Assembly (NCBI GenBank): GCA_014860225.1 | Contig: JACZKE010000063.1 | Location: 22,477 to 86,476, forward strand | Direction: 5' to 3' | Length of the DNA: 64,000 nt | Source: Desulfuromonadales bacterium | GTDB lineage: Bacteria; Desulfobacterota; Desulfuromonadia; Desulfuromonadales; BM103 | Shown here: piece by piece, positions 1-64,000 of the stretch | How the letters are laid out: every line of letters begins with the position of its first letter | How positions within the stretch are numbered: the stretch's first letter is position 1 | Position numbers and translations under genes: made by a program | Notes under the pieces: model-generated | Databases searched by the model: none | The model's input: only the letters and a program-made list of their open reading frames with translations | Told to the model about the DNA's origin: nothing

Positions 1-65
1 AAACGGGGAAGGGCACTGGCTCTAACACCGTTCGCCCGTAAAAATGATTTGAAAGGATATGGCGG

Positions 66-386
66 ATGAGTATTTCCAACCGCTTTCGTGATATTGCAAA
101 AGACGTTGCTGCGTTTCGTACACAACTGAAAAGTTGTGATCCCAGCGCTGAGCAAGGAGCGCGTGTTGTTAAAAAGGCCAGCAAAGGTTTGCAGGAATGG
201 GTCGATCAGGTCGGTGAAATTCCCCGTATGCGTCTTGAATCACAGCTGACGCCGATCCTGCTTAAAGCCCATGATACCCTCGATAAGGCTCGTCTTATCT
301 TTGAGGAGGTAGAAGGTCTCGATGCGCAGGCTGATGCTACCTGGGAACTGCAGCAAAAAATCTACCGACTGCTGAATGATCTTTAA
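66..386 (+). CDS. hypothetical small protein
   Basis: 106-aa ORF with no better competing ORF; family not recognised. Confidence 0.35.
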   Translation: MSISNRFRDIAKDVAAFRTQLKSCDPSAEQGARVVKKASKGLQEWVDQVGEIPRMRLESQLTPILLKAHDTLDKARLIFEEVEGLDAQADATWELQQKIYRLLNDL

Positions 387-850
387 ACGTCTTCGCTGCG
401 ATATTTAATTTGCGCACCTTTCAGGAAATTTCGCAAGATCTGATCTTTGCACTCGCGGTAGTGTTTGTGATCCGGTCTGCGGAAAAACGCGCTTAATTCG
501 TGCTTGCCTACGGGGAAGTTCGCCAGGGCCATGATTTCGCAGATGTCATCGGCTTTGAGGTTCAGCGCGATTTTTAATTTCACGAAAATGATGTTGTTGG
601 TTAAGTGCTTCTCCGGGTCCGGTTGCGCCCCTTCCTTTTTCCCCCGTTTATCGTTGATTAAACCATTCAGAAAAAGCGCGAGTTTTGTATCGCTGCATTT
701 CTGATAGGCAGGGTCATCATCTTTTTTTAACTAGGCGCTGATCTGCTCCCTCGTTACCCGGTGATCAGCCAGGCTAAAGATAGAGATCATTTGCGAATCG
801 CTCAGGTCGAAGATGTATCGGATGCGTCGCAAAATATCGTTGTTGGTCAT
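383..850 (-). pseudogene. DUF1456 (YehS-like) family gene interrupted by one in-frame TAG (731-733)
   Basis: Continuous 156-codon frame from ATG at 850-848: MTNNDILRRIRYIFDLSDSQMISIF...REQISA-TAG-LKKDDDPAYQKCSD...KLKIALNLKADDICEIMALANF...; two-repeat DUF1456 architecture; the ORF track shows only the C-terminal 66 aa. Confidence 0.7.
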
Positions 851-937
851 AATCCTGTTCCTTTACCGCCTCCGTAGTTTCACTCGGAACGATGACTGAA
901 GAGCAAAGGTCGGGGATAGCAGTTTACCTGTTTGCCG

Positions 938-1648
938 TTAGAATGTGCCGCGGCGACGGCCACCTGATGATTTGCCGATTATCCAACCCAGGAGCAGCAC
1001 TCCGGCCCCGGCTAAAAACCACTTGATGATAGCGGACATGGTGAGATCTTTCACTTGATCTTTGAGGCTGGCGACATCGGTTGTCAGCTCCTGGTTGGTT
1101 TCTCGCAGCTGATCACGCTCGCGGGCGATGTTTACGACATCCTCTGCGTCTTTTTGCAACGTCTCGTAATCCTGGCTGATGCGGGTCAGGGTGGTCTGGC
1201 TTTCTTCAAGCTTTTCACGTAACTCATCGAGCTGCTTGTCACTCTCAGCCAATTGCGTGGCCAGCTCCTGCTGAGTCTTGTCGCCTCGAGAGGTAACTGT
1301 AGCCAGTTGACGCTGCATCTCCGCGACTTTAACGGCTAGGCGATCACGTTCCTGCTGCAGCTGTCTGATAATGATTGCCTTCGGTGTTTCTGGTAACAGG
1401 TAGTGCGTTTGGACATAGCCAATCTCTCCTGCCTTGGTCTTGACCTTGACAAAATCACCCGCATCTTCAAGAACCTCAACCGGTGTGTCGGTCTTTAAAT
1501 GGGTAATTGACTGAGCATTCTGCTGTGGCTTCTCGCGCAAGGTGACAATCAATTGGTCAGAGATATAGCGTGTCTCTGCCCGGGCGGTTGTCGCCAGGAG
1601 AGTCAACACGATCAGAGCCGGTCCTGCGATGCGCCAGCAGTTTTTCAT
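938..1648 (-). CDS. SH3-domain protein with coiled coil and C-terminal TM anchor (TIGR04211-like)
   Basis: Start moved to MKNCWRIAGPALIVLTLLATTARA (signal peptide) with GGAGG SD upstream; SH3-like N-domain, long coiled coil, C-terminal hydrophobic helix. Confidence 0.65.
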   Translation of the reverse strand: MKNCWRIAGPALIVLTLLATTARAETRYISDQLIVTLREKPQQNAQSITHLKTDTPVEVLEDAGDFVKVKTKAGEIGYVQTHYLLPETPKAIIIRQLQQERDRLAVKVAEMQRQLATVTSRGDKTQQELATQLAESDKQLDELREKLEESQTTLTRISQDYETLQKDAEDVVNIARERDQLRETNQELTTDVASLKDQVKDLTMSAIIKWFLAGAGVLLLGWIIGKSSGGRRRGTF

Positions 1649-1833
1649 AGTAACGCCTCCATGAATCTGTTCAGATGTATTTATGCAAATGGCCAGGAGC
1701 CCGCAAAGTTGGCCGATTGCTAGATATTTACTGGAGTTCAGGTAAACACCCTCCGGGTCGAACCCATCAGCAGATTCTGCCATTCAAGTACGAAGAATTC
1801 CTCTCCTGGCATGCTGATCTGATGTCTTGCCCG

Positions 1834-3312
1834 TCAAAGCTTGTTGATGGCAGCTCGCCATCGCTCAAGCAGAGACTTGCGCCAGGCGTTGCCTGCCAGC
1901 GGTACAAAACAACGCTCCTCTTGCCAGCTTGCGGCAAGCTCCTGAGTATTATTCCAGAAGCCGATGGCCAACCCTGCAAGCATGGCTGCTCCAAGAGCGG
2001 TGGTTTCCACGGTCTTGGGCCGGGAGACGGGGCGGTTTATGAGGTCGGCTTGCATCTGCATCAACAGGTTGTTTCGGGCGGCCCCGCCATCAACCTTGAG
2101 GATCGAAGCTTGTTTGCCAAGGTCATCAGCCATTGCCATCACCAGATCGTGGATCTGCAGGGCGATCCCTTCCAGGGTGGCACGGGCAATATGCGCTGCC
2201 GTCGTCCCGCGGGTCAAGCCCGTTATCTGTCCGCGTGCCTCACTACGCCAGTGTGGCGCACCCAAGCCGGTCAGTGCAGGCAGAAAGACAACACCATCTG
2301 TGTCGGGGACTTGTTGAGCCAGGGCTTCGATTCCCGCAGAAGTGTGGATCAGGCCAAGTCCATCCCGCAGCCATTGGACAGCCGCTCCGGCGATAAAGGC
2401 GCTGCCCTCCAGAGCGTAGCAGGTTTTGCCGTTAAGTTGCCAGGCAACCGTGGTCAGCAGCCCGTGCTTACTGGGCAAAGGCTGATCGCCGATGTTCTCG
2501 AGAATAAACGCTCCGGTGCCATAGGTGCATTTCGCCTGGCCGATTTCAAAGCAGGCTTGGCCAAAGAGGGCTGCCTGCTGATCACCTGCCATGCCGGCAA
2601 TCGGTATGCCGTCGGGAAGAAAGTCGAGCCCGGAGGTGTGACCGTAAACTTGTGATGAAGGCACGATCTCAGGGAGGATGCTGCGGGGCACCTCAAGTGG
2701 TATGAGCAGGTCATCGTGCCAATCGAGGCTTTGCAGGTCCATCATCAGTGTACGCGAGGCATTGGCAACATCGGTCACGTGGATTTTGCCGCCGGTCAAA
2801 CGCCAGACAAGAAAACTGTCTATGGTGCCGAATGCCAAACGGCCGTCTTCGGCCCGCCGTTTCAGATGCGATGACTGTTGAAACAGCCAGGTCAGCTTGG
2901 TGCCGGAGAAATAGGGGTCGATTACCAGGCCGGTCCGACGACGATACATTTCCTCCAGCCCTTGATTTTTGAGATTCTCACAGATTGGTGCTGAACGACG
3001 GCATTGCCAGACGATGGCGTTGGCTGCCGGACGGTTGTCGGAGCGTTCCCAAAGCAGAGCGGTTTCACGCTGGTTGGTGATGCCGATTGCCATGATCTGT
3101 CTGCTTGCGGTGTCGGTCGCCTCAAGCAGTTCGAGGGTTGCCTGGTGTACGGAGGCCCAGATTTCTTCGGGGTCGTGCTCGACCCAACCAGGTTTCGGGA
3201 AGTGCTGAGGAAAATCAACAGTGCGATGCCCATGGACACGCAAGTCGTGGCCGACCAGCAGGGCCGTGGTGCCGGTTGTCCCTTGATCTATCGCGAGTAT
3301 AAACTCTTGCAT
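1834..3312 (-). CDS. glpK: glycerol kinase
   Basis: 492 aa; N-terminal ILAIDQGTTGTT sugar-kinase motif and full-length FGGY-kinase resemblance. Confidence 0.95.
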   Translation of the reverse strand: MQEFILAIDQGTTGTTALLVGHDLRVHGHRTVDFPQHFPKPGWVEHDPEEIWASVHQATLELLEATDTASRQIMAIGITNQRETALLWERSDNRPAANAIVWQCRRSAPICENLKNQGLEEMYRRRTGLVIDPYFSGTKLTWLFQQSSHLKRRAEDGRLAFGTIDSFLVWRLTGGKIHVTDVANASRTLMMDLQSLDWHDDLLIPLEVPRSILPEIVPSSQVYGHTSGLDFLPDGIPIAGMAGDQQAALFGQACFEIGQAKCTYGTGAFILENIGDQPLPSKHGLLTTVAWQLNGKTCYALEGSAFIAGAAVQWLRDGLGLIHTSAGIEALAQQVPDTDGVVFLPALTGLGAPHWRSEARGQITGLTRGTTAAHIARATLEGIALQIHDLVMAMADDLGKQASILKVDGGAARNNLLMQMQADLINRPVSRPKTVETTALGAAMLAGLAIGFWNNTQELAASWQEERCFVPLAGNAWRKSLLERWRAAINKL

Positions 3313-3475
3313 GGCGTCTCCTGAAGCTGTTGCCGAAGGAAGAGATAGTTGAATCAGTATAGGGAAACCCGAGATTCAGTCAAGGTTGCTCGATTATTGC
3401 AACTGTAACGATTTACCCGGCACAGAAATTCAATTACTGTAATTTATTACGCAAACAGAAAAGGGGATTGAAGCT

Positions 3476-3778
3476 ATGGAAGAAAAGAAACCAAAAGAAG
3501 TTAAACTGGAGATCCAGCTTGACGAAGAGGTTGCCCAGGGAATGTATGTCAACCTGGCGGTCGTCAATCATAATGAATCTGAGTTCGTGGTAGACTTCAT
3601 TTTTGTCCAGCCGCAAGCACCCAGGGCGAAAGTGCGTTCAAGGGTGATCCTTTCCCCTCAGCATGCCAAGCGTTTGATTGCCGCACTCGAGGCCAATATC
3701 GGTCGCTATGAGCAGAACTTTGGTGAGATTACCCCGGTTCTGCAGTCTGTCGATGATCCGACAGGGCATTATCATTAA
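3476..3778 (+). CDS. DUF3467 domain protein
   Basis: 100 aa; ...GMYVNLAVVNHNESEFVVDFIFVQP... typical of DUF3467. Confidence 0.65.
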   Translation: MEEKKPKEVKLEIQLDEEVAQGMYVNLAVVNHNESEFVVDFIFVQPQAPRAKVRSRVILSPQHAKRLIAALEANIGRYEQNFGEITPVLQSVDDPTGHYH

Positions 3779-3868
3779 GCATGCAAGTGCAATTCGCATC
3801 ATTAACGAGCGTGAGAGCCGTCACAAACGATCAGCTTTCCTTGGCGGACCTTAAGTCTGGGTGGAATT

Positions 3869-4510
3869 ATGAAGTACTTCCTGAAATGTTTTTTTCTGTT
3901 CATGCTGGTCACGGCCGTATCGGCAGACCCCGGCATCATCCGGATTGGCAGCTTTGCCGAATCTGGCCTGGAAGGCTGGTCTGAAAAAAGTTTCAAGGGT
4001 AAAACAGCGTACCGCATTGTAGAAGATGCGGGGCTCAATGTGCTGCAGGCCAAAAGTGAGGGCACTGCCTCCGGGCTTGTTTTTGAAATAGAATACGATG
4101 CAGAGGACTATCCGATTTTGTCCTGGCGCTGGAAGGTGGCCAATATCATTGCCAAGGGAGACAGCCGCATCAAGACAGGTGACGACTACGCCGCCAGGGT
4201 TTACGTGGTTTTCCCTCACTGGTTTTTCCCGAAGACCAGAACGCTCAATTACATCTGGGCAAACCGCCTGCCCAAAGAGGCAGTTCAGGTCAACGCTTAT
4301 CTGAGCAGTGCCGTGATGATCGCCGTGGAAAGCGGCGTTGAGCATGTCGGTGAGTGGCGAGCTGAACGGCGCAATATTGTCGATGATTACCGTCGGGCTT
4401 TTGGCGAGGACCCTCCGTCCATCGGTGCAATCGCCATTATGACCGATACCGACAACACGGGGGAATCAGCGGTTGCCTGGTACGCTGATATCCTGGCCAG
4501 TCGACAATAA
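3869..4510 (+). CDS. DUF3047 domain protein (secreted)
   Basis: 213 aa with signal peptide; GWSEKSFKGKTAYRIV... pattern of DUF3047. Confidence 0.65.
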   Translation: MKYFLKCFFLFMLVTAVSADPGIIRIGSFAESGLEGWSEKSFKGKTAYRIVEDAGLNVLQAKSEGTASGLVFEIEYDAEDYPILSWRWKVANIIAKGDSRIKTGDDYAARVYVVFPHWFFPKTRTLNYIWANRLPKEAVQVNAYLSSAVMIAVESGVEHVGEWRAERRNIVDDYRRAFGEDPPSIGAIAIMTDTDNTGESAVAWYADILASRQ

Positions 4511-4684
4511 AACTTTTTGACCTTAGTGGCCCCGCTGTACAGATTACAGATCTATGGGTTATATTTGTGCTCCATGATGAACAGCTCAGATTGACATTGT
4601 TTTTGCCGGTATAATTGAAGCGTGAATTGATCTATAATGGGTTGTCTGCCATCTCTGGCAGTTTTCTGGACGTGGGAGGTTCTT

Positions 4685-4870
4685 ATGTCACTGGTTAAAA
4701 CTTGGTACACCCCTGAAGCGGCAGCAGATAAGTTCGGGATCCAACTCGGCAAGTTAATGGAGTGGGTTTCAGAAGGTTTGGTGCGGGCTGAGCGGGAAGG
4801 CGAGAAGGTTGTGCGGGTCAATATCGATGATGTGCGTATAGAAGTGGAGACTTTGGTAGGGGGGTCCTGA
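4685..4870 (+). CDS. small helix-turn-helix (MerR-superfamily/excisionase-like) DNA-binding protein
   Basis: Start at ATG 4685 preceded by GGGAGG; MSLVKTWYTPEAAADKFGIQLGKLMEWVSEGLVRAERE.. resembles HTH_17-type proteins. Confidence 0.4.
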   Translation: MSLVKTWYTPEAAADKFGIQLGKLMEWVSEGLVRAEREGEKVVRVNIDDVRIEVETLVGGS

Positions 4871-5007
4871 TTTTACGCTTATCTGAACATGGTGAGTCTT
4901 GATTCTTGCAAGTAAAAAAGAGCCCTTGTGCTATCTCTCCCGGCCCTGGTGGCCGGGAAATCTCCTGAAATCCTCCCTGAGTGCTGTTGCAACCGGACTC
5001 GAGGTTG

Positions 5008-5295
5008 TCAACAGCTGCCCCCACAATCGCAGCTCGGTTCCTTGCCGGTCAGCCAGCCGCTGATAATGGCGCTGGCACAGCCGACCCCCGCTTTTACCGT
5101 CAAGGCCTCGACCGGGCAATTGCCGGCACAAGCCCCACACTCGATACAGGCGTCACGATCCACCAACAGTGCTTTCTTCCCCTCGATAGCGAATACGCCG
5201 TGGGGGCAGACCTCTGCACACATACCACAACCGATACATTTCTCAGCATTCAATCTCAAAGTGACAACATTCTCAAGGTAACGCAGTGACGGCAT
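5008..5295 (-). CDS. hgcB: mercury methylation ferredoxin HgcB
   Basis: 95 aa; two CxxCxxCxxxCP motifs (CIGCGMCAEVCP, CIECGACAGNCP), conserved internal GVGCA Cys and Cys-rich C-terminus (CDCGGSC); lies immediately downstream of hgcA. Confidence 0.85.
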   Translation of the reverse strand: MPSLRYLENVVTLRLNAEKCIGCGMCAEVCPHGVFAIEGKKALLVDRDACIECGACAGNCPVEALTVKAGVGCASAIISGWLTGKEPSCDCGGSC

Positions 5296-5333
5296 TCTTT
5301 ATATCCTTTCGACCTCTATGCTCGAGGCTTGGC

Positions 5334-6503
5334 TTAAAAGGCTGAAACCAGCCAGCAAAGTCCACCAACCAGCATTGCGGCTACCTGGGCAGGAATCGTC
5401 TGACGCATCTCTTTTTCAACGCCAGATGGTGAGGTGAAGGTTGATGACCCGGTAAAGTTCATGGCACACCAGGATGAGACGGCCGAAACCGTCGTAATCA
5501 GGGCCAGGGAGTTCAGCCAGTTGAGCGATTCATTAAATAGCAGAACGCCGAGAAGGCCCACTGCCAGGCCGGCCGATGCACCCTTTATGGCAAAAGCTCG
5601 TCCCGGCAGCCATGGGAGCAGTAGCGGAGCTATGACTGCACCGGTAAACAGTCCGGCCAGACCTGCCGCTACAGCAGCACCCCCGCGGGTCCATGCGGTA
5701 GAGAAAGAGAAAATCTGCGGGCCGATGCCGCCGAGAATAAAGAGGGCCAGGATGCTCCATAGGACGTGCTGCCACATACTGACCAGCTCCACTGGAGTCA
5801 GAACCAGTCGTTCGATGAAACTGAAGGTTACCCGACGCATTTCCGGTGTGACTTTCTGTCCGTTTTTCAGAAACTCATGCAGGTCATTGCTGCGGACCGG
5901 GCCATAAATAACCTTGAAGCCACTGGCCTTGCTGACTTTGTGGGCAGCAACACCTGGTGCGCCGAGCTGGGGTAAGATCAGGGTCCGGTGGTTGATCACC
6001 TGCGGCAGCTTCGATCTCTGCAGCTGACGTAAAATCTCGTCCGTGCCGAAAGTCCCCTTGCCGGCGGCGCACCAGACATTGACTCCTTTAGTGTTGAGCA
6101 CCAGCAGCCAGGCATCATGGTCGTGCATATCACGGCGGACAATGTCGAAGGTCATTTTGTAGTTGGCTGTCACCAGAACCGGGCTGTCATCAGATGGTGT
6201 ACCGATGGCGTAGAGCCCTGGTGCAATGCTGTAACGTGCGCGACCGAGCCCCCAACGCATTTGCCAGCGGCCAATAATGTCTGCAGCTGTGAGGCGCGTC
6301 GCAATTTGTGGGATTTTCCCGGCCGAACTGTCCAGCCAGCCACAGACAAAGGGCCATAGCTTGTAGCCTGGCAGGTCAGAAGCAGCCGTCGGGCAGCAGT
6401 TCCCGGAGTCATTCCAGGGAGAGCAGCAAGCCTCGGCAGGTGCTGGTGGCGCACAACAGGCTGTTTCGTTCCCCGGTGGTGGGCAGCAGTTGTTTTCGCT
6501 CAT
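5334..6503 (-). CDS. hgcA: mercury methylation corrinoid protein HgcA
   Basis: Cap-helix signature NVWCAAGKG, CFeSP-like corrinoid domain, then a C-terminal multi-TM domain; start placed at ATG 6503-6501 (MSENNCC..), which overlaps the upstream stop as TGATG. Confidence 0.9.
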   Translation of the reverse strand: MSENNCCPPPGNETACCAPPAPAEACCSPWNDSGNCCPTAASDLPGYKLWPFVCGWLDSSAGKIPQIATRLTAADIIGRWQMRWGLGRARYSIAPGLYAIGTPSDDSPVLVTANYKMTFDIVRRDMHDHDAWLLVLNTKGVNVWCAAGKGTFGTDEILRQLQRSKLPQVINHRTLILPQLGAPGVAAHKVSKASGFKVIYGPVRSNDLHEFLKNGQKVTPEMRRVTFSFIERLVLTPVELVSMWQHVLWSILALFILGGIGPQIFSFSTAWTRGGAAVAAGLAGLFTGAVIAPLLLPWLPGRAFAIKGASAGLAVGLLGVLLFNESLNWLNSLALITTVSAVSSWCAMNFTGSSTFTSPSGVEKEMRQTIPAQVAAMLVGGLCWLVSAF

Positions 6504-7576
6504 CAGCTTCCCGACAGCTTGCGACCGCCGCACTCCTTGAGTTTGGCATGAGCATGACGTAACATACGCTCAGTTGTCTCCCAGTTGACGCATTTGTCGG
6601 TAATCGATACGCCGTAGGTCAGGTCTTCAAGCTTGTCGGCCATCTTCTGATTGCCTTCCTTGAGAAAGCTTTCGATCATCACTGAGCCGATGCTGCCGTT
6701 GCCTTCGGAAACCTGGTTTAGTACATCAGCCAGAACGATCTCCTGACGGGTGTGGTCCTTGCAGGAGTTGGCGTGGCTGCAGTCAACCATGATAGAGGTT
6801 TTGATCCCGGCCTTCTCGAGCATCTCCATGGTCGTAGCAATATCTGACACCTGGTAGTTCGGTTGGTCGTTGCCGCCGCGCAGGACAATGTGTGAGTCGG
6901 GGTTGCCGGTGGTCCGGACAATTGAGATTCGGCCTTCGCGGTTGACCCCGATGAAATTATGCGAATGGCGGGCGGCACCCATGGCGTCGATCGCGATTTG
7001 CAGGTTACCGTCGGTACCATTTTTAAAGCCAATGGGGAAGGAGAGGCCACTCGACATCTCCCGGTGGGTTTGGCTCTCGGTGGTACGCGCTCCGATGGCT
7101 CCCCAGCTGATCGTGTCCGCCATGTATTGTGGAGTGATCGGGTCGAGCATTTCGGTTGCTACCGGAAGTCCCATGGCGGTAATGTCGAGCATCAACCTGC
7201 GAGCGATACCAAGACCCTTGGGAATCTGATGTGTGCCATTAAGGTCCGGATCGTTGATTAATCCTTTCCAGCCGATAGTGGTGCGAGGTTTCTCAAAATA
7301 GACACGCATTACCAGCAGCAGCTGGTCTTGCAGCTCAGCATTTAGTTTCGCCAGACGGCCGGCGTATTCCATGGCAGCTTTCGGATCATGGATGGAGCAA
7401 GGGCCGACCACAACCATCATGCGTGGATCGCGTGACCAGAGGATATCCTTGATCTGCTTGCGGGAGTTGGCGACAAATTCGGCGGCTTTATCCGAGAGGG
7501 GCAGGACCTGTTTAAGGTCTGCCGGGGCAATCAGCGGTGTCAGGCCGCTTACATTGAGATTGTTGGTCCGAACCAT
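6503..7576 (-). CDS. 3-deoxy-7-phosphoheptulonate (DAHP) synthase, class I
   Basis: MVRTNNLNVSGLTPLIAP..., ...VVVGPCSIHD..., ...MVDCSHANS... class I AroF/G/H-type motifs; start at ATG 7576 with AGGAGA SD. Confidence 0.9.
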   Translation of the reverse strand: MVRTNNLNVSGLTPLIAPADLKQVLPLSDKAAEFVANSRKQIKDILWSRDPRMMVVVGPCSIHDPKAAMEYAGRLAKLNAELQDQLLLVMRVYFEKPRTTIGWKGLINDPDLNGTHQIPKGLGIARRLMLDITAMGLPVATEMLDPITPQYMADTISWGAIGARTTESQTHREMSSGLSFPIGFKNGTDGNLQIAIDAMGAARHSHNFIGVNREGRISIVRTTGNPDSHIVLRGGNDQPNYQVSDIATTMEMLEKAGIKTSIMVDCSHANSCKDHTRQEIVLADVLNQVSEGNGSIGSVMIESFLKEGNQKMADKLEDLTYGVSITDKCVNWETTERMLRHAHAKLKECGGRKLSGS

Positions 7577-7778
7577 GAAGTTTCTCCTGATGCGTAGGGT
7601 CAAAAGCGATATTATGCCCTGTAAAACGGAAAAAAATCAATAAGATTTAAGGCTTTAGCTACATCATATGATTGACACATTTCCAGTGAACACGTTATAT
7701 ATCAATATTATTAAGTCTTTATTTTGTTAAGACTTTTTTTGAACCGGGTCTTGAACAGTATCCCATCTAGGAGCCTTC

Positions 7779-8069
7779 ATGGATATTCTGATCAGTGCAG
7801 TCTTTCAGGTTTTGCAAGCTATTCTTTCGATCTATTTCTGGATTGTAATCGCTCGTGCGTTGATTTCCTGGGTCAATCCAGACCCTTATAACCCCATTGT
7901 TCGATTCCTGCACACTGCAACAGACCCGGTACTTGACCGCATGCGGCGGATTCTGCCATTGCAGTTCGGCGCCATGGACTTTTCTCCAATCGCGTTGCTG
8001 ATCCTGATCAGTGTGCTTCAGAACATATTGGCCCAGATTCAGTACAAGTTAACTTACGGCGGCTTATAG
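7779..8069 (+). CDS. yggT: YggT family membrane protein
   Basis: 96 aa, two TM segments; ...IYFWIVIARALISWVNPDPYNPIVRFL.. typical YggT. Confidence 0.8.
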   Translation: MDILISAVFQVLQAILSIYFWIVIARALISWVNPDPYNPIVRFLHTATDPVLDRMRRILPLQFGAMDFSPIALLILISVLQNILAQIQYKLTYGGL

Positions 8070-8074
8070 GGATT

Positions 8075-8788
8075 ATGATGCGAATCAGCCCGATCGATAT
8101 TCAACAGAAACAATTCAAATCGCGTCCTTTAGGTTATGAAAAAGCGGGTGTCGACCAGTTTCTTGAGCTCCTTGCAGAAGAGTTGGAGCGGTTACAGCGC
8201 AAGAACCAGGATTTGCAGGAGGAGTTGGCCCGTACGAACGCGACGCTGGGAGAAATGCGTGAGCGCGAGGAGACTCTCAAGGAAACCCTGGTGCTCACCC
8301 AAAAAATAACCGAGGAGCTGAAGTCGACTGCACGCCGCGAGGTGGATGTCATGATGGCCGAGGCAGAGATCAAGGCCGAACGCCTGATGCATAATGCCGA
8401 AGAGCGACGTATACAGTTGATTGAAGAGATTCAGGAAATCAAGCGGCAGAAGATAGATTTTGAAGTCAGTCTGCGGGGTTTGTTGGAGAAGCATATCCGC
8501 ATGCTTGATCTGGATACCGTGGCCATTGAACAGCAGGATGCCTATGCCAGGTTGCTTGAAGAACCTCTGCCGTTCAGTAAACAGCATGTTCAAAACAGCG
8601 AAGAGCAAGCCTCCGATTTTTCCGATCATGCAGAGAAAACGGTTGAGGAGGCAGAATTCACCGAGGCGGATCACTCTGATTCAGAAGCTGAGGAATCCGA
8701 TGATCCGTCCTCTGCGGCCAAAGCACCGAAGCTCTTTTTCGAGTTTGAGCTCGATGAAGATAATTGTGAAGAGGACTTGCTCAAGTGA
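8075..8788 (+). CDS. DivIVA domain protein
   Basis: N-terminal ISPIDIQQKQFKSRPLGYEKAGVDQFLELL DivIVA motif, coiled coil, acidic tail. Confidence 0.8.
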   Translation: MMRISPIDIQQKQFKSRPLGYEKAGVDQFLELLAEELERLQRKNQDLQEELARTNATLGEMREREETLKETLVLTQKITEELKSTARREVDVMMAEAEIKAERLMHNAEERRIQLIEEIQEIKRQKIDFEVSLRGLLEKHIRMLDLDTVAIEQQDAYARLLEEPLPFSKQHVQNSEEQASDFSDHAEKTVEEAEFTEADHSDSEAEESDDPSSAAKAPKLFFEFELDEDNCEEDLLK

Positions 8789-9090
8789 TTATCCCTTGCC
8801 TGCGGGAGACCAGCGCAGGCGTTGAAGTTTCTCTCTTCATCCAACCCCGCGCCAGTCGCAACAAGGTCGTCGGCCTGCAAGGTGAGGAACTCAAGATTGC
8901 TCTGACGGCTCCACCTGTTGACGGTGCCGCCAACAAGGCTTGTTGTCTTTTTGTTGCCAAGTTTTGCTGCTTGCCCAAGAGCTGTGTTAAACTGATTTCC
9001 GGTGAGGCTTCCCGTCACAAGCGTGTCTTGCTTGAAGGTGCAGGCTTCCATGAAATAAGTTGTCTGCTGAATGATTTGTTGAGGGCTTGA
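8785..9090 (+). CDS. DUF167 (YggU) family protein
   Basis: GTG start overlaps the divIVA stop; ...IQPRASRNKVVGLQGEELKIALTAPPVDGAANKA.. DUF167 signature. Confidence 0.75.
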   Translation: MIIPCLRETSAGVEVSLFIQPRASRNKVVGLQGEELKIALTAPPVDGAANKACCLFVAKFCCLPKSCVKLISGEASRHKRVLLEGAGFHEISCLLNDLLRA

Positions 9091-9146
9091 CATCTGCCAG
9101 CAAAGCTATTAAATTACGGACGAATTTTCCCATGAGGTGATGCGCT

Positions 9147-9395
9147 ATGCCGATGTATGAATATCAATGTAAAGATTGTGGACTGGTCTTCGAGGCCCGT
9201 CAGAAGTTTTCCGATGCACCGTTGACCGCATGCAAAGTGTGCGACGGGCAGGTCACAAAAATGATCTCCCAGACCGGGTTCGCTCTCAAGGGGAGCGGTT
9301 GGTACGAACAGGGGTATGGCAGCAAACCAGCAGCCTGTCCTTCGGCTGACAGCGGCGGTGGTTGCGCCGGTTGTCCGAAAGCCGCCAACGAATAG
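9147..9395 (+). CDS. FmdB-family zinc-ribbon protein
   Basis: MPMYEYQCKDCGLVFE...CKVCDG CxxC..CxxC zinc ribbon. Confidence 0.8.
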   Translation: MPMYEYQCKDCGLVFEARQKFSDAPLTACKVCDGQVTKMISQTGFALKGSGWYEQGYGSKPAACPSADSGGGCAGCPKAANE

Positions 9396-9424
9396 GGCTT
9401 TGTGCGTTAGAATAATGTAGAAAA

Positions 9425-9454
9425 GGGACGGAATTGAATTCTGTCCCTTTTTTT
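9425..9454 (+). terminator. intrinsic terminator
   Basis: GGGACGGAATT/AATTCTGTCCC stem followed by TTTTTTT. Confidence 0.7.
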
Positions 9455-9537
9455 GTTGATCCTTTTGCAGCCCCGGTGTAGTGGAGAACTGTTAATATAC
9501 TAAACAGAAGGTTTTGTTTCAGTTAGTGGGTGGATAG

Positions 9538-10596
9538 ATGCCGGAAAACTCTTTGTCCTTGTCGGAACTCGGCTGGGGACACTTTTTTCAACAGCAGTTA
9601 AGTCTTGAAGAATTGGAGGCCACCACTCCGGTGCGGGTCTTCGCTCTCAATCGTCACCTTGTCGATGGTGTGGGTGAGAACGGGCGACAGCAGTTTGCTC
9701 TGCCTCACACCTGGCTGCAGCGCTCAGTGGAAGAATTGCCCACGGTGGGTGACTGGTTGCTGCTCGACGGTAATGGCCAACCGCTGCGTCTTCTGGAACG
9801 CACAAGTCTGTTTAAACGCATGGCCTCAGGACACGATGCCCGGGTGCAGTTGATGGCGGCGAATGTCGACACCTTGTTTATCGTCACTTCGTGTAATCAG
9901 GAGTTCAGCCTTTCCCGTCTTGAACGTTATCTTGCTTTAGCCCTGGATGCCGGAGTCGAGCCGGTTGTTGTGCTCACCAAGGCGGATTTGACTGAGGATG
10001 TCAATGACTTCTGCAGCCGGTCCAGAACTCTGCGTCCCGGCCTGGCGATTGAAGCTGTAAATGCCAAGGATGCCAAGGTCATCGACATTCTCCGCCCCTG
10101 GTGCTCGGCCGGCCAGACGGTGGCTCTGGTCGGTTCGAGCGGGGTTGGCAAGTCGACACTGGTCAACGCTTTAAGTAATACTGCGAACCAGGAAATCGGC
10201 GCCGTCCGTGAAAGTGACGCGAAAGGCCGCCATACAACCACTTCCCGAACCCTGCACCTGATTCCCGGAGGGGGGCTTCTGCTCGACAGTCCCGGGCTGC
10301 GTGAGCTGCAGTTGAGCGACTGTGAAGTCGGTGTCTCCACTCTCTTCGAAGAGATCGAGGCCGTGGCTCGCCATTGTCGTTTCAACAATTGTCGTCACCA
10401 TGGTGAGACCGGCTGTGCTGTGGAAGCTGCCGCAGAGAGAAATGAGCTCGATCCGCGGCGACTGGCCAATTATCTTAAACTGAAAGAAGAGCAGCAAAGT
10501 GCGGACGAAACGCTGGTGGAGAAGCGGCGCAAGGACAAAAGTCCCGGTAAGAGGTATAAGCGGGTTCAGCTCCGGGAATGGCGTGACGAAGATTGA
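9538..10596 (+). CDS. rsgA: ribosome small-subunit-dependent GTPase A
   Basis: 352 aa; circularly permuted GTPase with VLTKADL, GSSGVGKSTLVNAL and C-terminal CRFNNCRHHGETGC zinc finger. Confidence 0.9.
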   Translation: MPENSLSLSELGWGHFFQQQLSLEELEATTPVRVFALNRHLVDGVGENGRQQFALPHTWLQRSVEELPTVGDWLLLDGNGQPLRLLERTSLFKRMASGHDARVQLMAANVDTLFIVTSCNQEFSLSRLERYLALALDAGVEPVVVLTKADLTEDVNDFCSRSRTLRPGLAIEAVNAKDAKVIDILRPWCSAGQTVALVGSSGVGKSTLVNALSNTANQEIGAVRESDAKGRHTTTSRTLHLIPGGGLLLDSPGLRELQLSDCEVGVSTLFEEIEAVARHCRFNNCRHHGETGCAVEAAAERNELDPRRLANYLKLKEEQQSADETLVEKRRKDKSPGKRYKRVQLREWRDED

Positions 10597-10642
10597 AAGT
10601 TCTGGCGCAGGGCACCTGGAAAGACGTTTAAACAACCGTTAA

Positions 10643-10668
10643 GTCTCTGTACCATACAGAGATCTTTT
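10643..10668 (+). terminator. intrinsic terminator after rsgA
   Basis: GTCTCTGT-accat-ACAGAGAT stem followed by CTTTTCC. Confidence 0.5.
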
Positions 10669-10750
10669 CCTGAGAAACCTGAAGTGAATGCCTGTGATCA
10701 GTAATGATTATTCGTCGACTTTTTTTTGATCAATTGCCGGCCCTTCAAAC

Positions 10751-10779
10751 TTTACAAGCCCATTCGCCTTGCGTATAGT
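10751..10779 (+). promoter_or_regulatory. putative sigma70 promoter of folD block
   Basis: TTTACA, 17-nt spacer, TATAGT; about 30 nt upstream of the folD start. Confidence 0.4.
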
Positions 10780-10807
10780 CATATCTCAATTCAGAGGAGG
10801 TTTTTGC

Positions 10808-11659
10808 GTGGAAAAGATCATTGATGGCAAGGCGATAGCTGCTGACATCCGTAAAGCGATTGCTGCTGATGTGGCGGTATTGAAACAGCAGGGGGTTACT
10901 CCGGGGCTGGCAGTCGTGCTGGTTGGCGATGACCCGGCCAGCCGGGTTTATGTGACGATGAAAGAAAAGGCTTGCGAGCAGGCCGGAATCTTTTCTGATG
11001 AACACAAGCTGCCCGCAGAAACGACCGAAGCACAATTGCTTGCTTTGATCGAGGAATTGAACAGCGATCAGCGTATCGACGGTATCCTGGTACAGCTGCC
11101 GTTGCCCGATCACATTGATGAAAACAAGGTCCTGGAATCTATCACACCGACCAAGGACGCTGACGGTTTCCACCCTTATAATGTCGGACGTCTGGTGACG
11201 GGGAATCCGCTCTTTCAACCATGTACCCCTTACGGAATCATGAAGATGCTGGAACATATCGGTGTTGATCTGACCGGCAAGGAAGTCGTCGTGGTCGGGC
11301 GTTCCAATATCGTTGGCAAGCCTGTAGCGCTGATGTGTCTTGCCAAGCATGCAACCGTGACGCTCTGTCACTCCCGTACCAGAGATCTGCCTGCCAAAGT
11401 TGCGCAGGCTGATGTCCTGATCGCCGCCGTTGGTCGTCCCGAGATGATCAGGGGGTCCTGGATCAAGGAAGGTGCGGTGGTGATCGATGTCGGGGTTAAC
11501 CGGGTCGGCGAAAAGAAGCTGGTCGGTGATGTCGAGTTCGAAGCAGCCAGGGAGCGCGCCGGCGCCATAACACCGGTTCCCGGAGGCGTCGGCCCCATGA
11601 CGATCACCATGCTGCTCTATAATACTGTTGAGGGAGCCAAACGTCGCGCTCATCAGTAA
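10808..11659 (+). CDS. folD: bifunctional methylene-THF dehydrogenase/methenyl-THF cyclohydrolase
   Basis: GTG start at 10808 after GAGGAGG; (V)[15 protein letters not shown]..., [18 protein letters not shown] motifs. Confidence 0.9.
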
Positions 11660-11780
11660 GACGTTTATTGCGGCCCGAAACGACTTCGTTCGTTTCGGGC
11701 CGTATTGCCTTGAATACCCTGGCCTGTGAGTCTGGTTTGTCGACTAGGCTCCGGTCACCAGCCCTGAGCCCCGGGTTAAT

Positions 11781-12434
11781 ATGATTATCAGTCAATTGAA
11801 ACCTCTTGACGAACTCCAACAGGCACTGGCCGAATTTGACAAGCTATTCCTGGTTGGTTGCGCAGCCTGTGCTACGGCCTGCAAGTCCGGTGGTGAGGAA
11901 GAAATTTTCAAACTTCAGGAATGGCTGGTTACCCTGGAGAAGGATGTCACAGGCAGTGTGGTGATTGACGAAGCCTGTCATATCATGCGAGCGGCCCGCG
12001 ACCTGCGCCATCACAAGAATGCTGTGCAGAGTGCCGAGGCGGTGATGGTGCTCGCTTGCGGTTCCGGAGTCCAGTCGATTTCTTCCAATGTCGACAAACG
12101 CGTGGTTGGCGGGTTGAACTCCATGTTCCTTGGTAATGTACGTCGCTTCGGTCATTATGAGGAAATGTGTTCGCTCTGCGGCGACTGCATACTCAATGAG
12201 ACAGCCGGAATCTGCCCGGTGACCACCTGCGCCAAGGGCTTGCTCAATGGGCCGTGCGGTGGCATGAAAGATGGCCACTGTGAAGTCGATGCGGACATCG
12301 AGTGCGCCTGGCGACTGATCTATGAACGCTTGCAGAGCCAGCAGCGGCAGGGAGTCTTCGCCCGTCGCGTGCCGCCGAAAAACTGGAGCCGTCGTCGCCA
12401 GCCAGGTCGCTACCAGTTGAACAAAGGCTCCTGA
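11781..12434 (+). CDS. methylenetetrahydrofolate reductase C-terminal-domain protein (MetV-like, Cys-rich)
   Basis: 217 aa; many Cys motifs (CAACATAC, CSLCGDC, CPVTTC, CGG..C); stop overlaps the metF ATG. Confidence 0.7.
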   Translation: MIISQLKPLDELQQALAEFDKLFLVGCAACATACKSGGEEEIFKLQEWLVTLEKDVTGSVVIDEACHIMRAARDLRHHKNAVQSAEAVMVLACGSGVQSISSNVDKRVVGGLNSMFLGNVRRFGHYEEMCSLCGDCILNETAGICPVTTCAKGLLNGPCGGMKDGHCEVDADIECAWRLIYERLQSQQRQGVFARRVPPKNWSRRRQPGRYQLNKGS

Positions 12435-13288
12435 TGTCACGTTTGTCTGAGCAATTGTCCCGCGGCCAGTTTGTGGTAACGGCCGAAATTGCGCCGCCCA
12501 AAGGGACCAACCTGGCTCCAGCGTTGGCAGCGGTTGCGAAGTTTGAGGGAATCACTGCAGTTAATGTAACCGATAACCAGGGTGCCAACATGCGCCTGTC
12601 GGCGCTTGCGCTGGCGGCCCAGTTACAGAAGGCGGGCACCGAAACGATCCTGCAACTGACCTGTCGTGACCGCAACCGCATGGCTTTGCAGTCTGATCTG
12701 CTCGGCGCGTCGGCTTTTGGGATCGAGAACCTGCTGCTGCTCTCTGGTGATCACAGCAAATTTGGTGACCACCCCGATTCCCGGCCGGTCTTTGACCTGG
12801 ATTCAGTACAATTGCTCGATATGACGGCCGGTTTGATGATGGGCATAGATATGGCGGGCAAACCGCTCAATGGTGTGCCGAAATTTTTTCCCGGTGCTGC
12901 GGTCAACCCGGCGGCTGAGCCGTTCGAGCTGATGTTCCAGAAAGTCGCGAAAAAGGTTGACAGTGGCGCACGGTTTTTCCAGACTCAGTCGATATTTGAT
13001 CGAAATGCTCTTGAGCGTTTCATGTCGGCCATGAAACCTTTGCGCGTGCCTGTTATAGCCGGCGTGCTCTTGATTCGCAATGCCAGGATGGCACGCTTCC
13101 TTAATGAAAATATTCCTGGTGTACAGGTTCCGGACGCTTTGATTGAACGCTTTGACCGCACGGCAGACCCGCTTGCTGAGGGCCTTGCCATTGCCCGTGA
13201 AACGGTTGACCTGGCAAGGGGGCTTTGCCAGGGTGTGCATCTGATGACGCTTGGACACGAAGGAATGATACCTGCGATTCTCAAATAG
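12434..13288 (+). CDS. metF: methylenetetrahydrofolate reductase
   Basis: 284 aa; TIM-barrel MTHFR resemblance (..FVVTAEIAPPKG.., ..LTCRDRNR.., ..FFQTQSIFD..). Confidence 0.85.
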   Translation: MSRLSEQLSRGQFVVTAEIAPPKGTNLAPALAAVAKFEGITAVNVTDNQGANMRLSALALAAQLQKAGTETILQLTCRDRNRMALQSDLLGASAFGIENLLLLSGDHSKFGDHPDSRPVFDLDSVQLLDMTAGLMMGIDMAGKPLNGVPKFFPGAAVNPAAEPFELMFQKVAKKVDSGARFFQTQSIFDRNALERFMSAMKPLRVPVIAGVLLIRNARMARFLNENIPGVQVPDALIERFDRTADPLAEGLAIARETVDLARGLCQGVHLMTLGHEGMIPAILK

Positions 13289-13467
13289 CTTGCGGAATTG
13301 AAGCAAAACGAAGAGGATGAAAAACTTACGCAAAGACGTAAAGTATAACCCTTTTGTTTTGCTCGCAGTGTTACTGGCGCATTCTCTCAAGTTTAAGGCG
13401 ACATTACATTGAATCTTTATGCTTTTTTGTTTGAGGCGCTTTTCCATAAACTTAAAGGAGAGAACCA

Positions 13468-14556
13468 TTGAAAAAAACCCCTTTGAACCAGATCCATCGT
13501 GAGCTTGGTGCGCGGATGGTCGATTTTGGCGGTTGGGATATGCCGGTCCAGTACTCCGGGGTTATCGAAGAACACCTGGTTGTGCGACAGGCCGCTGGTC
13601 TCTTCGATGTTTCTCACATGGGTGAAATTGAGGTGACCGGTCCAGGTGCCTTGGCATTTATCCAGCATCTGACCATTAATGATGCAGCAAAACTGGCCGA
13701 CAACCAGATTCAATATTCGGCTTTTTGCTATCCTGAGGGCGGTGTCGTTGATGATGTGACGCTTTACCGTTTCAATGAGAGGCGTTTCCTCTTCTGTGTC
13801 AACGCGTCTAATACCGACAAGGATTTTGCCTGGATGCAGCAGGTTCTCTCAGAATCGGCGATGACGGATGTTACCCTGAACAACCGCAGCGCCGAATTTG
13901 CCCAAATAGCCCTGCAGGGGCCGAAGGCTGAAGAGATCCTTTCCAGCCTTACGGATGTGCCGCTGGCTGATATTGTTTACTATCATTTTCACGAGGGGGT
14001 TGTCGCCGGCGTGAAGATGATCATTTCGCGAACCGGTTACACCGGCGAAGATGGTTTCGAACTTTATCTGCCTGCCTCAGCAGCTGTCGAAGTCTGGCGG
14101 CGACTGATGGCAACCGGGGCTCCACACGGCTTGTTGCCGATCGGTCTGGGCGCGCGTGACACACTGCGCCTTGAAAAGGGCTACGCCCTGTATGGTCATG
14201 AGCTCTCCCGGGACATCTCTCCACTCGAAGCCGGCCTGGCATGGATTACCAAACTTGACAAGCTTGACTTTGTCGGTAAAGCTGCTCTGGTGAAACAAAA
14301 AGCCGACGGAGTACAACGCCGGCGTATTGGTCTTGTCCTGCAGGAGCGCGGTGTTCCGCGTGAAGGATATCCGATCTTTGATGGTGACCGTGAAGTCGGT
14401 GTTGTCACCAGCGGCACCATGTCACCGACCCTCAAGATTGGCATCGCCCTGGCGTTGGTGGAACCTGCTGCCGCAGGTATCGATAACGAATTGCAGGTTG
14501 CCGTTCGCAATCGACGCATGGGTGCCAAAGTGGTCCGGCCACCTTTTGTACAGTAA
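13468..14556 (+). CDS. gcvT: glycine cleavage system aminomethyltransferase T
   Basis: TTG start; KKTPLNQIHRELGARMVDFGGWDMPVQY..FDVSHMGE.. GcvT signature. Confidence 0.95.
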   Translation: MKKTPLNQIHRELGARMVDFGGWDMPVQYSGVIEEHLVVRQAAGLFDVSHMGEIEVTGPGALAFIQHLTINDAAKLADNQIQYSAFCYPEGGVVDDVTLYRFNERRFLFCVNASNTDKDFAWMQQVLSESAMTDVTLNNRSAEFAQIALQGPKAEEILSSLTDVPLADIVYYHFHEGVVAGVKMIISRTGYTGEDGFELYLPASAAVEVWRRLMATGAPHGLLPIGLGARDTLRLEKGYALYGHELSRDISPLEAGLAWITKLDKLDFVGKAALVKQKADGVQRRRIGLVLQERGVPREGYPIFDGDREVGVVTSGTMSPTLKIGIALALVEPAAAGIDNELQVAVRNRRMGAKVVRPPFVQ

Positions 14557-14625
14557 GGGTAAACTGTCCAGACAGACATTTTTCACCCCTGTTGGCTCAG
14601 GGGCATACACCAGAAGGAGATTGCC

Positions 14626-15012
14626 ATGGAATTCCCTGAAGAACTGAAGTACACAGAAGAACATGAATGGGTCATGGTCGAGGAAGAGCTGGCCGTGATC
14701 GGGATCACCGATTTTGCTCAGGACTCACTTGGTGATGTGGTTTTTGTTGAGCTTCCCGAGGTCGGTACATTCCTGGAGGCTGGCAAGGCCTTTGGCGTCG
14801 TGGAATCGGTGAAAGCGGTCTCCGATATCTATGCACCGATCTCCGGTACCGTTGAAGAGATCAATGATGATCTTGTCGACGCCCCTGAGATTATCAATAC
14901 GTCTCCTTACGAGGACGGCTGGATGATCAAGATTCGTATGGCTGATGCCGGCGACGCTGATAACCTCATGGATGCTGAAGCATATCAGGCCCTGATCGCA
15001 GAGGAGAGCTGA
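14626..15012 (+). CDS. gcvH: glycine cleavage system protein H
   Basis: 128 aa; lipoyl-Lys motif ..VESVKAVSDIYAP.. Confidence 0.95.
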   Translation: MEFPEELKYTEEHEWVMVEEELAVIGITDFAQDSLGDVVFVELPEVGTFLEAGKAFGVVESVKAVSDIYAPISGTVEEINDDLVDAPEIINTSPYEDGWMIKIRMADAGDADNLMDAEAYQALIAEES

Positions 15013-15017
15013 GGACC

Positions 15018-16367
15018 ATGCGTTATATCCCGCATACTGCCGGGGACGTGACCGAAATGCTCGAACGGATTGGTGTCGGCACCCTGGAGGACCTCTTTGT
15101 GGAGATTCCCGAATCCGTGCGGTTGAAACGTCCGCTCGATCTGTCGGAATCGGTCAGTGAGACCGAACTGCTGCGTGAACTGAAAGCCCTGGCAGTTAAG
15201 AACGCAACTCCCGAAACGCACAAGAGCTTCCTCGGTGGCGGCGCTTATCACCACTTTATCCCAACGGTGATTGATCTGCTGATCTCACGCAGTGAATTCT
15301 ATACGGCCTATACACCTTACCAGCCGGAGATCAGTCAGGGAACATTACAGGCGGTCTTCGAATTTCAGTCACTGATCTGCCAGTTGACCGGCATGGATGC
15401 AGCCAATGCGTCGATGTACGATGGTGCTTCGGCCTGTGCTGAAGCGGTGCTGATGGCGGTACGCCTGACCCGTCGCAAGCGGGTGCTGTTGTCACGGGCA
15501 CTCAATCCGCGTTACCGGGCTGTTGTGGCCACCTACTGCCGATATCTCAGTCTGGAACTGGTCGATGTTGCTGTTGCTGCTGACGGCCGGACCGACCTTG
15601 CTGATTTGATCGCCAAGCTGGACGATTCAACGGCTGTCGTGGTCGTCGGTTATCCGAATTACTTCGGAGTGATTGAGGACGTCGCAGCCTTCGCAAAGGC
15701 CTCGCATGAGACAGGGGCTCGTCTTGTGACTGCGGTTGCTGAACCGATCGCGCTCGGGCTGCTCAAATCTCCGGGTGAACTCGGTGCCGACATTGTTGCC
15801 GGTGAAGGCCAGAGCTTTGGTTTACCATTAGCCTTCGGCGGTCCTTATGTCGGCTTTTTCGCCGTTCTCCAGAAGGACGTGCGCGCTATGCCGGGACGCC
15901 TGGTTGGTGAAACGACCGACCTCGAGGGGCAGCGTGGATTCGTGCTGACCCTGGCGACACGTGAACAGCACATCCGTCGTGAAAAGGCGACTTCGAACAT
16001 CTGCTCCAATCAAGGGCTATGTGCCTTGATGGCGACCATTTTCCTGAGTCTGCTTGGCAAACAGGGCTTGCGTGAGATGGCTGAACAAAACCTGGCCAAG
16101 GCAGCTTATGCCCGTCAGCGGCTGTCTGGTATCAAGGGCTTCAGCCTGGTCTTTGATGGCCCGATGTTCAACGAATTTGTCGTGCGCTCAGAAGCGCCGG
16201 TTGCAGACGTGCTCACCCGCCTCGAAGCGTCCGGTATCCTGGCCGGCATCCCGCTTGGTGAGGATTACCCGGAGCTGGCGGATTGTTTTCTGGTTTGCGT
16301 GACGGAGCAGAATCAGCGTGCGGAAATTGATGCGCTGGTTGCAGCGCTGCAGGGAGGTGTGCAATGA
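15018..16367 (+). CDS. gcvPA: glycine dehydrogenase (decarboxylating) subunit 1
   Basis: 449 aa; MRYIPHT.., ..YTPYQPEISQG.. typical GcvPA. Confidence 0.95.
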   Translation: MRYIPHTAGDVTEMLERIGVGTLEDLFVEIPESVRLKRPLDLSESVSETELLRELKALAVKNATPETHKSFLGGGAYHHFIPTVIDLLISRSEFYTAYTPYQPEISQGTLQAVFEFQSLICQLTGMDAANASMYDGASACAEAVLMAVRLTRRKRVLLSRALNPRYRAVVATYCRYLSLELVDVAVAADGRTDLADLIAKLDDSTAVVVVGYPNYFGVIEDVAAFAKASHETGARLVTAVAEPIALGLLKSPGELGADIVAGEGQSFGLPLAFGGPYVGFFAVLQKDVRAMPGRLVGETTDLEGQRGFVLTLATREQHIRREKATSNICSNQGLCALMATIFLSLLGKQGLREMAEQNLAKAAYARQRLSGIKGFSLVFDGPMFNEFVVRSEAPVADVLTRLEASGILAGIPLGEDYPELADCFLVCVTEQNQRAEIDALVAALQGGVQ

Positions 16368-17824
16368 CGATCATCGGTACCAGCGGCCTTGTCCTGAACG
16401 AAAAACTGCTTTTCGAACATTCCGATCCGGGGCGTAAAGGTTACAGCCTGCCGAAACTTGACGTTCCGGAAACAGCACTTCCGGCAGAGCTCTGCCGCGA
16501 AGAAATCAGTGACTTCCCGGAGTTGTCCGAAGTTGATGTCGTTCGCCATTTTACCCGGTTGTCAACCTGGAACTATGGCGTCGACTCCGGTTTTTACCCC
16601 TTGGGCAGTTGTACCATGAAGTACAATCCCAAGGTCAATGAAGCGGCTGCCCGTATTCCAGGCCTGGCTTATATCCATCCGGCAACGCCAGCGCATCTGG
16701 CCCAGGGAACTTTGGAGCTGATGTATCGACTGCAGGGTGCCTTGGCAGAAATTTCCGGCCTTGCCCGGGTTACGCTGCAGCCGGCTGCAGGAGCCCAGGG
16801 TGAACTGACGGGGATGCTGGTGGTTCGTGCCTGGCACGAAGCTCACGGCAGCAAGCGTACCAAAGTACTGATTCCCGATACGGCACATGGCACCAACCCG
16901 GCGACGGCATCATTGACCGGTTACGACGTTGTGCCGATCGCTTCAGATGGGGTGCTGACGCTGGAAGAGGTCGAGGCGCATATGAATGACGATGTCGCCG
17001 CGCTGATGGTCACCAACCCGAATACGCTCGGTTTGTTTGAGACAAACATTGAGGCGATCTGTAAGCTTGTTCACGAACGTGGCGGGCTGGTCTATTGTGA
17101 CGGCGCCAATCTCAATGCGCTTATGGGGATTGCCCGTCCTGGTGATATGGGCATCGACGTGATGCACTTCAACTTGCACAAAACCTTTTCCACGCCTCAC
17201 GGCGGCGGTGGACCGGGTTCCGGGCCTGTGGGCGTTACGGAAAAGTTGATCCCTTATCTTCCCGGACCGGGCGTGGATTTCGATGGAGAGAACTACAGCC
17301 TTGAAGCAGCAAAGGCAGATTCTGTCGGTCGCATGATGGCCTTTCATGGCAATGTCGGCGTTATGGTGCGAGCCTATGCCTATATCCGCAGCATGGGCGC
17401 TGCCGGCTTGAAGCACGCTAGCGAGATGGCTGTGCTCAATGCCAACTATGTGCGGGCGAGGCTGGAGGGTGTTTATGACCTGCCATACAAAAGTCGCTCA
17501 TTGCACGAGGTCGTTTTTTCCGATAAGGATCTTGGAGGCGATTGCCATACCCTGGATGTGGCCAAACGCCTGATTGACTACGGTTACCACCCACCGACCA
17601 TCTACTTCCCATTGGTGGTCAAGGGGGCGATCATGATTGAACCGACCGAGACAGAGAGTCAGGAAGTTCTCGATGAGTTCTGTGATGCCATGATCGCCAT
17701 AGCTGGCGAGGCCCGTGAAAACCCGGAACTGCTGCATCAGGCTCCGGTTCGCTCACGGGTCAGAAGGCTTGATGAGACCACTGCGGCACGAAAGCCGAAG
17801 CTTAAGTGGGAGAAAGGCGCATAG
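16364..17824 (+). CDS. gcvPB: glycine dehydrogenase (decarboxylating) subunit 2
   Basis: 486 aa; ATGA overlap with gcvPA; PLP motif ..NLHKTFSTPHGGGGPG.. Confidence 0.95.
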   Translation: MTIIGTSGLVLNEKLLFEHSDPGRKGYSLPKLDVPETALPAELCREEISDFPELSEVDVVRHFTRLSTWNYGVDSGFYPLGSCTMKYNPKVNEAAARIPGLAYIHPATPAHLAQGTLELMYRLQGALAEISGLARVTLQPAAGAQGELTGMLVVRAWHEAHGSKRTKVLIPDTAHGTNPATASLTGYDVVPIASDGVLTLEEVEAHMNDDVAALMVTNPNTLGLFETNIEAICKLVHERGGLVYCDGANLNALMGIARPGDMGIDVMHFNLHKTFSTPHGGGGPGSGPVGVTEKLIPYLPGPGVDFDGENYSLEAAKADSVGRMMAFHGNVGVMVRAYAYIRSMGAAGLKHASEMAVLNANYVRARLEGVYDLPYKSRSLHEVVFSDKDLGGDCHTLDVAKRLIDYGYHPPTIYFPLVVKGAIMIEPTETESQEVLDEFCDAMIAIAGEARENPELLHQAPVRSRVRRLDETTAARKPKLKWEKGA

Positions 17825-17852
17825 CGCGAAGAGGTAAGATAGAAAAGAGAAT

Positions 17853-17890
17853 GGGGACGATCTATACAGGTCGTCCCCGTTTCGTTTCGG
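17853..17890. terminator. terminator between convergent gcvPB and tonB
   Basis: GGGGACGA-10 nt-TCGTCCCC stem followed by GTTTCGTTTC. Confidence 0.6.
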
Positions 17891-17911
17891 ACCTGCAATC
17901 CAGACACGCCT

Positions 17912-18832
17912 TTAGTAAATCTTCCCGGGTGGACGCCGATACGATCGTGTGCTGACGCCGCTGAGATGGTACTGGAAGAAGGCCATGATCTTCAGGTCTT
18001 CATGGGGGTAAGCGCGTGGCAGCGGTCCGTAGGTGGCCCCTTTGCGAACAGCGCGCATTGCCTCGTCATCAAGAGCTCGATGGCCGGAACTTTCCAGCAG
18101 TTGGACATCGGTGACATCCCCTTTGCGATCGATCGTAATACGAAGCAGGCAGGTGCCCTGTTGCTGGCTTTGGGCCGCTGCCTCCGGATAGTTCCAAACC
18201 AGGTAAATATTGTCGCGGAAACGCTTCATGAACGAGTGCAGCAGGTCTTGTTGGGCGTCCATCCAGACCGTGTCACCTCTGGTGATGTCCTCACGGTATT
18301 TGCGCCGCCAGTCGGTTTCGATCCGCGCCAGCGTGTCAGGCGAAATCTGGGTGAGGGTTTGTAAATCGGGTGTCTTGGGAGTCGGTTTCAACTCGGGTTT
18401 GGCCATCCAGCCTTCGGGGGTCACTACTGAAGGTTTGGTCGGATCAGCCTTTTGCGGTACAGCCTCGGTGCGGGGTTTCGGCTGTTCCTGTGGCGGTGGC
18501 GGTGTTTCGCGAACCGGTTCCGGAGCTCGGGCCATTTTCTCGCGGTCCTCGGTATCCTCCCCTACGGGTGCCATCTCCTTTTCGACCACCTGGTCCTTCT
18601 CTGCCAGTCGCTTGGCCGGTTCCTGGCGTGGTTTTTCAAGCTCTTTGCGGATTGGCAGGTCGAGTTCGCGTTCACGCAGTTGTGGTGGACGTACCTCTAC
18701 ATAAACCGGTTCCGGAGTATTTTCCGTCGGAAACAGCTGATGCTTCGGTACCAGCAGCAGGAGCAGGTGCAGAAGAAGCGACAGTAGAATGAACCCGGTT
18801 ACAATGCGATTTTGACGTTGTTCTGCAGTCAT
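17912..18832 (-). CDS. TonB-family energy transducer
   Basis: N-terminal TM helix, Pro/Glu/Lys-rich linker, C-terminal TonB_C-like domain (..GTCLLRITIDRKGDVTDVQLLESSGHRALDDEA..). Confidence 0.7.
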   Translation of the reverse strand: MTAEQRQNRIVTGFILLSLLLHLLLLLVPKHQLFPTENTPEPVYVEVRPPQLRERELDLPIRKELEKPRQEPAKRLAEKDQVVEKEMAPVGEDTEDREKMARAPEPVRETPPPPQEQPKPRTEAVPQKADPTKPSVVTPEGWMAKPELKPTPKTPDLQTLTQISPDTLARIETDWRRKYREDITRGDTVWMDAQQDLLHSFMKRFRDNIYLVWNYPEAAAQSQQQGTCLLRITIDRKGDVTDVQLLESSGHRALDDEAMRAVRKGATYGPLPRAYPHEDLKIMAFFQYHLSGVSTRSYRRPPGKIY

Positions 18833-19008
18833 GTCTCCCCAGTTTGTTAATTTTTCATTATATTACAACTATGCTATCCACTGCCAGTGTGGAATGGGCA
18901 GGACCTGCCTCCTGGTACAATGCGAAAAACAATGGGAAAAAAGTTGACGATGCAGAGGCCGTCCGGTATATTTTTCAGTCTTTAATAAAACTTAGTGTGA
19001 AGGAGGAC

Positions 19009-20016
19009 ATGGCAATGCATCTTGTTGACCAGATCAAAACAAAAGCACGCACCAGCATCCAGACCGTGGTGCTTCCCGAAAGTTATGATGATCGCATGAT
19101 TCAAGCGGCTGAGTTGATTGTCAAAGACAGTCTGGCGAGAGTCGTTCTGCTTGGCAATGCGTCTGCTCTTGAAGCCAAGGCAGGCGAACTGGGTGTTTCA
19201 TTGGCCGGTGTGGAACTCATCGATCCGGCAAGTGCAACACAGCTTGATGATTATACAGCTGAGTTGGTGAAACTTCGTGAAAAGAAGGGGATGACGGCCG
19301 AGCAGGCCCGTGAAGTTCTCACTGGTGATGACAACCTGTTCTTCGGCGCCATGATGGTACGTAAAGGAGACGCCGGAGGCATGGTCGCCGGTGCCTTCAA
19401 CACTACGGGTGATGTTCTGCGTGCCGCCTTCCAGGTCATTGGCACTGCTCCGGGAATAAAGACCGTGTCATCGGTGTTCCTGATGGTGACCAGGAATCCT
19501 GACTTTGGTGAGAATGGCGTTCTCTGTTTCGCCGACTGTGCCGTAAATCCGAATCCGAATGCTCAGGCCCTGGCCGAAATTGCCATATCGACGGCCAGCA
19601 GCTGCAAGAGCTTTTTGGGGGTTGACGCCCGCGTGGCCATGCTGTCTTTCTCAACCAAGGGCAGTGCAAGCCATGAAGATTGCGACAAAGTCCTCGAGGC
19701 TCTCGAGATTGCCAGGAAGCTCGATCCGAACCTGCAAATCGATGGCGAATTGCAGGCAGACGCCGCATTGCTGCCCAAGGTCGGTGAAAAGAAGGCTCCC
19801 GGTTCTGCTGTCGCCGGCAGAGCCAATACCTTGATTTTCCCTGATCTTGATGCCGGTAATATCGGCTACAAACTGGTTGAGCGTGTTGCCGGTGCCGAAG
19901 CTGTCGGCCCGATCATACAGGGGCTCGCAAAGCCGGTGAATGACCTTTCCCGTGGCTGTTCCGTTGATGACATTGTCTCTGTTGCGGCGATTACAGCCGT
20001 TCAGGCACAGGGGTAA
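19009..20016 (+). CDS. pta: phosphate acetyltransferase (short form)
   Basis: Start at MAMHLVDQIK.. after GAAGGAGG (ATG 19015 equally possible); ..VVLPESYDDRMIQAAE.., ..LIFPDLDAGNIGYK.. Confidence 0.9.
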   Translation: MAMHLVDQIKTKARTSIQTVVLPESYDDRMIQAAELIVKDSLARVVLLGNASALEAKAGELGVSLAGVELIDPASATQLDDYTAELVKLREKKGMTAEQAREVLTGDDNLFFGAMMVRKGDAGGMVAGAFNTTGDVLRAAFQVIGTAPGIKTVSSVFLMVTRNPDFGENGVLCFADCAVNPNPNAQALAEIAISTASSCKSFLGVDARVAMLSFSTKGSASHEDCDKVLEALEIARKLDPNLQIDGELQADAALLPKVGEKKAPGSAVAGRANTLIFPDLDAGNIGYKLVERVAGAEAVGPIIQGLAKPVNDLSRGCSVDDIVSVAAITAVQAQG

Positions 20017-20052
20017 TGATGCAACTCTGAGGCATGACAAGTTCATAAAACT

Positions 20053-20090
20053 AAAAGACGTCCGGGAAATCAATCTGCCGGACGTCTTTT
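20053..20090. terminator. bidirectional terminator between pta and ackA
   Basis: AAAAGACGTCCGG-12 nt-CCGGACGTCTTTT, perfect 13-bp arms with A/T tracts on both sides. Confidence 0.75.
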
Positions 20091-20117
20091 AGTTTGACTA
20101 ACCTGATGACGGAAGAA

Positions 20118-21386
20118 TTACTTACGTTGGAAGTCCATCGATGAAAAGCTGTACTTGAAGTTCATGTGGTCGGTGTAAGTGCCTTCCATAATTGCAGCAA
20201 CGTCCTCGGTGAAGACCAGCTCCTCATCGGTTGGAATGACGAAAACCTTAACCGGAGAATCGGGGGTGGTAACCACACTCTCCTCCTTGCGGGTCATGGT
20301 GTTGCGATTCTTCTCCTTGTCGAGAATGATCCCCATAAACTCCAGGCCCTCTACTGCTTTTTCGCGAATCTGCCATCCCATCTCACCAACGCCGGCAGTG
20401 AATACGACGGCATCAATTCCGCCGGTAACGGCAGCGTAAGAGCCAATGTATTTCTTCAGGCGATAGGCCTCGACATCAAGTGCCAGTTGGCAGCGTGGGC
20501 AGCCATCTTCCTCGGCTCCTTCAATGACATCACGGCGGTCGGTGAATTTACCGGTAATACCCAATATCCCTGATTTCTTGTTGAGGACACTGTCGATCTC
20601 TTTGGGAGAGAGTCCTTCCTGTTCCATGATAAAAGCAGGAATAGCCGGGTCGATATCGCCGCAACGTGTGCCCATGACAGCTCCTTCTAGAGGAGTCAGT
20701 CCCATGGAAGTATCTATCGATATGCCATTTTTAATGGCCGTGTGTGAGACGCCGTTGCCAATATGCATGGTAATGATGTTGCACTCTTTCGGATCCTTGC
20801 CGAGCATGACCGCAGCTCGCTTGGATACGTAGAGATGGCTGGTGCCGTGAAAACCATAGCGCCTTACGCCGTACTTTTCATACCATTCGTAAGGCAGAGG
20901 GTAAGTATAGGCTTGCTCCGGCATGGTCTGATGGAATGCCGTATCGAAAATCGCAACGTGTGGCACATCAGGGAGAACTGACTGAGCCGCTTCTATGCCG
21001 GAAATGTTAGGCGGGTTGTGCAATGGAGCCAGATGCTGGACCTTTTTGATGGCATCCAGGACAGCATCGTCGATCCGTACCGAGCAGGTGAATTTCTCCC
21101 CGCCATGAACCACCCTGTGACCAACCGCAGAGATCTGGGTAATTTCCTTGACGACTCCATATTCCTTGTCGGCCAGAATTTTGATGATCAGGTGAATAGC
21201 GACCCTGTGATCAGGGCATTCATATTCTTCACGATAGGTTTCACGGCCGGGGACTTCGTGGATAATGAAAGAGTCGCCGATAGTGACGCGCTCGACCATG
21301 CCCTTGGCGATGACTTCCTTCTTCTCCCAATCGTAGAGCTGGTACTTTACCGATGAACTGCCGCAGTTGAGTGCCAGGATATCCAT
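20118..21386 (-). CDS. ackA: acetate kinase
   Basis: 422 aa; MDILALNCGSSSVKYQLY.., ..GFHGTSH.., ..VFTAGVGE.. Confidence 0.95.
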   Translation of the reverse strand: MDILALNCGSSSVKYQLYDWEKKEVIAKGMVERVTIGDSFIIHEVPGRETYREEYECPDHRVAIHLIIKILADKEYGVVKEITQISAVGHRVVHGGEKFTCSVRIDDAVLDAIKKVQHLAPLHNPPNISGIEAAQSVLPDVPHVAIFDTAFHQTMPEQAYTYPLPYEWYEKYGVRRYGFHGTSHLYVSKRAAVMLGKDPKECNIITMHIGNGVSHTAIKNGISIDTSMGLTPLEGAVMGTRCGDIDPAIPAFIMEQEGLSPKEIDSVLNKKSGILGITGKFTDRRDVIEGAEEDGCPRCQLALDVEAYRLKKYIGSYAAVTGGIDAVVFTAGVGEMGWQIREKAVEGLEFMGIILDKEKNRNTMTRKEESVVTTPDSPVKVFVIPTDEELVFTEDVAAIMEGTYTDHMNFKYSFSSMDFQRK

Positions 21387-21658
21387 AATACTTTCCTCCC
21401 GATGTAAATTATTTTACGATTTCAGGTAAAATACCGTTTTACGTCAGCATTCCAGGTTATGCTTTGCGTCTTGTCAGGTGAGGTTTTATACGGCATTGAA
21501 GGCGCAAAATGTGTTGCAAAGGTTAGTGTATGGGCGAGTCAATTGCAAGTCTTTTTCAAGTAAATCAGTGGTTGTTTGCTCTGGACAGAATCTCTTTGTT
21601 GGGGTAAACTCCCCCGCAAGTTTCTCAAAAATCATAAATCTAAAGAGGAGGTAAATCC

Positions 21659-21829
21659 ATGGCCCACACAATTAATGATGAATGTATCAATTGCGCTGCT
21701 TGTGCAGACACCTGCCCGGTTGACGCCATTAGTGAGCAGGGTGATGTGCATGTAATCGATGCAGCGACTTGTACTGATTGTGGCGCTTGTGTTGACAGCT
21801 GTCCTGTAAGCGCAATCGAAGCACCCTAA
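21659..21829 (+). CDS. 2x[4Fe-4S] ferredoxin (56 aa; below the ORF-track size cutoff)
   Basis: Own translation: MAHTINDECINCAACADTCPVDAISEQGDVHVIDAATCTDCGACVDSCPVSAIEAP; SD AGAGGAGG 8 nt upstream; terminator follows. Confidence 0.8.
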   Translation: MAHTINDECINCAACADTCPVDAISEQGDVHVIDAATCTDCGACVDSCPVSAIEAP

Positions 21830-21860
21830 GCAACTTCGCAATAAAATGCAGGAATGAGAA

Positions 21861-21892
21861 GGCCGCACCTGAATCAGGTGCGGCCTTTTTTT
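21861..21892 (+). terminator. intrinsic terminator after ferredoxin
   Basis: GGCCGCACCTGA/TCAGGTGCGGCC stem followed by TTTTTTT. Confidence 0.75.
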
Positions 21893-22101
21893 GCCCGATC
21901 AAAAATGCTTCAACCTGGATTAACTTGTTGCCATTCGTAACCTCCGGATAACAAATGCATAGTTTTCGATCCGGAAACGAGCAATTTTTCGCAAGCTCAA
22001 GAAAATCAAGGGTTTGAGCGGAGGCGTAGTCCTTTACGCCGCACAATCAAATCCGCCGATTGACGCAGAGATTGCGGAAAAGGGCCGTTTCAGGACGAAA
22101 A

Positions 22102-23829
22102 CTAATTTGCCCCCGGTTTCGAATCCACGACTTCAACATTAATGTTGGCAATGTCTGCCGGCAGGTTACGGAAGACGATTGTAAAAGGAATCGTCGCCCC
22201 GGCAGCGACGTTCATGTTTGAAAGACCCTCACCAAACTGGTTGTTCATCGCCTCTTCAATGGCGGCAAAAGGCATGGTCTCCAATGCGGCTTCATCAAGT
22301 TTATTACCGCAAAAGACAGTTTGTTGAAGAAGAGGCTGCCCATTGGAATTGAGCAGGACACCCTTGACCGTGATTGCTGAACGGGTTTTTGGATAATTAT
22401 TGACAGCAGCTCCCTGGATAACCAGCATTTGCCCTGCCTGGCCGTTCACATAAGATCCCCCGGCGATGGTGATGCCGATACGGTCTCCCGGTGTGTCTTC
22501 AGGCTCCTCACCGAGATACTCCTGTAAAAATGGCAAGTACTTGACAATCGTGCTCCGATCGAGTGTACCTTCCTGCATGTAAAGGAAGCCTGCCGCTCCG
22601 CCCAGACTGACCAGCAATAAAACGAGCAAAACCAGAATACGCGCGAGAGGGCTTTTCTTTGCCGGGGGCGTCGTCGGAAGTTGCTCACCATCATGGACAC
22701 GTGAAGGCAGGGGAACATTGTGTTGACCCTGATCGAAAGGCTCAGTCTCCTTTATCAGCGGCATGTCAGCTTTGGAAAAATCGTCGTCTCTTTGAAAACC
22801 CGCTGCATCGCTTTCATTACTATCGTCTGGAAAGTCAATCTCGCCGAATTGCAGCCCTTCTTCCTCAGGGGTTGAAACGGAACTTTTTTCCGCAGAGCTG
22901 AAAGAATCAAACTCGGGTTCTTCAAAATTGAAAGAAGTCTCGTCGTCAGAAGTTTCTTCATCCCAGGCTGAAGCCGAATCTTCAACGAACGAAGTGTCGT
23001 CATCAAATGAGAACTCTCCTGGTTCACTGTCCTCCTGAATTGCAGTGGGAACGGCCTCTTTCTCAACTACGTCAAAACTGAAGGTGCCATCCTCACCCTC
23101 GTCTTCGAAGGAAAACTCACCGATCTTCTCCTGCTCAAACAACTCTTCCTCGTCGCTGTCAAAGGTGAATTCACCGGGTGCAATTGGCTCTTCCTTAGAA
23201 AAATCTATTGCAGTGCTCTCAGCCGTCTCTGATTCAAATTCGGTATCCTCACCGAAAGCAAACTCGACTGGACCGTCAGGCTCTTCAGTTTCTCCAAAAG
23301 CAGCACTGAAATCAGTTGCATCTTCACCAGCCTGCTCTTCATATGGAATCTCACCTGCCGAGAAGATTGAGTCTTCCGATGCAGGCTCTTGTTCGCCATG
23401 GGCGTCTATCCCGGGTTGACGGGTGTCTGCGAAGGAAAAATCCTCTGCAAGCTCATCGTCGTGGCCGGCATCTTTACCCATTTCCGATGTGAGCGTGCTG
23501 AAGTCAAGATCACTGCTTTCCCGCTGTTCACTCGTTTCGGGATTTCTGTCGATTCGCGATTCTGCAGGTGGGGTTACTTGTTCGTCGGATTCGGGATAAC
23601 CAGTCCGGAGGCTTTCAGACGTTGGCGACTTTTCGGCAGGGACCTCATCGGTTACTCTCTCCATATTGGAAGAGTCGAAATCAACCGCTTCTTCAACGGG
23701 ATCTGGTTTTGGCAAAGTTACCGTAAAAACCTCTTTGCACCTGGAGCAGCGGACTTTGGTCCCGCCCGGCTTGATCTTCTCATCGGCTAACCGAAAACGG
23801 GTTTGACATGCTTCGCATTGAACGATCAT
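22102..23829 (-). CDS. MJ0042-type zinc-ribbon / DUF3426 protein with long acidic repeat region
   Basis: MIVQCEACQTRFRLADEKIKPGGTKVRCSRCKEVFTV zinc ribbon; about 330 aa of D/E-rich GEF(S/T)F repeats; one TM segment; C-terminal DUF3426-like domain. Confidence 0.7.
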   Translation of the reverse strand: MIVQCEACQTRFRLADEKIKPGGTKVRCSRCKEVFTVTLPKPDPVEEAVDFDSSNMERVTDEVPAEKSPTSESLRTGYPESDEQVTPPAESRIDRNPETSEQRESSDLDFSTLTSEMGKDAGHDDELAEDFSFADTRQPGIDAHGEQEPASEDSIFSAGEIPYEEQAGEDATDFSAAFGETEEPDGPVEFAFGEDTEFESETAESTAIDFSKEEPIAPGEFTFDSDEEELFEQEKIGEFSFEDEGEDGTFSFDVVEKEAVPTAIQEDSEPGEFSFDDDTSFVEDSASAWDEETSDDETSFNFEEPEFDSFSSAEKSSVSTPEEEGLQFGEIDFPDDSNESDAAGFQRDDDFSKADMPLIKETEPFDQGQHNVPLPSRVHDGEQLPTTPPAKKSPLARILVLLVLLLVSLGGAAGFLYMQEGTLDRSTIVKYLPFLQEYLGEEPEDTPGDRIGITIAGGSYVNGQAGQMLVIQGAAVNNYPKTRSAITVKGVLLNSNGQPLLQQTVFCGNKLDEAALETMPFAAIEEAMNNQFGEGLSNMNVAAGATIPFTIVFRNLPADIANINVEVVDSKPGAN

Positions 23830-23852
23830 GCAGCTTCTCCCTCGATATTGGT

Positions 23853-24401
23853 TCAGACGCCCTCAACCACACGGATGTCGGGCAAATCGCGATATCTTTC
23901 GTCAAGATCCAGTCCATAGCCGACGATGAATCCATTGTCCATGGAGAACCCGATATAATCGACTGGTACATTAGTGACACGCTGGGCCTGTTTGTCAATC
24001 AAGGTGCAAATCTTCAGGCTGGCAGGTTGACGGTTCAACAACATGTTGCGGAGTGATTCCAGGGTCAGGCCGCTGTCAACGATGTCCTCAACCACCAGAA
24101 CATCTTTACCTTTTATCGACATTTCCAGGTCTTTACGGACTTCAATGATCCCTGAGGACTGAGTTGCAGAACCGTAGCTGGCAAGCCGAACAAAATCGAT
24201 GATTGTCGGGGTCTTGACCGCCCGGATCAGATCGGCAATGAAGAGAAAAGATCCTTTGAGGACGGCTATCATTAAGATCTCGCGGCCCTGATAGTCTTTG
24301 TCTATCTGTGTGGCGAGTTCCGCAACCCTTGCTGCAATCTCTCCTGCAGAAAAAAGTGGTGTCAATGAAAGCTTTACATCAGAGGCGTTTGTGGTAGTCA
24401 T
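23853..24401 (-). CDS. hpt: hypoxanthine phosphoribosyltransferase
   Basis: 182 aa; PRPP motif ..VLVVEDIVDSGLTL.. Confidence 0.9.
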   Translation of the reverse strand: MTTTNASDVKLSLTPLFSAGEIAARVAELATQIDKDYQGREILMIAVLKGSFLFIADLIRAVKTPTIIDFVRLASYGSATQSSGIIEVRKDLEMSIKGKDVLVVEDIVDSGLTLESLRNMLLNRQPASLKICTLIDKQAQRVTNVPVDYIGFSMDNGFIVGYGLDLDERYRDLPDIRVVEGV

Positions 24402-24542
24402 AATCCGGATATTCTATAGCAAAGCGACTGATTTATGTCAATTTTTTAGCGGCATGAAGTTCCATGCCTGACGCTGAGATATCCTATGATATAATAGCCG
24501 GCAGAATAACGTCCCCTAATGGCTGATATCAGGAGAAGCACG

Positions 24543-25229
24543 ATGCGAACCACTCTCTATCAAACCGTAATCATTCTTGTCTGCCTGTCTGTTTCTCCGG
24601 CTTTTGCTGCGCCAAATTTGCAGGTTGACAATCCGAAATACGATTTTGGCGAAGTCTTTCAGGGGGAAAAAGTCCTCCATGTCTTTGAGTTTGTCAATGA
24701 AGGCGATGAAACGCTGACGATTGACCGGGTTCGAAGCTCCTGTGGCTGTACTGCCGCCCTGGTATCGGAAAGAAATATCCCTCCAGGAGGTAAAGGGGAG
24801 TTGCAGGCCAACTTTGACAGCACCCGTTTCCGTGATGCCGTATCAAAAACGATCTCACTTTACAGCAATGACCCGGTGCGTCCGATCGTGCAGTTGCAGA
24901 TCAAGGGCAAGGTCCTCGAAACCGTCGCTGTGTTGCCACCTCAGATCAATTTCGGCAAGGTTGTTGCGCAAAAACCTGTCATTTCAACTGTTTTGCTGCG
25001 CAATCAGGGTGGGAAGTCTTTGAAACTTGGCAAGCCACATTCCACCGCTGCCGAATTGGTCGTCAAAATTTCTGAAGCTGCTTTTGCAGATGGAGATGAA
25101 GTGACCCTGGAGTTACAATTGACGCCCAAGCCTGGCCAGGTGCGCTTCAGTGGTTATGTAATTGTGCCGGTTGATGGAGTCCCGAAAAACGAGCTGCGCA
25201 TACCTGTTTATGCAACTATCAGCGACTAG
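24543..25229 (+). CDS. DUF1573 domain protein (two copies), secreted
   Basis: Start at ATG 24543 after AGGAGA; signal peptide; ..YDFGEVFQGEKVLHVFEFVNEGDETLTIDRVRSSCGCT.. DUF1573 signature. Confidence 0.7.
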   Translation: MRTTLYQTVIILVCLSVSPAFAAPNLQVDNPKYDFGEVFQGEKVLHVFEFVNEGDETLTIDRVRSSCGCTAALVSERNIPPGGKGELQANFDSTRFRDAVSKTISLYSNDPVRPIVQLQIKGKVLETVAVLPPQINFGKVVAQKPVISTVLLRNQGGKSLKLGKPHSTAAELVVKISEAAFADGDEVTLELQLTPKPGQVRFSGYVIVPVDGVPKNELRIPVYATISD

Positions 25230-25398
25230 ATGCCTAGGAGGTTGTCTGGGTTTCATTCAATACGACCAATCGACAGGGCTTTCTATTATTCTATCCTCTT
25301 TTGGTTGAAAGACCCCTGTAATGTTCTATAATTAACCGGGTTTTTGTTTTTCTTGCGCTATCGGGTTTCATCTTTTCGACATTTTCCAAGGAGTATGC

Positions 25399-25830
25399 AT
25401 GACAACTCATGTTGCGCCACCACAGCGGCGAAAATTTCTCATCACCATGCTCGGTGGGCTTGGCGCTTTGATCGCTGCAGCCTCGGTCTGGCCGGTTTTT
25501 CGTTTTCTCTCACCTGTGGATACCGGCGGCAGTAGTAATCAGGTTTTTTTGGCGCGTGACGTTGTGGCTCCAGGGAAAGCACATTTTTTCCAGTATCAGG
25601 GCAAGCCCGCAGTCATCCTGCAACCAACACCCGGCAACTTCGTGGCGTTGTCAGCGGTCTGCACCCACCTTGGATGTGTTGTCGCCTGGCAGGAGCAGGC
25701 CGGAGAATTTCTGTGCCCCTGCCACGCTGGTCGATTTTCTGCAGATGGCCAGGTCCTTGGCGGACCGCCACCCAAACCTCTTGAATCTCTTGTCGTTCAG
25801 CTTGATGGCGACCAGCTCAAAATCGGATAG
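25399..25830 (+). CDS. Rieske [2Fe-2S] subunit with Tat signal
   Basis: RRKFL twin-Arg motif; CTHLGC..17 aa..CPCHAG Rieske boxes. Confidence 0.85.
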   Translation: MTTHVAPPQRRKFLITMLGGLGALIAAASVWPVFRFLSPVDTGGSSNQVFLARDVVAPGKAHFFQYQGKPAVILQPTPGNFVALSAVCTHLGCVVAWQEQAGEFLCPCHAGRFSADGQVLGGPPPKPLESLVVQLDGDQLKIG

Positions 25831-25839
25831 GAGAATTTT

Positions 25840-26940
25840 ATGCAACCGATAAAATGGCTGGTCGAGTTCGTCGAAGTCCGCCTGGGGGTAAAGGAGCTTT
25901 ACAACAGGGAACTGAAAGGTTACCTGCTGCCACGCAATGTCAATGCCTGGTACACTCTCGGCGCGGTCCTCCTGGCACTTTTCACGCTGCAGACTCTCAC
26001 CGGTATCCTGTTACTGATGTTTTATGTCCCCGATGCCGCAAAAGCCTTTGCCAGTGTCCAGTACATCGTAAACGAGGTGCCTTTCGGCTGGCTGTTCCGC
26101 ATGCTGCATGCCATCGGTGCCAATGTTATTGTGATTGCCCTGCTACTGCATATGCTGTCGGTGCTGTTCATGGCCAGCTATAAAGGACGGCGCGAATTCA
26201 CCTGGCTGTCAGGTTTCATCATCTTCAACCTGACCATGGGCATCTGCCTGACCGGTTATCTGCTACCCTGGAGTCAGCTCTCATTCTGGGCGACCACCGT
26301 CGCTACCGATGCAGCCGGCGCTATCCCCATCGTCGGTGATTATCTGGTTGAATTCCTGCGCGGCGGACCCACCGTCGGCAACCAGACGCTGGGGCGTTTC
26401 TTCGCTCTGCACGTCGTCGGTATGCCTCTGGTTCTGCTCGCACTGATCGGAGCACATCTCTTTTGTGTGAAACGTCGCGGCATTTCACCACCACCTTTTG
26501 GCCCTGAGTATCATGCAACTGAGGCCAAACCGTTCTTTGAACATGAGAAGCATCCCGGGGGTGTCCCGTTCTTCCCGAACTATTTCGTCAAGGATGCAGC
26601 TATAATCTGTTTCTTCATCGCTTTTCTGCTCGCAATTATCTTTTATGCCCCGGGCCTGTTCTTCCCTGATTCGGCCTTTCAGCCGGCGGACCCGTTCCTG
26701 ACGCCGCCGCACATCAAGCCGGAATGGTACTTCCTCTGGGCATACCAGGCACTGAAGATCTTCCCCAGTGAAATTATCGGATTGGGAGTGCAGGGGGCGT
26801 TCATGACGTTCCTGGCTTTGCTGCCGTTTATTGACAGAGGACCGGAACGGCGCCCGGCGAAACGGCCATTGTTTGTAACCTGCTACGTTCTCGGGATCCT
26901 CCTGATTGTGGCGATTTCCATCTGGGGGCATTACTCATGA
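25840..26940 (+). CDS. cytochrome b (b6 + subunit IV fused)
   Basis: 366 aa, multi-TM; ..WYTLGAVLL.., ..FRMLHAIGAN.., ..FFALHV.., ..PEWYFLWAYQ.. cytochrome b motifs. Confidence 0.85.
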   Translation: MQPIKWLVEFVEVRLGVKELYNRELKGYLLPRNVNAWYTLGAVLLALFTLQTLTGILLLMFYVPDAAKAFASVQYIVNEVPFGWLFRMLHAIGANVIVIALLLHMLSVLFMASYKGRREFTWLSGFIIFNLTMGICLTGYLLPWSQLSFWATTVATDAAGAIPIVGDYLVEFLRGGPTVGNQTLGRFFALHVVGMPLVLLALIGAHLFCVKRRGISPPPFGPEYHATEAKPFFEHEKHPGGVPFFPNYFVKDAAIICFFIAFLLAIIFYAPGLFFPDSAFQPADPFLTPPHIKPEWYFLWAYQALKIFPSEIIGLGVQGAFMTFLALLPFIDRGPERRPAKRPLFVTCYVLGILLIVAISIWGHYS

Positions 26941-27743
26941 GTCGCTTGGTCTGTTCTCTGTTTGTTGTGATACTTGCCGCCTGGTGGTCTATGCCTGCTT
27001 CACTGCTGGCTGCTGATACTGTCTGCATTCAATGCCATGGCGGCCTCGAAGGCCGTCTCGGTGAACCAGTTGCCCAATGGCAAACAAGCGTTCATGCTGA
27101 GAACGGTATCTCCTGTCATGATTGTCATGGAGGTGATCCAGCCGACTCGGCCATGGCTATGAGTCCGGAGCGTGGTTTTATAGGTGTGCCGGATTATGTC
27201 GATGTCCCCGACTTTTGTGGCCGTTGCCATGTCGGGGTTGCTGAGGAGTATAAGGCCGGCGCTCATGGTCAGGCGATTGAGAATGGAGGAGCGCAATGCG
27301 TTGTCTGCCATGGTAACCATGCTATCGAGAAGGCAACCCTGGAACTGATTAATGAAGAAGACTGTTCGCAATGCCACACTTATGAACGTGCAGCTCTGAT
27401 CAGAATGTCGCTGGTCGAGACCGACAAGGTGATCACGACAGTCGAGCACGACCTTGAGCGATTGTACCGTCTCGGATTTGCCGTTGACGATATGCAGGGA
27501 GAACTGTTCAACCAGCGCAACCGCTTCCACCGGATCTTTCACGGTGTAGATGTCGAGAGAGTTCGTCGGGAAACAGCAGATGTAGAAGGCGAACTGGGTA
27601 AAATCGTCAAGCAGGTTGTCTCTATGGATTCCACGCTGAGCCAGCGTAAACTCTGGGGAAGCGTCGTGATCGGCCTTTTTGTTCTGGCCGGTGTAGTCTT
27701 CCTGCTGCTGCGAAAAGCCTACGAAGAAGAAGAGAAAAGTTGA
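26937..27743 (+). CDS. pentaheme c-type cytochrome with C-terminal TM anchor
   Basis: Five CxxCH motifs (CIQCH, CHDCH, CGRCH, CVVCH, CSQCH); signal peptide; ATGA overlap with cytochrome b. Confidence 0.8.
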   Translation: MSRLVCSLFVVILAAWWSMPASLLAADTVCIQCHGGLEGRLGEPVAQWQTSVHAENGISCHDCHGGDPADSAMAMSPERGFIGVPDYVDVPDFCGRCHVGVAEEYKAGAHGQAIENGGAQCVVCHGNHAIEKATLELINEEDCSQCHTYERAALIRMSLVETDKVITTVEHDLERLYRLGFAVDDMQGELFNQRNRFHRIFHGVDVERVRRETADVEGELGKIVKQVVSMDSTLSQRKLWGSVVIGLFVLAGVVFLLLRKAYEEEEKS

Positions 27744-27933
27744 TGTGAAATATAGAGTAATAAACAAGGGGCATTGCAAAGCAGGATTCAGCGCCTTCGG
27801 TGTTTAGGGAGTCGAAGATTATCAGAATAAGTCGCGACGACTTAATAATAATCAGGCATATGGCTCACATGGAAAGTATGATCGTGGAGCGTTGATTGGC
27901 CTGGCAACCATCTTGATGCACTTTGATTAGCGG

Positions 27934-27962
27934 TTGCAAAAGCCCGTGAAGTGGGTTATAAA
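27934..27962 (+). promoter_or_regulatory. putative sigma70 promoter of tRNA-Arg
   Basis: TTGCAA, 17-nt spacer, TATAAA; ends 11 nt before the tRNA 5' end. Confidence 0.45.
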
Positions 27963-27973
27963 GCAACCCCTGT

Positions 27974-28050
<77 letters not shown>

Positions 28051-28058
28051 ATAATTTC

Positions 28059-28096
28059 AAGAGGTTGGTCGACTTTTTCGGCTAGCCTCTTTTTTG
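28059..28096 (+). terminator. terminator after tRNA-Arg
   Basis: AAGAGGTTGGTCG...CGGCTAGCCTCTT stem (with G-U pairs) followed by TTTTTG. Confidence 0.5.
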
Positions 28097-28729
28097 TTGA
28101 ATCTCTAGGGTTCTCTAGGGGTTCCGTTCAATAGAAAAAACCGCCTGTGGGGGGTTCTTTCCTTGCTGCTTTCTTTTGGCCCCGTTTCTGAATTTGACAC
28201 GATTCGGCTACCGTGCTGTGCTCTTGCTGTTTTGATTTGGGGGGAGGGGGGGTGTTTTTCTGTGCGGGGAGCATGCATGGGAGGAAAGGCCTGGGTCCCA
28301 TACTCCCTCATGTAATGCAGTCGTAAATATTGCAGTAAAAAATTTCTGAAAAGTTGTCAAGTGAAAGACAGTAAGGGACTTGACCTTTAATCGAATCAAA
28401 CCCCTTGAGTGTATCTCAAAACTCTATAAAGAATCCCTGTGCCAGGATCATTTTGTTCGAGACCAGTACGGTTCACCAGTACATACGATATGGGCAGTGG
28501 GAAGATTGCTTGGAAATTAAGTGTGTTAAAAATCCTAAGGTGATCTGAGAACCAGTTGCTGGAATACTTATAGGACAGCCACTACCCCGGACGTAAGAGA
28601 GGGCCACACTTTGCTGGAAATCGTGATAAATAAGAAAACATGGCCTGACACAATAGCCCACATTGCCTGTCGGCTACTCAGACCTCAGGATGCCAATATG
28701 TGTTTTTGTGCTGAGATATGAGCCCTCCG

Positions 28730-29560
28730 TCAGGACTTGATTTTATTCTTAATGATTTTGTGAATTGCAAGACTCAAAAGGGTCAACAATCCGAACACAG
28801 TAACGATTGAGGCTCCCGTCGGCAGGTCCCTGGAAAATGACAGGTACAGTCCGATGATGCTCCCGAAAAACCCCAACACCCATCCCACAATGAGCCTGGT
28901 GGCATGTCGGTCACAAAACAGCACGGCGCAGACCGCCGGAACCACCAGATAGGTAAAGACCAGCAAGACTCCCGCTATCCTGACCGAGCTGGTGACCACC
29001 AGACCAAACGTCGCATAAAAGACGAAGTCCCAGAGCCAGATTTTCCAACCGTTTTGCCGGGCCTGTTGGAGATTTGTCGAGATCGTAAAAAAACGGTGTC
29101 GGCAGAAGAAATGGATGATGGCGACGCCCAGATAAATCCAGAAGGTCTTCCATACCTCCGGCCAATCGGTAAACAGTATATTGCCCAGAAGCATGGCTTT
29201 GACCTCTTCCGTGCCATGGGGAGACTGGTCGAGGATGAGGACCGCCGCCGCCGACGCCACTGCATAGGTGATGCCGATGATGGCTTCCTGGGGAACCCGC
29301 TCATCCCGGAAGCGCGCAACAGCGAAGACCGTCGCACCCAGAAAGGCAAAACCGAGGGAAAAGACATAACCTCCCGTGCCATGAAGATCATAACCGACGA
29401 GCATGCCAACGGCTCCGCCCAGGGCGGCTACCTGGGCGAGGGCGAGGTCGACGAAAATGACACCACGGGAGACGACATGCAGTCCCAAGTAGCAGTGGAT
29501 GCCTGCCAGGATGAGGCAGACTACGAACGGGGCGGCAAACAGATGCAGGAGATCAGTCAT
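28730..29560 (-). CDS. metal (Zn/Mn-type) ABC transporter permease
   Basis: Start at MTDLLHLFAAPFV..; multi-TM ZnuB/TroC-like protein; start overlaps the stop of the upstream binding-protein gene. Confidence 0.8.
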   Translation of the reverse strand: MTDLLHLFAAPFVVCLILAGIHCYLGLHVVSRGVIFVDLALAQVAALGGAVGMLVGYDLHGTGGYVFSLGFAFLGATVFAVARFRDERVPQEAIIGITYAVASAAAVLILDQSPHGTEEVKAMLLGNILFTDWPEVWKTFWIYLGVAIIHFFCRHRFFTISTNLQQARQNGWKIWLWDFVFYATFGLVVTSSVRIAGVLLVFTYLVVPAVCAVLFCDRHATRLIVGWVLGFFGSIIGLYLSFSRDLPTGASIVTVFGLLTLLSLAIHKIIKNKIKS

Positions 29561-30590
29561 AAGCGTTTGCCAACTTAAACACGACATCGTGGATCGCAGC
29601 GAGGTAGTCGTAGGGTCCTTCACTGGGAGAAAAGGACGTCGCCGCCTGCACGATGTTGACACCCGTTTTACCGGCAATCGCTAATGTTGCCTGTTGATTG
29701 ATCCAGGGCTCCACCAACAGCACCTTGATCTGTTCGGCCTTGATGGTCTGAATCACCTGCAACAGGTGCCCCGGACCAGGCGGGATTCCCGGTTTTGGTT
29801 CCAGGTGCTCGGCGACCAGAAAACCAAACCGATTGGCGAAGTAGGGCCAGCTCTTGTGATAGGTCACGATTTTTGACCCATAATGTGGAGCCAACCTGCC
29901 AAGCCAGCCGGCCAGAAGAGCCCGGTCACCCTGTTGTTCGAGAAATTCCGTCAACTTGCCATGCTGGTGCAGCAGCACCAGTTTTTCGAAATCGTACTTG
30001 GTCGCCAAGGCGACACCGACCATCGCCACCCCAAGGCGCTGTCGGAACTGTTCGTAGCTTTCGGCGAAGTCAAGTGCGTCGCCCGGCTGCAAATCCGACA
30101 TGCGGTCACGCAGCAGCGCTGCCACCTTGAGACCATTGAGGGGATCCGCCAAGTAGTGTGGGTTACCTTGGGGATGGACATCCCCCATGCTCCGGTCCAC
30201 GGTCCCAGTCGGGATGTCGAGCGGCATGATAACTTGTGAAGCGTCAACGAAGCCCGGCTTGCCAGGCTGAATGCGGCTGTTGCGGGAGCTGCGCAGAAGC
30301 AGCGGCGCCCAGGCCGTCTCCAGATCGAGGCCGACCTGGACAAACATATCAGCCTCGCTGAGCTCCTTGATAAAACTGGGACGCGCTTCGAGATAATGCG
30401 GATCTTCAGTCCCTTTGGCAAACACCGTCAGCTTGACCAGGTCACCGCCAATGGCCTTTGCCAGGCCGCCCAGTTCCGGAACGGTGGCGCAAACCTTGAG
30501 TGTCCCGGCCTGGATAACTCCAGGAAACAATATCCCGACGATCAGCAGAACCAGGCAATATCCATGTACCCATTTTGGCAGGAAGTTCAT
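29553..30590 (-). CDS. metal ABC transporter substrate-binding protein (ZnuA/TroA-like)
   Basis: 345 aa; signal peptide; ..EDPHYLEARPS.., ..GDVHPQGNPHYLADP.. cluster-9 SBP motifs; GGAGG SD. Confidence 0.8.
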   Translation of the reverse strand: MNFLPKWVHGYCLVLLIVGILFPGVIQAGTLKVCATVPELGGLAKAIGGDLVKLTVFAKGTEDPHYLEARPSFIKELSEADMFVQVGLDLETAWAPLLLRSSRNSRIQPGKPGFVDASQVIMPLDIPTGTVDRSMGDVHPQGNPHYLADPLNGLKVAALLRDRMSDLQPGDALDFAESYEQFRQRLGVAMVGVALATKYDFEKLVLLHQHGKLTEFLEQQGDRALLAGWLGRLAPHYGSKIVTYHKSWPYFANRFGFLVAEHLEPKPGIPPGPGHLLQVIQTIKAEQIKVLLVEPWINQQATLAIAGKTGVNIVQAATSFSPSEGPYDYLAAIHDVVFKLANAYD

Positions 30591-30602
30591 AATGACCTCC
30601 TG

Positions 30603-32129
30603 TCAATACGTGTGTGCAGGATGGGCACCGATCAGGACTTCCAATCCGAGCCAAACCGAGTGTGCCGGGTCGTCCAGATGGTCGGCTTCGTCGTAATTGT
30701 ATTGCAGGCGAATTCGGGTGAATTCCGACGGGCTGAAGATGACCAGGGGAGAGATCCGCGTCCGGTCATTACGGAAGGGGTCGTCGTCGCGTGCCGGGTA
30801 TTCTCCCTCATGTGTGAGATTGTTGCCGCTGCCCGACGCATATTCGTAACGCAAGCCGGTGGCCCAGCGTCCCGGAAAGCCATAGAGGGCCTGGACGTAA
30901 GCGCCCCAGTCCTCCAAGGTATCACTGGGGATCAGTTCACCTTCGTCCTCGTCGAAGAAGGCATCCGCATCCAAATCGCGCTTGGAGATTTCCCCTTCGA
31001 TCCTCAGGAACGGACGGCCCCGTTCATTCTTTTCAGGAACCCATTTGAACAAGGCATCCGCACCGTAGATCCAGGTCTCACCATCAGTGCCGGTAAAGTT
31101 GGGGCCATAAAGACCGGACAGGCCGAACTTGCTGGTCCAGGTCGATGAAAGAGGAATCGCATTCTCCCAGCGGGCCAGGTAGACAAGGTCTCCGAGGTTG
31201 CGGACATCCAGGTCGACCAGCGGCCGGCCGCCGATGCCGAGTTCATGGGCGTGGCCATCTCCCGCAGGTTCCTCGTTGCCGTGGTCATGACTGCTCTCAC
31301 CACCGAGGAAACTGGTCATGAACTCACCATCGGCATTTTGGGCGCCAACGTGAAACACGGAATACCAGGGGACAGGCAGCAGCTTAGACATCCGAACACC
31401 GGCACCACGCATCCCTTCGCCACCAAACAAGCGGGTGTTGACGATCGGCTGGTCGAGCCATACCCATGCGTGGGGATGTGACGGGTTGATCCGGCCGAAC
31501 TCGGTCAGGAAATACCCGGCTTCAAGTTCCAGTCCCCATGGCAACGCAGTGCTCTGGACAAAAGCCTCTTCCAGTTCGACCGTATCTTCCGACGCCAGGA
31601 TGTGGGCCTCAGCCTGGAAATACGGATCGACTGCACCGATCAGAGACAATTCAGCCTGTTGCAAGGTAAAACCACGGCGTTTTGGGTCGTGCCCTCCGCC
31701 CTGGAGAGTCTCCAGCGATTCATCGCGCTCAGACGAAGCCCCAACTGTAGTCAGCACATCTAGAGAAACATCGATCAATCTCAGTCGGGCTGATTTGCCG
31801 AGGTCAATACCGGCTAAATCGCGACTCTCCTCTTTAGTCTCTGCTTCAGGAAGGTTGACGATTGCTGCATCCAGGGCATCCTGCGGACTTTTAGTCGCAG
31901 CAACAGGAGCCGGTGTGACCAATCCATTGGGTTTTCCCTGGTCTTGTTGGAGTTGGCTTCCCAAATCACGGACCCGCTGCTTTAGGAAAGTATTCTCCTG
32001 CTCTAAAGCATCCAACCGCTGGAGGATTGTTTCAATCTGCTCGGAGGAGGCTGCCAGTGCGTTCCCCGATAAAACTATCGGGATCAGCAAACAACTCAAC
32101 ACAAATACACATGTGATAATTCGCGACAT
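30603..32129 (-). CDS. putative outer-membrane beta-barrel protein with N-terminal coiled coil
   Basis: Start at MSRIITCVF.. (signal peptide, AGGAGA SD); coiled coil then alternating beta-strand pattern; C-terminal ..GAHPAHTY aromatic end. Confidence 0.5.
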   Translation of the reverse strand: MSRIITCVFVLSCLLIPIVLSGNALAASSEQIETILQRLDALEQENTFLKQRVRDLGSQLQQDQGKPNGLVTPAPVAATKSPQDALDAAIVNLPEAETKEESRDLAGIDLGKSARLRLIDVSLDVLTTVGASSERDESLETLQGGGHDPKRRGFTLQQAELSLIGAVDPYFQAEAHILASEDTVELEEAFVQSTALPWGLELEAGYFLTEFGRINPSHPHAWVWLDQPIVNTRLFGGEGMRGAGVRMSKLLPVPWYSVFHVGAQNADGEFMTSFLGGESSHDHGNEEPAGDGHAHELGIGGRPLVDLDVRNLGDLVYLARWENAIPLSSTWTSKFGLSGLYGPNFTGTDGETWIYGADALFKWVPEKNERGRPFLRIEGEISKRDLDADAFFDEDEGELIPSDTLEDWGAYVQALYGFPGRWATGLRYEYASGSGNNLTHEGEYPARDDDPFRNDRTRISPLVIFSPSEFTRIRLQYNYDEADHLDDPAHSVWLGLEVLIGAHPAHTY

Positions 32130-32217
32130 GGGAAATCTCCTGTTCAATTCTGACAAGCAACAAACCATATGATCCGGGCATAAACCTGCCCGATATAGTG
32201 AAAGGTGCAGAAATGTG

Positions 32218-32577
32218 TCAGGAGATTATTGGGGGACCTCTTTGAGGAGGGTTCTTCTGGGTGCTACTTGTAAGAAGAATTTTATCGGTTAGCGGATAGA
32301 GGCCAAGAGGCTGGCATTTAAAGACACCATCAACCCCAATGCTGACCAAGCCCGGACTGTATGCCCTCGACAGCATTTGGCAGATGGTACAATCAACAGG
32401 ATGATCCGCAGATTGATGATCAAAGATTGTAAATTCAGTTTGAGTAGACTGTTTATGGTTTTCTGGGGTGGTGGAGCCATGACCGTAGTGCAATGCAGGC
32501 AGCACCAACTGGTAGCTCAAAGCCAGTAGAATCAAGAATGCCTGAAGCTGCTTATTGGTCATGGATTGCAAAAACAT
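32218..32577 (-). CDS. hypothetical small His/Cys-containing exported protein
   Basis: 119-aa ORF with an N-terminal hydrophobic segment; heads the metal-uptake gene string; family uncertain. Confidence 0.3.
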   Translation of the reverse strand: MFLQSMTNKQLQAFLILLALSYQLVLPALHYGHGSTTPENHKQSTQTEFTIFDHQSADHPVDCTICQMLSRAYSPGLVSIGVDGVFKCQPLGLYPLTDKILLTSSTQKNPPQRGPPIIS

Positions 32578-32889
32578 GTTTCATACTATGCCAGTTAAGA
32601 AAAGGTCGTCAAGCGAATAGAAAGTTTTGCACACACGAGATTTTTGGGATTCTTGAATTATGAAATTTAATCTTAATGCGAAAAGACGGCTCAGTCTAAT
32701 CTGGCTGAACCGTCTTATTTGTTATCCTGCATCAATCTAGGAACGAATATTTACTGGGGAGCTATATCTCCTACATACCCTGCCTCTGTGACCGATAAAT
32801 CCCGAAACCGAGACCTCCGGATAACTGTATTGGTAACGGTATATTGTGGGGTGGTGGCCCACATATAATAATTATTCCAGACAAGGAGG

Positions 32890-32903
32890 TTGACTTAGGT
32901 CAA
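32890..32903 (+). promoter_or_regulatory. CRP/FNR-family box (TTGAC-N4-GTCAA) upstream of nrfA
   Basis: Perfect palindrome TTGACTTAGGTCAA; TATTTT hexamer at 32926-32931 fits a class II (-41.5) arrangement. Confidence 0.45.
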
Positions 32904-33027
32904 ATACACCATAGGATTTTACCCGTATTTTCAGTCGAATGCACGGCCTCCGCCATCTCCCCCCGCTGACCCTGCGACCGGAAGGTGTGCTCAACTTTGG
33001 TATTGAGAACTTAAGGAGAATGTACTT

Positions 33028-34518
33028 ATGTCCCGAAAGAGCATTATTCTTGTTGCAATCCTCCTCACAACTGGTGCCTCTTTGTATTTATGGCAGGGCA
33101 ATCTTTCGGCTGCCCCACCCGTCCCGGTAAAAGAGGCGCAAATCGAACCTTTAGACGACCCCGGCGCCATGGAGCAGAAATATCCCAGCCAGTATGCCGG
33201 CTGGAAAGCAACTGCCCAACCGACCGAGTCTGGAAAGAGCCGCTACAAAAGGGGTTATGACAGTGACGGCGTCGTTTATGACAAGATGGATCAATACCCT
33301 TTCCTCGCCCTGCTGCTCAGTGGATCGGGATATGCCCTGGAATTCAACGAACCCCGGGGGCATGCCTACATGATCGAGGACCAACTTGAAGTCGAACCGG
33401 CCCGCCTTAAGGCAGGGGGGTCCTGTCTGACCTGCAAGACCCCCTACGCCCCCCAGTTGCAGGAGAAACTCGGCGATAATTATTTCGGACTTCCTTATAA
33501 AGATGTTCTTAGTCGAATTCCTGAAGAGCACCGCACCCTTGGCGTCACCTGTGGCGACTGCCACGGTACCGATATGGAGCTGCGGATCTCGCGCGCGTTT
33601 ACCTTGGGCAAGGGGCTTGAGGCTCTGGGAAAAAAGCCTGATGAGCTGAAGACGGCCGAGATGCGCACCTTGGTCTGCGCCCAGTGCCATGTCACCTACA
33701 ACATCCCCCAGAATGATAAGCACAAATCAGAGGATGTTGTTTTTCCCTGGCAAGGTAGCGAATGGGGGGACATCTCCGCCGAAAACATCATCAGCAGAAT
33801 TCGAAAGAATGCCCATTTAAACGAATGGACCCAGAACGTTACCGGTTTCCGTCTCGGCTACATTCGACACCCAGAGTTCGAGTTTTTCTCCAACGACAGC
33901 ACCCACTGGCAAGCGGGAGCGGCCTGTGCCGACTGCCACATGCCTGCGACCGAGGTGGACGGCAAGATGATTTCCGACCACCGGGTGATGAGCCCCCTCA
34001 AAAGTGATCTCCGGGGATGCGCCCAATGCCATGAAGACAATGCCGAAACCTTGCGGCAGAAAGTTTTCGTTATTCAGGACCAGACGGTATCGGTCCTGAT
34101 TCGCAGTGGGTATGCCACTGCCGCCGTTGCCAAATTGTTTGAAAAGACTCATGCGGAGCAGAAATCCGGCCTGAAAGTCAACCCCGACCTTTACGCCCAG
34201 GCGCGTGAACACTATGAGGAAGCTTTCTATCGGGTCCTTTTTATGGCCGTGGAGAATTCTGTTGGGTTTCACAACCCAACGGAGGCCTCGCGTATTCTGA
34301 AGGATGCCATGGGTCATGCCGCCACCGCCGACCATCTGCTGCGGCGTGCCCTGGAACAGGCTGGTCTCGAAGTGGCCACCGAAATAGATCTCGAACTGGA
34401 AAAATATCTGAACAATCGGGGTGAAAAGAAGCGCATGTTCCGTCCCGAACATGAAATAAAGGACCCTCTACCGGTGGTCCAGGAGAGTGAAAGGAAATCC
34501 GATTTTCCAGTTCTTTAA
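33028..34518 (+). CDS. nrfA: ammonia-forming pentaheme cytochrome c nitrite reductase
   Basis: 496 aa; diagnostic CxxCK heme (CLTCK) plus four CxxCH (CGDCH, CAQCH, CADCH, CAQCH); N-terminal hydrophobic anchor/signal. Confidence 0.85.
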   Translation: MSRKSIILVAILLTTGASLYLWQGNLSAAPPVPVKEAQIEPLDDPGAMEQKYPSQYAGWKATAQPTESGKSRYKRGYDSDGVVYDKMDQYPFLALLLSGSGYALEFNEPRGHAYMIEDQLEVEPARLKAGGSCLTCKTPYAPQLQEKLGDNYFGLPYKDVLSRIPEEHRTLGVTCGDCHGTDMELRISRAFTLGKGLEALGKKPDELKTAEMRTLVCAQCHVTYNIPQNDKHKSEDVVFPWQGSEWGDISAENIISRIRKNAHLNEWTQNVTGFRLGYIRHPEFEFFSNDSTHWQAGAACADCHMPATEVDGKMISDHRVMSPLKSDLRGCAQCHEDNAETLRQKVFVIQDQTVSVLIRSGYATAAVAKLFEKTHAEQKSGLKVNPDLYAQAREHYEEAFYRVLFMAVENSVGFHNPTEASRILKDAMGHAATADHLLRRALEQAGLEVATEIDLELEKYLNNRGEKKRMFRPEHEIKDPLPVVQESERKSDFPVL

Positions 34519-34550
34519 AGAGAATTACGACTCCACTAAATCATTCGTGC

Positions 34551-35342
34551 ATGCCGATGATAGATGAACCCATCTACCCCCAGGCTAATACCGTCGAAGA
34601 TTTCGAGCGAACTCTCGCGGCTGTTCGCCGGCGGATTGCCGATGCCTGTCACCGTGTTGGTCGTGACTCGGTTGAGGTTCGGCTACTGCCAGTCAGCAAA
34701 ACCGTGGACGAAGGGCGAATCCGACTGGCCTTTGCAGCTGGATGCAGGTGGTTAGGCGAAAACAAGGTGCAAGAAGCCCACCGCAAGTGGAAGGCCATGA
34801 CCGACTTGCAAGATCTACGCTGGTCAGTGATTGGCCACTTGCAGGCCAACAAGGTCAAGCTGGTCGCTCGCTTCGCGGATGAATTCCAGGCGCTCGATAG
34901 TCTACACGTAGCCGAGATGCTGGATCGTCGACTGCAAGCCGAAGGCCGTGCGCTGGATGTTTTCGTGCAGGTCAATACCTCGGGCGAGGCCACCAAATAC
35001 GGCCTTCATCCCAATGATGTGCAAGCGTTTATATGGCAACTTCCTGCTTTCAACTCCCTGCGAGTGCGTGGATTGATGACCTTGGCAAGGCTGTCCCCCG
35101 AGGCTGAGCGCGTACGTCAGTGTTTCGTGTTGCTGCATAACCTGCGCAACAGGTTGCGGCAAGAGGCTCCTTCCTGTGTGAGTATGGACGAACTGTCTAT
35201 GGGGATGTCCAGCGATTTCGAAATAGCCATTGAGGAAGGGGCCACTGTGGTGCGTATCGGACAGGCCATCTTTGGTGCCCGAGCGTTGCCAGACAGCTAC
35301 TACTGGCCCACGCAAAAAACTGAACCGGAATTCCCAAAATGA
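34551..35342 (+). CDS. YggS-family pyridoxal-phosphate homeostasis protein
   Basis: 263 aa; ..VRLLPVSKTV.., ..ELSMGMSSDFE.AIEEGAT.VRIG.. YggS motifs. Confidence 0.85.
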   Translation: MPMIDEPIYPQANTVEDFERTLAAVRRRIADACHRVGRDSVEVRLLPVSKTVDEGRIRLAFAAGCRWLGENKVQEAHRKWKAMTDLQDLRWSVIGHLQANKVKLVARFADEFQALDSLHVAEMLDRRLQAEGRALDVFVQVNTSGEATKYGLHPNDVQAFIWQLPAFNSLRVRGLMTLARLSPEAERVRQCFVLLHNLRNRLRQEAPSCVSMDELSMGMSSDFEIAIEEGATVVRIGQAIFGARALPDSYYWPTQKTEPEFPK

Positions 35343-36037
35343 AATCAGTGCTTGCAATCCGCCATCTTCATTTCGAAAACCTTGGAACCCTGGAGCCGCT
35401 TTTTCGTGAACGAGGTTACGAAGTTGACTACATCGATGCCACCGTTGATGATTTTTCGTTTCTGGATACGCTGAAATTTGACCTGTTGGTGGTGCTGGGC
35501 GGCCCGATCGGTGTTTTCGACGAGGGCGCTTATCCGTTCCTATCCGACGAATTGGGCGTAGTGCGCCGGCGTCTGAGTGCTAACGAACCGATTCTGGGCA
35601 TCTGCCTGGGGGCTCAATTGATCGCCCGCGTTCTGGGTGCCAAGGTCTATCCCATTGGTGCTAAAGAGATCGGCTTCGCGCCGCTGACTTTGACTGCTGA
35701 AGGTCGGCAATCTCCGCTAGCCGCGGTGGGTGATACACCGGTACTGCATTGGCACGGTGACCAGTTTGATATTCCACCAGGGGCTGAGCGGTTGGCCAGC
35801 ACCTCGATTGGAAAGAACCAGGCGTTCTCGTTTGGTCGCAAAGTCTTGGCCCTGCAATTTCACTTGGAAGTCGACGTTAGCCATATCGAACAGTGGTTGG
35901 TCGGCCATGCTAACGAATTGGCGCAAGCGGGTATCGACCCACGTATACTGCGCGTGCAGGCGCAGGAGATTGGATCCCGTCTAGCATCGGTTGCCCATGA
36001 CGTCGTCGACACTTGGCTGGACGGCATCGAATCATAA
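35339..36037 (+). CDS. class I glutamine amidotransferase-like protein
   Basis: 232 aa; ..PILGICLGAQL.. nucleophile-elbow Cys; ATGA overlap with the upstream gene. Confidence 0.8.
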   Translation: MKSVLAIRHLHFENLGTLEPLFRERGYEVDYIDATVDDFSFLDTLKFDLLVVLGGPIGVFDEGAYPFLSDELGVVRRRLSANEPILGICLGAQLIARVLGAKVYPIGAKEIGFAPLTLTAEGRQSPLAAVGDTPVLHWHGDQFDIPPGAERLASTSIGKNQAFSFGRKVLALQFHLEVDVSHIEQWLVGHANELAQAGIDPRILRVQAQEIGSRLASVAHDVVDTWLDGIES

Positions 36038-36141
36038 ACGAGTTGATAATCATCGTGAGCGCCCGAGTCAAGGCGCCCTCGCAGTAGCGAACAATTTCAT
36101 TCACTGCCGATCTGTTTTGGCAAGGCACTTCCGGAAAAATA

Positions 36142-37092
36142 ATGATCATTCGAAAACGCCCAAACGGACTACGCCTCTTTTTTCTTTACCGTGGATCAGT
36201 TCTCCAGGTCATCAAGCTGAAACTGGCCATTACCCTTTTGGTTGCCATCCTTGTCACGCTATCACATGGGATGTTTTTTCACCTGAAGATCACGCTGACC
36301 CCCATTCCCTTCAGCATTATGGCCATTGCCCTGGCCATTTTCCTAGGCTTTCGCAACAGCGCCAGTTACGATCGTTACTGGGAAGGACGCAAACTTTGGG
36401 GTCAGCTCACCATAGTCAGTCGGGATTTGGCCCGGCAGACCCTGAGTTTCATAAGCGCAAGAGAAGATCAGAATTCTACTCAACCACCCCTCGCACCAGC
36501 CGACCCTCGCTTGCGTATCCTTCGCCGGCTCATTGCCCTGGTTCACTCGGTACGGCACCACCTCAGAGACTCGGACCCCACAGCCGACGCCCATGAGTTT
36601 CTCGACCCCGATGAGCGGATCGAATTCGAACAGGCACAGAACAAGCCAGATTTTCTGCTGCGGCGTATGGCTCTCGACCTCCGTTCGTGTCTCGATGAAC
36701 AACGCATCTGTGAATACTTCGTGGCCCGAATGGATGAGAGCTTGGCCGGGCTGGCCTCGGTCATTGGCGGCTGCGAGCGGATCAAGAATACTCCGATCCC
36801 GTACTCCTACACCCTCCTGCTCCATCGCACGTCCTACCTGTACTGTTATCTTCTTCCCTTCGGCCTCGTTGACTCCATCGGCTATATGACACCTTTTGTG
36901 GTCGGCATCGTCTCCTACACCTTCTTCGGTCTGGATGCTCTCGGCGAGGAGTTGGAGGAGCCATTCATTACAGCGCCTAACAGCCTACCCCTGACAGCGC
37001 TGTGCCGCAGCATAGAACGAGATCTTCGTGAGGCAATGGGGGAATCGGACCTCCCTGAACCCCTACAGCCAGTCGATTTCTGCCTATTATAA
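36142..37092 (+). CDS. bestrophin-family (YneE/UPF0187) anion channel
   Basis: 316 aa; ..FLGFRNSASYDRYWEGRKLWG.. and ..IPYSYTLLLHRT.. motifs. Confidence 0.8.
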   Translation: MIIRKRPNGLRLFFLYRGSVLQVIKLKLAITLLVAILVTLSHGMFFHLKITLTPIPFSIMAIALAIFLGFRNSASYDRYWEGRKLWGQLTIVSRDLARQTLSFISAREDQNSTQPPLAPADPRLRILRRLIALVHSVRHHLRDSDPTADAHEFLDPDERIEFEQAQNKPDFLLRRMALDLRSCLDEQRICEYFVARMDESLAGLASVIGGCERIKNTPIPYSYTLLLHRTSYLYCYLLPFGLVDSIGYMTPFVVGIVSYTFFGLDALGEELEEPFITAPNSLPLTALCRSIERDLREAMGESDLPEPLQPVDFCLL

Positions 37093-37286
37093 AAAATTGT
37101 ACTGTCTCCAGGGCTCGCTTGAACGCCGCAAGGTGTAAGATAATCACCTTCTTCCAGAATGTGAACAAACGTCGTGATCGTCCAATATGATTGGTCACTG
37201 AAAATGATAGCGGGCCAACTATTCGTTGTTAGGATGTTTCTACCAATCGCTTAGAGACCGTCGTTCAAAAACTACTGTCGCAAAAA

Positions 37287-37323
37287 GGACCACTTCATCG
37301 GAGGATGAAAATGGTCCTTTTTT
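37287..37323 (+). terminator. terminator hairpin inside a partial R-core/hairpin repeat
   Basis: GGACCA-19 nt-TGGTCC followed by TTTTTT; preceded by CTGTCGCAAAAA, followed by GTGTCTGCAATCCCGG. Confidence 0.55.
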
Positions 37324-37512
37324 GTGTCTGCAATCCCGGTACAGGGACTAATGTGAAAGTGTTCTGGAGTCAGTGATTTCCTGAAACTGGCTTGACAAAA
37401 ACCTTCGCCTCTAAAGATCGAGTACCGCATTCAGCCCACGGTAAACACCTATAAGGGTGGATACCTTGGGGATCGTCGTCAGGGCGTCATCTACATAAAT
37501 AAAACGTTGTTA

Positions 37513-37691
37513 ATCTACCGCAATCGAAGGGCAAGGTCAAAGAGGAGAGATGTGCATACTATTTATATTCCTACATTGTTCTGTGGTATCAAAATTGACC
37601 GAAATGTAAAATTCCTGCTGCCCCTGATATTTAAGAAAAAAAAGCCCCACAGCCAGGAGGGTGACTGTGGGGCGACGAGTTTTGGTTTTTT
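37513..37691 (+). repeat. CR-X copy 1
   Basis: Starts ATCTACCGCAATCGAAGGGCAAGGTCAAAGAG, ends CTGCTGCCCCTGATATTTAAGAAA plus hairpin GCCCCACAG../..CTGTGGGGC and a T-tract; aligns end-to-end with 50837-51006. Confidence 0.75.
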
Positions 37692-37770
37692 TCTAGGAGG
37701 TAAAAGAGAAGAACTTATGTTCTGTGGTTAATATCTTACCTATATTGTCAGGTATGTCAACAAAGAAAAT

Positions 37771-37883
37771 GAAAAAATAAAAGGCCACTCGGAATTGATC
37801 CTGGTGGCCATCGTTTTGTCGTCATAAATTGCTCTATCAATAACACGCCTGTTTTCGTCTCGGCAGTGGTGACAAATAAGAAA
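37771..37883 (+). repeat. CR-1 copy A
   Basis: A-rich core, hairpin GGCCACTCGGAA/TCCTGGTGGCC, TCGTTTTGTCGTCATAAATTGCTCTATCAATAACACGCCTGTTTTCGTCTCGGCAGTGGTGACAAATAAGAAA. Confidence 0.85.
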
Positions 37884-38255
37884 GGCCCTTCCATTTCTGT
37901 GGGGTCGTTATTATCACTTACTGTGATGTGTCAAAAAAACTTCCTGCGATATCACTACCCTCGGATGGTCCCCTCGCCTGACAATTTACGCGTGACCACA
38001 ACGCAGTATAACGGGGCTGAAAAGTTTCTCGCACGCATCCTGTGCGAAAAAAATATTATAAAACAGGGGGATAAGAAACAGGCACGCAGCTTGCTGTAGG
38101 TTCTCTGTGTGATATGTTTAAAATCGATTTGTTACCTTAATCGAAGCATCCGGGCACAAGGGCCTGCCAACAGCGGTGCACTGCATGCCATTGACAATCG
38201 CCCAACACCGATGACTGAAAAAACAATGACTATGAAGACTGAAAGGAGAATGACT

Positions 38256-39464
38256 ATGGTAACGGCCCTCTTGAGAATATCGCATATCGTGTTGCTTGGC
38301 CTGTTATTGGGGTTCTTTTTGTCGGCCTGCGGCGGAGGCGGCAGCTCCAGCTCCGGCGACGGCCAGGGGACCCTGTCAACCTCATTGACCGACGCTTCGA
38401 CGGATGAGTACCAGGCGGTCTATGTCACGGTCGCGCGCGTCGACGTTCACCTTGGTGGCGACGAGGACGAAGACGGCTCCTGGCAGACGGTCGCCGAACC
38501 CAACCAGACCTACAATCTGCTGGAGTTGGTCAACGGGGTCCGCGCAGAGCTCGGCCAGGCATCCCTGGCTGCGGGGCATTACACCCAGTTGCGCCTGATC
38601 ATCGGAGCGACCCCGGATGCAGGGCTGAACCTATTCAGTCAGGCCCACCCCTTTGCCAACTACGTCATCGATCTGGATGATAACGAGAGCCATGAACTGA
38701 AAGTGCCCAGCGGCTCCCAGACCGGCCTGAAAGTTGTCAACGGCTTCGACGTCAATGAGAACCAGACCACCGAACTGATCCTGGATTTTGATGCCATGCG
38801 TTCCGTGGTCAAGGCCGGCGCCAGCGGTCAGTACCTGCTCAAGCCGACGGTCAAGGTCCTTGAGACGGACGTCAATGCCATCGTTTCCGGAACCGTGACG
38901 AATACGCCGCCGGTCACTGACCCGCCAACGGACCCGGCTCCCCTAGCCGGGGCCTTCGTCACGGCCCAGACGGTTGACCCCGCCGCCGTCGACGCCAGGG
39001 ACCAGGTGGTCATCGAGGCCGGAACCCTGGCGGACGAAAACGGTGAATACACCCTGTTCCTGGCACCGGGCGACTACAACCTGGCGGCCGCGCAGGCTGG
39101 CTTCCTGCCGGGCTGCGCAGAGGTGATCCTGGCCGCGGACGACCTGGCCACGGTTGATTTCAGCCTGATCGCCGACTCTGCACTTCCGGGTGCAGTCGCC
39201 GGCACTGTTACGCTTACCGGTGCTCCGGTCGACCAGTATGCAACCCTTGATTTCCGTCAGGAAATGACCTGCGAAAATGCCCTGGCAGCAACCATGGTGA
39301 CGGTGAAATCGGTCAACGTCGTGGCTGGCGCATATTCCGTTGATCTCCCCCCGGGTGACTACCAGGTTGTCGTCTCGTCCTTCGGAATGACCACCCAGAC
39401 AGCAGATGTTACTGTCGTCACCGGGATCGTGACAGAGAATGTTGACTTTGACCTGATTCCTTAA
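38256..39464 (+). CDS. DUF4382-like lipoprotein with C-terminal carboxypeptidase-regulatory-like repeats
   Basis: Start at ATG 38256 after AGGAG; lipobox LSAC; ..[29 protein letters not shown].. DUF4382-type N-domain. Confidence 0.6.
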
Positions 39465-39508
39465 CCCTGGACGTTTTTGCCCACCACTCAGGGCAAGACC
39501 CTGTCGCA

Positions 39509-39545
39509 AAGGCCCGCCGTCGTCATGACCGCGGGCCTTTGCTTT
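39509..39545 (+). terminator. intrinsic terminator
   Basis: AAGGCCCGC-13 nt-GCGGGCCTT followed by TGCTTT. Confidence 0.55.
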
Positions 39546-39605
39546 ACTCGGCATTCAATTTAGGAAGAGTGGATAAATTAAGCTTAAATGTTTATTTTTT
39601 TTAGA

Positions 39606-39655
39606 CTTGCAAAATAAAAAGGCCACCTGATTTCTCATGTGACCGTTTCTCTTTT
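39606..39655 (+). repeat. partial CR-1 5' module (core + hairpin)
   Basis: CTTGCAAAATAAAAA + GGCCAC..GTGACC hairpin + TTTCTCTTTTTCTC. Confidence 0.5.
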
Positions 39656-39724
39656 TCTCAAAAACCATCTCGCATTGACGAGCAAATCAAATCAGGCCTG
39701 ACATCTTTGATCCATCCTATCAGT

Positions 39725-39793
39725 CCTGCAATATAAGAAAACCCTCGATCCAAAGATTGAGGGTTTTCGCGTTTTATATATGGTGCAAAATGA
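39725..39793 (+). repeat. CR-2 copy
   Basis: CCTGCAATATAAGAAAA + hairpin CCCTCGATC-CAAA-GATTGAGGG + TTTTCGCGTTTTATATATGGTGCAAAATGAG. Confidence 0.8.
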
Positions 39794-39801
39794 GAACAGC
39801 C

Positions 39802-40173
39802 TTACCATGTCTGAGTAGCAGAATCTATTGTGACGGCCAAGGTAGCACGCAGCCAACTAAATTTTGACTTCAACAAATCAAAGTCAGGACCTTCAGTTAT
39901 AAAAGCCGCTGTCCCTTTGATCAGGAAACCTGCACCTGGGCCATGTAAACCAGTCACTTTGCTACTACCTAATGTAATCAAAACATTATTGTTATAGGCG
40001 ATATTTGCTTCAGTTTGATGCATATATCCAGCGGGAATCAATAACCGACCATCTCCTGACACCCTAATGTAGCTGTTCCAAGTGTTGACCATGTGCGGCC
40101 CCTCTTTACCCACGGTCGCTATGGCAACAACGCCATCTTTTTTCATAATTTCTGCCAGCTTTTCTGGGAACAT
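39802..40173 (-). CDS. pyridoxamine 5'-phosphate oxidase-family (FMN-binding split-barrel) protein
   Basis: MFPEKLAEIMKKDGVVAIATVGKEGPHMVNTWNSY.. resembles PNPOx-like proteins; start at second ATG with GGAG SD. Confidence 0.55.
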   Translation of the reverse strand: MFPEKLAEIMKKDGVVAIATVGKEGPHMVNTWNSYIRVSGDGRLLIPAGYMHQTEANIAYNNNVLITLGSSKVTGLHGPGAGFLIKGTAAFITEGPDFDLLKSKFSWLRATLAVTIDSATQTW

Positions 40174-40258
40174 ATTTATCTCCATGTTTGTTTTTTTTCA
40201 TAAACTATCTACCATTCAAATACTGACAACATCGTCTAATTGAGCAGAATATAAAATA

Positions 40259-40384
40259 CCTCGCAATATACAAAATAGCCACCCGTTTCCAGGCGGCCAT
40301 CATTTTGTGGATTAAAGCCTCTTTTAAATATCTCTATCAATAACACGCCTGTTTTCGTCTCGGCAGTGGTGCATTTCAGTAAAA
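40259..40384 (+). repeat. CR-1 copy B
   Basis: CCTCGCAATATACAAAATA + diverged hairpin + ..ATCTCTATCAATAACACGCCTGTTTTCGTCTCGGCAGTGGTGCATTTCAGTAAAA; the 46-nt stretch CTCTATCAATAACACGCCTGTTTTCGTCTCGGCAGTGGTG is identical to copy A. Confidence 0.85.
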
Positions 40385-40446
40385 TCTCACCAAGAGGCCT
40401 GATCGGGGTTCCGTATTAAAGGAGTAATGGAATCAGGAATTATGAA

Positions 40447-41340
40447 TTAGTCCCTCTGGGATTGTAAACCCGGGGTTCGCACTTTCTGCACAGATTCATA
40501 AGTAGAAACGGAGAGTATAATTGTGCCACCGATCCAGACCGACACCCCAGGGATCTCGCCGACCACGTACCATGCCAGCACGGTGGCAATCCAAGGTTGC
40601 AGACATTGAATCAGCGCTACCGACTTGGCAGGTAATTGTTTCAGACTGAACGCCAGGAGGGTGTGGGCCGCTGCGGTACTGAGAATCCCAAGTAAAACTA
40701 TATTGACCCATGAAGCTGTTTCTAATGCCTGAACTCGGGGGAAATCAACAAACGGAGCCAGCATCAAGCAAATGGCAACAACCTGATGAAAGATGAGACT
40801 ATCACTTGTTTCCCCGTCGAATCGATATTTTTGCAATAGATTCCGCAAGGCGAATAGCAGCGCAGAAATCATCCCAAAGATTACTCCCAGAGTGATCGGT
40901 TTATGCAAGTCAGTCACATCAACGCCAACCATGATCGCTAATCCGGCCAGAACAAGCAACCCGGCGAGAACATCTCCGGTTTTAATCTTCGTTTGGGTGA
41001 AGAGAGGTTCGAGAAGAATGGTAATGACCGGGAAGGTGAACAAAGAGAGCATCCCGACTGCTACAGATGAGACTTGCATAGCATGAAAAAAGGTTATCCA
41101 GTGCAGGCCTAACAGCAGACCCAAGACATATACGCCGACGTAAGTTCGACTTCCTCCATTGAGCTTTAAACTTCGCCTCTGAAGGGCCGTGAAACAGGCA
41201 ATCCCTGCTGTTGCCACTACCGACCGTAATTGAATGATTGACATCGCGTCGAGGGGAATAATTTTCGCGAACAGCCCGGTAAGGGCCAAAAGAAAGATCG
41301 CCAAATATAGGCCTGGCAAGCCTAAACGGGGACATGACAT
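40447..41340 (-). CDS. DMT-superfamily (EamA) transporter
   Basis: 297 aa, about 10 TM, two EamA-like halves. Confidence 0.8.
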   Translation of the reverse strand: MSCPRLGLPGLYLAIFLLALTGLFAKIIPLDAMSIIQLRSVVATAGIACFTALQRRSLKLNGGSRTYVGVYVLGLLLGLHWITFFHAMQVSSVAVGMLSLFTFPVITILLEPLFTQTKIKTGDVLAGLLVLAGLAIMVGVDVTDLHKPITLGVIFGMISALLFALRNLLQKYRFDGETSDSLIFHQVVAICLMLAPFVDFPRVQALETASWVNIVLLGILSTAAAHTLLAFSLKQLPAKSVALIQCLQPWIATVLAWYVVGEIPGVSVWIGGTIILSVSTYESVQKVRTPGLQSQRD

Positions 41341-41370
41341 TTATGGAAAAACCTTCTGTCCAATCAATTA

Positions 41371-41443
41371 AGCATTACGAGAAAGCCCTCCTGGATCGCC
41401 AAGCGGGCTTTTGGTGTTCTATAGGTTGTGGATTATAGAAAAA
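41371..41443 (+). repeat. CR-2 copy (diverged)
   Basis: ATTACGAGAAA + GCCC..GGGC hairpin + TTTTGGTGTTCTATAGGTTGTGGATTATAGAAAAAC. Confidence 0.55.
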
Positions 41444-41527
41444 CCTGGAGCCGGCTGACCTGCCCCACCTTAAGAGTCCATCTCAAAATTTAGTTTAGCG
41501 CAATGCTTCCTGGCTCCCCAGTCGTTA

Positions 41528-42418
41528 TTATGACCTCTTTACCACCAAGTAAACACCAATAACTGTCATGATGATCGCTGTGATCGCGACTAGACTCAAT
41601 GATTCACCAAACAATAGCCAGGCTTCGATACTCGCGATGGGTGGCACGAGATAAAAATAACTTGCCACCTTAGCCGTCTCACCCTCTCGGATCATATACA
41701 TGAGCAAAAGAATAGCCGAGACTGATAATCCAAATACCAGCCATCCAAGGGCCAGTACCAAGCGAATATCCCACACCACTTCCTGGGCTTCAAATACCCA
41801 GGTCAAAATCGACATCAACATCGCAACACTGACATACTGCCAGATTGATCCGGACAGCAAATTCGTCCTTGAGCCAAAGCGCTTTTGATACAAGGTCCCG
41901 ACAGATATTCCTAACAAAGCTGCTATGGCAGCGAGTACTGAAGGCCAGTTCAGAACGATATCTTGATTCTGACTGGTGCTTAACAACACAGTTACCACCC
42001 CTCCGAGACCTAATCCAAGACCCAGCCACTGTCTAGGACGCAACCGCTCACCTAAAAAAAGCCATCCCAAACAAGCAGTGAGAACTGGCTGCGCTCCAAC
42101 AACTATCGCTGTAATCCCCGCAGGCATGCCCCACTTGATCGCGGCAAAAACACCTCCGAGGTAAGTACCATGCACCAAAAAACCAGTGACCATTTGTTGC
42201 CCAGCCTGCCTAGTTGATAACCGCTCAGCCCGGAACAATAAGCACAAAAGCATAAATACGGCGACGGTTAGAGTCATACGTATGAACAGTAAATAAAAAG
42301 GCTCGATAAAGGGTAAGGCATACTTGGCAGCAATAAAGCCGGTACTCCATAAGAAAACAAATAAAAATGGAATAAGGTTGATCAAAACCCGGCGTTTATC
42401 AGTCATCACAATTCCCAT
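41528..42418 (-). CDS. DMT-superfamily (EamA) transporter
   Basis: 296 aa, about 10 TM, two EamA-like halves. Confidence 0.8.
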   Translation of the reverse strand: MGIVMTDKRRVLINLIPFLFVFLWSTGFIAAKYALPFIEPFYLLFIRMTLTVAVFMLLCLLFRAERLSTRQAGQQMVTGFLVHGTYLGGVFAAIKWGMPAGITAIVVGAQPVLTACLGWLFLGERLRPRQWLGLGLGLGGVVTVLLSTSQNQDIVLNWPSVLAAIAALLGISVGTLYQKRFGSRTNLLSGSIWQYVSVAMLMSILTWVFEAQEVVWDIRLVLALGWLVFGLSVSAILLLMYMIREGETAKVASYFYLVPPIASIEAWLLFGESLSLVAITAIIMTVIGVYLVVKRS

Positions 42419-42630
42419 AGTCCACAGCCCATTATTCCGGCACAGTTCTTGTCTTCATTCAAGAGGAACGATAGCAGGTATATGGGGGTAGACGATTAAT
42501 TTTGATTGGCTTTGGTGAGTGTCAATGACGCTTCCATGCTGAACTTGTACATGGTTCATAAACGGTCGAAATCTTATCTCATTCAAAATAACAGGGCAAT
42601 GAAAACCAAATGATCAGCATTTCCATTTAT

Positions 42631-42691
42631 CCCGCAATCCAAGAATCTGCTCCCACCTTTAATCACTCCTGGCAGTCGTGACTTATAGGAG
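42631..42691 (+). repeat. R-core cluster (2 cores)
   Basis: CCCGCAATCCAAGAATC-11 nt-TTTAATCACTCCTGGCAGTCGTGACTTATAGGAG. Confidence 0.65.
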
Positions 42692-42995
42692 ATCGCTTCG
42701 TTAGGGTCATAGCTTCACCCCAAAATGGTTCAGAATGACTAGCAGCAGCAAATAACAAAAGACTGTCAGCACAACGGAAAGGCCAAGGCTAAGGCTAAGG
42801 TAGAAGTTGAGCCCTTGTACATAATTTTTCTTTTCAAAACTGAACTTTGGCAAGGTCAGCTAGAAATGTAAATTTTCAACATTTAAAGGTCTAATTGCCA
42901 GTGGTTTCTCCTCCTACGTTATTGTTGAAAAATTCTCATATTTGACTTATTATTTCACCTTTTTGCGGGCGAATCATTATTGGAGAGATATCATC

Positions 42996-44045
42996 ATGAA
43001 CGTTGTCAGATTGAACCTGATTGGTTTTTTATGTCTATTTTTCATGCTCATTGTGCCCCAGGCCTTTGCCGAGACTGGTGACGACCCTTTGACAAACTGG
43101 CAGCCCAAATTCGATCCCGGCAAAGCAGAATATAAGTATTTACTTTCATGTGTTGGTCATCCGGCAATAGAAGGGGTTGGGGTTGGGTTTCGCATACGCG
43201 ACAAGGTTTGGGAGAAAAGCGACGGGCGCCTTTTCGTAGATTTCCGGCCTCTGTCTCTTCTTGGAGGAGAGAAGGATGTCATCAACAAACTGAAAATGGG
43301 CGCAATACAAGGAATGATGAGTTCTTCTGTCGCTGCGGCAAATGTTGCTGAAACCCTCGGTATAGTCAATATCCCTTACGTTATTGATACCTTTGAGAAG
43401 CTGGATCGCTTTCGCACTACACCAGAACTCTGGCAACCTTTTCATGAAGCTGCCTTAGGTAGTAATATTGTCGTTGCAGACATTACGGGCTATGGTTCGT
43501 ACGGATGGGCGACAAAAAAGCCAGTCAAGACCTTTAAAGATGCTAAATCCGTTAATTTCCGTATAGCCGAAGCACCTGTTAACATAGATTTCTACAAAGC
43601 ATGGGGACTCAAATTTACGGTCATGCCATGGCCGGATGTTCCACAAGCTCTCCAGACGGGAGTCATAACAGGGCTTGATCACACTCCCATCGTTTGCAAC
43701 ATTAGCGGGAAATTCAATGTTGCAAAATACTACACCCAACTCAATTATGCACAAGGGTTGTATATTCACCTGATAAACACCCGTTGGCTTAACAAACTAC
43801 CGAGGGATCTGCGTAAAATTCTTCTGGATACGATCGAGGAAGAAAGTGCTGCGGCAAGGGCTTTGACTCGCGAACAGCAGAGGGACCAAATTCAGGCAGC
43901 GAAGGAATCCGGGATAACCTTCTATCAGCTTCCGGAAAAAGAAAAAGCTGAACTTATCGAAAAAGCAAAACCCATGTATGACAAGTGGGGTGGTAAAATT
44001 GGCGCAGATTATTTCCAAACGGTAAGGGCCTCGCTAGCCCAATAA
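42996..44045 (+). CDS. TRAP transporter substrate-binding protein (DctP family)
   Basis: Start at MNVVRLNLIGFL.. (signal peptide, GGAGAG SD); DctP-like fold pattern; no DctQM genes adjacent. Confidence 0.75.
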   Translation: MNVVRLNLIGFLCLFFMLIVPQAFAETGDDPLTNWQPKFDPGKAEYKYLLSCVGHPAIEGVGVGFRIRDKVWEKSDGRLFVDFRPLSLLGGEKDVINKLKMGAIQGMMSSSVAAANVAETLGIVNIPYVIDTFEKLDRFRTTPELWQPFHEAALGSNIVVADITGYGSYGWATKKPVKTFKDAKSVNFRIAEAPVNIDFYKAWGLKFTVMPWPDVPQALQTGVITGLDHTPIVCNISGKFNVAKYYTQLNYAQGLYIHLINTRWLNKLPRDLRKILLDTIEEESAAARALTREQQRDQIQAAKESGITFYQLPEKEKAELIEKAKPMYDKWGGKIGADYFQTVRASLAQ

Positions 44046-44078
44046 GTCATATCGAATACATTGGAATATTACAGACAA

Positions 44079-44237
44079 GCCCCAGCCATCGCCGGTTGGG
44101 GCTTTTTCATTTCCGAAATTTTGCCTTCCCCTCCCCACCCCCAAATTTCCCCTCAGTACCGGATCTGGATCGGACTTTTCGACTGACATTTAACAAACCT
44201 ATGAGTTTCCAATAAATGCTACTGCATTGTTCTTCGG
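44079..44237 (+). repeat. CR-3 copy 1 (terminator hairpin + about 135-nt conserved tail)
   Basis: GCCCCAGCCATCGCCGGTTGGGGCTTTTTCATTTCC...CCCCTCCCCACCCCCAAATTT...ATAAATGCTACTGCATTGTT; matches the reverse complement of 61447-61587. Confidence 0.75.
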
Positions 44238-44273
44238 TGCTCAGGTTGAATGTAGTGCGAAATTCTTACTGAT

Positions 44274-44394
44274 CCTGACTCATAAGAAAATGGCCACCCT
44301 GAATCGTTCAAGGAGGCCATCATTTTGACACCTTAAATTGCTCTATCAATAACACACCAGTTTTCGTCTCGGCAGTCGTGACATTTAAGAAAAA
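44274..44394 (+). repeat. CR-1 copy C
   Basis: CCTGACTCATAAGAAAA + hairpin TGGCCACCCTGAA/TTCAAGGAGGCCA + TCATTTTGACACCTTAAATTGCTCTATCAATAACACACCAGTTTTCGTCTCGGCAGTCGTGACATTTAAGAAAAA. Confidence 0.85.
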
Positions 44395-44426
44395 CCACCT
44401 GCTTTCAATTGGCCATTTTTTGTGTA

Positions 44427-45680
44427 TTAAAGCTTATTCAAGCAGGCACTGGAAGGTTCGACCCATGCAGCGCGGTCGCGTCCTTCAGCTTTGGCCTTAT
44501 AGAGGCCCTCGTCAGCCCGTTGCAGCACGATGTCGAGGTTTTCCTCGCCTGAAAGAGACGTTGCAATTCCGAGACTGACCGTCACTGGTAGAGGTGTGTC
44601 ATTATACATGAATGGCCGGGTGCGAACAGCCTGGCGTACCCTCTCAGCAGCCACTACCGCACTCTCAAATGATTCATCTGGGAGGACAAGCAGAAACTCT
44701 TCTCCGCCATAGCGGCCTAACTGATCGTAATCACGCACTGTCTCTTGAATCCTCAGGGCCATGTCACGTAACACTTGGTCGCCGGCGAGATGGCCGTAAG
44801 TATCGTTGACTTTTTTGAAATGGTCTATATCGAGCATGATAAAACTCAATGAATAATCATTTTGTTGCTGACGGCGTCGATCAATCCGCGAGATTTCCTT
44901 GCGGGCCCGGTCGACGATTGCACCGCGGTTGTAAACGCCGGTCAGGGCGTCAATGGTAGCAAGAACGTGCAACTTATCCTGTGCTTCTCGCACGTGGGTG
45001 GAGGCGTTTTTTACGAAGAAGAAAGAGACTCCGAAGACTCCCACCAGGATGATGCCAAGAATAAAAACTGAATTAATAACTGTCGTGACTATCTCTTTGC
45101 GGTAACGAGTGACATCTGCGTAAATCTCAAAGGCGCCGACGACGGCATTGCCAATGCGAATCGGGATGTAACTTTCAACCACGTCGACATCCAGCATCTC
45201 CTCGTTTGCAAGATCGCGAAAGGCCTCCTTGTTTTCGTGGTGAGAATCGGGACTCCCCTGTAAGGCACGCTCCAGCCTGAGGTTCCCGGTATCTGTATCT
45301 CCGATGAGCGCGGCTTCCGAACTGAAAATGATCATCTTGTCGGCGTTGTATATTTTGATTTTGACTATTTCGAAGGCCTTGAGAAAACGCCGGAATCGAC
45401 GATCGAGAGTGTCCAAAGACATCGGATAAACGAAGAGTACAGGCTGTCCATCTGTCCCATCTGTGAAGAGCAGGTCTTCCTGTTCGACAAGCAGAACAGC
45501 GGCGATATGTGCCGCATCCTCCTCGGCGCTGCGCAGTACCTGGTCTGAGTAGACCCGGTAAATGCCATAGCCAGTTCCTGCAATAATGATAATTATTGAA
45601 AAGCAGGCCACCGCGACCAGTTTTTTCAGCAACAGTTGTACGTTGCCTTTCGGTGGGTTGGTATCAGCTTCAACTGACAT
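44427..45680 (-). CDS. diguanylate cyclase (GGDEF) with N-terminal membrane-anchored sensor domain
   Basis: 417 aa; GGEEF active site, RxxD-type region, two TM segments flanking a periplasmic domain. Confidence 0.85.
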   Translation of the reverse strand: MSVEADTNPPKGNVQLLLKKLVAVACFSIIIIIAGTGYGIYRVYSDQVLRSAEEDAAHIAAVLLVEQEDLLFTDGTDGQPVLFVYPMSLDTLDRRFRRFLKAFEIVKIKIYNADKMIIFSSEAALIGDTDTGNLRLERALQGSPDSHHENKEAFRDLANEEMLDVDVVESYIPIRIGNAVVGAFEIYADVTRYRKEIVTTVINSVFILGIILVGVFGVSFFFVKNASTHVREAQDKLHVLATIDALTGVYNRGAIVDRARKEISRIDRRRQQQNDYSLSFIMLDIDHFKKVNDTYGHLAGDQVLRDMALRIQETVRDYDQLGRYGGEEFLLVLPDESFESAVVAAERVRQAVRTRPFMYNDTPLPVTVSLGIATSLSGEENLDIVLQRADEGLYKAKAEGRDRAAWVEPSSACLNKL

Positions 45681-45851
45681 GCTGTCTCCTGAAATATACG
45701 ATACTGATCATCACCCCCCTTGCAACACATCAAAATATCAGAATTTCACAATGTAGTGCACTAGACCTATGTGGTCAAATGCTCTTTCCTAAATATATGC
45801 TCGAATTGATTTGATCGCTAGATGTTCAATGAAAAGCGAAGTTAGTGAAAA

Positions 45852-45965
45852 CCCTGACATACAAGAAAATGGCCACATGGAATTGATCCAGGTGGCCACC
45901 GTTTGTCGACTTAATTTGCTCTATCAATAACACGCCCGTTTTCGTCCTAGCAGTCGTGACTTTGG
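45852..45965 (+). repeat. CR-1 copy D
   Basis: CCCTGACATACAAGAAAA + TGGCCACATGGAATTGATCCAGGTGGCCA + CCGTTTGTCGACTTAATTTGCTCTATCAATAACACGCCCGTTTTCGTCCTAGCAGTCGTGAC. Confidence 0.85.
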
Positions 45966-46072
45966 CACCTCTGCCTAGCACCGGATCGAAGAAGAGTGCT
46001 TCATTACATTTGCTCCAGTTCTATTTAGGTTCCTTACATTGTGATTATTAGGACAACCATGCCAGGCGAACG

Positions 46073-46546
46073 CTACTTATCAGGTGGGGGCATGGACACC
46101 GTCATGCCATGACGCTGAAAGATGTCTGTCATCTTATCGCGGTCGGGTGGACCATCGACAGCAGCGTTGATTACTTCTGCTGACTCGCGGAAGTATGCAG
46201 GACCCATGATAGCAGGACTGATGACGACGAGTTGCTTTACATCTTTACTTCCGAAGTTGTCAAAGCGGTGTACCGCGCCTCGAGGTATGCATAGCGATTG
46301 GTCAGGACCAACTTCTATAGGCGTTCCGTTAACTGTCCAAGTTAGGACGCCTTCGATACCGTAAAGGACTTCCTCATAGGCGTCGTTTTTGTGGGCTGGC
46401 GCAGCCAGTTTCTGTCCAGCGGGAACGAAGAACTCGAACACTGATACACTTCCGTTGGAATCATTGCTCGTGAGAAGAAAATGGATTTGTAGCGGACCAA
46501 TCATGATTGTTTCATCAGATGGGTTAACCCTTGTCGCATGCTGCAT
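46073..46546 (-). CDS. cupin-domain protein
   Basis: 157 aa; ..APAHKNDAYEEVLYGIEG..(cupin motif 1) and ..LCIPRGAVHRFDN..(motif 2). Confidence 0.6.
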   Translation of the reverse strand: MQHATRVNPSDETIMIGPLQIHFLLTSNDSNGSVSVFEFFVPAGQKLAAPAHKNDAYEEVLYGIEGVLTWTVNGTPIEVGPDQSLCIPRGAVHRFDNFGSKDVKQLVVISPAIMGPAYFRESAEVINAAVDGPPDRDKMTDIFQRHGMTVSMPPPDK

Positions 46547-46799
46547 AATTTGCCCTTTATCTTTCTTAGGTGCAGGCTTTGTTCATAAACCCTATGACCA
46601 CATCGTCAGCGGCACCAGTTTGCGGACGTTGGTTATACGTGTTGTGATGGTGTCTGCATTAGAAGGCCTTGAGCCTTCCATAAAGGCACCCTTAAGTTAT
46701 TATACTCTTCATTTACTGGAACAGATAAAAGGGGGTCTTATTTATGATCCTATATTGTTTTGAGAGTGGAAATTAGCTGAAATGTGAGATTCCTACTGG

Positions 46800-46902
46800 C
46801 CCTGGCATATAAGAAAATGGTCTCTCGGAATTAATTCCAGGATTAATCTCGGTGGCCGTCGTTTTGTTGATTAATGAGCGCCTTAAATTAATCTATCAAT
46901 AA
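46800..46902 (+). repeat. CR-1 copy E (insertion in hairpin, 3'-truncated)
   Basis: CCCTGGCATATAAGAAAATGGTCTCTCGGAATT..CGGTGGCCGTCGTTTTGTTG..CTTAAATTAATCTATCAATAA, then similarity ends. Confidence 0.65.
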
Positions 46903-46992
46903 ACAATCGGCTAAGCGAACACCGCAGACAGGATGCATGTGGTAAACTTAAGACTATAAATAGCATTGGACTGGTCTGATGGCTAAGGAGGT

Positions 46993-47328
46993 ATGATGAA
47001 AGAATATCCTGGTAATTATGCTTGGCTCATGAGTGAGTTCGGGAAAGTTCTGGAGGCACATCAAAATTTTGGTAAGGAACTTCATCAGGCTGGCCCTCTT
47101 GATGAAAAAACCGCTCAACTTATCCAGCTTGCCGGAGCGGCAAGTGTTCGATCTGAAGGTGCGGTGCATTCTCATGTCAAACGGGCTCTGAAGGCTGGCG
47201 CAGAAACGGCTGAAATTTATCACAGCATAATTCTTCTGGCGAGCACAATTGGATTCCCTGCTGCTGCTGCCGCCTTATCTTGGGCCAGAGAAATCGTGGA
47301 ACCTCTAAAGGGGACAGACACCTTTTAA
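46993..47328 (+). CDS. carboxymuconolactone decarboxylase (AhpD-like) family protein lacking the CxxC pair
   Basis: 111 aa; ..LIQLAGAASVRSEGAVHSHVKRALKAGAE.. aligns with the CMD motif, but Ser and Ala sit where the Cys residues usually are. Confidence 0.65.
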   Translation: MMKEYPGNYAWLMSEFGKVLEAHQNFGKELHQAGPLDEKTAQLIQLAGAASVRSEGAVHSHVKRALKAGAETAEIYHSIILLASTIGFPAAAAALSWAREIVEPLKGTDTF

Positions 47329-47335
47329 GGACTAG

Positions 47336-47478
47336 ATTGTCCACCCGGTGTTGGTCCAGGTAGCCATAGTCTTGCGGATTAAAGAACTTCTTAAATATCT
47401 TCATAAATATGAAGCCTATTTTCTTCTCAGAAGTCGTGAGTTATAGGAAAAGCACCCAATCCGAAGATTGAGGGTTTA
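47336..47478 (+). repeat. CR-1/CR-2 hybrid copy G
   Basis: Diverged CR-1 (TGTCCACCCGG..CCAGGTAGCCATAGTCTTGCGG..TTCTTAAATATCTTCATAAAT..TTTTCTTCTCAGAAGTCGTGAGTTATAGGAAAAG) running directly into a CR-2-type hairpin ACCCAATC-CGAA-GATTGAGGGT. Confidence 0.65.
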
Positions 47479-47507
47479 CATGCACATGAGGCGGCTCAAT
47501 TCTTTCC

Positions 47508-48971
47508 TTAACGGCCTTCCTCCAAATCCTTTCCAATTCTCAATACCGACTCTAATAGGGCATCTACTTGCGGTAGATCGGCGCGTGCGCCTACATAGCA
47601 GGGACGGAGCGTTAAACTTCCTCTCACACGCGTCGTACTGGGCATATATTTATTCTCCCTTACCAGGCGACGGTGAAGTCTTTGATTGAAACTATCGAGG
47701 TCCTCTATATCAGGGGAAATATAACGGAAACAACAGATAGAAAGTGTCGGCTCGCTTAGGACTTCCAGGTTGGCGTGATCATTGGCACATTGGGCAAGAT
47801 GGCGTGCCATGGCATTATGGCGCTTCACTCTTTCACGCATACCCTGAACACCAATTTCTCGAATCAATGCCCAAACTACAACGCCACGGCATGGCGCACT
47901 TAACTCGACACCAAAATCATAATACGGTATACCGAAGTCATCTAAAGAATGTCCTATAACCGGGACAGATTTGTCGCTCTGTTCAACAGAACCTTCAAGA
48001 TAGTCGGCTGGTTCCTGTGTAAATGCGCGGTATAGGCATTGTCTGTCACGAACAAATGTGGCCGCTACTCCAACTGAAGCACCAAGCCATTTATGGGGAT
48101 CGACAATCACCGAGTCGGCCAACTCCAAGCCATGAAAAAGATGGCTGATCTTTTCATCCAAGATACCGGGTAAACCATAAGCACCATCTACATGAAACCA
48201 GATGGAATTTTCCGCTGCGAACTCTCCAATTGCCTGTAGTGGGTCGATTGCACCGGTATTAGTGGTACCAGCATTGGCGACAATGGCCATCGGTAAAATA
48301 CCTGCGACCTTATCTTCTGCAATCGCTTTCTGCAAACAATCCACCCGCATTCGACCTTTACTGTCACAGGCGACCAATTTAATCGCATGTCGGCCGATTC
48401 CCAATACACCACCGGAACGTTGAATCGTATGATGACATTCTTCACTGGCATAAACCCTGACCGATCTATTAACCCCATCTGCCGCAGGGTCATGCCCTAA
48501 TCTTTCAAAGGCGGACTGTCGTGCACCACCCAAGGCAATTAAGTTCGCTACGGAACCTCCACTACTGTAGACACCCTGCATGTTTCCAATGCCGCACATT
48601 TGTGCTAACCACTGTAATGATAATTCTTCTAGGAAGTTGAAAGCAGTATGCATATATCGCTGAGGGGAGGCGATTGTCGCAGCAGTGGATGCAAGGGTGG
48701 AAACGCTCGTTGAACCGGTGGTAATAAATGAACTGAAGCCTGGCCTGGGAACAGGAGAACCATTTGGGATGATATGATTAACCAAATCAGAGGTCACTTG
48801 CTCGATGCCGACCCCTTGCTGCGGTAAGGGTATGTCTAGAAACTCACGCCAGCGATTATTGGGATGCATTGCATCTGGATGTTCAAATTTTAAATATTCA
48901 TCTAACCCCGCACCAACTTGACCCAATAATGTCTGCAAATTGCCTGTTTCAGCCTTTTCTGTTGGCATCAT
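47508..48971 (-). CDS. PLP-dependent (group II) amino-acid decarboxylase family protein
   Basis: 487 aa; ..HVDGAYG.. and PLP-Lys motif ..SVIVDPHKWLG.. Confidence 0.8.
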   Translation of the reverse strand: MMPTEKAETGNLQTLLGQVGAGLDEYLKFEHPDAMHPNNRWREFLDIPLPQQGVGIEQVTSDLVNHIIPNGSPVPRPGFSSFITTGSTSVSTLASTAATIASPQRYMHTAFNFLEELSLQWLAQMCGIGNMQGVYSSGGSVANLIALGGARQSAFERLGHDPAADGVNRSVRVYASEECHHTIQRSGGVLGIGRHAIKLVACDSKGRMRVDCLQKAIAEDKVAGILPMAIVANAGTTNTGAIDPLQAIGEFAAENSIWFHVDGAYGLPGILDEKISHLFHGLELADSVIVDPHKWLGASVGVAATFVRDRQCLYRAFTQEPADYLEGSVEQSDKSVPVIGHSLDDFGIPYYDFGVELSAPCRGVVVWALIREIGVQGMRERVKRHNAMARHLAQCANDHANLEVLSEPTLSICCFRYISPDIEDLDSFNQRLHRRLVRENKYMPSTTRVRGSLTLRPCYVGARADLPQVDALLESVLRIGKDLEEGR

Positions 48972-49110
48972 GGCCTCCTTACAAGTGTTAAGGAAGTCTT
49001 TGTTGTTTTTAGTTTTACTCCCATAAGAAATCCGAGTTTCGTATAAAAAGGACAGATTTAATCATAGCACCTATTCAAGACTCTTCTAGTTATCAATGGT
49101 ACAGTAAACC

Positions 49111-49270
49111 CTCTCTCAATAAAAAGAAAAGGCCACCCGGAGAGGATCCTAGGCGGCCATAATTTGTGGTCAATGAACGTCTTAAATTGCTCTATCAATA
49201 ATACGCCATTTTTCGTCTCACCAGTGGTGACAAATAAGAAACGGCCCTTGGAGCCAATCCCAAAGGGCCG
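49111..49270 (+). repeat. CR-1 copy F with 3' hairpin
   Basis: CTCTCTCAATAAAAAGAAAA + GGCCACCCGG..CTAGGCGGCC + ..CTTAAATTGCTCTATCAATAATACGCCATTTTTCGTCTCACCAGTGGTGACAAATAAGAAA + hairpin CGGCCCTTGG..CCAAAGGGCCG. Confidence 0.85.
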
Positions 49271-49354
49271 CGTCAGCAGGGCCTGTTTTAAAAAACACAG
49301 GTTAATAAACACTAGCCTGTCCAGACATTTTTTCAAGAATTAAATATGGTGATC

Positions 49355-49435
49355 ATCAAGAAGCCACTTTTCGCCTCACAAATCGTGCAATACAAGAAAA
49401 TTCCTCACGATTTTATAATCGAAGGCCCCGTGATT
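49355..49435 (+). repeat. CR-1 3' half only (copy F2)
   Basis: CACTTTTCGCCTCACAAATCGTGCAATACAAGAAAA + TCACG..CGTGA hairpin + TTTTTC. Confidence 0.6.
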
Positions 49436-49474
49436 TTTCTTTAACATAACGAAACATTGGGTTGCTCACTAACA

Positions 49475-49705
49475 TTAGCCGTCTAGCGAAAACAACTCAT
49501 CTTGAACGAGTGAAAACTCCTCGTGCTGCCGTTGTTCTTCCCCATGGTATGGCCCTCCTTGGCCGCGCAATTTGTCTTGGCCAAGGACAACCCATCCATC
49601 TGAGCGTTTAAACAACATTACCTGCTGTATATCTATCAAAAACTGCAAGTCGTCTTTATTCACTAATTCTTCTTTACCACCACTAAGTACAACAGGGATA
49701 AGCAT
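49475..49705 (-). CDS. small protein resembling the Geobacter GSU3473 family
   Basis: Start at MLIPVVLSGGKEELVNKDDLQFLIDIQQVMLFKRSDGWVVLGQDKLRG.. with GGGAGG SD; family assignment from memory only. Confidence 0.4.
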   Translation of the reverse strand: MLIPVVLSGGKEELVNKDDLQFLIDIQQVMLFKRSDGWVVLGQDKLRGQGGPYHGEEQRQHEEFSLVQDELFSLDG

Positions 49706-50015
49706 ATAATGCACCTCCCGTCTAAACTCCTTAACTAAAACCACGCTAGCACTTAGTGAGGTTCTGTCAAGCTTATACAGAGTCATGAGCAGACGAAATA
49801 AACTAAAAGATGAACAGAATTAGACGAAAGGTCCTTGCATATTTTAAACTTATGATGCGCCTTAAGGTGGGTAGATATTCCCATGAATTCTGACATTTAA
49901 GAACGCACCACCAACGCTCGTCACAGTAGCACACAGATTACTCACAACTTTCTTACAAGTACTCCTGCATTGATTTGAAACCTTCAGATTGGTCGAAATT
50001 CAAGATTCTTGGATA

Positions 50016-50091
50016 CTCTGCAATGTAAGAAAGCCCCCTATCCGAAGATTGAGAGTTTGCGTGTTTTATAAATGGTGATTAATAGCAATAG
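50016..50091 (+). repeat. CR-2 copy (decayed stem)
   Basis: CTCTGCAATGTAAGAAAGCCCCCTATCCGAAGATTGAGAGTTTGCGTGTTTTATAAATGGTGATTAATAGCAATAG. Confidence 0.75.
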
Positions 50092-50124
50092 TTTTTCAAC
50101 AAGCGGTCCGAATTGAGCGAATTG

Positions 50125-50565
50125 TTATACATTTTTACTTCTGTAACTCAGTTTGACAAGCGAATAACAACCTCCTAAAGCGACAATAATAATGCCTAGG
50201 CCTATTATTGCCAAAGGATCATATTTTTCTAGATCTAGTAAAATGACCTTCCGAGAAACAGCAATAACTGCTACCAATAAAACAACTTCTGCATGTATAA
50301 TATTATCTTTCAAATACATTTCTACGGTCTCTACAAGCTCGAATCCAATGAGAATAATGAAAAAGAAACCAAAGATTCTAAACAATTCATCTATTTCAAG
50401 AAAAAGCACATCATCTGTCGGATCGAATAAATCTAAATAGAGAGTTATACCGAGCTCTATTATCGAGATAGCAACAATTATTGTCATCAAAACAAGAACA
50501 AAAAACGACATCCAGTTTTTTGCTGTATGAATTAAAGAAACAGCTTTATCCATAATTTTACTCAC
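50125..50565 (-). CDS. PsiE-family (phosphate-starvation-inducible E-like) membrane protein
   Basis: 146 aa, 4 TM; ..IGFELVETVEMYLKDNIIHAEVVLLVAVIAVSRKVI.. PsiE-like pattern. Confidence 0.55.
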   Translation of the reverse strand: MSKIMDKAVSLIHTAKNWMSFFVLVLMTIIVAISIIELGITLYLDLFDPTDDVLFLEIDELFRIFGFFFIILIGFELVETVEMYLKDNIIHAEVVLLVAVIAVSRKVILLDLEKYDPLAIIGLGIIIVALGGCYSLVKLSYRSKNV

Positions 50566-50836
50566 TAATTAGATACTCCTATTTCTGTATAACATGTGAT
50601 TCTATATGCGCTAACGCTAGACATTGCTCGGCAGGTAGAATGTTAAGGTTTGTGATTAAAGTTCTTATGTTCAAAGTTCTTCCAAGATGAAACTTAAGAA
50701 ATATTGAAGAACAAAATCCGAGTTAAGAGTCACAGACCATAAACACAAAAAGCCCCCGATTCTTACGGATGGCCTGTAGTCATCTTTCGTCGTACCCCCT
50801 TCATTATCAGATACCCACACAAATAAGATGTTTCCA

Positions 50837-51006
50837 ATCTACAGCAATCGAAGTGCAAGGTCAAAGAGATGTGTTTCTTATTTATGCTATTGCATTGTAT
50901 GGAGGGTGTGAATATACCTGGGACAATATTTCTTGCTGCCCCTGCAATGTAAGAAAGCCCCCGATCCGAAGATTGAGGGCTCGTTTTATAATTGGTGATT
51001 TATAAG
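50837..51006 (+). repeat. CR-X copy 2 (3' part is a CR-2 unit)
   Basis: ATCTACAGCAATCGAAGTGCAAGGTCAAAGAG...CTGCTGCCCCTGCAATGTAAGAAA + GCCCCCGATCCGAAGATTGAGGGC + TCGTTTTATAATTGGTGATTTATAAG. Confidence 0.75.
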
Positions 51007-51097
51007 ACACTTAACGTCAAAGTGAAATACCGCTAACCAGGGGACGCGGTACCGATTCAAGGCAGGCTATCGAGTCAGAGGAGTTGCCTCGACTGGC

Positions 51098-52429
51098 CTA
51101 TTCGGTACTATAGTGAGGATCTTCCTCATCGTATTCGTGTAACTTCAGGAACCACTTCTCCGCTACAAAAACAAGGCCTAGTCCGATCAGGGAAATCCAA
51201 GCCACGAAGATGTCGGATTGAGCCTTTACCCACAAAAATGCGCTAAGGACCACAACATCGAGAAAAATCGCAGTGATCAGCACCCAAATCTTTGCCCCTA
51301 CCTCCTCGCGCAAGTGCTTGAAGACGCCCCAGTGGATGCAAATGTCCATAACGATATAAAAAACCGCCCCAATTGAAGCGATACGGCTGAGGTCGAAAAA
51401 GATCGTAAGCAACATCGCGATGAAGACAGTGTAAATGAGCGTGTGCCGCTGCAAATTGCCGGGAAGGTTAAAATGCCTGTGAGGTACAAGCTGCATGGAT
51501 GTGAGCATCGCCAACATGCGGGAAACTGCAAAAACGCTTGCAATGGCGCCTGAGACTGTCGCAATGATCGCAAAGCCAACCGTAAACCATGCCCCGTATT
51601 GGCCAAAAGCCGGGCGCGAAGCCTCGGCCAGCGAATAGTCCTTTGCTGTTACAATTTCCTCAATCGATAAATTCGCTCCCACGGCAAGGGCGACAAAGAC
51701 ATATAACAGGGCGCAAATAAAAATGGAGAGGATAATGGCTCGGCCGACGTTCTTTTTCGCGTCCTTCAACTCGCCACCACTGTTAGTTATCGTTGTAAAG
51801 CCTTTATATCCCAAGATTCCCAAAGCCACCGCGCCGAGGAAATCCGCTGCGCCAGTTTTTACTGGCTCGACCGAAACACTCTCGAATGACCAACCGGTCA
51901 CCCAAAGACCACCAATAGCCAAAACAGCCAGACCTGCGATCTTGACGAAAGCCATCACGAATGAAAATGTTTGAATGAATTGGTTGCTTAAAATGTTGAT
52001 TACCAAAGCGAACAACAGCAGGCCGACACCGAGCGCCGGTATTAGCCAATCAGACTCTCCCGCATCAAAAGCCTGGAGGAAATAGGTCCCGAAGGTTCGG
52101 GCAACAAGGCTCTCATTGATCACCATCGAAAAATACATCAGCAGGGCACAGGCCCCCGTCATAAGACCGCGCCCGTAGGCTTTCTTGAGGAACATGGCAA
52201 TCCCCCCTGCAGAGGGGTATTTCTGTGCCATCTTGACGTAACTGTATGCACTGAAACTCGCGATGGCCGCAGCGAAAAGAAAGGCCAGAGGAAACAACGT
52301 TCCGGCGAGTTCAGCTATTTGTCCAGTTAGGGCAAATATACCAGCGCCGATCATGACGCCGGTACCCATCGAAACCGCTCCCCAAAGGCTCAACGAATCT
52401 TTGTTCTTTGAATGTTCGCTTTTCTCCAC
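51098..52429 (-). CDS. APC-superfamily amino acid/polyamine permease
   Basis: 443 aa, about 12 TM; N-terminal ..SLWGAVSMGTGVMIGAGIFALTG.. APC signature. Confidence 0.85.
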   Translation of the reverse strand: MEKSEHSKNKDSLSLWGAVSMGTGVMIGAGIFALTGQIAELAGTLFPLAFLFAAAIASFSAYSYVKMAQKYPSAGGIAMFLKKAYGRGLMTGACALLMYFSMVINESLVARTFGTYFLQAFDAGESDWLIPALGVGLLLFALVINILSNQFIQTFSFVMAFVKIAGLAVLAIGGLWVTGWSFESVSVEPVKTGAADFLGAVALGILGYKGFTTITNSGGELKDAKKNVGRAIILSIFICALLYVFVALAVGANLSIEEIVTAKDYSLAEASRPAFGQYGAWFTVGFAIIATVSGAIASVFAVSRMLAMLTSMQLVPHRHFNLPGNLQRHTLIYTVFIAMLLTIFFDLSRIASIGAVFYIVMDICIHWGVFKHLREEVGAKIWVLITAIFLDVVVLSAFLWVKAQSDIFVAWISLIGLGLVFVAEKWFLKLHEYDEEDPHYSTE

Positions 52430-52820
52430 TTCTGACCCCTCTCACTATTTTTTTCAGGGCGAGTTGCAGTGACCAAAACTGCTCAAACTTTCCGCTAATA
52501 AAATGAGTTGCCCCGTATCTTGCTGCAGGGCAGCAAAAACAATTTGACACTCACAACGATAACAGTTAGAGGGGAAATTGCGAATAACCCCCCATCCAAA
52601 AATCAGAAAGGGAAGGCGCTGGTCGAGAAGTAAAGACTGGACGAAAAGCCGTTGGAGGGTTGATCATGAGACAATTCCTTGGGTTGCCAGGGAGACAAAA
52701 TCCGCCTTTCACTGAGGCAGCCTGAATTATTTTCACATTCAGGTCTCAAAGGAATGTGTCTCAAAAGTTATGTCGGTAAATTGATTAGATAAACATTTAA
52801 TGGACAGGGTAATCTTAAAA

Positions 52821-52932
52821 TCCTGCAATCCAGGAAACAGACGGATGCCTTTATTCCGTCCTCGCAGTGGTGCAATGCAGGAATCGAGCAATCGGCTTTA
52901 ATCCGTCCTATCAGCCGTGATCTTTAATAATT
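52821..52932 (+). repeat. tandem R-core mini-array (3 cores separated by 12-nt spacers)
   Basis: TCCTGCAATCCAGGAAA | CAGACGGATGCC | TTTATTCCGTCCTCGCAGTGGTGCAATGCAGGAAT | CGAGCAATCGGC | TTTAATCCGTCCTATCAGCCGTGATCTTTAATAAT. Confidence 0.7.
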
Positions 52933-52955
52933 GATCTTTACGCCTAGCAAAATAC

Positions 52956-53695
52956 TCAAACTCCAAATACTTTGAGAAACAAATCTGTCACACCTTCTAA
53001 CCCCCGCTTGGGGAAACCACTCTTCTTTCCCGAGTATGGCATTTCTTGGTATATGTAAAAGCGTTTTTCTCCAGAGAAATTATCGTTCAACAATTCACGC
53101 TTGCCGAGTAAGTAGGCAAGGAAAGTTTCACTACGTCGTGCGGAGTAAGCAAGGTTCGTACTGAAGCCTATAGTAGCTGCTTGGTTAATGGATCGCCCGC
53201 TATCTGCTTGTTCAATCTTAATCCCATGGCAACCCTGAACAATCAGTTGTGCCGGTCCGTGGAACGCAAGGTAACGCAATTGCAGGGTTAGCCATGCATG
53301 CAGGCTGTTCAGTTGCCAGTGGGACGTTATGTGGATAGGTGAGGCTTTGTGTTGAACAATGTTAACAAGATTGTGTGGTTGCATCACAAGCGCAACCCCC
53401 TGAGGGATGGACAAGATTCCGATCTCACTGAGAGACTCTTTGGTTGCAGAGATGACGGACATTTGGGGCAGTCAATGTCATTCTGCCGGAATCGTCTTAT
53501 GAGAGAGCTTTTCCTAAACAGCCGATGCAGGCTAAGCAGGCTGTGGTTGATTGGCGTGACGACACTGGCCGGCTTTGGTCCGTCCCGGTCGCTCTGCCGA
53601 AGGAAAACGGCATTGCAAATACCGGACAGCCCTTGAGTCTGGTATATAAAATCCTGCCGGCGGGTCAAGTAACTGTTAGACTGCAACCGTCTCAA
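52956..53695 (-). pseudogene. unknown gene, apparently split by a frameshift near 53384-53462
   Basis: 168-aa ORF (52956-53462) and 103-aa ORF (53384-53695) on the same strand overlap by 79 nt in different frames; family not recognised. Confidence 0.3.
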
Positions 53696-53762
53696 TAATC
53701 ACCACTTATAACGCACGAAAGCCCTCATCTACGGATCGGGGGCTTTTCTTACATTGCAGGAT
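53687..53762 (-). repeat. CR-2 copy (reverse orientation)
   Basis: Reverse complement: TCCTGCAATGTAAGAAAAGCCCCCGATCCGTAGATGAGGGCTTTCGTGCGTTATAAGTGGTGATTATTGAGACGG. Confidence 0.8.
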
Positions 53763-54187
53763 CAACAAAACTTTCGCATTTCGGCCAATTGGAACAACTC
53801 GAAGCTCTGCGAGAGGATAAATAGTAAATTGGATGACTGGATTCGAGCCAGCGATTCCCTGCTCCCGAAGCAGAAGTGATCCGCTCGAATGAGCACTCTT
53901 TCCTCAGTGCGCTCATTTACCAGATGGGACGTATCCCAAAGGCGTTCACGTTTGACGTCAACGAACCACTTCCTCAGGTGTAGTAATCGGCACTTGGTCA
54001 GATAGTGTCTGGTTATCAGGGACTAGAAGCCGGCCTTGAATCAATTCCCCATTATATTTAACTACAGAATGCCTTCGATATACGGCATTTGTTGACATAT
54101 TGATAAATCGGAGCTTACTGTAAATGCCAAAATTAATTGCGAATTTTAATTGGCGAGTCAAAACCTACAAATTAGGCCATCTTTTCT

Positions 54188-56368
54188 ATGCGCGGGGCGG
54201 CAGTCATGGATAACCCAGAAACTACAACAATAGAGAGCAAGGAACTGCTTAAAAAGGCTACTGCTGCTGCTGAAGCGTTACTTAGAAAAGCCGCTGACGC
54301 TTCGGAAACGTTGCTTAATAAAGCTACTGAGACCTCTGAAGCTTTACGATGTGCCGCTGCTGAGACTGAGGAAGGGGTACATACCAACTCGATAGAGGCT
54401 GCTGATATGCTTCTCCTAGCTGCATCTAGGGCTTCAAAGGCTTTATATGCTGATTCGGCTGAGGCCGCTCAGCTCTTACTCTGTACAGCTGCAGAGGTTG
54501 CGGATACTGCTGAAGCTGATGAAAATAATAAGGCGTCGATCGCTGAAGCTGTTGAGAGTGCTAGAGAGTTACTCTATACAGCTGCTGATAATGCTAAAAC
54601 CTTGATCGCTGAAGCTGTTAAGACGGCTGTCAAATTACTTGGTGATACAGCCGTGGAAACTGAGCGGCTACGTCGCAACGCCGTTAATTGTTATTTGGTG
54701 GAATTGCGCAACAAGGCAGAAGCGGCACTGATTGAGATCACCTCTGAAGCAGAGAGCGCAATGATGGCGATGGGTTCAAAAAGCTTAGTGCATGAGTTAC
54801 GGGTTCAAAAGTTAGAACTGGAGATGCAAAACCAGGAATTGCAGGATTCGTCCGCGGAGGTGGAAAAGTTACAGGAATATTTCGCCGATTTTTATGATTT
54901 TTCCCCGACAGGGTTTGTTAGCATTGACCTGAATGGCGCAATTAACCATACCAATATCACTTGTGCAAAACTTCTGGGCAGAGAGCGTTCCCAGTTGATA
55001 GGAGCCATCTTTGCTTCTTTTGTGACCATGGTTGACCGGCCCGTTTTCAACAACTTTCTACAGCAACTCTTTGAGGGCGGAACTAGGCAAACCTGCATAT
55101 TGTCATTGTATGACAGAGAGCAGACTCGTATATTTGTGCAGATGGTGGGAACACTTTCTCCTGACAAACAATCATGTCGAGCAGTGCTGATAGACCTCAC
55201 CGAGCAACGGCAAAGGGAAGAACAACTCCGCCAATCACAGAAAATGGAGGCGATAGGGCAGCTCGCTGGTGGCGTCGCCCATGATTTTAACAACATCCTC
55301 TCGGTTATCATAGGGTATGCCAGCTTGATGCAGATGGATAAACAGCTTGATGACCCCCAGCAAGAAAGGGTCAAGGCGATTGCATCCTCCGCCGAGAAGG
55401 CAGCTCAGCTGACCAAGGGGTTGCTGGCTTTCAGCCGCAAACAGGCCATGGTTCTCAGAAACTCCAACCTTAACGATATTGTACTGCACGTGGAGAATTT
55501 TCTTGCCAGGATTATCGGTGATGACATCAACCTCACCTCAATTCGCCATGCGCAACAATTGCCGGTCAATGTTGACTCTGGGCAGATCGAACAGGTTTTG
55601 ATCAACCTGGCCACGAATGCCCGTGATGCCATGCAAAATTGCGGGTCGCTGACCATAGAAGCAGGGATGCAGGAGATTGGTGCATCATTTGTTGGAAAGC
55701 ATGGGTATGGCGAACCTGGCCGCTACGCCCATTTAAAGGTATCCGATACAGGCAGCGGGATGGATAAGGATACCTGCAACAAGATATTCGATCCATTCTT
55801 TACTACCAAGGAGGTTGGCAAGGGCACCGGTCTTGGCTTGGCCATAGCTTACGGAATTGTAAAGCAGCACAACGGCTTTATCGAAGTATACAGTGAACTG
55901 GGTCAAGGCACGACTTTCAGGATTTATCTGCCTCTTATTGAATTAGAACAGCCCGTACGAGAAGTGAATGTAGCACTGCAGCCACCACAAGGAGGTACCG
56001 AGACTATCCTTGTTGCAGAAGATAATGCAGACGTGCGCAAACTCGTGGTAACCGTCCTGACAAAATTCGGATACGACGTAATCCAAGCCATTGATGGACA
56101 AGAAGCTGTCGATATGTTTGCTGCACATCGTGATCGGATACGCTTGATCCTAATGGACATGATTATGCCGAGAAAGAACGGGAGGGATGCTTATGAAGAG
56201 ATCATCCGAACCCACTCGGTAGGCGTAAAGGTATTGTACTTGTCAGGATACACAGCTGACTTTATCCAAAACCGCGGGATATCTGAAGAAGGGATTGAAC
56301 TATTGATGAAGCCGGTACAACCGTTGGAATTGTTACGTAAGATTAGGGAGATGCTGGACTCAAAGTAA
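54188..56368 (+). CDS. hybrid sensor histidine kinase/response regulator (Ala-rich helical N-region, PAS, HisKA, HATPase_c, REC)
   Basis: 726 aa; H-box ..[11 protein letters not shown].., N/G boxes ..[10 protein letters not shown].., ..DTGSGMD.., ..GKGTGLGLA..; C-terminal receiver ..[16 protein letters not shown].. Confidence 0.85.
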
Positions 56369-56510
56369 ATTTTCTTATTTATCACGATTGGCAGGACGAA
56401 AAAGTGCGTATTGTTGATAGAGATATATAGAAATATCGTGAAAGCACAAATTTATGGCCACCTGGATTGAACCTAGGTGGCCATTACGACGTTGACGTAA
56501 TTTTACTTAT
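56369..56510 (-). repeat. CR-1 copy H (reverse orientation)
   Basis: Reverse complement: ..CAGAATAAGTAAAAT..TGGCCACCTAGGTTCAATCCAGGTGGCCATAAATTTGTGC..ATATCTCTATCAACAATACGCACTTTTTCGTCCTGCCAATCGTGATAAATAAGAAAA. Confidence 0.8.
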
Positions 56511-56830
56511 TCTGATGTTTCGATCAAATGAGTGCTAGGGTCTCTGAGCTGCTTTTGGCTTCTTAATTGATTTTGGTTGCCTTGCATCTGTTGATATTCC
56601 GACCGACTTGTAGTAATCCCATTACCCTGACGATACTGGTATTGGTTTTGTTGTTTGTATTGGTACTGATGCGTATTCCCTGCTTGCGACATTCCTGAGC
56701 CAAGGCCACTACCGTTACAGAAACCTCCTCCTTTGCCTCCACCGCCCCTTGCTAATGCAAGTTCTGCCCCTGTGACAGTCATCAAGAATGTTGCGATAAT
56801 TCCAATGGTGATAATTTTTAGGGTCCTCAT
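56507..56830 (-). CDS. small secreted Gly/Gln/Tyr-rich low-complexity protein
   Basis: 107 aa; signal peptide MRTLKIITIGIIATFLMTVTGAELALA; GGGGKGGG then QYQYKQQNQYQYRQ repeats; strong AAGGAGG SD. Confidence 0.5.
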   Translation of the reverse strand: MRTLKIITIGIIATFLMTVTGAELALARGGGGKGGGFCNGSGLGSGMSQAGNTHQYQYKQQNQYQYRQGNGITTSRSEYQQMQGNQNQLRSQKQLRDPSTHLIETSE

Positions 56831-56904
56831 TTGTTCCTCCTTTAATAGCTTTTTTTGGGGGCCATCTGATTACTTTGCAGCCTTAGACGAAACAAATATT
56901 AAAG

Positions 56905-57022
56905 GGTTTACATTTTTCTTACCGACTGAAATTCTGCCGCGTTACTAAATTTCACGACTGCCAGGACGGATTAATTGCGGGATCAAATTCTTAGATTGCA
57001 GGATTTGTAGGAAAAACTGAAT
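56905..57022 (-). repeat. R-core cluster (about 4 cores, reverse orientation)
   Basis: Reverse complement: CCTGCAATCTAAGAAT-11 nt-ATTAATCCGTCCTGGCAGTCGTGAAATTTAGTAAC...CAGTCGGTAAGAAAAATG. Confidence 0.65.
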
Positions 57023-57097
57023 AATTGCAGTAAAACAGCGGGAAAACATATGGAATAACAAAGAAGACTGTTTTGCGCTCCCTTTTTCGCCTAAGAT

Positions 57098-57769
57098 TTA
57101 TCGCCCACCACCAGGAGGACGCGGCATTGTGCCCGTTACGCCGGCCGTCAAGGTAAAGCGCATGGCCTCCTCCATGCTCATATCCAGGGGGCGGACCGCA
57201 CTGCGTGGCATCAGGACCGCATAACCCCCAATCATATAACTCAGGGGTAGATAAACCAGGATGCTATCTTTTTCTCGAAAATCTTCAGGCATGTGTTCCG
57301 AAATTGCCTGAGTGACAAATCCGATCACTTGCATGCCGGTATCCCCGATAGAGACGGCCACCACCTGCTTGAATTCTTTTTTTCGCGTCGGTGAGAAATA
57401 GTCAAAAAAATCGCGTATTGCTCGATACACGGATTTAATCACGGGTGTGTGGTAAAAGAGTTGCTCCCCTTTGGCAAACAACCGTTGCACCACGTAGGCT
57501 TGCATCAACAGCCCCACCACGAACACCACGACCAAACCGGTGATCAATCCCATACCGGGCCAGTACAGGTGTTCGGGAAGCATCAATCGAATCACGTTGC
57601 CCAATACGGACTCTGCCGACACCGCCAGCCAGTAGATGAGGTACAGTGTTAGCAATACCGGCAGGATAGTAACCAACCCAGTAAGAATGTTTCGGCTTAT
57701 AAATCTCACTATCTGGACGTCCTTCGTTTGAGGGGTTATTGAACGCTGCTTGCTTTCCCTGTTCAGCAA
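57098..57769 (-). CDS. DUF502 domain membrane protein
   Basis: 223 aa (TTG start, uncertain); ..ILTGLVTILPVLLTLYLIYWL.. DUF502 N-terminal signature. Confidence 0.65.
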   Translation of the reverse strand: MLNRESKQRSITPQTKDVQIVRFISRNILTGLVTILPVLLTLYLIYWLAVSAESVLGNVIRLMLPEHLYWPGMGLITGLVVVFVVGLLMQAYVVQRLFAKGEQLFYHTPVIKSVYRAIRDFFDYFSPTRKKEFKQVVAVSIGDTGMQVIGFVTQAISEHMPEDFREKDSILVYLPLSYMIGGYAVLMPRSAVRPLDMSMEEAMRFTLTAGVTGTMPRPPGGGR

Positions 57770-57831
57770 GAGAAATGACGAACACTCATCGTAAATAATT
57801 ATAGGTGTCTTTTTCTACCCATCAATCAGAC

Positions 57832-57983
57832 ACTCAAAACCTTCGGTCAGAAGATCGGGGGGTTTTCTAATTTATCACTACTGATGAGACGAAAACGGGC
57901 ATGTTATTGATAGAGACATTTAAGACGACAAAATGATGGCCACCTGGATCAAATCTGAGTGTCCACTTTCTTATGAGTCAGTA
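57832..57983 (-). repeat. CR-1 copy I (reverse orientation) with 3' CCCCCCGATC-type element
   Basis: Reverse complement: CTGACTCATAAGAAAGTGGACACTCAGATTTGATCCAGGTGGCCATCATTTTGTCGTCTTAAATGTCTCTATCAATAACATGCCCGTTTTCGTCTCATCAGTAGTGATAAATTAGAAAACCCCCCGATC.. Confidence 0.85.
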
Positions 57984-58045
57984 CATTAAGGACTTGGGTG
58001 ATAAAGACGACATGTGTCACCCATTTTTGCCTAGCTCCTGAGAGA

Positions 58046-58687
58046 TCACAAGAGGGCCTTAAGCTCACGATTGAAAATTAAGATGAATTTAGCAATTGTT
58101 TCAACAGATGTTAATTTTTCTTTTGAGTCATCGGTTAACCAGGTAACGAAGTCTTCGTTGATAGATGTGACGATCTTCTCGGTATCAAAGTCCGTGAGGT
58201 GATCGAGTACATACTTGGCAGTGGTGTTGATGCCCAGGGATAGCCGAGTTTTCAAGAAGGTTCTGAAAATTAATCGCCCTATCGGGGTGCGGTAGTATGT
58301 GGCGAGAGGGTCTGTGACCGTCCCACAGTTGCGGCAAACAATATCGAAGTATTGTTCGATCTGAGCATGATCGATCGAATCTTTGCTGTCATTTTCCGTT
58401 GTGCTTGTAGGCAGAAATGCTGCAGGGATCGGCAGTCCATGTTCTTTTAGCAGTTTAACAACAGCTTCGGGGTAAATAAATGTCCCTGTGAGGAACGGCT
58501 CTGATTCGCCACGATGGTCCATAATATGAACCACCAATACGTGAAACATTTGCTCGATGTTGTCGTTTCGTTCGATGGATGGTAAGTCGAATTTACGCAA
58601 CGCGACAGATATGTTTTTCGGAATGCCGTAATATTTATCATGTTGAAACACTGTCAAAAGGTCTGACGCAAAAAAGAGATCTTTCAT
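58046..58687 (-). CDS. hypothetical protein
   Basis: 213-aa ORF, no family recognised; one CxxC (CRNCG). Confidence 0.45.
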   Translation of the reverse strand: MKDLFFASDLLTVFQHDKYYGIPKNISVALRKFDLPSIERNDNIEQMFHVLVVHIMDHRGESEPFLTGTFIYPEAVVKLLKEHGLPIPAAFLPTSTTENDSKDSIDHAQIEQYFDIVCRNCGTVTDPLATYYRTPIGRLIFRTFLKTRLSLGINTTAKYVLDHLTDFDTEKIVTSINEDFVTWLTDDSKEKLTSVETIAKFILIFNRELKALL

Positions 58688-58797
58688 TCCGGGCCCCAGA
58701 AAAAGAGGAAAAGCAACTGTATCACCTTGTTGATGTCTTTAATAGAAAAGGACTCCAACAAATTGGCCAGAGAGGGAGAGTTCCCTGAAAGCCCCTA

Positions 58798-58876
58798 ACC
58801 TATCTCATTTTGCACCATCTATAAAAACACGAAAACCCTCGGTTCACGGATCGAGGGCTTTTCTTACATTGCATGG
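58798..58876 (-). repeat. CR-2 copy (reverse orientation)
   Basis: Reverse complement: CCATGCAATGTAAGAAAAGCCCTCGATCCGTGAACCGAGGGTTTTCGTGTTTTTATAGATGGTGCAAAATGAGATAGG. Confidence 0.8.
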
Positions 58877-59010
58877 TTAGTAAGAATTCTGCGTGCCAGC
58901 CAACACGCAACGACAAAATCGGTTGGCAAGGTTTCAGTTATTGATATGAGTCAATGCGGTGTTAAGCTATATAAAAAGTAAACGGCTAATACACACAAAG
59001 GAGTAACAGC

Positions 59011-59208
59011 ATGGCAAAGACACCCTGGGTTGACAAAGAGGAATGCATTAGCTGTGAACTGTGTGTCACAAATTGCCCTGACGTCTTTAGAATGGATGAA
59101 GACAACAAGGCTGAGTGTTTTAACCCAGAAGGATCATCAGAAGACGACATTCAAGCCAGCGCAATTGATGCTTGTCCGGTTTCTTGTATTCATTGGAAGG
59201 ACGAATAG
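59011..59208 (+). CDS. single-cluster ferredoxin
   Basis: 65 aa; CISCELC...CP ....CP motif pattern of small 3Fe/4Fe ferredoxins; AAGGAG SD. Confidence 0.7.
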   Translation: MAKTPWVDKEECISCELCVTNCPDVFRMDEDNKAECFNPEGSSEDDIQASAIDACPVSCIHWKDE

Positions 59209-59316
59209 CTATAAGTTGTCGTATTGCAGGCAAAGGAAGAAAACGCCTGAAAGGATGAAAGTCGAATTTATGGGACATCCCCTTGTCGCATTGGGAAAAT
59301 CTGTCAAAATTCTGCC

Positions 59317-59460
59317 ATGAACCGGAATCAAATCCGCAATGAAATTCGTACCAAATATGCTCGGGCCGCAAACTCTCCGGAAAAACTTTTCAAGTATCCG
59401 ACAGGGCGACCAGGTGCTCGCGGGCTCCATTTTCCACCCGTGATTGACACCCTCCCATTT
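59317..59460 (+). pseudogene. N-terminal remnant of a SAM-dependent (ArsM-like) methyltransferase
   Basis: MNRNQIRNEIRTKYARAANSPEKLFKYPTGRPGARGL..PPVIDTLP resembles the N-terminus of ArsM-type methyltransferases; similarity is lost after about 48 aa and the kinase gene follows. Confidence 0.3.
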
Positions 59461-59516
59461 CCCATTCTATTTCTTCAAACAAACCCCACCCATGCCGGGG
59501 CGCTTTCTGAAGACAT

Positions 59517-60590
59517 TTGGCATTGCCCTTACCCCTCGCGTTAGCGGGCACCATTTTGAAAAACCGAATCCTAGGTAGCTCCCTGCTCTTCATCTCCTTG
59601 GCAGGGCTCACCTTCGTCATCGACCTGAATCTTCCCCTCGGCGTTGCCGCCAGCAGTTTGTACATCCTGATCATTTTGCTCAGCGCCTTATACCCGGACC
59701 TGACCCTCCCTCTCTACTTGGCAATGCTTTGTAGCTTCCTAACCTTGGCTGGCGCTTTCTTGTCACCAGAGGGCGGCATTCTCTGGGTAGGTGTCATCAA
59801 TCGGTTCGTGACCATTCTGACCTTCTGGGGTAGCGCCGTCCTGATCGTCAGACGCCGTCGATCCGAGGAACAACTGCGCCGCTTGAACCTGGAACTCGAC
59901 GCCTTCGTCCGTACGGTTTCGCACGATTTGCGCTCACCTCTTTCACCTATCCTGGGATTCGCCGAATACCTGCGCAGCGAGCACAGCGCCAGCCTTCCCG
60001 CAGATGCGCAATTGGCCATAGAACAGATCGAGGAGCAAGGGCGACGCATGCACGCAATGCTCGAAGATCTGCTTCAACTGGCGATTGTAGGCTCGGTGGA
60101 GCGCCCCCAGGAGCCGATCGATACCGCGCGCCTGGTGAAAGAGGTGATAGTTCGTTGGACGCAAAAGGCGCACGATGTCAATTGCGAGCTGCGATACACA
60201 GGCGGCCTACCGCCCGTTCAGATTCCGGAGAGCATGCTCACCCTCATTCTGGACAACCTCGTCGGCAACGCGATTCGCTATGCTGGCAGCGACGGTGCGG
60301 TTGAGATCGGGGGAGAAAAGGTAACTGCGGGCATTCGCCTTTATGTGCGCGATTTTGGATCCGGCTTAAGCTTAGGTGAGCGAGAACGGGTCTTTGAACC
60401 TTTCGCACGCGGCAGCTCGGTCAAGTCGGCCCCAGGGACCGGGCTCGGCCTGGCCACCGTGCGCAAGCTGGCGATCCACTACGCAGGGTCCGCTTGGGTC
60501 GAGGAGACCCCAGGAGGCGGATGCACCTTCTTTGTTGAATTGTCAGATGCAAAACCGCTGCGTCACTGGTGGCGTCGGATGATAGGTTAA
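59517..60590 (+). CDS. membrane sensor histidine kinase
   Basis: 357 aa (start uncertain, non-ATG); 3-4 TM segments then H-box ..VSHDLRSPL.., ..DNLVGNAIRYAG.., ..RDFGSGL.., ..GTGLGLA.. Confidence 0.8.
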   Translation: MALPLPLALAGTILKNRILGSSLLFISLAGLTFVIDLNLPLGVAASSLYILIILLSALYPDLTLPLYLAMLCSFLTLAGAFLSPEGGILWVGVINRFVTILTFWGSAVLIVRRRRSEEQLRRLNLELDAFVRTVSHDLRSPLSPILGFAEYLRSEHSASLPADAQLAIEQIEEQGRRMHAMLEDLLQLAIVGSVERPQEPIDTARLVKEVIVRWTQKAHDVNCELRYTGGLPPVQIPESMLTLILDNLVGNAIRYAGSDGAVEIGGEKVTAGIRLYVRDFGSGLSLGERERVFEPFARGSSVKSAPGTGLGLATVRKLAIHYAGSAWVEETPGGGCTFFVELSDAKPLRHWWRRMIG

Positions 60591-60742
60591 AAAACCCAGC
60601 TTTGCGAAGTGGCCTAGAAGCCCATCAAGATTATGCGATCTTATCGCCTGGAGAATTTGTCGAGTTTCTCTCATTGCATGACCCGATTTCACACTGTGTG
60701 AGGGTCTTAAGGCATGTGACATGATTTATAAGACAAGAAGTA

Positions 60743-61333
60743 TCACGAACTGACAGATAACCAGATTTCGATTATTCCTCTTCGCATCAACATAACCGCA
60801 AAAGCTGCTAGCAGCAAACTGGCCACTTTGGAAATCATCATGGTGCCAGTTCGACCTACACGGTCGGATATGGGACGAGCCAACAGGAACAGGACTCCGA
60901 CCAGGCTGACGTTGACAATTAGCGCAGCAGCGGCCAACAATCTACCATAGGTATTGGCCAGTAGCAGACAGGCAGTCAGTACAGCGGGACCCGTGATCAG
61001 CGGTACGCCAAGTGGCACGGCCCCTAGACTGTTTGGATCGACTTGGCGAAGTTTTTTTTCTCCAGAGAGAAGATCACTCAAAGAGATGGCAAGCAGTAGA
61101 ATGCCCCCAGCAATCATGAAGTCAGGGATAGTTATCCCCAAGAAACCCAATAAGGAAGGGCCGGCAAAGAGAAAAGCCAGAGCGACCAGTGTGGCCGAGG
61201 ACACGGAATGTAAAATTACAGTCTTTATTTGCTTGGGTTCAAGACCCCCTGTCAGGCCGAGAAACATGGGCAAGATACCCGCCGCATCCACCGCGACAAA
61301 CAAGGAAACAAAACAAATCCAGAACGACTTCAT
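60743..61333 (-). CDS. MarC-family (UPF0056) membrane protein
   Basis: 196 aa, 6 TM; ..FVAVDAAGILPMFLGLTG.. typical MarC N-terminus. Confidence 0.75.
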   Translation of the reverse strand: MKSFWICFVSLFVAVDAAGILPMFLGLTGGLEPKQIKTVILHSVSSATLVALAFLFAGPSLLGFLGITIPDFMIAGGILLLAISLSDLLSGEKKLRQVDPNSLGAVPLGVPLITGPAVLTACLLLANTYGRLLAAAALIVNVSLVGVLFLLARPISDRVGRTGTMMISKVASLLLAAFAVMLMRRGIIEIWLSVSS

Positions 61334-61446
61334 ACCTTGCTCCTATAACCTGATGTCTTAACAGACAAAATCAATACTATCACTTGTCGATCGACGTTTT
61401 TCACAGGGTCAGCAGGAATTTTTCAGTACGGCCCAATAAGCACTCC

Positions 61447-61587
61447 CCCAAAACAATTCAGTAGCATTTATAAGAATCCTATCGTCTTATATGAGGGTTT
61501 GAAAAGGTTCGGCTCTATTCCGGTCCTGATATGAAAATTGGGGGAGGGAGCAGAATTGAAAAAGCCCCAACTGGGGATGGCTGGGGC
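61447..61587 (-). repeat. CR-3 copy 2 (reverse orientation)
   Basis: Reverse complement: GCCCCAGCCATCCCCAGTTGGGGCTTTTTCAATTCTGCTCCCTCCCCCAATTTT...ATAAATGCTACTGAATTGTT. Confidence 0.75.
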
Positions 61588-61623
61588 AAATAATGTCCTT
61601 AGACAACTGGCATTAAGTTGCCC

Positions 61624-62151
61624 CTAAAGGTTCTTCTTCTCAAAAAAACTGAATAGGAGTAAGCCTGCAATAACAACAATTGCTATGACCACCCAATGAT
61701 TTATTCCAAGTATTCCCGGCAGGGTAATTTTGCCAAAATCACCCCAAGTAAGAACAGTTTGTTTCATGAGAGGGAAAGCCTCTGCGTACACTGCCGCTCC
61801 CACCAGCATTCCGATGATACCCCAGAGAGCATCCCAACGACCTTCTGCAAGCGCTCCGGCTGAGGTGCCTGGACAGTATCCTAGCAAGCCCCATCCGATA
61901 CCGAAGATCAGACCACCAATGATGTTTCCTCCCAATAAAGTTGTTTTGATACTTAGTTTAGCTAGTTCTAGGTCAACCAAAAGATAGATTCCAACCATTC
62001 CCACTAAAACACTTGAAAGCATGAATTTAATGATGGTCATATCTTTGAACAACAGAGCGCCGAGTTGCTTGTCATAGCGTAAGACACGGCCCTTTTGAAG
62101 CAGAAAGCCAAAAGCTATGCCGGTTATCAGACCATAGATGAGCATTTTCAT
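61624..62151 (-). CDS. YeeE/YedE-family (sulfur/selenium transport, DUF395) membrane protein, second half-gene
   Basis: 175 aa, 4-5 TM; ..GWGLLGYCPGTSAG.. conserved Cys motif; ATGA overlap with the upstream half-gene. Confidence 0.75.
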   Translation of the reverse strand: MKMLIYGLITGIAFGFLLQKGRVLRYDKQLGALLFKDMTIIKFMLSSVLVGMVGIYLLVDLELAKLSIKTTLLGGNIIGGLIFGIGWGLLGYCPGTSAGALAEGRWDALWGIIGMLVGAAVYAEAFPLMKQTVLTWGDFGKITLPGILGINHWVVIAIVVIAGLLLFSFFEKKNL

Positions 62152-62678
62152 GGCTTGCTCCTTCTGTAGATGAGGTGGGCAACAAACATGCCGCCGATGA
62201 AGAAGCAGGCCAATGAAACAAAACCACTGATAGCTAGCTGGAGCGAACCGCTCAGCCCGTGACCGCTCGGTCAGCCATCAGCCAGCCTGGCTCCGTACAT
62301 CGCTATGGCACCCCCGGTAAAGGCGAAGACAGCTCTTTTGCCCTGGCTCTTAGATCCGAACCGCTTTTGCCATAGATCGGGTAAACCTTGCCATTTGAAG
62401 CTCTTTGAACTCAGAGCGGCAATTAAAGCCCCGATGAAAATGCCAACCACGAACATCCACTGCCAATCGATCTTCGGGGTGGTTTTTATGAAATACTCCA
62501 TTTGTGCGACTCGTTCGGGAGAGATGAAGTCTTCGAGCAAGCCGACAGTACGAACAAAAGTGGTTGAGGCCCCTAGGAAATGTCCCGCAATCCAGACCGA
62601 GAGAATGGACACGATTCCCGATAGTCCCCCTGCCAGATATGGGCTCCAACCTCCATCATTTGTGGACAAGTCTGCCAT
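62148..62678 (-). CDS. YeeE/YedE-family membrane protein, first half-gene, with in-frame UGA (62273-62271) read as selenocysteine
   Basis: The frame continues through TGA: ..GGAIAMYGARLADG-U-PSGHGLSGSLQLAISGFVSLACFFIGG..RRSKP, ending in an ATGA overlap with the next gene; the UGA sits where the family has GGC(T/A)SGHG. Confidence 0.7.
62237..62256 (-). promoter_or_regulatory. putative bacterial SECIS hairpin for the YeeE-like gene
   Basis: GCUGAGCG-GUU-CGCUC(C)AGC at +18 to +37 from the U of UGA; apical loop GUU. Confidence 0.45.
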
Positions 62679-63115
62679 ATTTTTCTCCTCTCGGATTTCA
62701 GCAGGAATCCGTAGGTGGTCCTTACAGCTTAATCAAGATTAAAGAATTACAATTTCATTGTACGGTAAGATTTGTTGAAAACAAGCATTCAGCGACATTT
62801 CCAAAACACCCCAGTGATAACCTGGAAACAACTCCCAGGAGCAGAGAACAAAAGACTGAAGTGTCTACAATACTGAGGGCGATTCAGTGCACGAGGATAG
62901 CTGCCAATCATTTTTCAATGGTGCCAAGAAAGGTTCAATTATCGTGATAAAATATTAATCAATAATCACCGGTAATTTTTGTGAGGAAAGGGGAGGAGCG
63001 AACAATGGCAGAAGCATTAAAACCCGGATGTAAAAGGCCCACAGGTGGCCCAACAGAAAATATGGCCCCTGAAGTCTCTCAGCAAGACACCGTATCTCCA
63101 AAGGAGGAAAAGAAA

Positions 63116-63730
63116 ATGATTATGGTCGGACAAAAGGCTCCGGACTTTACAGCTCCAGGGTATCTCAATGGCCAATTTGTAGAAGGAAAGCTTTCCGAAT
63201 ATTTTGGTGATGGCAAATGGGCATTGCTTTGTTTTTACCCAGGTGATTTCACATTTGTCTGAGCGACTGAGATTTCAGCAGTTGCTGAAAAATATGCAGA
63301 ATTCCAGAAATTGAACGTCAATGTGGTCTCCATGAGTATTGACAGTATGTTTGTCCACAAGATGTGGAATGATGACGAGTTGAGCAAGATGGTGGAAGGT
63401 GGTGTGCCGTTCCCGATGTTCTCCGATCCTGGCGGAACCATTGGGAAAATGTACGGTGTTTACGATGAGGGCATGGGCGTCGAGACTCGCGGCCGTTTTA
63501 TCATTGATCCGGATGGTAACATTCAGGGTTTCGAGGTGCTCACCCCGTCTGTTGGAAGAAATGTCAGCGAAACCCTGCGACAGATTCAAGCATTACAACT
63601 CGTTCGTGCATCTGATGGAACAGAAGCGACACCATCTGGATGGAAGCCCGGCAAAAAGACCCTTAAACCCGGAGTGAATCTGGTTGGGAATGTCTGGCGA
63701 GAGTGGTCTACAGATATGGCTTTCGATTAA
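63116..63730 (+). CDS. selenocysteine-containing peroxiredoxin (PrxU-like, 1-Sec type); UGA at 63260-63262
   Basis: MIMVGQKAPDFTAPGY...LLCFYPGDFTFV-U-ATEISAVAEKYAEFQKLNVNVVSMSIDS..; canonical FYPxDFTFVCPTE with TGA at the Cys codon; same frame as ORF 63311-63730; AAGGAGG SD. Confidence 0.85.
63273..63290 (+). promoter_or_regulatory. putative bacterial SECIS hairpin for prx
   Basis: UUUCAGC-AGUU-GCUGAAA; loop at +21 to +24 from the U of UGA. Confidence 0.5.
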
Positions 63731-63755
63731 ATAGTGATAATATAATTCTCTTTTT

Positions 63756-64000
63756 ATCGGGTAGGAGGCGGGATTACTCCCGCCGTCCTCCCACACCACC
63801 GTACGTACGGTTCCGTATACGGCGGTTAACGTTAAACGCTGAAAGCGGTGAAACTGGGTCAACAGGGATATCAGACCCAGTTTCCTGAAGTAGGATGTGT
63901 CAAAAGCTTCATTCATGTGCGAGGCTCCTGCATTCCACCAGGGGCCTCGTCCATTTTTGGTGCTTCGTCAGGCTCGTTCCTCTGACAACCCCCGTTGCAT
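63756..64000 (-). mobile_element. 3' end of a group II (class C-like) intron: maturase C-terminus, domain V, domain VI; continues beyond the window
   Basis: Reverse strand: DV CCGCCGUAUACG-GAAC-CGUA(CG)UACGGUGG (63825-63796) has a CGC triad, G-U wobble and 2-nt bulge; DVI GGGAGGAC GGCGGGA-GUAA-UCCCGCC UCCU[A]CCC (63792-63759) has a bulged A 7 nt from the proposed 3' end ..CCCGAU (63756); upstream frame encodes ..GRGPWWNAGASHMNEAFDTSYFRKLGLISLL.. Confidence 0.6.

Follow-up and report, generated by a model that had tools for sequence, protein, structure and literature searches.

The window examined here is a 64,000-nucleotide stretch of DNA from a Desulfuromonadales bacterium. Over about 24 kb of it, units of one or two genes are strung together, each bounded by members of one directional, modular repeat family. 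In a self-comparison of the window, all repeat matches fell within positions 37,493–61,587 and none within 1–37 kb. An element occupies 18 of 18 intergenic gaps between the bestrophin and ferredoxin genes (37.1–59.0 kb), whereas the ~14 gaps of at least 100 nt counted from the ORF table in 1–37 kb are element-free except for a solitary X-box (CGTGATAAATAAGAAA, 28622–28637, plus strand), located 570 nt after tRNA-Arg(CCG). The initial annotation had placed a repeat-bounded stretch at 37275–58876; its description of the gaps and of a local enrichment holds, but its right limit does not, as the family goes on beyond 59.0 kb to ~61.6 kb, leaving the other ~40 kb without it apart from the solitary X-box. 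The region had also rightly been called more AT-rich than the left part, with GC content passing from ~0.50–0.58 at 1–40 kb to 0.42–0.48 at 40–60 kb. Parts of the region recur in Logan assemblies made independently from the sample (L001, L089).

The modules of the family are D (~80 nt), the X core, a G+C-rich hairpin with a T run, a nearly invariant A body (~65 nt), and a predicted outward-facing sigma-70-type promoter. The X core reads ..CCC/GTG followed by AC..ATAAGAAA, and in its junction form (C/G)TG followed by AC..ATAAGAAA. In D copies anchored on the CTG of the core, the preceding C is identical in all 79 of 79. Where X lies next to D, the core is at the center of a 26-bp imperfect palindrome, with both arms, TTCTTA and TAAGAA, found in 47 of 77 D copies; the left arm is missing from the A-type X2. 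Promoter-like TTGAYN-N16-18-TAnnnT sites were found on the opposite strand in about a third of D copies (23/76; none in shuffled controls), and 13 of these 23 share one fixed register. The strongest terminator-like hairpins coincide with elements, and the total number of terminators (26) is not above shuffled expectation (20.6 ± 3.9). Both the promoter and the terminator functions of the modules are predictions.

A units were located in the window by a profile search and unit genes were identified by Pfam, which agrees with the functionally unrelated gene list of the initial annotation. All elements up to 52.9 kb lie on the plus strand. The left-most composite (37493–37680) contains a D module (37563–37638) ending in the X core, a hairpin (37644–37673), and a predicted outward promoter, TTGACC-N17-TAGATT, on the minus strand (37540–37512). 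It is followed by an A unit (37770–37890) made of H1 (37783–37809), a T run, the A body, and X2 (GGTGACAAATAAGAAA), and then by a DUF4382/CarboxypepD_reg lipoprotein gene (38109–39464, plus). A B unit (39714–39795) with X1, the hairpin CCCTCGATC..GATTGAGGG, a short A, and X2, terminator-like from the PNPOx side, precedes the PNPOx-like gene (39802–40185, minus). An A unit (40254–40386) separates this gene from the first EamA/DMT transporter gene (40447–41340, minus), and a short B-like unit (41385–41444) lies before the second (41528–42418, minus); the X2 of the latter unit (GTGGATTATAGAAAAA, 41428–41444) is the left homology junction with a related locus, L057. Next come a C-type unit (42607–42690; ..TTTAATC..CCTGGCAGTCGTGACTTATAGG) and an orphan DctP solute-binding protein gene (42942–44045, plus).

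A full composite of the order D-X1-H1-A-X2 (44216–44398; D from 44216, A from 44264) precedes a GGDEF gene (44427–45680, minus), whose promoter-like site TTGACC-N17-TACATT (45778–45750) adjoins the D module of another D-X1-H1-A-X2 composite (45795–45964; D from 45795, A from 45844). Beyond the cupin gene (46073–46546, minus), a D-X1-H1-A composite (46742–46902; D from 46742, A from 46791) ends abruptly after ..ATCTATCAATAA. The CMD family gene (46993–47328, plus) is followed by a diverged A unit (47336–47478) with a B-type hairpin and an X2 (47435–47450) that is the left junction of the PLP-dependent decarboxylase unit, the gene itself lying at 47508–48971 on the minus strand. Further on are an A unit with a hairpin (49115–49400; A 49115–49249, hairpin 49242–49272, diverged second A remnant 49340–49400), a 103-aa ORF without a Pfam family (49475–49786, minus), a D module with a B unit (49960–50084; D from 49960, B 50006–50084), and a PsiE gene (50125–50565, minus). 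The stretch 50741–51021 holds a conserved leader, a predicted outward promoter, TTGACC-N17-TAGATT (50864–50836), D (50882–50956), and B (50930–51021). The APC amino-acid permease gene (51098–52429, minus), two C-type units in tandem (52815–52930), and a 168-aa ORF without a Pfam family (52956–53462, minus) complete this part.

From 53.7 kb, all elements lie on the minus strand, a polarity switch absent from the initial description of the array. The first is a B unit with a D module (53676–53826; B 53676–53790, D 53820–53745), to whose D left end a degenerate tRNA-like relic is joined (53836–53897, minus; D arm to T arm, 13.3 bits, below threshold); L049 has a better-preserved copy that scores 24.4 bits. 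The stop codon of a PAS-HisKA-HATPase-receiver hybrid kinase gene (54188–56368, plus) abuts the X2 of the next A unit (56367–56502). A Gly/Gln-rich 107-aa ORF (56507–56830, minus), a C-type unit (56945–57027), a DUF502 gene (57098–57769, minus), an A unit with X1 (57858–57987), a 213-aa ORF without a Pfam family (58046–58687, minus), and a B unit with a partial D module (58803–58907; B 58803–58903, D 58907–58860) follow. The likely right end of the array, at 61403–61587, consists of an outlying D module (61467–61403) and a hairpin related to 44079–44113.

The A-unit pattern was matched at 22 loci in 10 GTDB Desulfuromonadales-type MAGs and in 65 metagenome contigs, which shows that the repeat family is common to a clade of Desulfuromonadales. 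The modules are clustered, many 8-kb loci containing 2–8 of them, and 129 of 132 adjacent module pairs (98%) are co-oriented. Gene strand bias in the module loci is just 2:1, and the replication-like GC-skew term is −0.007 (CI −0.018 to 0.004); module orientation tracks neither GC skew nor gene strand.

Comparison with relatives shows that units are shuffled between close relatives, as the initial annotation had proposed to check. The PLP-decarboxylase unit, EamA2, and about six other single-gene units are 93–99% identical in relatives while the neighbors on both sides differ, and homology stops at repeat borders. The PLP-decarboxylase unit (window 47436 to about 49131–49242) has ~93% matches in L049 and L059 between unrelated flanks, and the EamA2 unit (window 41428–42664) is 93.8% identical to L057 647–1865 in a different context. 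Further blocks of 95–99.7% identity with both flanks differing link, for example, L028/L080, L011/L079, L041/L076, and L076/L079. The relatives compared offered no clean presence/absence (empty-site) pair. The architecture, with repeat-bounded one- or two-gene units, is cassette-like, as originally described, and the array behaves like an integron cassette array in that the same units stand beside different neighbors in close relatives.

It could be argued that the modules are purely regulatory, that is, shared sequences upstream of promoters, terminators, and an A box bound by a protein, all belonging to one regulon and kept similar by selection with no gene movement. The fixed register of the predicted promoter beside D and the terminator-like hairpins agree with this, as does the A body, whose near invariance and lack of RNA structure would suit a protein-binding site. 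This explanation is nevertheless very improbable, since it accounts neither for co-orientation independent of gene strand, nor for empty tandem units, nor for homology between relatives that stops at module borders.

The reading we prefer, though tentatively and at slightly less than even confidence, interprets ~37.3–61.6 kb as a cassette-type plasticity array in which the repeats serve both as terminator/promoter boundaries and as recombination junctions. Each unit would be a self-contained expression module. Read along the commoner gene orientation, it comprises a reversed D, accompanied in roughly one D copy in three by a predicted promoter directed away from D, then one or two genes, and a G+C-rich hairpin followed by a T-rich reversed X-box, resembling an intrinsic terminator. 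Between gene units lie "empty" units made of H1 and the nearly invariant 65-nt A body, and all units are joined head to tail at the X core. Conservative site-specific recombination at this core may excise and insert units, with an enzyme that would be encoded elsewhere, and, judging from sequence, the hairpins and promoters may insulate them transcriptionally, a role the initial annotation had raised.

Junction mapping favors a fixed core but is also compatible with homologous recombination between repeats. Judged by eye, the STG core is the site of ~9 of ~13 recent-looking junctions (blocks mostly at least 95% identical); some junctions lie elsewhere, at the H1/T-run border, at the D left end, or inside a gene. 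Identity between L049 and L059 is 99% as far as ..GGCAGTCGTG, beyond which the two are unrelated. In this pair, as in L028/L080 and L058/L060, the crossover falls in the final bases of a 130-nt repeat of 99% identity, where far-side homology is shortest. Of 35 internal breakpoints, 9 are no more than 10 nt away from an A or D core, where randomly placed intergenic positions give 3.2 ± 1.7. The degree to which breakpoints seem to cluster at X2 is inflated because BLAST alignments continue to the end of any shared repeat, and among breakpoints within repeats the core excess is not significant.

The last result fits a rival explanation that is plausible, if less probable than the cassette-type array, and that the initial annotation had named as a REP/MITE-rich plasticity zone: BIME/REP- or MITE-like mosaic repeats may have amassed in a horizontally acquired AT-rich plasticity zone with no dedicated cassette machinery, units being swapped by homologous or microhomology-mediated recombination at co-oriented repeats, for instance after DNA uptake. 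Consistent with it, modules combine as mosaics and truncated copies exist; the ends of D are inverted over 10 nt (TCTTATTTAT and ATAAATAAGA); H1, taken together with its A and T tracts, makes a palindromic unit of ~60 nt; several of the junctions fall within D, at the borders of H1, or in a gene; and the arrays have no associated recombinase. However, 98% co-orientation over many genomes is expected neither of REP/BIME elements, which alternate, nor of MITEs, and the clean recent events cross over at the end of the 130-nt repeat, where far-side homology is minimal. No target-site duplication was found, X1 and X2 differing within one unit. Moreover, conservation of the A body exceeds that of the orthologous genes, pointing to a sequence-specific function. 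A REP/RAYT-like identity was rejected: the GTAG motif was not seen by eye beside H1 in printed copies, and no RAYT was found.

An improbable alternative is a pile-up of small integrative elements or remnants at tRNA-type attachment sites, with repeats descending from att sites and tRNA-gene flanks. tRNA-like 3' fragments do abut module ends (L049 1988–2046, 24.4 bits; L080 from 8184; L061), as does the window relic beside its D module; in L049, such fragments also occur at 7040–7075 and 7208–7235, where a D-X-hairpin-X unit is flanked by a ~8-nt duplication (AGTCATCC). Arrays in L008, L017, and L061 have tRNA genes nearby, and so does the window array, at a distance of 9 kb on its upstream side. 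Against this, the A and D modules have no Rfam match, are not tRNA-like, and are not structured RNAs; most junctions lack a tRNA fragment, units measure 0.5–2.5 kb with usually one gene, and ~560 kb of sequence yielded no tyrosine integrase.

The initial annotation reported no recombinase or transposase in view, and none was found among the array genes, in the flanks, or in six-frame ORFs of the window compared with XerD, resolvase, and IS200-TnpA queries. Neither a Pfam scan of 364 predicted ORFs from 87 loci nor a search of six-frame ORFs of the ~560 kb with three recombinase queries revealed a recombinase recurrent beside arrays, and the latter yielded no IntI/Xer-like ORF. Small resolvase genes do occur within arrays in four lineages, 55–85 nt downstream of an X-box (D-X); these copies are mostly frameshifted, and relatives of the gene are found outside arrays too. 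This decaying small serine recombinase gene is the sole candidate enzyme seen, and only a lead.

That the locus is an integron-type array (CALIN) with unusual attC sites and an IntI encoded elsewhere is the least probable explanation. The sites are indeed co-oriented, ~125 nt long, and set between mostly single, unrelated genes facing mainly one way, with no adjacent integrase, as in CALINs; many units, however, have their own predicted promoter, and RYYYAAC/GTTRRRY cores are absent by eye. An attC identity was rejected, as the folds of eight single-stranded units gave a local hairpin only, with no end pairing, and unit ends are direct, not inverted, repeats. The earlier statement that the repeats lack attC cores and dif-like arms stands for attC, but is less secure as regards dif-like arms, since the X region beside D forms a 26-bp imperfect palindrome.

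The cassette-type array can be compared with several known systems. Like sedentary integron arrays and CALINs, it has mostly single, functionally unrelated genes, co-oriented ~60–140-nt sites similar within a lineage, content that varies among close relatives, and possibly no local integrase; unlike them, it has no attC fold or R''/R' inverted cores, its units end in direct repeats of an A-rich X-box and often carry their own predicted promoter and terminator, and there are several arrays or scattered copies per genome, with no IntI found. Enterobacterial BIMEs (REP palindromic units) and neisserial NIMEs are likewise intergenic mosaics of a palindrome and conserved extra-palindromic motifs, often 3' of genes, which can be terminators, mRNA-end structures, or protein-binding sites; here, in contrast, the modules are almost always co-oriented, clustered in arrays rather than alternating or dispersed, free of visible REP-type GTAG and of a detected RAYT, and mark junctions of shuffled gene units. 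The Xer-dependent pdif modules of Acinetobacter plasmids are also small gene modules between short recombination sites, in varied contexts and with the recombinase gene outside the module, but pdif sites, which alternate in orientation, are 28-bp XerC/XerD sites, whereas here co-oriented sites lie within 80–200-nt modules without readily recognized Xer arms. Tycheposons and tandem tRNA-linked islands share cargo segments between co-oriented repeats, tRNA fragments inside arrays, and loss of the integrase from many segments; here the repeats are not tRNA fragments, segments are single genes, and no integrase was seen. Finally, Tn3-family res sites resemble the situation in some arrays, where a small serine recombinase gene directly follows a ~120–140-nt site; direct repeats are the kind of site on which resolvases act, and the ~26-bp imperfect palindrome with its nearly invariant center is a further likeness. 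In contrast to Tn3-family elements, there are no transposase or transposon ends here, a region contains dozens of sites, and most of the resolvase copies are decayed.

Repeat elements stand in all 18 intergenic gaps between bestrophin (ends 37092) and ferredoxin (starts 59011), as established by direct reading and profile searches, in keeping with the initial annotation, which had described a string of repeat-bounded units at 37275-58876 with an element in nearly every gap. The array, a chain of one- to two-gene units and gene-less H1-A units, covers that span, but it does not end there: the family runs on to about 61.6 kb, where a D module lies at 61467-61403. In a self-comparison of the window, all repeat matches fell within 37,493-61,587 and none within the first 37 kb. 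By a count from the ORF table, about 14 gaps of at least 100 nt in 1-37 kb hold no elements except a solitary X-box (CGTGATAAATAAGAAA) at 28622-28637, located 570 nt past tRNA-Arg(CCG) (27974-28050) and 9 kb ahead of the array; this X-box could mark a former array edge or be there by chance. Elements as far as 52.9 kb all lie on the + strand and those from 53.7 kb onward on the - strand, a polarity switch that the initial annotation had missed. Its list of unit genes was confirmed by Pfam, its statement that no recombinase or transposase is in view held in Pfam and six-frame ORF searches of the window, and the higher AT content relative to the left part was also recovered (GC falls from about 0.50-0.58 to 0.42-0.48). 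Since parts of the region also appear in independent Logan assemblies made from the same sample, the array is not an assembly artefact, and the repeat feature is real, non-random and lineage-wide.

What had been called a repeat superfamily is a set of modules, namely X, hairpin, A, D and P, with B and C as shorter variants built to the same plan. The short X core has the consensus AAATTCTTACTGACCC-TG-ACAAATAAGAAA beside D. When D copies are lined up with CTG as the anchor, the C preceding it is identical in 79 of 79 anchored copies, and the arms TTCTTA and TAAGAA give rise to a 26-bp imperfect palindrome at D-X, centred between CC and TG. Directly after X follows a G+C-rich hairpin and then a T run; the hairpin is H1 (GGCCACCyGGAATTGATCCrGGTGGCC), B-type (CCCTCGATC..GATTGAGGG) or unit-specific, and together with the T run and the A-rich X ahead of it, it resembles an intrinsic terminator working in both directions. 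The A body, 65 nt long and 3' of H1 (TTTTGTCGTCTTAAATGTCTCTATCAATAACACGCCCGTTTTCGTCTC-nnn-AGTSGTGA), ends in a second X and shows almost no variation among 50 copies from many genomes. The D module, about 80 nt long and placed ahead of X (alignment A4), starts with TCTTATTTAT and finishes with A(C/T)AAATAAGA, and this motif is also found at other module borders. On the opposite strand, left of D, 23 of 76 D copies carry P (TTGAYN-N16-18-TAnnnT); 13 of these 23 matches share one fixed register, the hexamer spacers are unrelated, and shuffled controls yielded 0 matches.

A structured non-coding RNA was rejected as an explanation of the modules, because none of them matched an Rfam family at gathering score or E<=5, and RNAalifold returned 0 consensus pairs in D and only 3 in the A-unit alignment. 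A sigma-54 promoter in D and X was rejected by eye on account of its wrong spacing. The reverse strand of the invariant part of the A body is promoter-like, reading TTGATA-N16-17-CAAAAT or, in the long variant, TTGATA-N18-TTTAAT, and is aimed into H1 (for example, window 44322-44349, -). Predicted outward promoters beside D at 37.5 and 50.8 kb are followed, at window 37324-37512 (-) and 50741-50836 (-), by a conserved leader starting TCTTATTTGTGTG. At the 37.5-kb promoter, no ORF occurs before a terminator-like hairpin at 37283-37323, so the product of this promoter may be a small RNA or a peptide.

The A-unit pattern matches 22 stretches in 10 GTDB MAGs and 65 metagenome contigs, the MAGs being labelled Desulfuromonadales, delta proteobacterium, Geobacteraceae and, in one case, Smithellaceae. 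Modules are clustered in these related loci too. For example, L019 has three repeats of gene plus A unit within 2.5 kb, L043 has 8 sites across 11.7 kb, and in L090 a 6.5-kb stretch with 7 modules precedes 5 kb that has none. Neighbouring genes are diverse, with 149-176 Pfam families per batch of about 120 ORFs, and among 364 ORFs of the 87 loci only signalling domains recur in Pfam searches.

Adjacent modules are co-oriented in 129 of 132 pairs (98%) from 88 sequences. Genes in the same loci are antisense to the modules in 244 cases and sense in 122 (about 2:1), and in the window, element and gene share a strand on the right side and are opposed on the left. Orientation set by gene strand was rejected, because the genes are merely 2:1 and the relation flips between the two sides of the window. 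Orientation set by replication was likewise rejected: when GC skew was split, the coding term was 0.030 and the replication-like term close to zero (-0.007, CI -0.018 to 0.004). With gene strand and replication excluded, directionality belongs to the arrays as such, which is also the case in integrons. The sole polarity switch in the window, at 53.0-53.7 kb, adjoins a degenerate tRNA-like relic. Because GC skew is negative over 36-54 kb and positive in both flanks, and D copies are inverted at 37563 (+) and 53820 (-), a past inversion of 37.6-53.7 kb, the array's left part, is plausible, and it would also account for the switch.

Degenerate tRNA-like fragments (D arm to T arm) abut module ends at window 53836-53897 (-, 13.3 bits), at L049 1988-2046 (24.4 bits), in L080 from 8184 and in L061, and at L049 7030-7240 a D-X-hairpin-X unit of about 130 nt sits within a tRNA-like fragment, flanked by a duplication of about 8 nt (AGTCATCC), like a miniature integrated element. 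Such relics within arrays suggest that integrative elements also land there. Just downstream of a peroxiredoxin gene, window 63756-63827 (-) holds domains V-VI, the 3' end, of a group II intron (RF00029, 47.9 bits), running past the window end. An intron copy 81% identical to it, at L006 1405-1605, lies between two oppositely oriented A units; orientation switches of this kind were seen only three times in all. The repeat hairpins may be used by terminator-targeting (class C) introns.

The AhpC/peroxiredoxin gene (window about 63116-63730, +) contains an in-frame TGA at 63260-63262, at the expected peroxidatic Cys (..DFTFV-TGA-ATE..), with a perfect hairpin (TTTCAGCAGTTGCTGAAA) about 11 nt downstream of this TGA, and probably encodes a selenocysteine peroxiredoxin; in the Logan gene calls it is broken into two ORFs (L089 92-475 and 560-817). 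In the region encoding the N-terminal part of the hybrid histidine kinase, a 33-nt (11-codon) unit stands in tandem in three copies (54514-54639, +). Far to the left, a 68-nt perfect-type palindrome at 20038-20105, unrelated to the repeat family, is situated between two convergent genes (18844-20016, +, and 20118-21386, -); it probably serves as a terminator in both directions.

A comparison with related loci, suggested in the initial annotation as a way of detecting unit-wise shuffling, was positive: repeat-bounded units occur at about 93% identity or more between different neighbours. The PLP-decarboxylase unit (window 47436-49242) is present at 92.8% identity in L049 and L059, and the unit of the transporter gene EamA2 (window 41428-42664) at 93.8% in L057, the remaining sequence of these three loci having no match to the window. 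A search for synteny through bestrophin gave an 85% relative with other neighbours. At the left junction with L049, homology begins at the X-box (window ..GTC followed by GTGAGTTATAGGAAAAGCACCC), upstream of which there is a diverged A unit in the window and a B-like unit in L049. At the right junction, unit-level identity extends as far as the X-box preceding H1; the H1-A unit past this point is similar only at the family level (about 78%), and there is no match beyond its distal X-box (X2). L049 and L059 are 99% identical across their shared H1-A unit and unrelated past ..GGCAGTCGTG. An all-against-all comparison of the loci revealed further blocks with both flanks different, for example in the pairs L028/L080 (99.7%), L011/L079, L041/L076 and L076/L079.

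Of the 35 internal breakpoints, 9 are no more than 10 nt away from an A or D core, compared with 3.2 +/- 1.7 for random intergenic positions. About 9 of about 13 recent junctions, judged by eye in blocks mostly at least 95% identical, end in ..CTG, ..GTG or ..GGTGA or start with GTGAC.., CTGCAA.. or TGGTGA... BLAST matches extend across shared repeats to the repeat ends, which biases the breakpoints toward X2. The best-resolved crossovers are placed 1-2 nt from the centre of the 26-bp D-X palindrome. Other borders are also in use, namely H1/T-run and the left end of D, one junction falls inside a gene, and among breakpoints inside repeats the core excess is not significant. The sampled loci included no clean pair of filled and empty sites, that is, presence and absence of a unit in otherwise collinear loci. 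Beside these observations stands the explanation that homologous recombination between REP/MITE-like repeats is the only force acting on the array, which we consider possible and rather doubtful. Conservative site-specific recombination fits several features better than general recombination does: the fixed crossover position in the best-resolved cases, the near-invariant central bases, the strict co-orientation and the extreme conservation of an A body that has no structure. The combined proposition, that this is a cassette array whose units are exchanged at repeat borders and whose joining is site-specific, falls in our estimate just short of an even balance.

XerD-like tyrosine recombinases were found neither in the window nor in the 87 related loci, and Phage_integrase is absent among the recurrent Pfam families of the loci. 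Searches of about 560 kb by phmmer with XerD, gamma-delta resolvase and IS608 TnpA returned only a resolvase fragment in L042 and an IS200-like pseudogene in L051; the latter, the sole RAYT/HUH-type match, has its own ends, unrelated to the repeats. The L042 fragment (1-228, -) is the start of a small serine recombinase gene located 55 nt downstream of D-X. Its relatives within arrays occur in L090 (1125-1466), L095-L100 (L095 10001-10366) and L101/L102 (L101 10001-10315), 55-85 nt after the X-box and on the same strand, and in 4 lineages an X-box or D-X lies upstream of the resolvase gene. Members of this resolvase/invertase family (proteins P0121-P0137) are 80-97% identical over many metagenomes and nearly all truncated or frameshifted at different points (80-126 aa); within arrays, most copies have acquired their frameshifts independently, and the family has members outside arrays as well. 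The resolvase locus of L103 (Geopsychrobacteraceae) has no A/D repeats. Its region 1-12518 is rich in toxin-antitoxin pairs (HepT/MNT, ParE/Phd, ParE-like/ParD-like and BrnT/CopG) and also has PNPOx and CMD genes and two resolvase paralogues, a gene content that is integron-like. The small serine recombinase is the only enzyme lead, and we regard it as a candidate.

In the commoner gene direction, a unit consists of reverse X-left (CAGGG), reverse D, a promoter (if present), leader and gene, a hairpin, and TTTCTTATTTGT; in this order, the gene has a conserved stretch ahead of it along with a predicted promoter and terminator belonging to the unit. At the X core, such units are chained head to tail with one another and with the gene-less H1-A units. 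The modules may act both as boundaries, predicted from sequence to insulate neighbouring units transcriptionally, and as junctions where units are cut and joined. It is a more speculative and somewhat unlikely proposal that the arrays represent an undescribed non-integron gene-cassette system in a Desulfuromonadales clade, in which self-contained expression cassettes are captured, excised and reshuffled through site-specific recombination at the short directional core ..STG|AC..ATAAGAAA. A cassette of such a system would comprise the upstream D region, promoter, gene and terminator, with the core inside boundary elements of about 125-200 nt, and its recombinase, possibly of the small serine type, would act in trans.

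To our knowledge, integrons are the only well-understood system that keeps libraries of single-gene cassettes at a dedicated bacterial locus. If the arrays are a second, mechanistically different cassette system, such accessory-gene organisation evolved more than once; they would then open a new route to the study of gene flow among sediment bacteria that cycle metals and sulfur, and could be a source of new recombination sites and portable promoter-terminator boundary parts. If the repeats are only substrates of homologous recombination, they are still a clear case of a lineage-wide mosaic repeat family, absent from Rfam, that structures plasticity zones. No description of the family was found in Rfam or the literature searched: integron-related searches gave nothing relevant, and in the Geobacter/Pelobacter literature on 'multicopy nucleotide sequences' the P. 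carbinolicus supplements contain none of the A-unit words.

Among known systems, REP sequences are palindromic units of 20-40 nt with a conserved 5' GTAG, paired in alternating orientation, dispersed genome-wide and associated with a cognate RAYT (Y1 HUH). The repeats described here share the mosaic build of BIMEs/NIMEs; however, they are co-oriented in 98% of pairs and clustered in the loci sampled, and no GTAG was seen by eye at H1 in the printed copies, where the palindrome is flanked by an A-rich X-box. They differ from MITEs in having no target-site duplication, a role rejected for the X-box because the copies flanking one A unit differ at at least 3 of about 12 positions in all copies checked. 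The 28-bp XerC-spacer-XerD sites of pdif modules alternate in orientation, whereas the present repeats do not; a 26-bp imperfect palindrome is present at D-X. Tn3-type res sites contain several subsites, lie immediately upstream of an intact resolvase gene and have their crossover at the centre of palindromic site I. D-X is 55-85 nt upstream of a resolvase gene in 4 lineages, with the inferred crossover 1-2 nt off the dyad centre and the gene copies mostly frameshifted. In tandem integrative elements linked to tRNA genes, the repeats are duplicated tRNA 3' segments and at least some units have an integrase. Here neither A nor D resembles a tRNA, tRNA-like relics turn up only now and then, and no integrase was found in the window or the 87 loci.

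Integrons are the remaining comparison. An attC site is built of imperfect inverted repeats (R''-L''...L'-R') whose two ends base-pair when the single strand folds, with RYYYAAC and GTTRRRY cores at the site ends, and the array is headed by IntI and attI, which are optional for CALINs. In DNA folds of 8 units, only the local H1 or B-type hairpin formed; 5 of the 8 (4 of the 6 A units among them) fold no better than shuffles (z -1.5 to +0.2), and the other three, namely one A unit and the two B units, have z-scores of -2.8 to -4.7 owing to the local hairpin alone. Unit ends are direct repeats, at which RYYYAAC and GTTRRRY were not seen by eye. The integron/CALIN attC model was rejected on the basis of the folds and the direct-repeat ends, and the earlier remark that the repeats lack attC R''/R' inverted cores was correct. 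The arrays differ from integrons in that their co-oriented sites are not attC-like, lacking both the fold and the inverse cores, each cassette has its own predicted promoter and terminator, and IntI, the integron integrase, is absent from the window and the related loci. They share with integron arrays and CALINs a functional likeness and co-oriented sites between single unrelated genes (for example, in L019, L013 and the window), and the region is best classed as a cassette array built from mosaic boundary repeats.

Follow-up and report, generated by a model that had tools for sequence, protein, structure and literature searches.

The window, i.e., the whole stretch of 64,000 nucleotides of Desulfuromonadales DNA analysed here, carries between its genes ten copies of CR-1, which is a real and previously undescribed repeat of ~125 bases found between the genes of uncultured marine Desulfuromonadales. 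The copies were located by scanning the window with a covariance model built from 25 CR-1 copies, with the filters off; eight are full, one is truncated and one is diverged (Table 1). All nine copies that an earlier note on this DNA had listed were recovered at their places, and the tenth, copy G', was missing from that list. The same scan gave no convincing match in positions 1-36000. A 36-nt pattern taken from the box described below matched five times in the window at ≤3 mismatches, against 0 matches expected. The layout that the earlier note had drawn for the repeat is correct and also holds in other genomes. The string it quoted as common to copies A and B is indeed shared exactly, but its length is 40 nt, not 46. 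Rfam matches elsewhere in the window were one tRNA and one group II intron only.

Table 1. CR-1 copies in the window, parts of copy C, and adjoining genes.
Feature	Position	Strand	Description	Adjoining genes
Copy A	37759..37883	-	full length, model 1-124; 130.1 bits	anti-oriented to its neighbours, as both flanking genes are on the plus strand
Copy B	40254..40383	-	full length, long-linker variant	begins 64 nt past the stop of the EamA gene 40447-41340(-)
Copy C	44267..44392	-	full length	begins 35 nt past the stop of the GGDEF gene 44427-45680(-)
Copy C, T-rich core TTTCTTAAATGTCAC	44378..44392	-	model 1-15	
Copy C, box SACTGCCGAGACGAAAACNGGCGTGTTATTGATAGAG..ATTTAAG	44329..44377	-	near-invariant; possible small stem GAGACG/CGTGTT	
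Copy C, hairpin hp1	44290..44320	-	13 bp, covarying	
Copy D	45847..45970	-	full length	begins 103 nt past the stop of the cupin gene 46073-46546(-)
Copy E	46794..46902	-	truncated, model 41-124: box end, linker and hairpin left	
Copy F	47315..47450	-	full; type 2 box (GAGAAG..GGCTTC)	behind the decarboxylase gene's own terminator
Copy G	49107..49241	-	full; long linker	136 nt upstream of the decarboxylase start
Copy G'	49291..49399	-	diverged; 33.3 bits	begins 76 nt past the stop of ORF 49475-49786(-)
Copy H	56371..56505	+	full	begins 3 nt past the stop of the histidine-kinase gene 54188-56368(+)
Copy I	57864..57988	+	full length	anti-oriented to both minus-strand flanking genes

Read on the strand opposite to that used in the earlier note, the CR-1 unit is composed of a joint (TCAC|SACT), a box, a linker and a hairpin with a T-rich tract. 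The joint 8-mer at the unit edge is invariant; in copy C the edge of the unit, TCAC|GAC, lies between 44378 and 44377, and the T-rich core (model 1-15), of which this copy is an example, is not co-inherited with the box. The box is 50-60 nt long, sequence-constrained, near-invariant and non-palindromic, possibly with one small stem, and holds a conserved unpaired A/U-rich stretch of ~40 nt. The linker is short or long, depending on an optional insertion of 11-13 nt. Copies A and C differ at ~2% of the box positions and at ~26% of the hairpin positions. In a mutual-information analysis, the columns of the box were tightly linked to one another (z = 10-37) and unlinked to the 5' flank, which carries a consensus of its own, and the hairpin columns were unlinked to both the box subtype and the 3' tail. 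Flank, box and hairpin vary independently, and copies consisting of the box only or of the hairpin only are common. The second, variable hairpin, which had been drawn as a part of the repeat, is seen in ~31% of the copies only and lies outside the co-inherited unit; it belongs to the upstream gene, as that gene's terminator, and shows no linkage to the box.

Several other readings of the element were rejected. A stem pairing CACGCC with GGCAGTG across the box is lost in variant copies, as seen by inspection and with RNAalifold, and only the WATCAA half of the IHF consensus fits CR-1. Coding readings, namely a reverse-strand ORF ending at the TAA of ATTTAA and an ORF starting at ATGATGGCC in the hairpin, were also discarded: the variable positions of the box are contiguous with no every-third-base spacing, the lengths of linker and loop shift by 1-13 nt, not by multiples of three, and changes in the hairpin compensate at the nucleotide level. 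The idea that GGCCACC is a DNA-uptake sequence was set aside because, in repeat discovery within the window, this hairpin occurs only inside CR-1 copies.

The hairpin of CR-1 is under selection to fold. The compensatory change cited in the earlier note (GGA/TCC versus GAA/TTC in copy C) is real, and its proposal of selection on a folded molecule was borne out by the covariation test: among 126 copies, double changes occur at 11 of the 13 pairs, 88% of the hairpin cells pair, and 83 cells are compensatory against 27.4 expected, a value reached in 0 of 500 shuffles. CR-1 probably works on the strand opposite to the one originally proposed. Pairs that can form only as G·U number 177 on the opposite strand and 60 on the earlier one, an asymmetry that could partly stem from strand-biased C-to-T mutation instead of selection; most copies are predicted by RNAfold to be more stable on the opposite strand, and on that strand the hairpin is followed by a T-rich tract (5.7 T in the next 10 nt). 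In copy C, hp1 is terminator-like because TTTTCTTATGAGTCAGG comes next on the minus strand. The G·U counts, the T-tract and the orientation of the neighbouring genes all oppose the transcript first suggested, with a constant 5' box and a variable 3' stem on the other strand.

The gene context of CR-1 is directional. The end of a co-oriented gene lies upstream in 68 of 99 copies versus a divergent start in 31 (p = 2.6e-4), so that ~31% of the copies have no co-oriented gene upstream. The median distance from stop to CR-1 is 74 nt, with a usual range of about 40-140 nt, and the repeat often stands directly behind the upstream gene's own terminator. As is typical of REP-like repeats, ordinary chromosomal genes are among the neighbours, for example those for glutamine synthetase, aldehyde dehydrogenase and ABC-F. 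Standing behind the stop of a co-oriented gene, CR-1 most likely forms the 3' end of the mRNA transcribed from that gene. In form it matches an intrinsic (Rho-independent) terminator, with a GC-rich stem-loop and a U-tract placed past a co-oriented gene, and the hairpin may act there as a main or back-up terminator and as a protector of the 3' end. A terminator role leaves unexplained why conservation is far higher in the unstructured box than in the hairpin, why the box is nearly identical across bacterial families, and why the edge TCAC|SACT is invariant.

Beyond the window, ~180 copies were found with a covariance model in 604 kb of loci from Desulfuromonadales and other deltaproteobacterial MAGs and from sediment metagenomes (nhmmer: 179 matches, 129 of them full length). 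Among GTDB genomes, the box pattern was detected at 22 loci, every one of them deltaproteobacterial and most from Desulfuromonadales; it was also detected in 64 metagenome contigs. CR-1 reaches a density of one copy per 1-2 kb behind unrelated genes, and co-oriented arrays with a spacing of ~1-3 kb were seen, e.g., seven copies in locus L051 and five in L073. In L087 and L057, 5'-truncated tRNA-like fragments adjoin the first CR-1 element. BLAST of a CR-1 copy gave no match among PLSDB plasmids and INPHARED phages, the box pattern had no match among IMG/VR viral contigs, and a literature text search for the CR-1 sequence string returned nothing.

The edges of CR-1 coincide with synteny breaks between close relatives. 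The decarboxylase module (window 49239-47436) is found again, at 93-98% identity and beside other neighbours, in L023-25, L029, L057 and L067, and always ends at ..TCAC|; L029, which is 97.8% identical, lacks copy F from exactly ..CTCAC| onward, and at the position of copy G the box and hairpin modules differ in L029, L023-25 and L057/L067. A second module, carrying the EamA gene, also ends at ..TTTTTCTATAATCCAC|. In each relative, a given gene has a different set of neighbours. Between contigs that are 97.8-99.9% identical (e.g., the window/L029, L036/L087, L057/L067, L066/L068 and L034/L073), homology stops at TCAC|SACT with unrelated DNA beyond. Where contigs are 99% identical, their breakpoints concentrate at model positions 9-17, with some also within and after the hairpin, and assembly mis-joins at the repeat could account for some of the breaks seen from contig to contig. 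HSP chaining gave no clean pair of filled and empty orthologous sites, the sole match being an unrelated 91-nt element.

Taken as a whole, we consider it about an even bet (probability ~0.5) that CR-1 is a new REP/BIME-like modular repeat, transcribed and terminator-carrying, that also serves as a recombination joint. Because many near-identical copies stand between genes, they may act as joints, allowing gene modules to be swapped, inverted or substituted among close relatives. The repeat itself appears to multiply and to be kept uniform through recombination between its copies, or through a factor acting in trans.

An alternative that we regard as unlikely is that CR-1 is a family of regulatory small RNAs, either 3'-UTR-borne or standalone, in which ~SACU is followed by an unpaired box, acting as a seed or a protein-binding site, and by a hairpin terminator; such an RNA would either be processed out of the upstream mRNA or start at a weak promoter. 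The architecture is of Hfq type, with a possible 5' stem, the unpaired A/U-rich stretch, and the covarying hairpin with its U-tract, the box evolves far more slowly than the hairpin, as would be the case for a sequence-specific seed, and CR-1 points the same way as the genes upstream of it. The unit edge is preceded, at 7 nt, by a weak TATAAG-like hexamer, but this is poorly conserved and often ends in G, and no -35 signal was found on this strand, where the best scores are the same as for shuffled sequence; promoters of the sigma-70 or sigma-54 type were rejected as not conserved across copies. Also at odds with small-RNA genes are the copy density, the frequent box-only and hairpin-only fragments and the independent assortment of box and hairpin. 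No candidate target was identified. In agreement with the earlier note, which did not recognise any described RNA family, Rfam 15 gave no match to CR-1 at gathering thresholds, nor at E values up to 5.

It is attractive to speculate, albeit quite improbable in our estimation, that an unrecognised gene-cassette system, integron-like or of the HUH single-strand type, uses CR-1 as its recombination site or end, and that in it a trans-acting recombinase cuts TCAC|SACT beside the folded hairpin and moves modules of the form box-hairpin-gene-terminator-TTTCTTATnnGTCAC. CR-1 would then mark where crossovers occur as cassettes are shuffled within Desulfuromonadales chromosomes, by a system integron-like in function without IntI/attC features. 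Such a system would fit the invariant edge and the stop of homology there, the end of the EamA module, the co-oriented arrays, the changing neighbours of the same gene and the tRNA-like fragments; the flank, with its own consensus unlinked to the box, resembles a target or partner site, and the strand asymmetry of the hairpin suits a single-strand DNA site as well as an RNA. Nevertheless, edge breakpoints are also expected from homologous recombination within near-identical copies or from assembly mis-joins, breakpoints also fall inside and after the hairpin, core housekeeping genes are among the neighbours, and the hallmarks of attC are missing. The hairpins adjoining the joint are unrelated in sequence and are missing from ~69% of the copies. 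Nor did an enzyme come to light. CR-1 encodes nothing, Pfam scans of the window ORFs detected no recombinase or transposase, and none recurs in 540 kb of CR-1 loci; when 408 ORFs from 95 loci were clustered for a recurrent enzyme, only ordinary metabolic and signalling families emerged. No tyrosine recombinase (intI) was found by Pfam scans of the window ORFs and the recurrent locus ORFs, no RAYT gene was among the recurrent ORFs in windows of up to 16 kb around the matches, and no Y1 transposase was seen among the recurrent ORFs of the loci. CR-1 also resembles what we take to be the Tn3-type inverted repeat (sharing ACGAAAAC), the ISCR/IS91 oriIS (TTCCTATA), the dif/Xer site and the type I-F CRISPR repeat; each likeness presumably extends over ~8 nt or part of an arm, and all four were rejected, as the rest misfits.

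That the box is a portable promoter or operator appears highly doubtful. The promoter proposed in the earlier note, TTGACA-17-AATAAC, is present in copy C, which also fits on the other strand (TTGATA-16-CAAAAT, minus strand 44349..44322), and downstream of 58 of 95 copies a gene starts in the same orientation. TTGACA is, however, unique to copy C, the other copies reading TTTTGTCGTC; the optional linker insertion alters the spacing, transcription from TTGATA/CAAAAT would begin inside the hairpin, and the distance to the downstream starts is variable (interquartile range 85-281 nt). Least probable of all is a classical MITE, an insertion sequence reduced by deletion and mobilised by a DDE transposase, a reading which CR-1 recalls in being short, non-coding, multi-copy and intergenic with degenerate and truncated copies, and which is largely refuted, as the terminal inverted repeats and target-site duplications by which the earlier note would have recognised one are absent (the sole consistent inverted repeat is the internal hairpin, and the 5' and 3' flanks of individual copies mismatch), no parent insertion sequence with CR-1 ends was found in the 604 kb, and the repeat is strongly directional.

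Short intergenic repeats shape transcription ends and genome plasticity in bacteria, and have been described almost only in cultured model species. CR-1 sets itself apart in being conserved across many uncultured sediment Desulfuromonadales and in its independently assorting modules. As it is found at places where strains of 93-99.9% identity differ in gene order, it offers a concrete handle on the rearrangement of accessory-gene neighbourhoods in an environmentally important group, and if a dedicated enzyme exists, CR-1 would point to a new recombination system. The model of box and hairpin can be used now for genome annotation and for flagging hot spots of assembly breaks in MAGs.

Among known systems, the ends of IS200/IS605-type (HUH) elements and of the miniature elements derived from them (PATEs) share with CR-1 the lack of terminal inverted repeats and target duplication, strand specificity and a sub-terminal hairpin. 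IS200/IS605 elements insert 3' of a short fixed motif, of which TCAC| would be the counterpart, but they need similar hairpins at both ends, whereas the 5' stem of CR-1 is weak and unrelated to hp1, and neither a TnpA nor a TnpB gene was seen among the recurrent ORFs of the loci. The attC repeats of integrons (chromosomal arrays, e.g., VCRs) are likewise co-oriented at ~1-kb spacing between unrelated genes, 60-140 nt long and species-typical, with a strand-specific fold and a joint at a fixed conserved short sequence. In contrast to attC, CR-1 shows no RYYYAAC/GTTRRRY boxes on sequence inspection and no single long hairpin, RNAalifold finding only hp1 and a 6-bp stem; unlike in integrons, IntI and attI were not seen, housekeeping genes are included and orientation is often mixed.

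Aklujkar et al. [quoted passage not shown] These belong to the same bacterial order as CR-1, but were described there in single genomes, and the CR-1 box strings are absent from the text-form supplementary alignments of both papers.

Pneumococcal BOX, ERIC and Neisseria Correia elements resemble CR-1 in their length of ~100-150 nt, and are co-transcribed and can supply terminators or processing sites; BOX (boxA-B-C) is modular, too. ERIC and Correia elements either form long imperfect palindromes or carry terminal inverted repeats, neither of which holds for CR-1, Correia elements have TA duplications, which are missing from CR-1, and the independent assortment of its modules sets CR-1 against all three. 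The REP/BIME repeats of enterobacteria and pseudomonads, including the IHF-binding RIP/BIME-1 composites, differ from CR-1 in that it has a long (about 50 nt), non-palindromic, near-invariant box with a single hairpin, and is conserved across several bacterial families instead of being species-specific. The REP palindrome is 20-40 nt with a 5' GTAG, while CR-1 has no GTAG and its hairpin is ATGGCCACC..GGTGGCCAT; unlike REPINs, CR-1 copies are single and directional, with no inverted doublets. Nevertheless, REP/BIME repeats are, like CR-1, abundant, non-coding and intergenic, mostly in 3' untranslated regions, and are transcribed with the upstream gene, as CR-1 probably is. They have an imperfect GC-rich palindrome with compensatory changes, form composites of hairpin and conserved linker motifs, and are known hot spots of rearrangement. 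The explanation we favour is that CR-1 represents a new, directional and modular family among intergenic repeats such as REP, BIME and ERIC, found in a lineage of uncultured marine Desulfuromonadales.

An unfiltered scan of the whole window with a covariance model (R1; 124 positions with a 13-bp hairpin, built from 25 copies) detected eight full copies, one truncated copy and a tenth, diverged copy of the composite intergenic repeat CR-1 (see the table), confirming that the family is real. It was also recovered in the window by unbiased repeat discovery (as D1-D3, D5 and D8), and a 36-nt box pattern gave 5 matches at three or fewer mismatches against 0 expected. The earlier note had described the layout of CR-1 accurately save for three details. 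The exact identity it claimed between copies A and B was found, over 40 nt and not 46 nt, in the repeat discovery, and the TTGACA-17-AATAAC motif it reported from copy C proved to occur in that copy only. No credible CR-1 match was found in positions 1-36000, which carry housekeeping genes (acetate kinase, cytochromes and an NrfA-like protein). At ~36000-37000, where the repeat-rich region starts, the G+C content falls from 53-56% to 42-48% and the cumulative GC skew switches sign.

Positions of CR-1 copies and of other features in the window and in related contigs (L numbers, loci fetched from related genomes and metagenomes)
Feature	Position	Strand or orientation
CR-1, full (R1)	37759-37883	one strand
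CR-1, full (R1)	40254-40383	one strand
CR-1, full (R1)	44267-44392	one strand
CR-1, full (R1)	45847-45970	one strand
CR-1, full (R1), copy F	47315-47450	one strand
CR-1, full (R1), copy G	49107-49241	one strand
CR-1, full (R1)	56371-56505	other strand
CR-1, full (R1)	57864-57988	other strand
CR-1, truncated (R1)	46794-46902	
CR-1, tenth, diverged (R1)	49291-49399	
Decarboxylase module	49239-47436	
EamA module	41428-42664	
Second repeat family	39714-39771	first-read strand
Second repeat family	47449-47482	first-read strand
Second repeat family	50006-50063	first-read strand
Second repeat family	50930-50987	first-read strand
Second repeat family	53731-53788	opposite
Second repeat family	58846-58903	opposite
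52-nt repeat	37493-37544	
52-nt repeat	50817-50868	
Histidine-kinase gene	54188-56368	
33-nt periodic direct repeat	54514-54639	
Group II intron domain V/VI match	63756-63827	-
91-nt insertion	L084:1394-1484 (vs L074:3027)	
tRNA-like fragment	L087:8185-8243	+
tRNA-like fragment	L057, ~1990-2070	
CR-1 with GGCCACCAGGGTTCGATCCTTGGTGGCC hairpin, example	L031:2689-2824	
CR-1 with GGCCACCAGGGTTCGATCCTTGGTGGCC hairpin, example	L040:1000-1124	
CR-1 with GGCCACCAGGGTTCGATCCTTGGTGGCC hairpin, example	L092:36-161	

CR-1 is probably to be read on the strand opposite to that of the earlier note (the first-read strand), as three observations indicate: (i) G·U-only cells of the hairpin number 177 on the opposite strand against 60 on the first-read strand, the former count being higher at 10 of the 13 pairs and lower at 2, (ii) RNAfold energies are lower on the opposite strand for most copies, and (iii) the hairpin is followed there by 5.7 T per 10 nt. 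Read on this strand, the alignments begin with a moderately conserved, T-rich core, TTTCTTATnnG, followed by the nearly invariant unit edge TCAC|SACT, with A and C at 98-99%, and by the box, ..GCCGAGACGAAAACNGGCGTGTTATTGATAGAG-nnATTTAAGACG. The linker exists in short and long forms owing to an optional insertion of 11-13 nt, and then come ACAAAATGA, the hairpin hp1 (ATGGCCACCTGGA-loop-TCCGGGTGGCCAT) and a T-rich tail, often TTTATTATTTGTCAGG.

The covariation claimed for the hairpin is solid, and selection acts on this structure. In 126 copies, 88% of hp1 cells pair, double changes occur at 11 of the 13 pairs, and 83 compensatory cells were observed against 27.4 expected (0 of 500 shuffles), independent events being fewer than cells because two hairpin subfamilies supply much of the signal; sliding the partner columns makes the pairing collapse. 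A 6-bp stem within the box, GAGACG/CGUGUU, is tentative, with one covarying pair (C-G in 88 copies and A-U in 15). In one hairpin subfamily, represented by ~20 copies, hp1 reads GGCCACCAGGGTTCGATCCTTGGTGGCC, a stem of 12-13 bp with a T-loop-like GTTCGAT cap that resembles a tRNA acceptor/T-arm minihelix, which may be a coincidence.

CR-1 is biased in strand and in position relative to genes. Read in this orientation, 68 of the 99 unique copies whose neighbour lies no more than 600 nt away have a co-oriented gene ending upstream (p = 2.6e-4; the count was first run on 42 copies), the median distance from stop codon to CR-1 being 74 nt. A strong, unrelated hairpin directly precedes ~31% of the copies, with the CR-1 core as its T-tract; this hairpin is the terminator of the upstream gene, and it is what the earlier note had read as a second, variable hairpin, the third detail to be corrected, since the repeat does not always carry it. 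No -35 signal was found.

The family extends beyond this genome. Among GTDB species representatives, 22 stretches matched the box pattern, every one from a deltaproteobacterial MAG; most are Desulfuromonadales, with further bins under the labels Geobacteraceae and Smithellaceae. The pattern also matched 64 JGI/ENA metagenome contigs, with no match in IMG/VR, PLSDB or INPHARED. Over 604 kb of fetched DNA, R1 or nhmmer gave 179 matches, 129 of them full length, often in co-oriented arrays spaced by 0.3-3 kb (7 copies in L051, 5 each in L073 and L086, and 4 in L058).

CR-1 is a composite of freely reassorting modules, namely flank/core, box, linker, hairpin and tail. By mutual information among 125 unique copies, those box columns that vary (positions 0 to +24) are tightly linked, with z up to 37, and define subtypes such as CACTGCCGAGACG..GGCGTG and GACTTCTGAGAAG..GGCTTC. 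The core and flank columns (-20 to -5) were unlinked to the box, and the inherited unit therefore begins within TCAC|S. Hairpin columns, linked to each other, showed no link to tail positions +3 and beyond nor, contrary to expectation, to the box subtype. Partial copies are common, at least 25 being box-only and ~8 hairpin-only. Such free reassortment implies that copies often recombine with or convert one another, or that they were put together from separate elements.

The edges of CR-1 coincide with synteny breaks. Close homologues of the decarboxylase gene beside copies F and G are numerous, and the gene's neighbours differ in every contig compared. The DNA in common is always one module, consisting of a G-type element, 136 nt, the gene, its terminator and TTTTCCTATAACTCAC, and the window module is 97.8% identical to that of L029 and ~93% to those of L023-25, L057 and L067. 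Beyond its ..CTCAC| end, the window has copy F, L023-25 have a different CR-1 copy, L029 has non-element DNA and then a tRNA-Sec gene, and L057 and L067 have a short spacer plus a further terminator. On the upstream side of the gene, the contigs have the sequence right after the hairpin in common, and the box-linker-hairpin module varies between them. CR-1 does not adjoin the gene in the more distant homologues L026, L027 and L030; in L027 the terminator is followed by a different conserved tail instead. A second module, that of the EamA gene, which matches L065, likewise ends ..TTTTTCTATAATCCAC|. When the loci were compared all against all by strict BLAST, eight pairs of contigs of 99.3-99.9% identity had their breakpoints at model positions 9-17, and fewer breakpoints fell inside or after the hairpin. 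Edge breakpoints would be equally expected from homologous recombination anywhere inside the repeat, or from metagenome mis-assembly there; only the arrangement of L023/L024/L025 has the support of three independent assemblies.

The tRNA-like fragments of L087 and L057, which lack the 5' acceptor strand, adjoin the CR-1 5' flank in opposite orientation. That of L087 covers positions 8-63 of the tRNA model in Rfam and has a CGG anticodon loop. ARAGORN called no tRNA at either, and both may be att-type remnants at an island border. In a second repeat family the terminator hairpin, CCCTCRATC-CRAA-GATTGAGGG, is conserved, and on one strand TTTCTTACATTGCAGG and a ~40-nt tail (..AAGAATTTCGCATTTCGGCCAATCTG) come after it; the tail also follows hp1 in about half of the CR-1 copies and the decarboxylase terminator in L027, and a TTTCTTAYnnnGCAGG/GTCAGG core is common to both families. 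In a 52-nt repeat (85% identity), a promoter-like TTGACC-17-TAGATT is conserved on the minus strand, ~60 nt downstream on that strand of the second-family tail, and repeat and tail may form a shared terminator-promoter intergenic module. A separate MITE-like family is present in CR-1-bearing organisms: L084 and L074, ~86% identical, differ by a clean 91-nt insertion, unrelated to CR-1, with inverted-repeat ends GGGGAGTTAATTCTCCGCAGCTTGCTGCG ... CCCCGCTGCTTGCGGCGGGGTAG. The group II intron match (Rfam RF00029, 47.9 bits), the remainder of which lies beyond the window edge, had no link to CR-1 that we could find. The 33-nt periodic direct repeat gives the histidine kinase an alanine- and glutamate-rich repeat in its N-terminal region.

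We favour, at a probability of about 0.5, the reading of CR-1 as a new REP/BIME-like intergenic repeat, transcribed, with a hairpin terminator or 3'-end module and with copies serving as joints between gene modules. CR-1 would be transcribed together with the upstream gene, hp1 would be an intrinsic terminator or a 3'-end module, and the many near-identical copies could act as joints for the rearrangement of gene modules; transcription, termination and the mode of spread are what we infer. The REP/BIME-like reading does not explain why conservation across bacterial families is highest in the unstructured box, nor why the unit edge is an invariant 8-mer, and two rivals stay alive for this reason. 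One, a 3'-UTR or sibling small-RNA family, we consider unlikely. The other takes CR-1 for a site at which an undescribed cassette recombinase acts, a rather improbable reading: the window holds no recombinase or transposase gene, and no such family recurs among 408 ORFs from CR-1 loci, where the ORFs that recur encode histidine kinases, radical SAM, GlgC-like and GNAT proteins, aldehyde dehydrogenase and glutamine synthetase. A portable promoter is very improbable and largely excluded. Least probable and likewise largely excluded is a classical MITE, as CR-1 has neither terminal inverted repeats nor a target duplication. No clean filled-versus-empty site was found among the compared loci.

No Rfam family matches CR-1, and its sequence is absent from the literature searched, including the supplementary multicopy-sequence catalogues of Geobacter and Pelobacter. 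In kind, CR-1 is a bacterial intergenic repeat, one with an unusual architecture that is both modular and directional.

Follow-up and report, generated by a model that had tools for sequence, protein, structure and literature searches.

A split YeeE/YedE-family transporter gene with a predicted selenocysteine codon at the position of the essential Cys293 of StYeeE

Introduction

Membrane proteins of the YeeE/YedE families are implicated in the transport of thiosulfate, sulfane sulfur or selenium. Cys293 of Spirochaeta thermophila YeeE (StYeeE) is an essential residue in a loop on the periplasmic side and makes contact with thiosulfate in the crystal structure; the C293A variant fails to complement (PMC7449682). 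The superfamily also includes two-gene forms, such as PmpA and PmpB of Serratia sp. ATCC 39006, which are proposed to form a heterodimer (PMC11582611). A "YeeE/YedE family, PF04143, GUxSG" appears as a predicted selenoprotein family in Table S3 of Peng et al. 2016 (ISME J), where only five organisms were counted for it, and is listed again in the Zhang et al. reviews of 2022 and 2026. These catalogue entries are computational predictions only, and we found no experimental selenium incorporation for the family in the literature searched. For YeeE/YedE, the reviews refer to the 2008 GOS paper, whose text and supplements do not mention that name.

We analyzed two adjacent genes, A and B, within a 64-kb stretch of DNA (hereafter the window, meaning the whole stretch). 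An earlier note on this DNA had proposed a selenocysteine (Sec) in gene A and remarked that YeeE/YedE was not an established selenoprotein family; given the 2016, 2022 and 2026 listings, that remark is out of date. Gene A is a member of a computationally predicted selenoprotein family, not a new family. Two points extend the catalogues: Sec is the dominant form in this clade, and public gene calls end at 135 amino acids. The present analysis also adds the covariation of the selenocysteine insertion sequence (SECIS)-like element, its gene's correspondence with StYeeE at Cys293 and the ATGA coupling of the two half-genes.

Results

An in-frame UGA occupies a conserved cysteine position of gene A

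The first half-gene and its candidate Sec codon are as follows.
62148 to 62678, minus strand: gene A, one half of a split transporter of the YeeE/YedE family, predicted to contain Sec (from sequence, translation and PF04143)
62271 to 62273, minus strand: in-frame TGA, candidate Sec codon U136 (from Cys homologues and TGA orthologues)

The minus-strand ORF 62678–62274 begins with ATG at 62678, preceded by GAGGAG at 62690–62685, and its translation, ...AIAMYGARLADG (ending in ...ARLADG), stops at TGA 62273–62271, in agreement with the earlier note. The same frame continues as PSGHGLSGSLQLAISGFVSLACFFIGGMFVAHLIYRRSKP, 40 codons that start with PSGHGLSG and run to the gene's own terminator, which is also TGA (62150–62148). 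Translated throughout, gene A has 176 codons (a product of ~19 kDa), the 136th being U, and the predicted peptide across this residue is ...LADG-U-PSGHGLSGSLQLA.... With U replaced by C, the PF04143 Sulf_transp profile matches gene A at 81 bits (cut-off 27) over profile positions 175–309. By a rough estimate, 40 codons would remain open after a stop by chance alone with a probability of ~(61/64)^40 = 0.15, so the open tail is not significant by itself; its significance comes from comparison, namely, the motif, the Cys homologues and the recurrent TGA.

All 112 full-length homologues (62–78% identity) among the best 120 database matches carry GCPSGHG at the TGA site. Together with the PF04143 match, this alignment bears out the placement of the UGA at the conserved transport cysteine of a YeeE/YedE-family protein. 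The nearest species-level genomes were scanned, one per species, with peptide patterns that avoid codon 136; this codon is TGA in 72 of 80 genomes (TGA loci, 59–94% identity) and TGC or TGT in the other eight. Thus, both the Cys orthologues and the further UGA orthologues for which the earlier note had suggested looking exist, and in the latter the downstream frame is conserved. TGA followed by an open, conserved tail is present on the contigs of all eight closest database proteins. The titles of TGA-bearing records name Desulfuromonadales, Desulfobacterales, Syntrophales, Syntrophobacterales, Syntrophorhabdaceae, Nitrospirota, and metagenome-assembled genomes of Negativicutes and Actinomycetota. 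The closest metagenome-assembled genomes are CAWGTV01 (94% identical protein) and CAVQRZ01, and the cultured Malonomonas rubra DSM 5091 (NZ_FQZT01) has two copies of the Sec form. Across Sec-form loci, amino acid conservation persists in the tail 3′ of the hairpin described below. The UGA of gene A is very likely a selenocysteine codon.

Gene B overlaps the end of gene A

Downstream of gene A lie the second half-gene and a likely operon end.
61624 to 62151, minus strand: gene B, second half, PmpB-like, 175 amino acids (from PF04143 and StYeeE alignment)
61564 to 61587, minus strand: intrinsic-terminator-like hairpin with a T run downstream of gene B, taken as the end of a two-gene operon

Gene B matches PF04143 at 52.7 bits (cut-off 27) over profile positions 14–152. 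Its ATG (62151–62149) overlaps the TGA of gene A (62150–62148) as ATGA, which confirms the continued frame and the overlap onto a second half-gene reported earlier; the same overlap joins the halves in 68 of 77 Sec-form loci. The ribosome-binding site of gene B, AAGGAG (62163–62158), sits within the post-UGA tail of gene A. The GYCPGT motif of gene B, which contains Cys93, is found in 63 of 71 orthologues.

In the window, the A/B pair is neighbored by genes for MarC, a histidine kinase and a PrxU-type peroxiredoxin. Across 80 loci, gene B alone is a universal neighbor of gene A, and a search of these loci for a conserved small neighbor (ORFs of at least 70 amino acids) found none. In ~13 loci of the Syntrophorhabdus/Syntrophus type, a CoADR/NADH-oxidase-like flavoprotein and a cNMP-binding protein are encoded downstream. 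Because this pair is confined to those loci, it supports no general functional inference from the neighborhood; when Sec was sought in the flavoprotein, Cys was found in 13 of 13.

U136 aligns with StYeeE Cys293

HMMER alignments to 6LEO/8J4C match gene A to StYeeE residues 230–331, with U136 at Cys293, and gene B to residues 2–180, with Cys93 at Cys91. In StYeeE, these two cysteines face each other at a distance of ~7 Å. An AlphaFold2 model of a Cys homologue (P0001), computed from a 30-sequence alignment for the half-transporter alone, reached pLDDT 63.7 and pTM 0.36, too poor for geometry or helix count, probably because the half-transporter was modeled by itself. A Foldseek search of the Protein Data Bank with this model gave a meaningless best hit (E = 3). 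For these reasons we rely on the HMMER alignments.

A SECIS-like hairpin follows the UGA

62237 to 62256, minus strand: bacterial SECIS (bSECIS)-like hairpin (from fold, covariation, frozen codons and bSECIS constraints)

The hairpin, GCUGAGCG-GUU-CGCUC(C)AGC, spans +18 to +37 (U of UGA = 1) and is present exactly as the earlier note described it. Stems of 3 bp and 5 bp flank a bulged C at 62240 and carry the apical loop GUU (62248–62246); the fold has a predicted energy of −11.4 kcal/mol, and the UGA-to-loop spacing is 22 nt. The structure conforms to all four published constraints that bSECISearch applies to the consensus bacterial SECIS, as summarized in PMC13188914.

Pairing is kept in 97.7% of cells across 70 distinct hairpin sequences. 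Compensatory changes convert GC to AU in eight distinct sequences and CG to UA in 17, and GC changes to GU in 29. The covariation score was reached by none of 500 shuffles, and slid controls paired just 24–55%. On a rough neighbor-joining tree, each pair underwent at least five to six independent Watson–Crick switches; the covariation is limited to three pairs, at synonymous codon positions, and most other positions are invariant. In Sec-form loci, codon entropy drops sharply over codons +5 to +11 after the UGA, reaching 0–0.3 bits at the three codons of the loop and stem top (AGC in 77/77, GGT in 73/77 and TCG in 73/74). The entropy of flanking Gly, Ala, Leu and Arg codons is 1.3–2.3 bits. 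Five of the eight loci with the Cys form no longer have the hairpin; the other three keep all or most of it. Covariation, suppressed synonymous variation and agreement with the four constraints together support the proposal that a SECIS-like element follows the UGA.

Two other folds were considered. A 76-nt structure that includes upstream sequence and pairs the UGA itself was set aside, and RNAalifold on the alignment returned just the three lower-stem pairs (G21 pairing with C34) and a mini-helix over the UGA. We prefer the local hairpin since it is the one that covaries. No SECIS family was matched in Rfam, either at the gathering threshold over the whole window or in a permissive search of 61900–63500 (E up to 10); this null result carries no information, as SECIS elements of bacteria are short, gene-specific and poorly covered there.

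A PrxU-type gene with its own in-frame UGA lies next door

The divergent neighbor has two features of its own.
63116 to 63730, plus strand: PrxU-type peroxiredoxin (from NF040737 peroxi_PrxU)
63273 to 63290, plus strand: PrxU SECIS-like hairpin UUUCAGC-AGUU-GCUGAAA (from fold and bSECIS constraints)

The peroxiredoxin gene, whose start is possibly upstream at 63005, matches NF040737 at 368.8 bits (equivalog cut-off 270). It carries an in-frame TGA (63260–63262) at the peroxidatic cysteine, FYPGDFTFV-U-ATE, followed after 17 nt by a hairpin (−8.0 kcal/mol) that also conforms to the bSECIS constraints. In Eubacterium acidaminophilum, PrxU has been shown by experiment to be a selenoprotein. This gene, with its TGA and hairpin, provides indirect evidence that the host would decode UGA as Sec. 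PrxU and the YeeE gene are the only plausible in-frame TGA candidates in the window. Neither selA, selB nor selD occurs among the 46 Pfam-annotated ORFs of the 64-kb window, and selC is absent from it, the sole tRNA there being tRNA-Arg. Sec machinery in the genome, which the earlier note suggested looking for, is thus indicated indirectly, through PrxU.

Other explanations of the in-frame UGA

The UGA might be read without selenium: a near-cognate or suppressor tRNA, or a reassigned code, would give Cys, Trp or Gly, and the hairpin would merely slow the ribosome and so promote readthrough. Other systems are known in which structures downstream of a stop codon favor its readthrough, and the window lacks Sec machinery. 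We nonetheless consider this explanation improbable. TGA terminates gene A itself in 69 of 77 Sec-form loci; therefore, the genetic code is standard. The hairpin has traits particular to bSECIS elements (a small apical loop that opens with G-U, in addition to the spacing), and the GGUUC of its loop is frozen as a nucleotide sequence, as would suit protein recognition rather than mere stability. Among homologues, TGA swaps with Cys codons only, as is usual for Sec, and a PrxU-family gene is adjacent.

It is still less probable that the TGA is a genuine stop, leaving a functional 135-amino acid product and 120 nt of untranslated spacer before gene B. All eight closest database entries (89–100% identity) are annotated as 135-amino acid proteins, and TGA is the normal terminator of gene A and of many other genes in the window. 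Against this, the supposed spacer frame is open for 37–42 codons in 76 of 77 divergent Sec-form loci and encodes the most conserved motif of the family, PSGHGLSG, and the last transmembrane helix, with amino acids conserved; a product ending at residue 135 would be missing the loop that corresponds to the essential region around Cys293 in StYeeE. The possibility raised in the earlier note that orthologues end at this position, with the downstream 40 codons unconserved, is thus false. A pseudogene, or a sequencing or assembly error in a single contig, has nothing in its favor beyond the internal stop itself and can be dismissed, as the identical TGA occurs in an independent identical contig (L003), seven more metagenome contigs and 72 genome assemblies from different studies, and changes upstream of it are mostly synonymous.

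Discussion

We conclude with high confidence that the best joint explanation of these data is a split-transporter operon in which UGA encodes Sec at the Cys293 site, in a family already predicted to contain selenoproteins. In the mechanism that we propose, A and B would form a two-gene operon encoding the two halves of a YeeE/YedE-family (PF04143) membrane transporter. The hairpin at 62256–62237, inside the coding sequence, would recruit SelB with its Sec-tRNA(Sec), so that UGA 62273–62271 would be decoded as Sec and the ribosome would go on for 40 codons, completing the last transmembrane helix. Gene A would thereby supply Sec at the Cys293-equivalent position and gene B the Cys91 equivalent, and the halves may pair in the way that PmpA and PmpB are proposed to, forming a pseudo-symmetric heterodimer. 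The selenolate could capture a chalcogen substrate at the outer entry better than a thiol would, possibly through a transient Se–S bond, before handing it over to Cys93 of gene B. Both the substrate and the chemistry of Sec in gene A are suggested by analogy with StYeeE. As gene B has its ribosome-binding site and start codon within the post-UGA tail, production of the two halves may be tied to whether Sec is successfully inserted.

A broader reading, which we offer tentatively and regard as rather unlikely in its entirety, is that Sec is the prevailing and probably ancestral residue at the outward-facing Cys293 site in the split-YeeE clade of anaerobes and the Cys forms are scattered and secondary, that the residue is a nucleophile with a covalent intermediate, and that transporter assembly is selenium-dependent. 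Beside the notion of secondary Sec-to-Cys conversion, we record the three of eight Cys-form loci that keep all or most of the hairpin. If true, selection for a selenolate would imply a nucleophilic role for the residue, with a transient covalent Se–S or Se–Se intermediate to its substrate, for which thiosulfate, polysulfide/sulfane sulfur and selenium species are candidates. Such chemistry would depart from the passage guided by hydrogen bonds that was proposed on the basis of the StYeeE structure. The ATGA-coupled gene B might, in turn, make assembly of the transporter depend on selenium supply.

Since the family and motif are already in selenoprotein catalogues, this locus adds little as a discovery. 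Its practical consequence concerns annotation: all public calls found for this protein and its near relatives end at residue 135, so that the essential loop and last helix are missing from databases, and the predicted Sec codon corrects the annotation of a protein that is widespread in anaerobic Thermodesulfobacteriota, Nitrospirota and other lineages. Sec at the thiosulfate-contacting position of the family's only solved structures would be natural evidence that this residue takes part in chemistry, and it offers transporter researchers U, C and S variants for comparison.

Comparison with known systems

The catalogued GUxSG entries share with gene A the Pfam family, the Sec position in G-[U/C]-x-S-G and a single Sec per protein, and both are predictions from comparative genomics. 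The catalogued WP_012471001.1 is likened to gene A by its catalogue listing. Against the five organisms counted in 2016, the Sec form is here the majority state among the 80 nearest species genomes and, judged by record titles, reaches several phyla. The hairpin of gene A resembles the consensus bSECIS model in its 3-nt loop starting with G-U and its upper stem of 5 bp and 3 bp; its sequence differs in being particular to its own gene family, and no Rfam covariance model matches it.

YedE/FdhT (TIGR04112/NF033796) belongs to the same superfamily and likewise has a link to selenium. That link is one of gene neighborhood, and YedE is not reported as a selenoprotein in the sources used. The window proteins score ~31 bits against these models, below the cut-offs of 200 and 350, and Pfam annotation of the window ORFs identified neither yedF nor selD near A/B.

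PmpA/PmpB, like A/B, are encoded by adjacent genes, with A corresponding to the C-terminal half of YeeE and B to the N-terminal half, and each protein in both pairs has one conserved Cys site, at the Cys293 and Cys91 equivalents, respectively. The Pmp proteins have ~130 amino acids and four transmembrane helices, without an equivalent of the central helix (PMC11582611), whereas the halves described here have 175–176 amino acids. PmpA has Cys at the site where gene A has the predicted Sec, and gene A aligns with the Pfam profile from position 175 onward.

TsuA/YeeE of Escherichia coli and S. thermophila (Protein Data Bank 6LEO and 8J4C) is of a homologous fold family. The NCBIfam TsuA model gives 51.5 and 55.1 bits for the window proteins, far from its cut-off of 400, and YeeD/TsuB, the TusA-like partner of TsuA, is without an adjacent counterpart at the A/B locus. 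TsuA/YeeE is a single polypeptide of ~330–350 amino acids, whereas here two polypeptides of ~175 amino acids are encoded with the C-terminal-half gene first, and the third conserved cysteine of StYeeE, Cys22, is replaced by Leu24. StYeeE and gene A have the loop motif G-C-x-x-G-H in common. The two indispensable cysteines of StYeeE, Cys293 and Cys91, are matched by U136 of A and Cys93 of B, such that the predicted Sec would take the place of Cys293.

Results

Organization of the split transporter genes

The earlier note described an ORF stopping at a TGA after YGARLADG, with the frame open beyond it and an ATGA overlap with a second half-gene, and a stem-loop after the UGA. The translation and folding of the region bear out this description.

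62678 (ATG) to 62273–62271 (TGA), minus strand: gene A, 135 codons, translation ending ...YGARLADG
From that TGA to TGA 62150–62148, minus strand: gene A tail, 40 codons in frame, PSGHGLSGSLQLAISGFVSLACFFIGGMFVAHLIYRRSKP
62256–62237, minus strand: stem-loop, +18 to +37 (U of UGA = 1), −11.4 kcal/mol
62151–61624, minus strand: gene B, with its ATG (62151–62149) overlapping the gene A stop (62150–62148)
61587–61564: terminator-like hairpin, 3′ of gene B

GAGGAG lies 7 nt upstream of the gene A ATG, and the ribosome-binding site of gene B (AAGGAG) falls within the post-TGA tail of gene A. Each gene is a Pfam PF04143 (Sulf_transp) match, gene A to profile positions 175–309 and gene B to positions 14–152. 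Together with the terminator-like hairpin, these halves therefore indicate a two-gene operon for a YeeE-type transporter, in which the C-terminal-like half precedes the N-terminal-like half.

The internal TGA is conserved as a coding position

Using the readthrough protein as query against a protein database, we obtained 4038 homologues at E ≤ 1e-5 and examined the best 120. All 112 full-length proteins among these (169–179 aa, 62–78% identical to the query) carry G-C-P-S-G-H-G where gene A has G-TGA-P-S-G-H-G. The remaining eight are the closest relatives (89–100% identical), all annotated as 135-aa proteins ending ...ARLADG. All eight of their contigs (L001–L008) have TGA at this codon, termed U136, followed by an open, conserved frame, and the ATGA junction is the same wherever the contig extends far enough.

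One genome per prokaryotic species was then scanned with peptide patterns that omit the U136 codon, yielding 80 loci at 59–94% identity. TGA occupies the codon in 72 loci (Sec forms), and TGC or TGT in eight (Cys forms). By record title, the TGA forms occur in Desulfuromonadales, Desulfobacterales/Desulfobulbaceae, Syntrophales, Syntrophobacterales, Syntrophorhabdaceae, Desulfomonilaceae, Desulfovibrionales, and Nitrospirota, and also in Negativicutes MAGs and one Actinomycetota MAG. The tail is open for 37 to 42 codons in 76/77 Sec-form loci and overlaps gene B through ATGA in 68/77. Gene A itself terminates with TGA in 69/77, so the genetic code is standard and the reading of each TGA is set by local context. 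The full-length Cys homologues and conserved open tails contradict a protein that ends naturally at this TGA with an unconserved tail. A genuine stop, pseudogene, or assembly error is excluded because the TGA recurs and the coding tail is conserved.

Sec-form orthologues at 64–72% identity in MAGs outside Thermodesulfobacteriota (loci L027, Actinomycetota; L025, Negativicutes; L050, L059, L061, and L062, Nitrospirota) may have arisen by horizontal transfer or through errors in binning. Among the Desulfuromonadales, the cultured type strain Malonomonas rubra DSM 5091 has two paralogous Sec-form copies, L012 (NZ_FQZT01000018) and L013 (NZ_FQZT01000011), whose proteins are 82–83% identical to the window protein, which would suit the strain to 75Se labelling or proteomics.

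The post-TGA hairpin resembles a bacterial SECIS element

An alignment of 80 TGA-form sequences, of which 70 are distinct, covers the TGA to position +50; on it we scored a structure with pairs 18–25/29–37, a bulged C34, and a G26-U27-U28 loop. Standard pairs fill 97.7% of cells. Pair 18–37 changes from GC to AU in eight distinct sequences and pair 19–36 from CG to UA in 17, each Watson–Crick switch with at least 5–6 independent events on a rough NJ tree built with the hairpin left out; pair 21–33 alternates between GC and GU. The covariation score was reached by none of 500 shuffles, and sliding the 3′ partner by one to three columns reduced pairing to 24–55%. None of the covarying changes alters the protein: they join a Gly third position to a Leu first position, or a Leu first position to a Gln third position. 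Codons are frozen exactly over the top and loop of the hairpin (Ser AGC, 77/77; Gly GGT, 73/77; Ser TCG, 73/74), and Gly, Ala, Leu, and Arg codons on either side have entropies of 1.3–2.3 bits. In the closest relatives, the first 34 nt beyond the TGA hardly vary: only two synonymous sites differ, both upstream of the hairpin; the 135 codons upstream of the TGA differ at 20–63 synonymous positions. The hairpin also falls within every published constraint of the consensus bSECIS model (PMC13188914). In these respects it behaves like a SECIS element.

Hairpin 62256–62237 and the bSECIS constraints
Apical loop, 3–9 nt: 3 nt (GUU)
Upper stem, 4–16 bp: 5 bp, plus 3 bp below the bulge
G in the first two loop positions, then G or U: G-U
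UGA-to-loop distance, 16–37 nt: 22 nt
MFE, ≤ −7.5 kcal/mol: −11.4 kcal/mol

The hairpin is lost in five of the eight Cys-form loci, and residue choice at the two positions it encodes is freer in Cys-form than in Sec-form proteins (SL in 54% versus 92%). Three Cys-form (TGC) loci keep it wholly or mostly: it is intact in L087 (469–518) and carries one or two substitutions in L017 (727–776) and L085 (3406–3455). These look like recent Sec-to-Cys conversions, for which such retention is expected. On a rough tree, Fitch parsimony counts seven Sec/Cys switches for the eight Cys loci.

A neighboring PrxU gene points to Sec decoding

No selA, selB, or selD was found in the 64-kb window, whose sole tRNA is a tRNA-Arg. 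Divergent from gene A lies a second gene with an in-frame TGA.

About 63116–63730, plus strand: PrxU-type peroxiredoxin (NCBIfam equivalog peroxi_PrxU, 368.8 bits; cut-off 270)
63260–63262, plus strand: in-frame TGA exactly at the peroxidatic Cys (FYPGDFTFV-U-ATE)
63273–63290, plus strand: SECIS-like hairpin UUUCAGC-AGUU-GCUGAAA, 17 nt after the UGA, −8.0 kcal/mol

This hairpin likewise fits the bSECIS model. In loci L059 and L060, too, the YeeE pair has a PrxU-type gene nearby that is truncated at this point. The PrxU TGA and hairpin provide indirect but good evidence that the organism decodes UGA as Sec.

ORF callers cut PrxU into two pieces. Its start may be ATG 63005, because the NCBIfam profile extends past the MIMVGQ start by 34 residues on the N-terminal side. 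Just downstream, 63756–63827 (minus strand) matches the group II catalytic intron model RF00029 (47.9 bits; Rfam gathering score 40); with the window ending at 64000, the remainder of any intron would lie outside it. Elsewhere, a DUF1573 (PF07610) protein is encoded by an uninterrupted 236-aa ORF (24519–25229, plus strand); the 2008 GOS selenoproteome paper lists a PF07610 family (OS_HP2, UxC) among selenoproteins. Regions 11781–21386 and 25399–34518 encode MTHFR, the glycine cleavage system (T, H, P1, P2), Pta, AckA, a Rieske/cytochrome b complex with multihaem cytochrome c, and NrfA-type cytochrome c552, the general context of a Desulfuromonadales-like anaerobe.

U136 aligns with an essential transport cysteine

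In HMMER alignments, gene A maps to residues 230–331 of Spirochaeta thermophila YeeE (StYeeE; PDB 6LEO, 8J4C), with U136 on Cys293 (E = 5e-5 with a single sequence, 8.5e-8 with a 30-sequence profile). Gene B maps to residues 2–180, with its Cys93 on Cys91; Leu24 occupies the Cys22 position. The GYCPGT motif containing Cys93 is conserved in 63/71 orthologues. Cys293 lies in a periplasmic indentation of the StYeeE crystal structure and touches bound thiosulfate; complementation is lost in the C91A and C293A mutants and retained in C22A (PMC7449682). The placement of the UGA at the conserved transport Cys thus holds, and alignment puts the predicted Sec at an outward-facing, essential, substrate-contacting position.

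Discussion

Reading of TGA 62273–62271 as Sec is very probably correct. UGA readthrough independent of selenium is disfavored, since the hairpin loop is frozen in a sequence-specific manner, the codon alternates exclusively between Cys and TGA, and PrxU is a neighbor. With Sec at U136, the selenolate would attack or bind an arriving sulfur or selenium species more effectively than a thiol, and might then hand it to Cys93 of the gene B partner; the ATGA junction would tie production of one half to that of the other.

Neither a TusA/YeeD-like partner nor a gene of selenium metabolism adjoins the gene A/B pair. Beyond gene B, recurrent neighbors are only lineage-specific: a CoADR-like flavoprotein and a cNMP-binding protein, at about 13 loci. 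In Syntrophorhabdus/Syntrophus-type genomes, a CoADR/NADH-oxidase-like flavoprotein disulfide reductase lies about 0.6–1 kb downstream of gene B (loci L044, L052, L055, L057, L063, L065, L068, L070, L072, L075, L078, L084, and L086). The Cys of its SYGACSLPYY motif is present in 13/13, and a cNMP-binding-domain protein accompanies it in most. This arrangement might point to handling of sulfane sulfur or persulfides in these genomes.

For the Sec-form proteins of L001–L008 (P0007, P0010, P0013, P0014, P0015, P0019, P0020, and P0028), every public gene call ends at 135 aa. Protein databases consequently lack the essential motif and the last helix, and the 120-nt tail carries no annotation.

The window gene is an equivalog neither of TsuA (51.5 bits; cut-off 400) nor of YedE/FdhT (about 31 bits; cut-offs 200–350). 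The split proteins PmpA and PmpB, a proposed heterodimer, match the C- and N-terminal YeeE halves in the same gene order as A and B (PMC11582611). The suggestion that YeeE/YedE is not an established selenoprotein family is unsupported, because the family is already catalogued, as a prediction (Peng et al. 2016, Table S3; 2022 and 2026 reviews). The 2026 review gives its motif as GUxSG and also places it among predicted Sec-containing transporter subunits; both reviews cite WP_012471001.1 as the example. Gene A (G-U-P-S-G) fits this description exactly. Relative to the catalogue entries consulted, our analysis adds the breadth of the Sec form (72/80 nearest species genomes), SECIS covariation, mapping to Cys293, the split, ATGA-coupled architecture, and systematic truncation in public gene calls. 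The evidence, here and in the literature found, is computational, and these points are refinements of a known predicted family, their main value being annotation correction and a mechanistic hint for YeeE-family transport.
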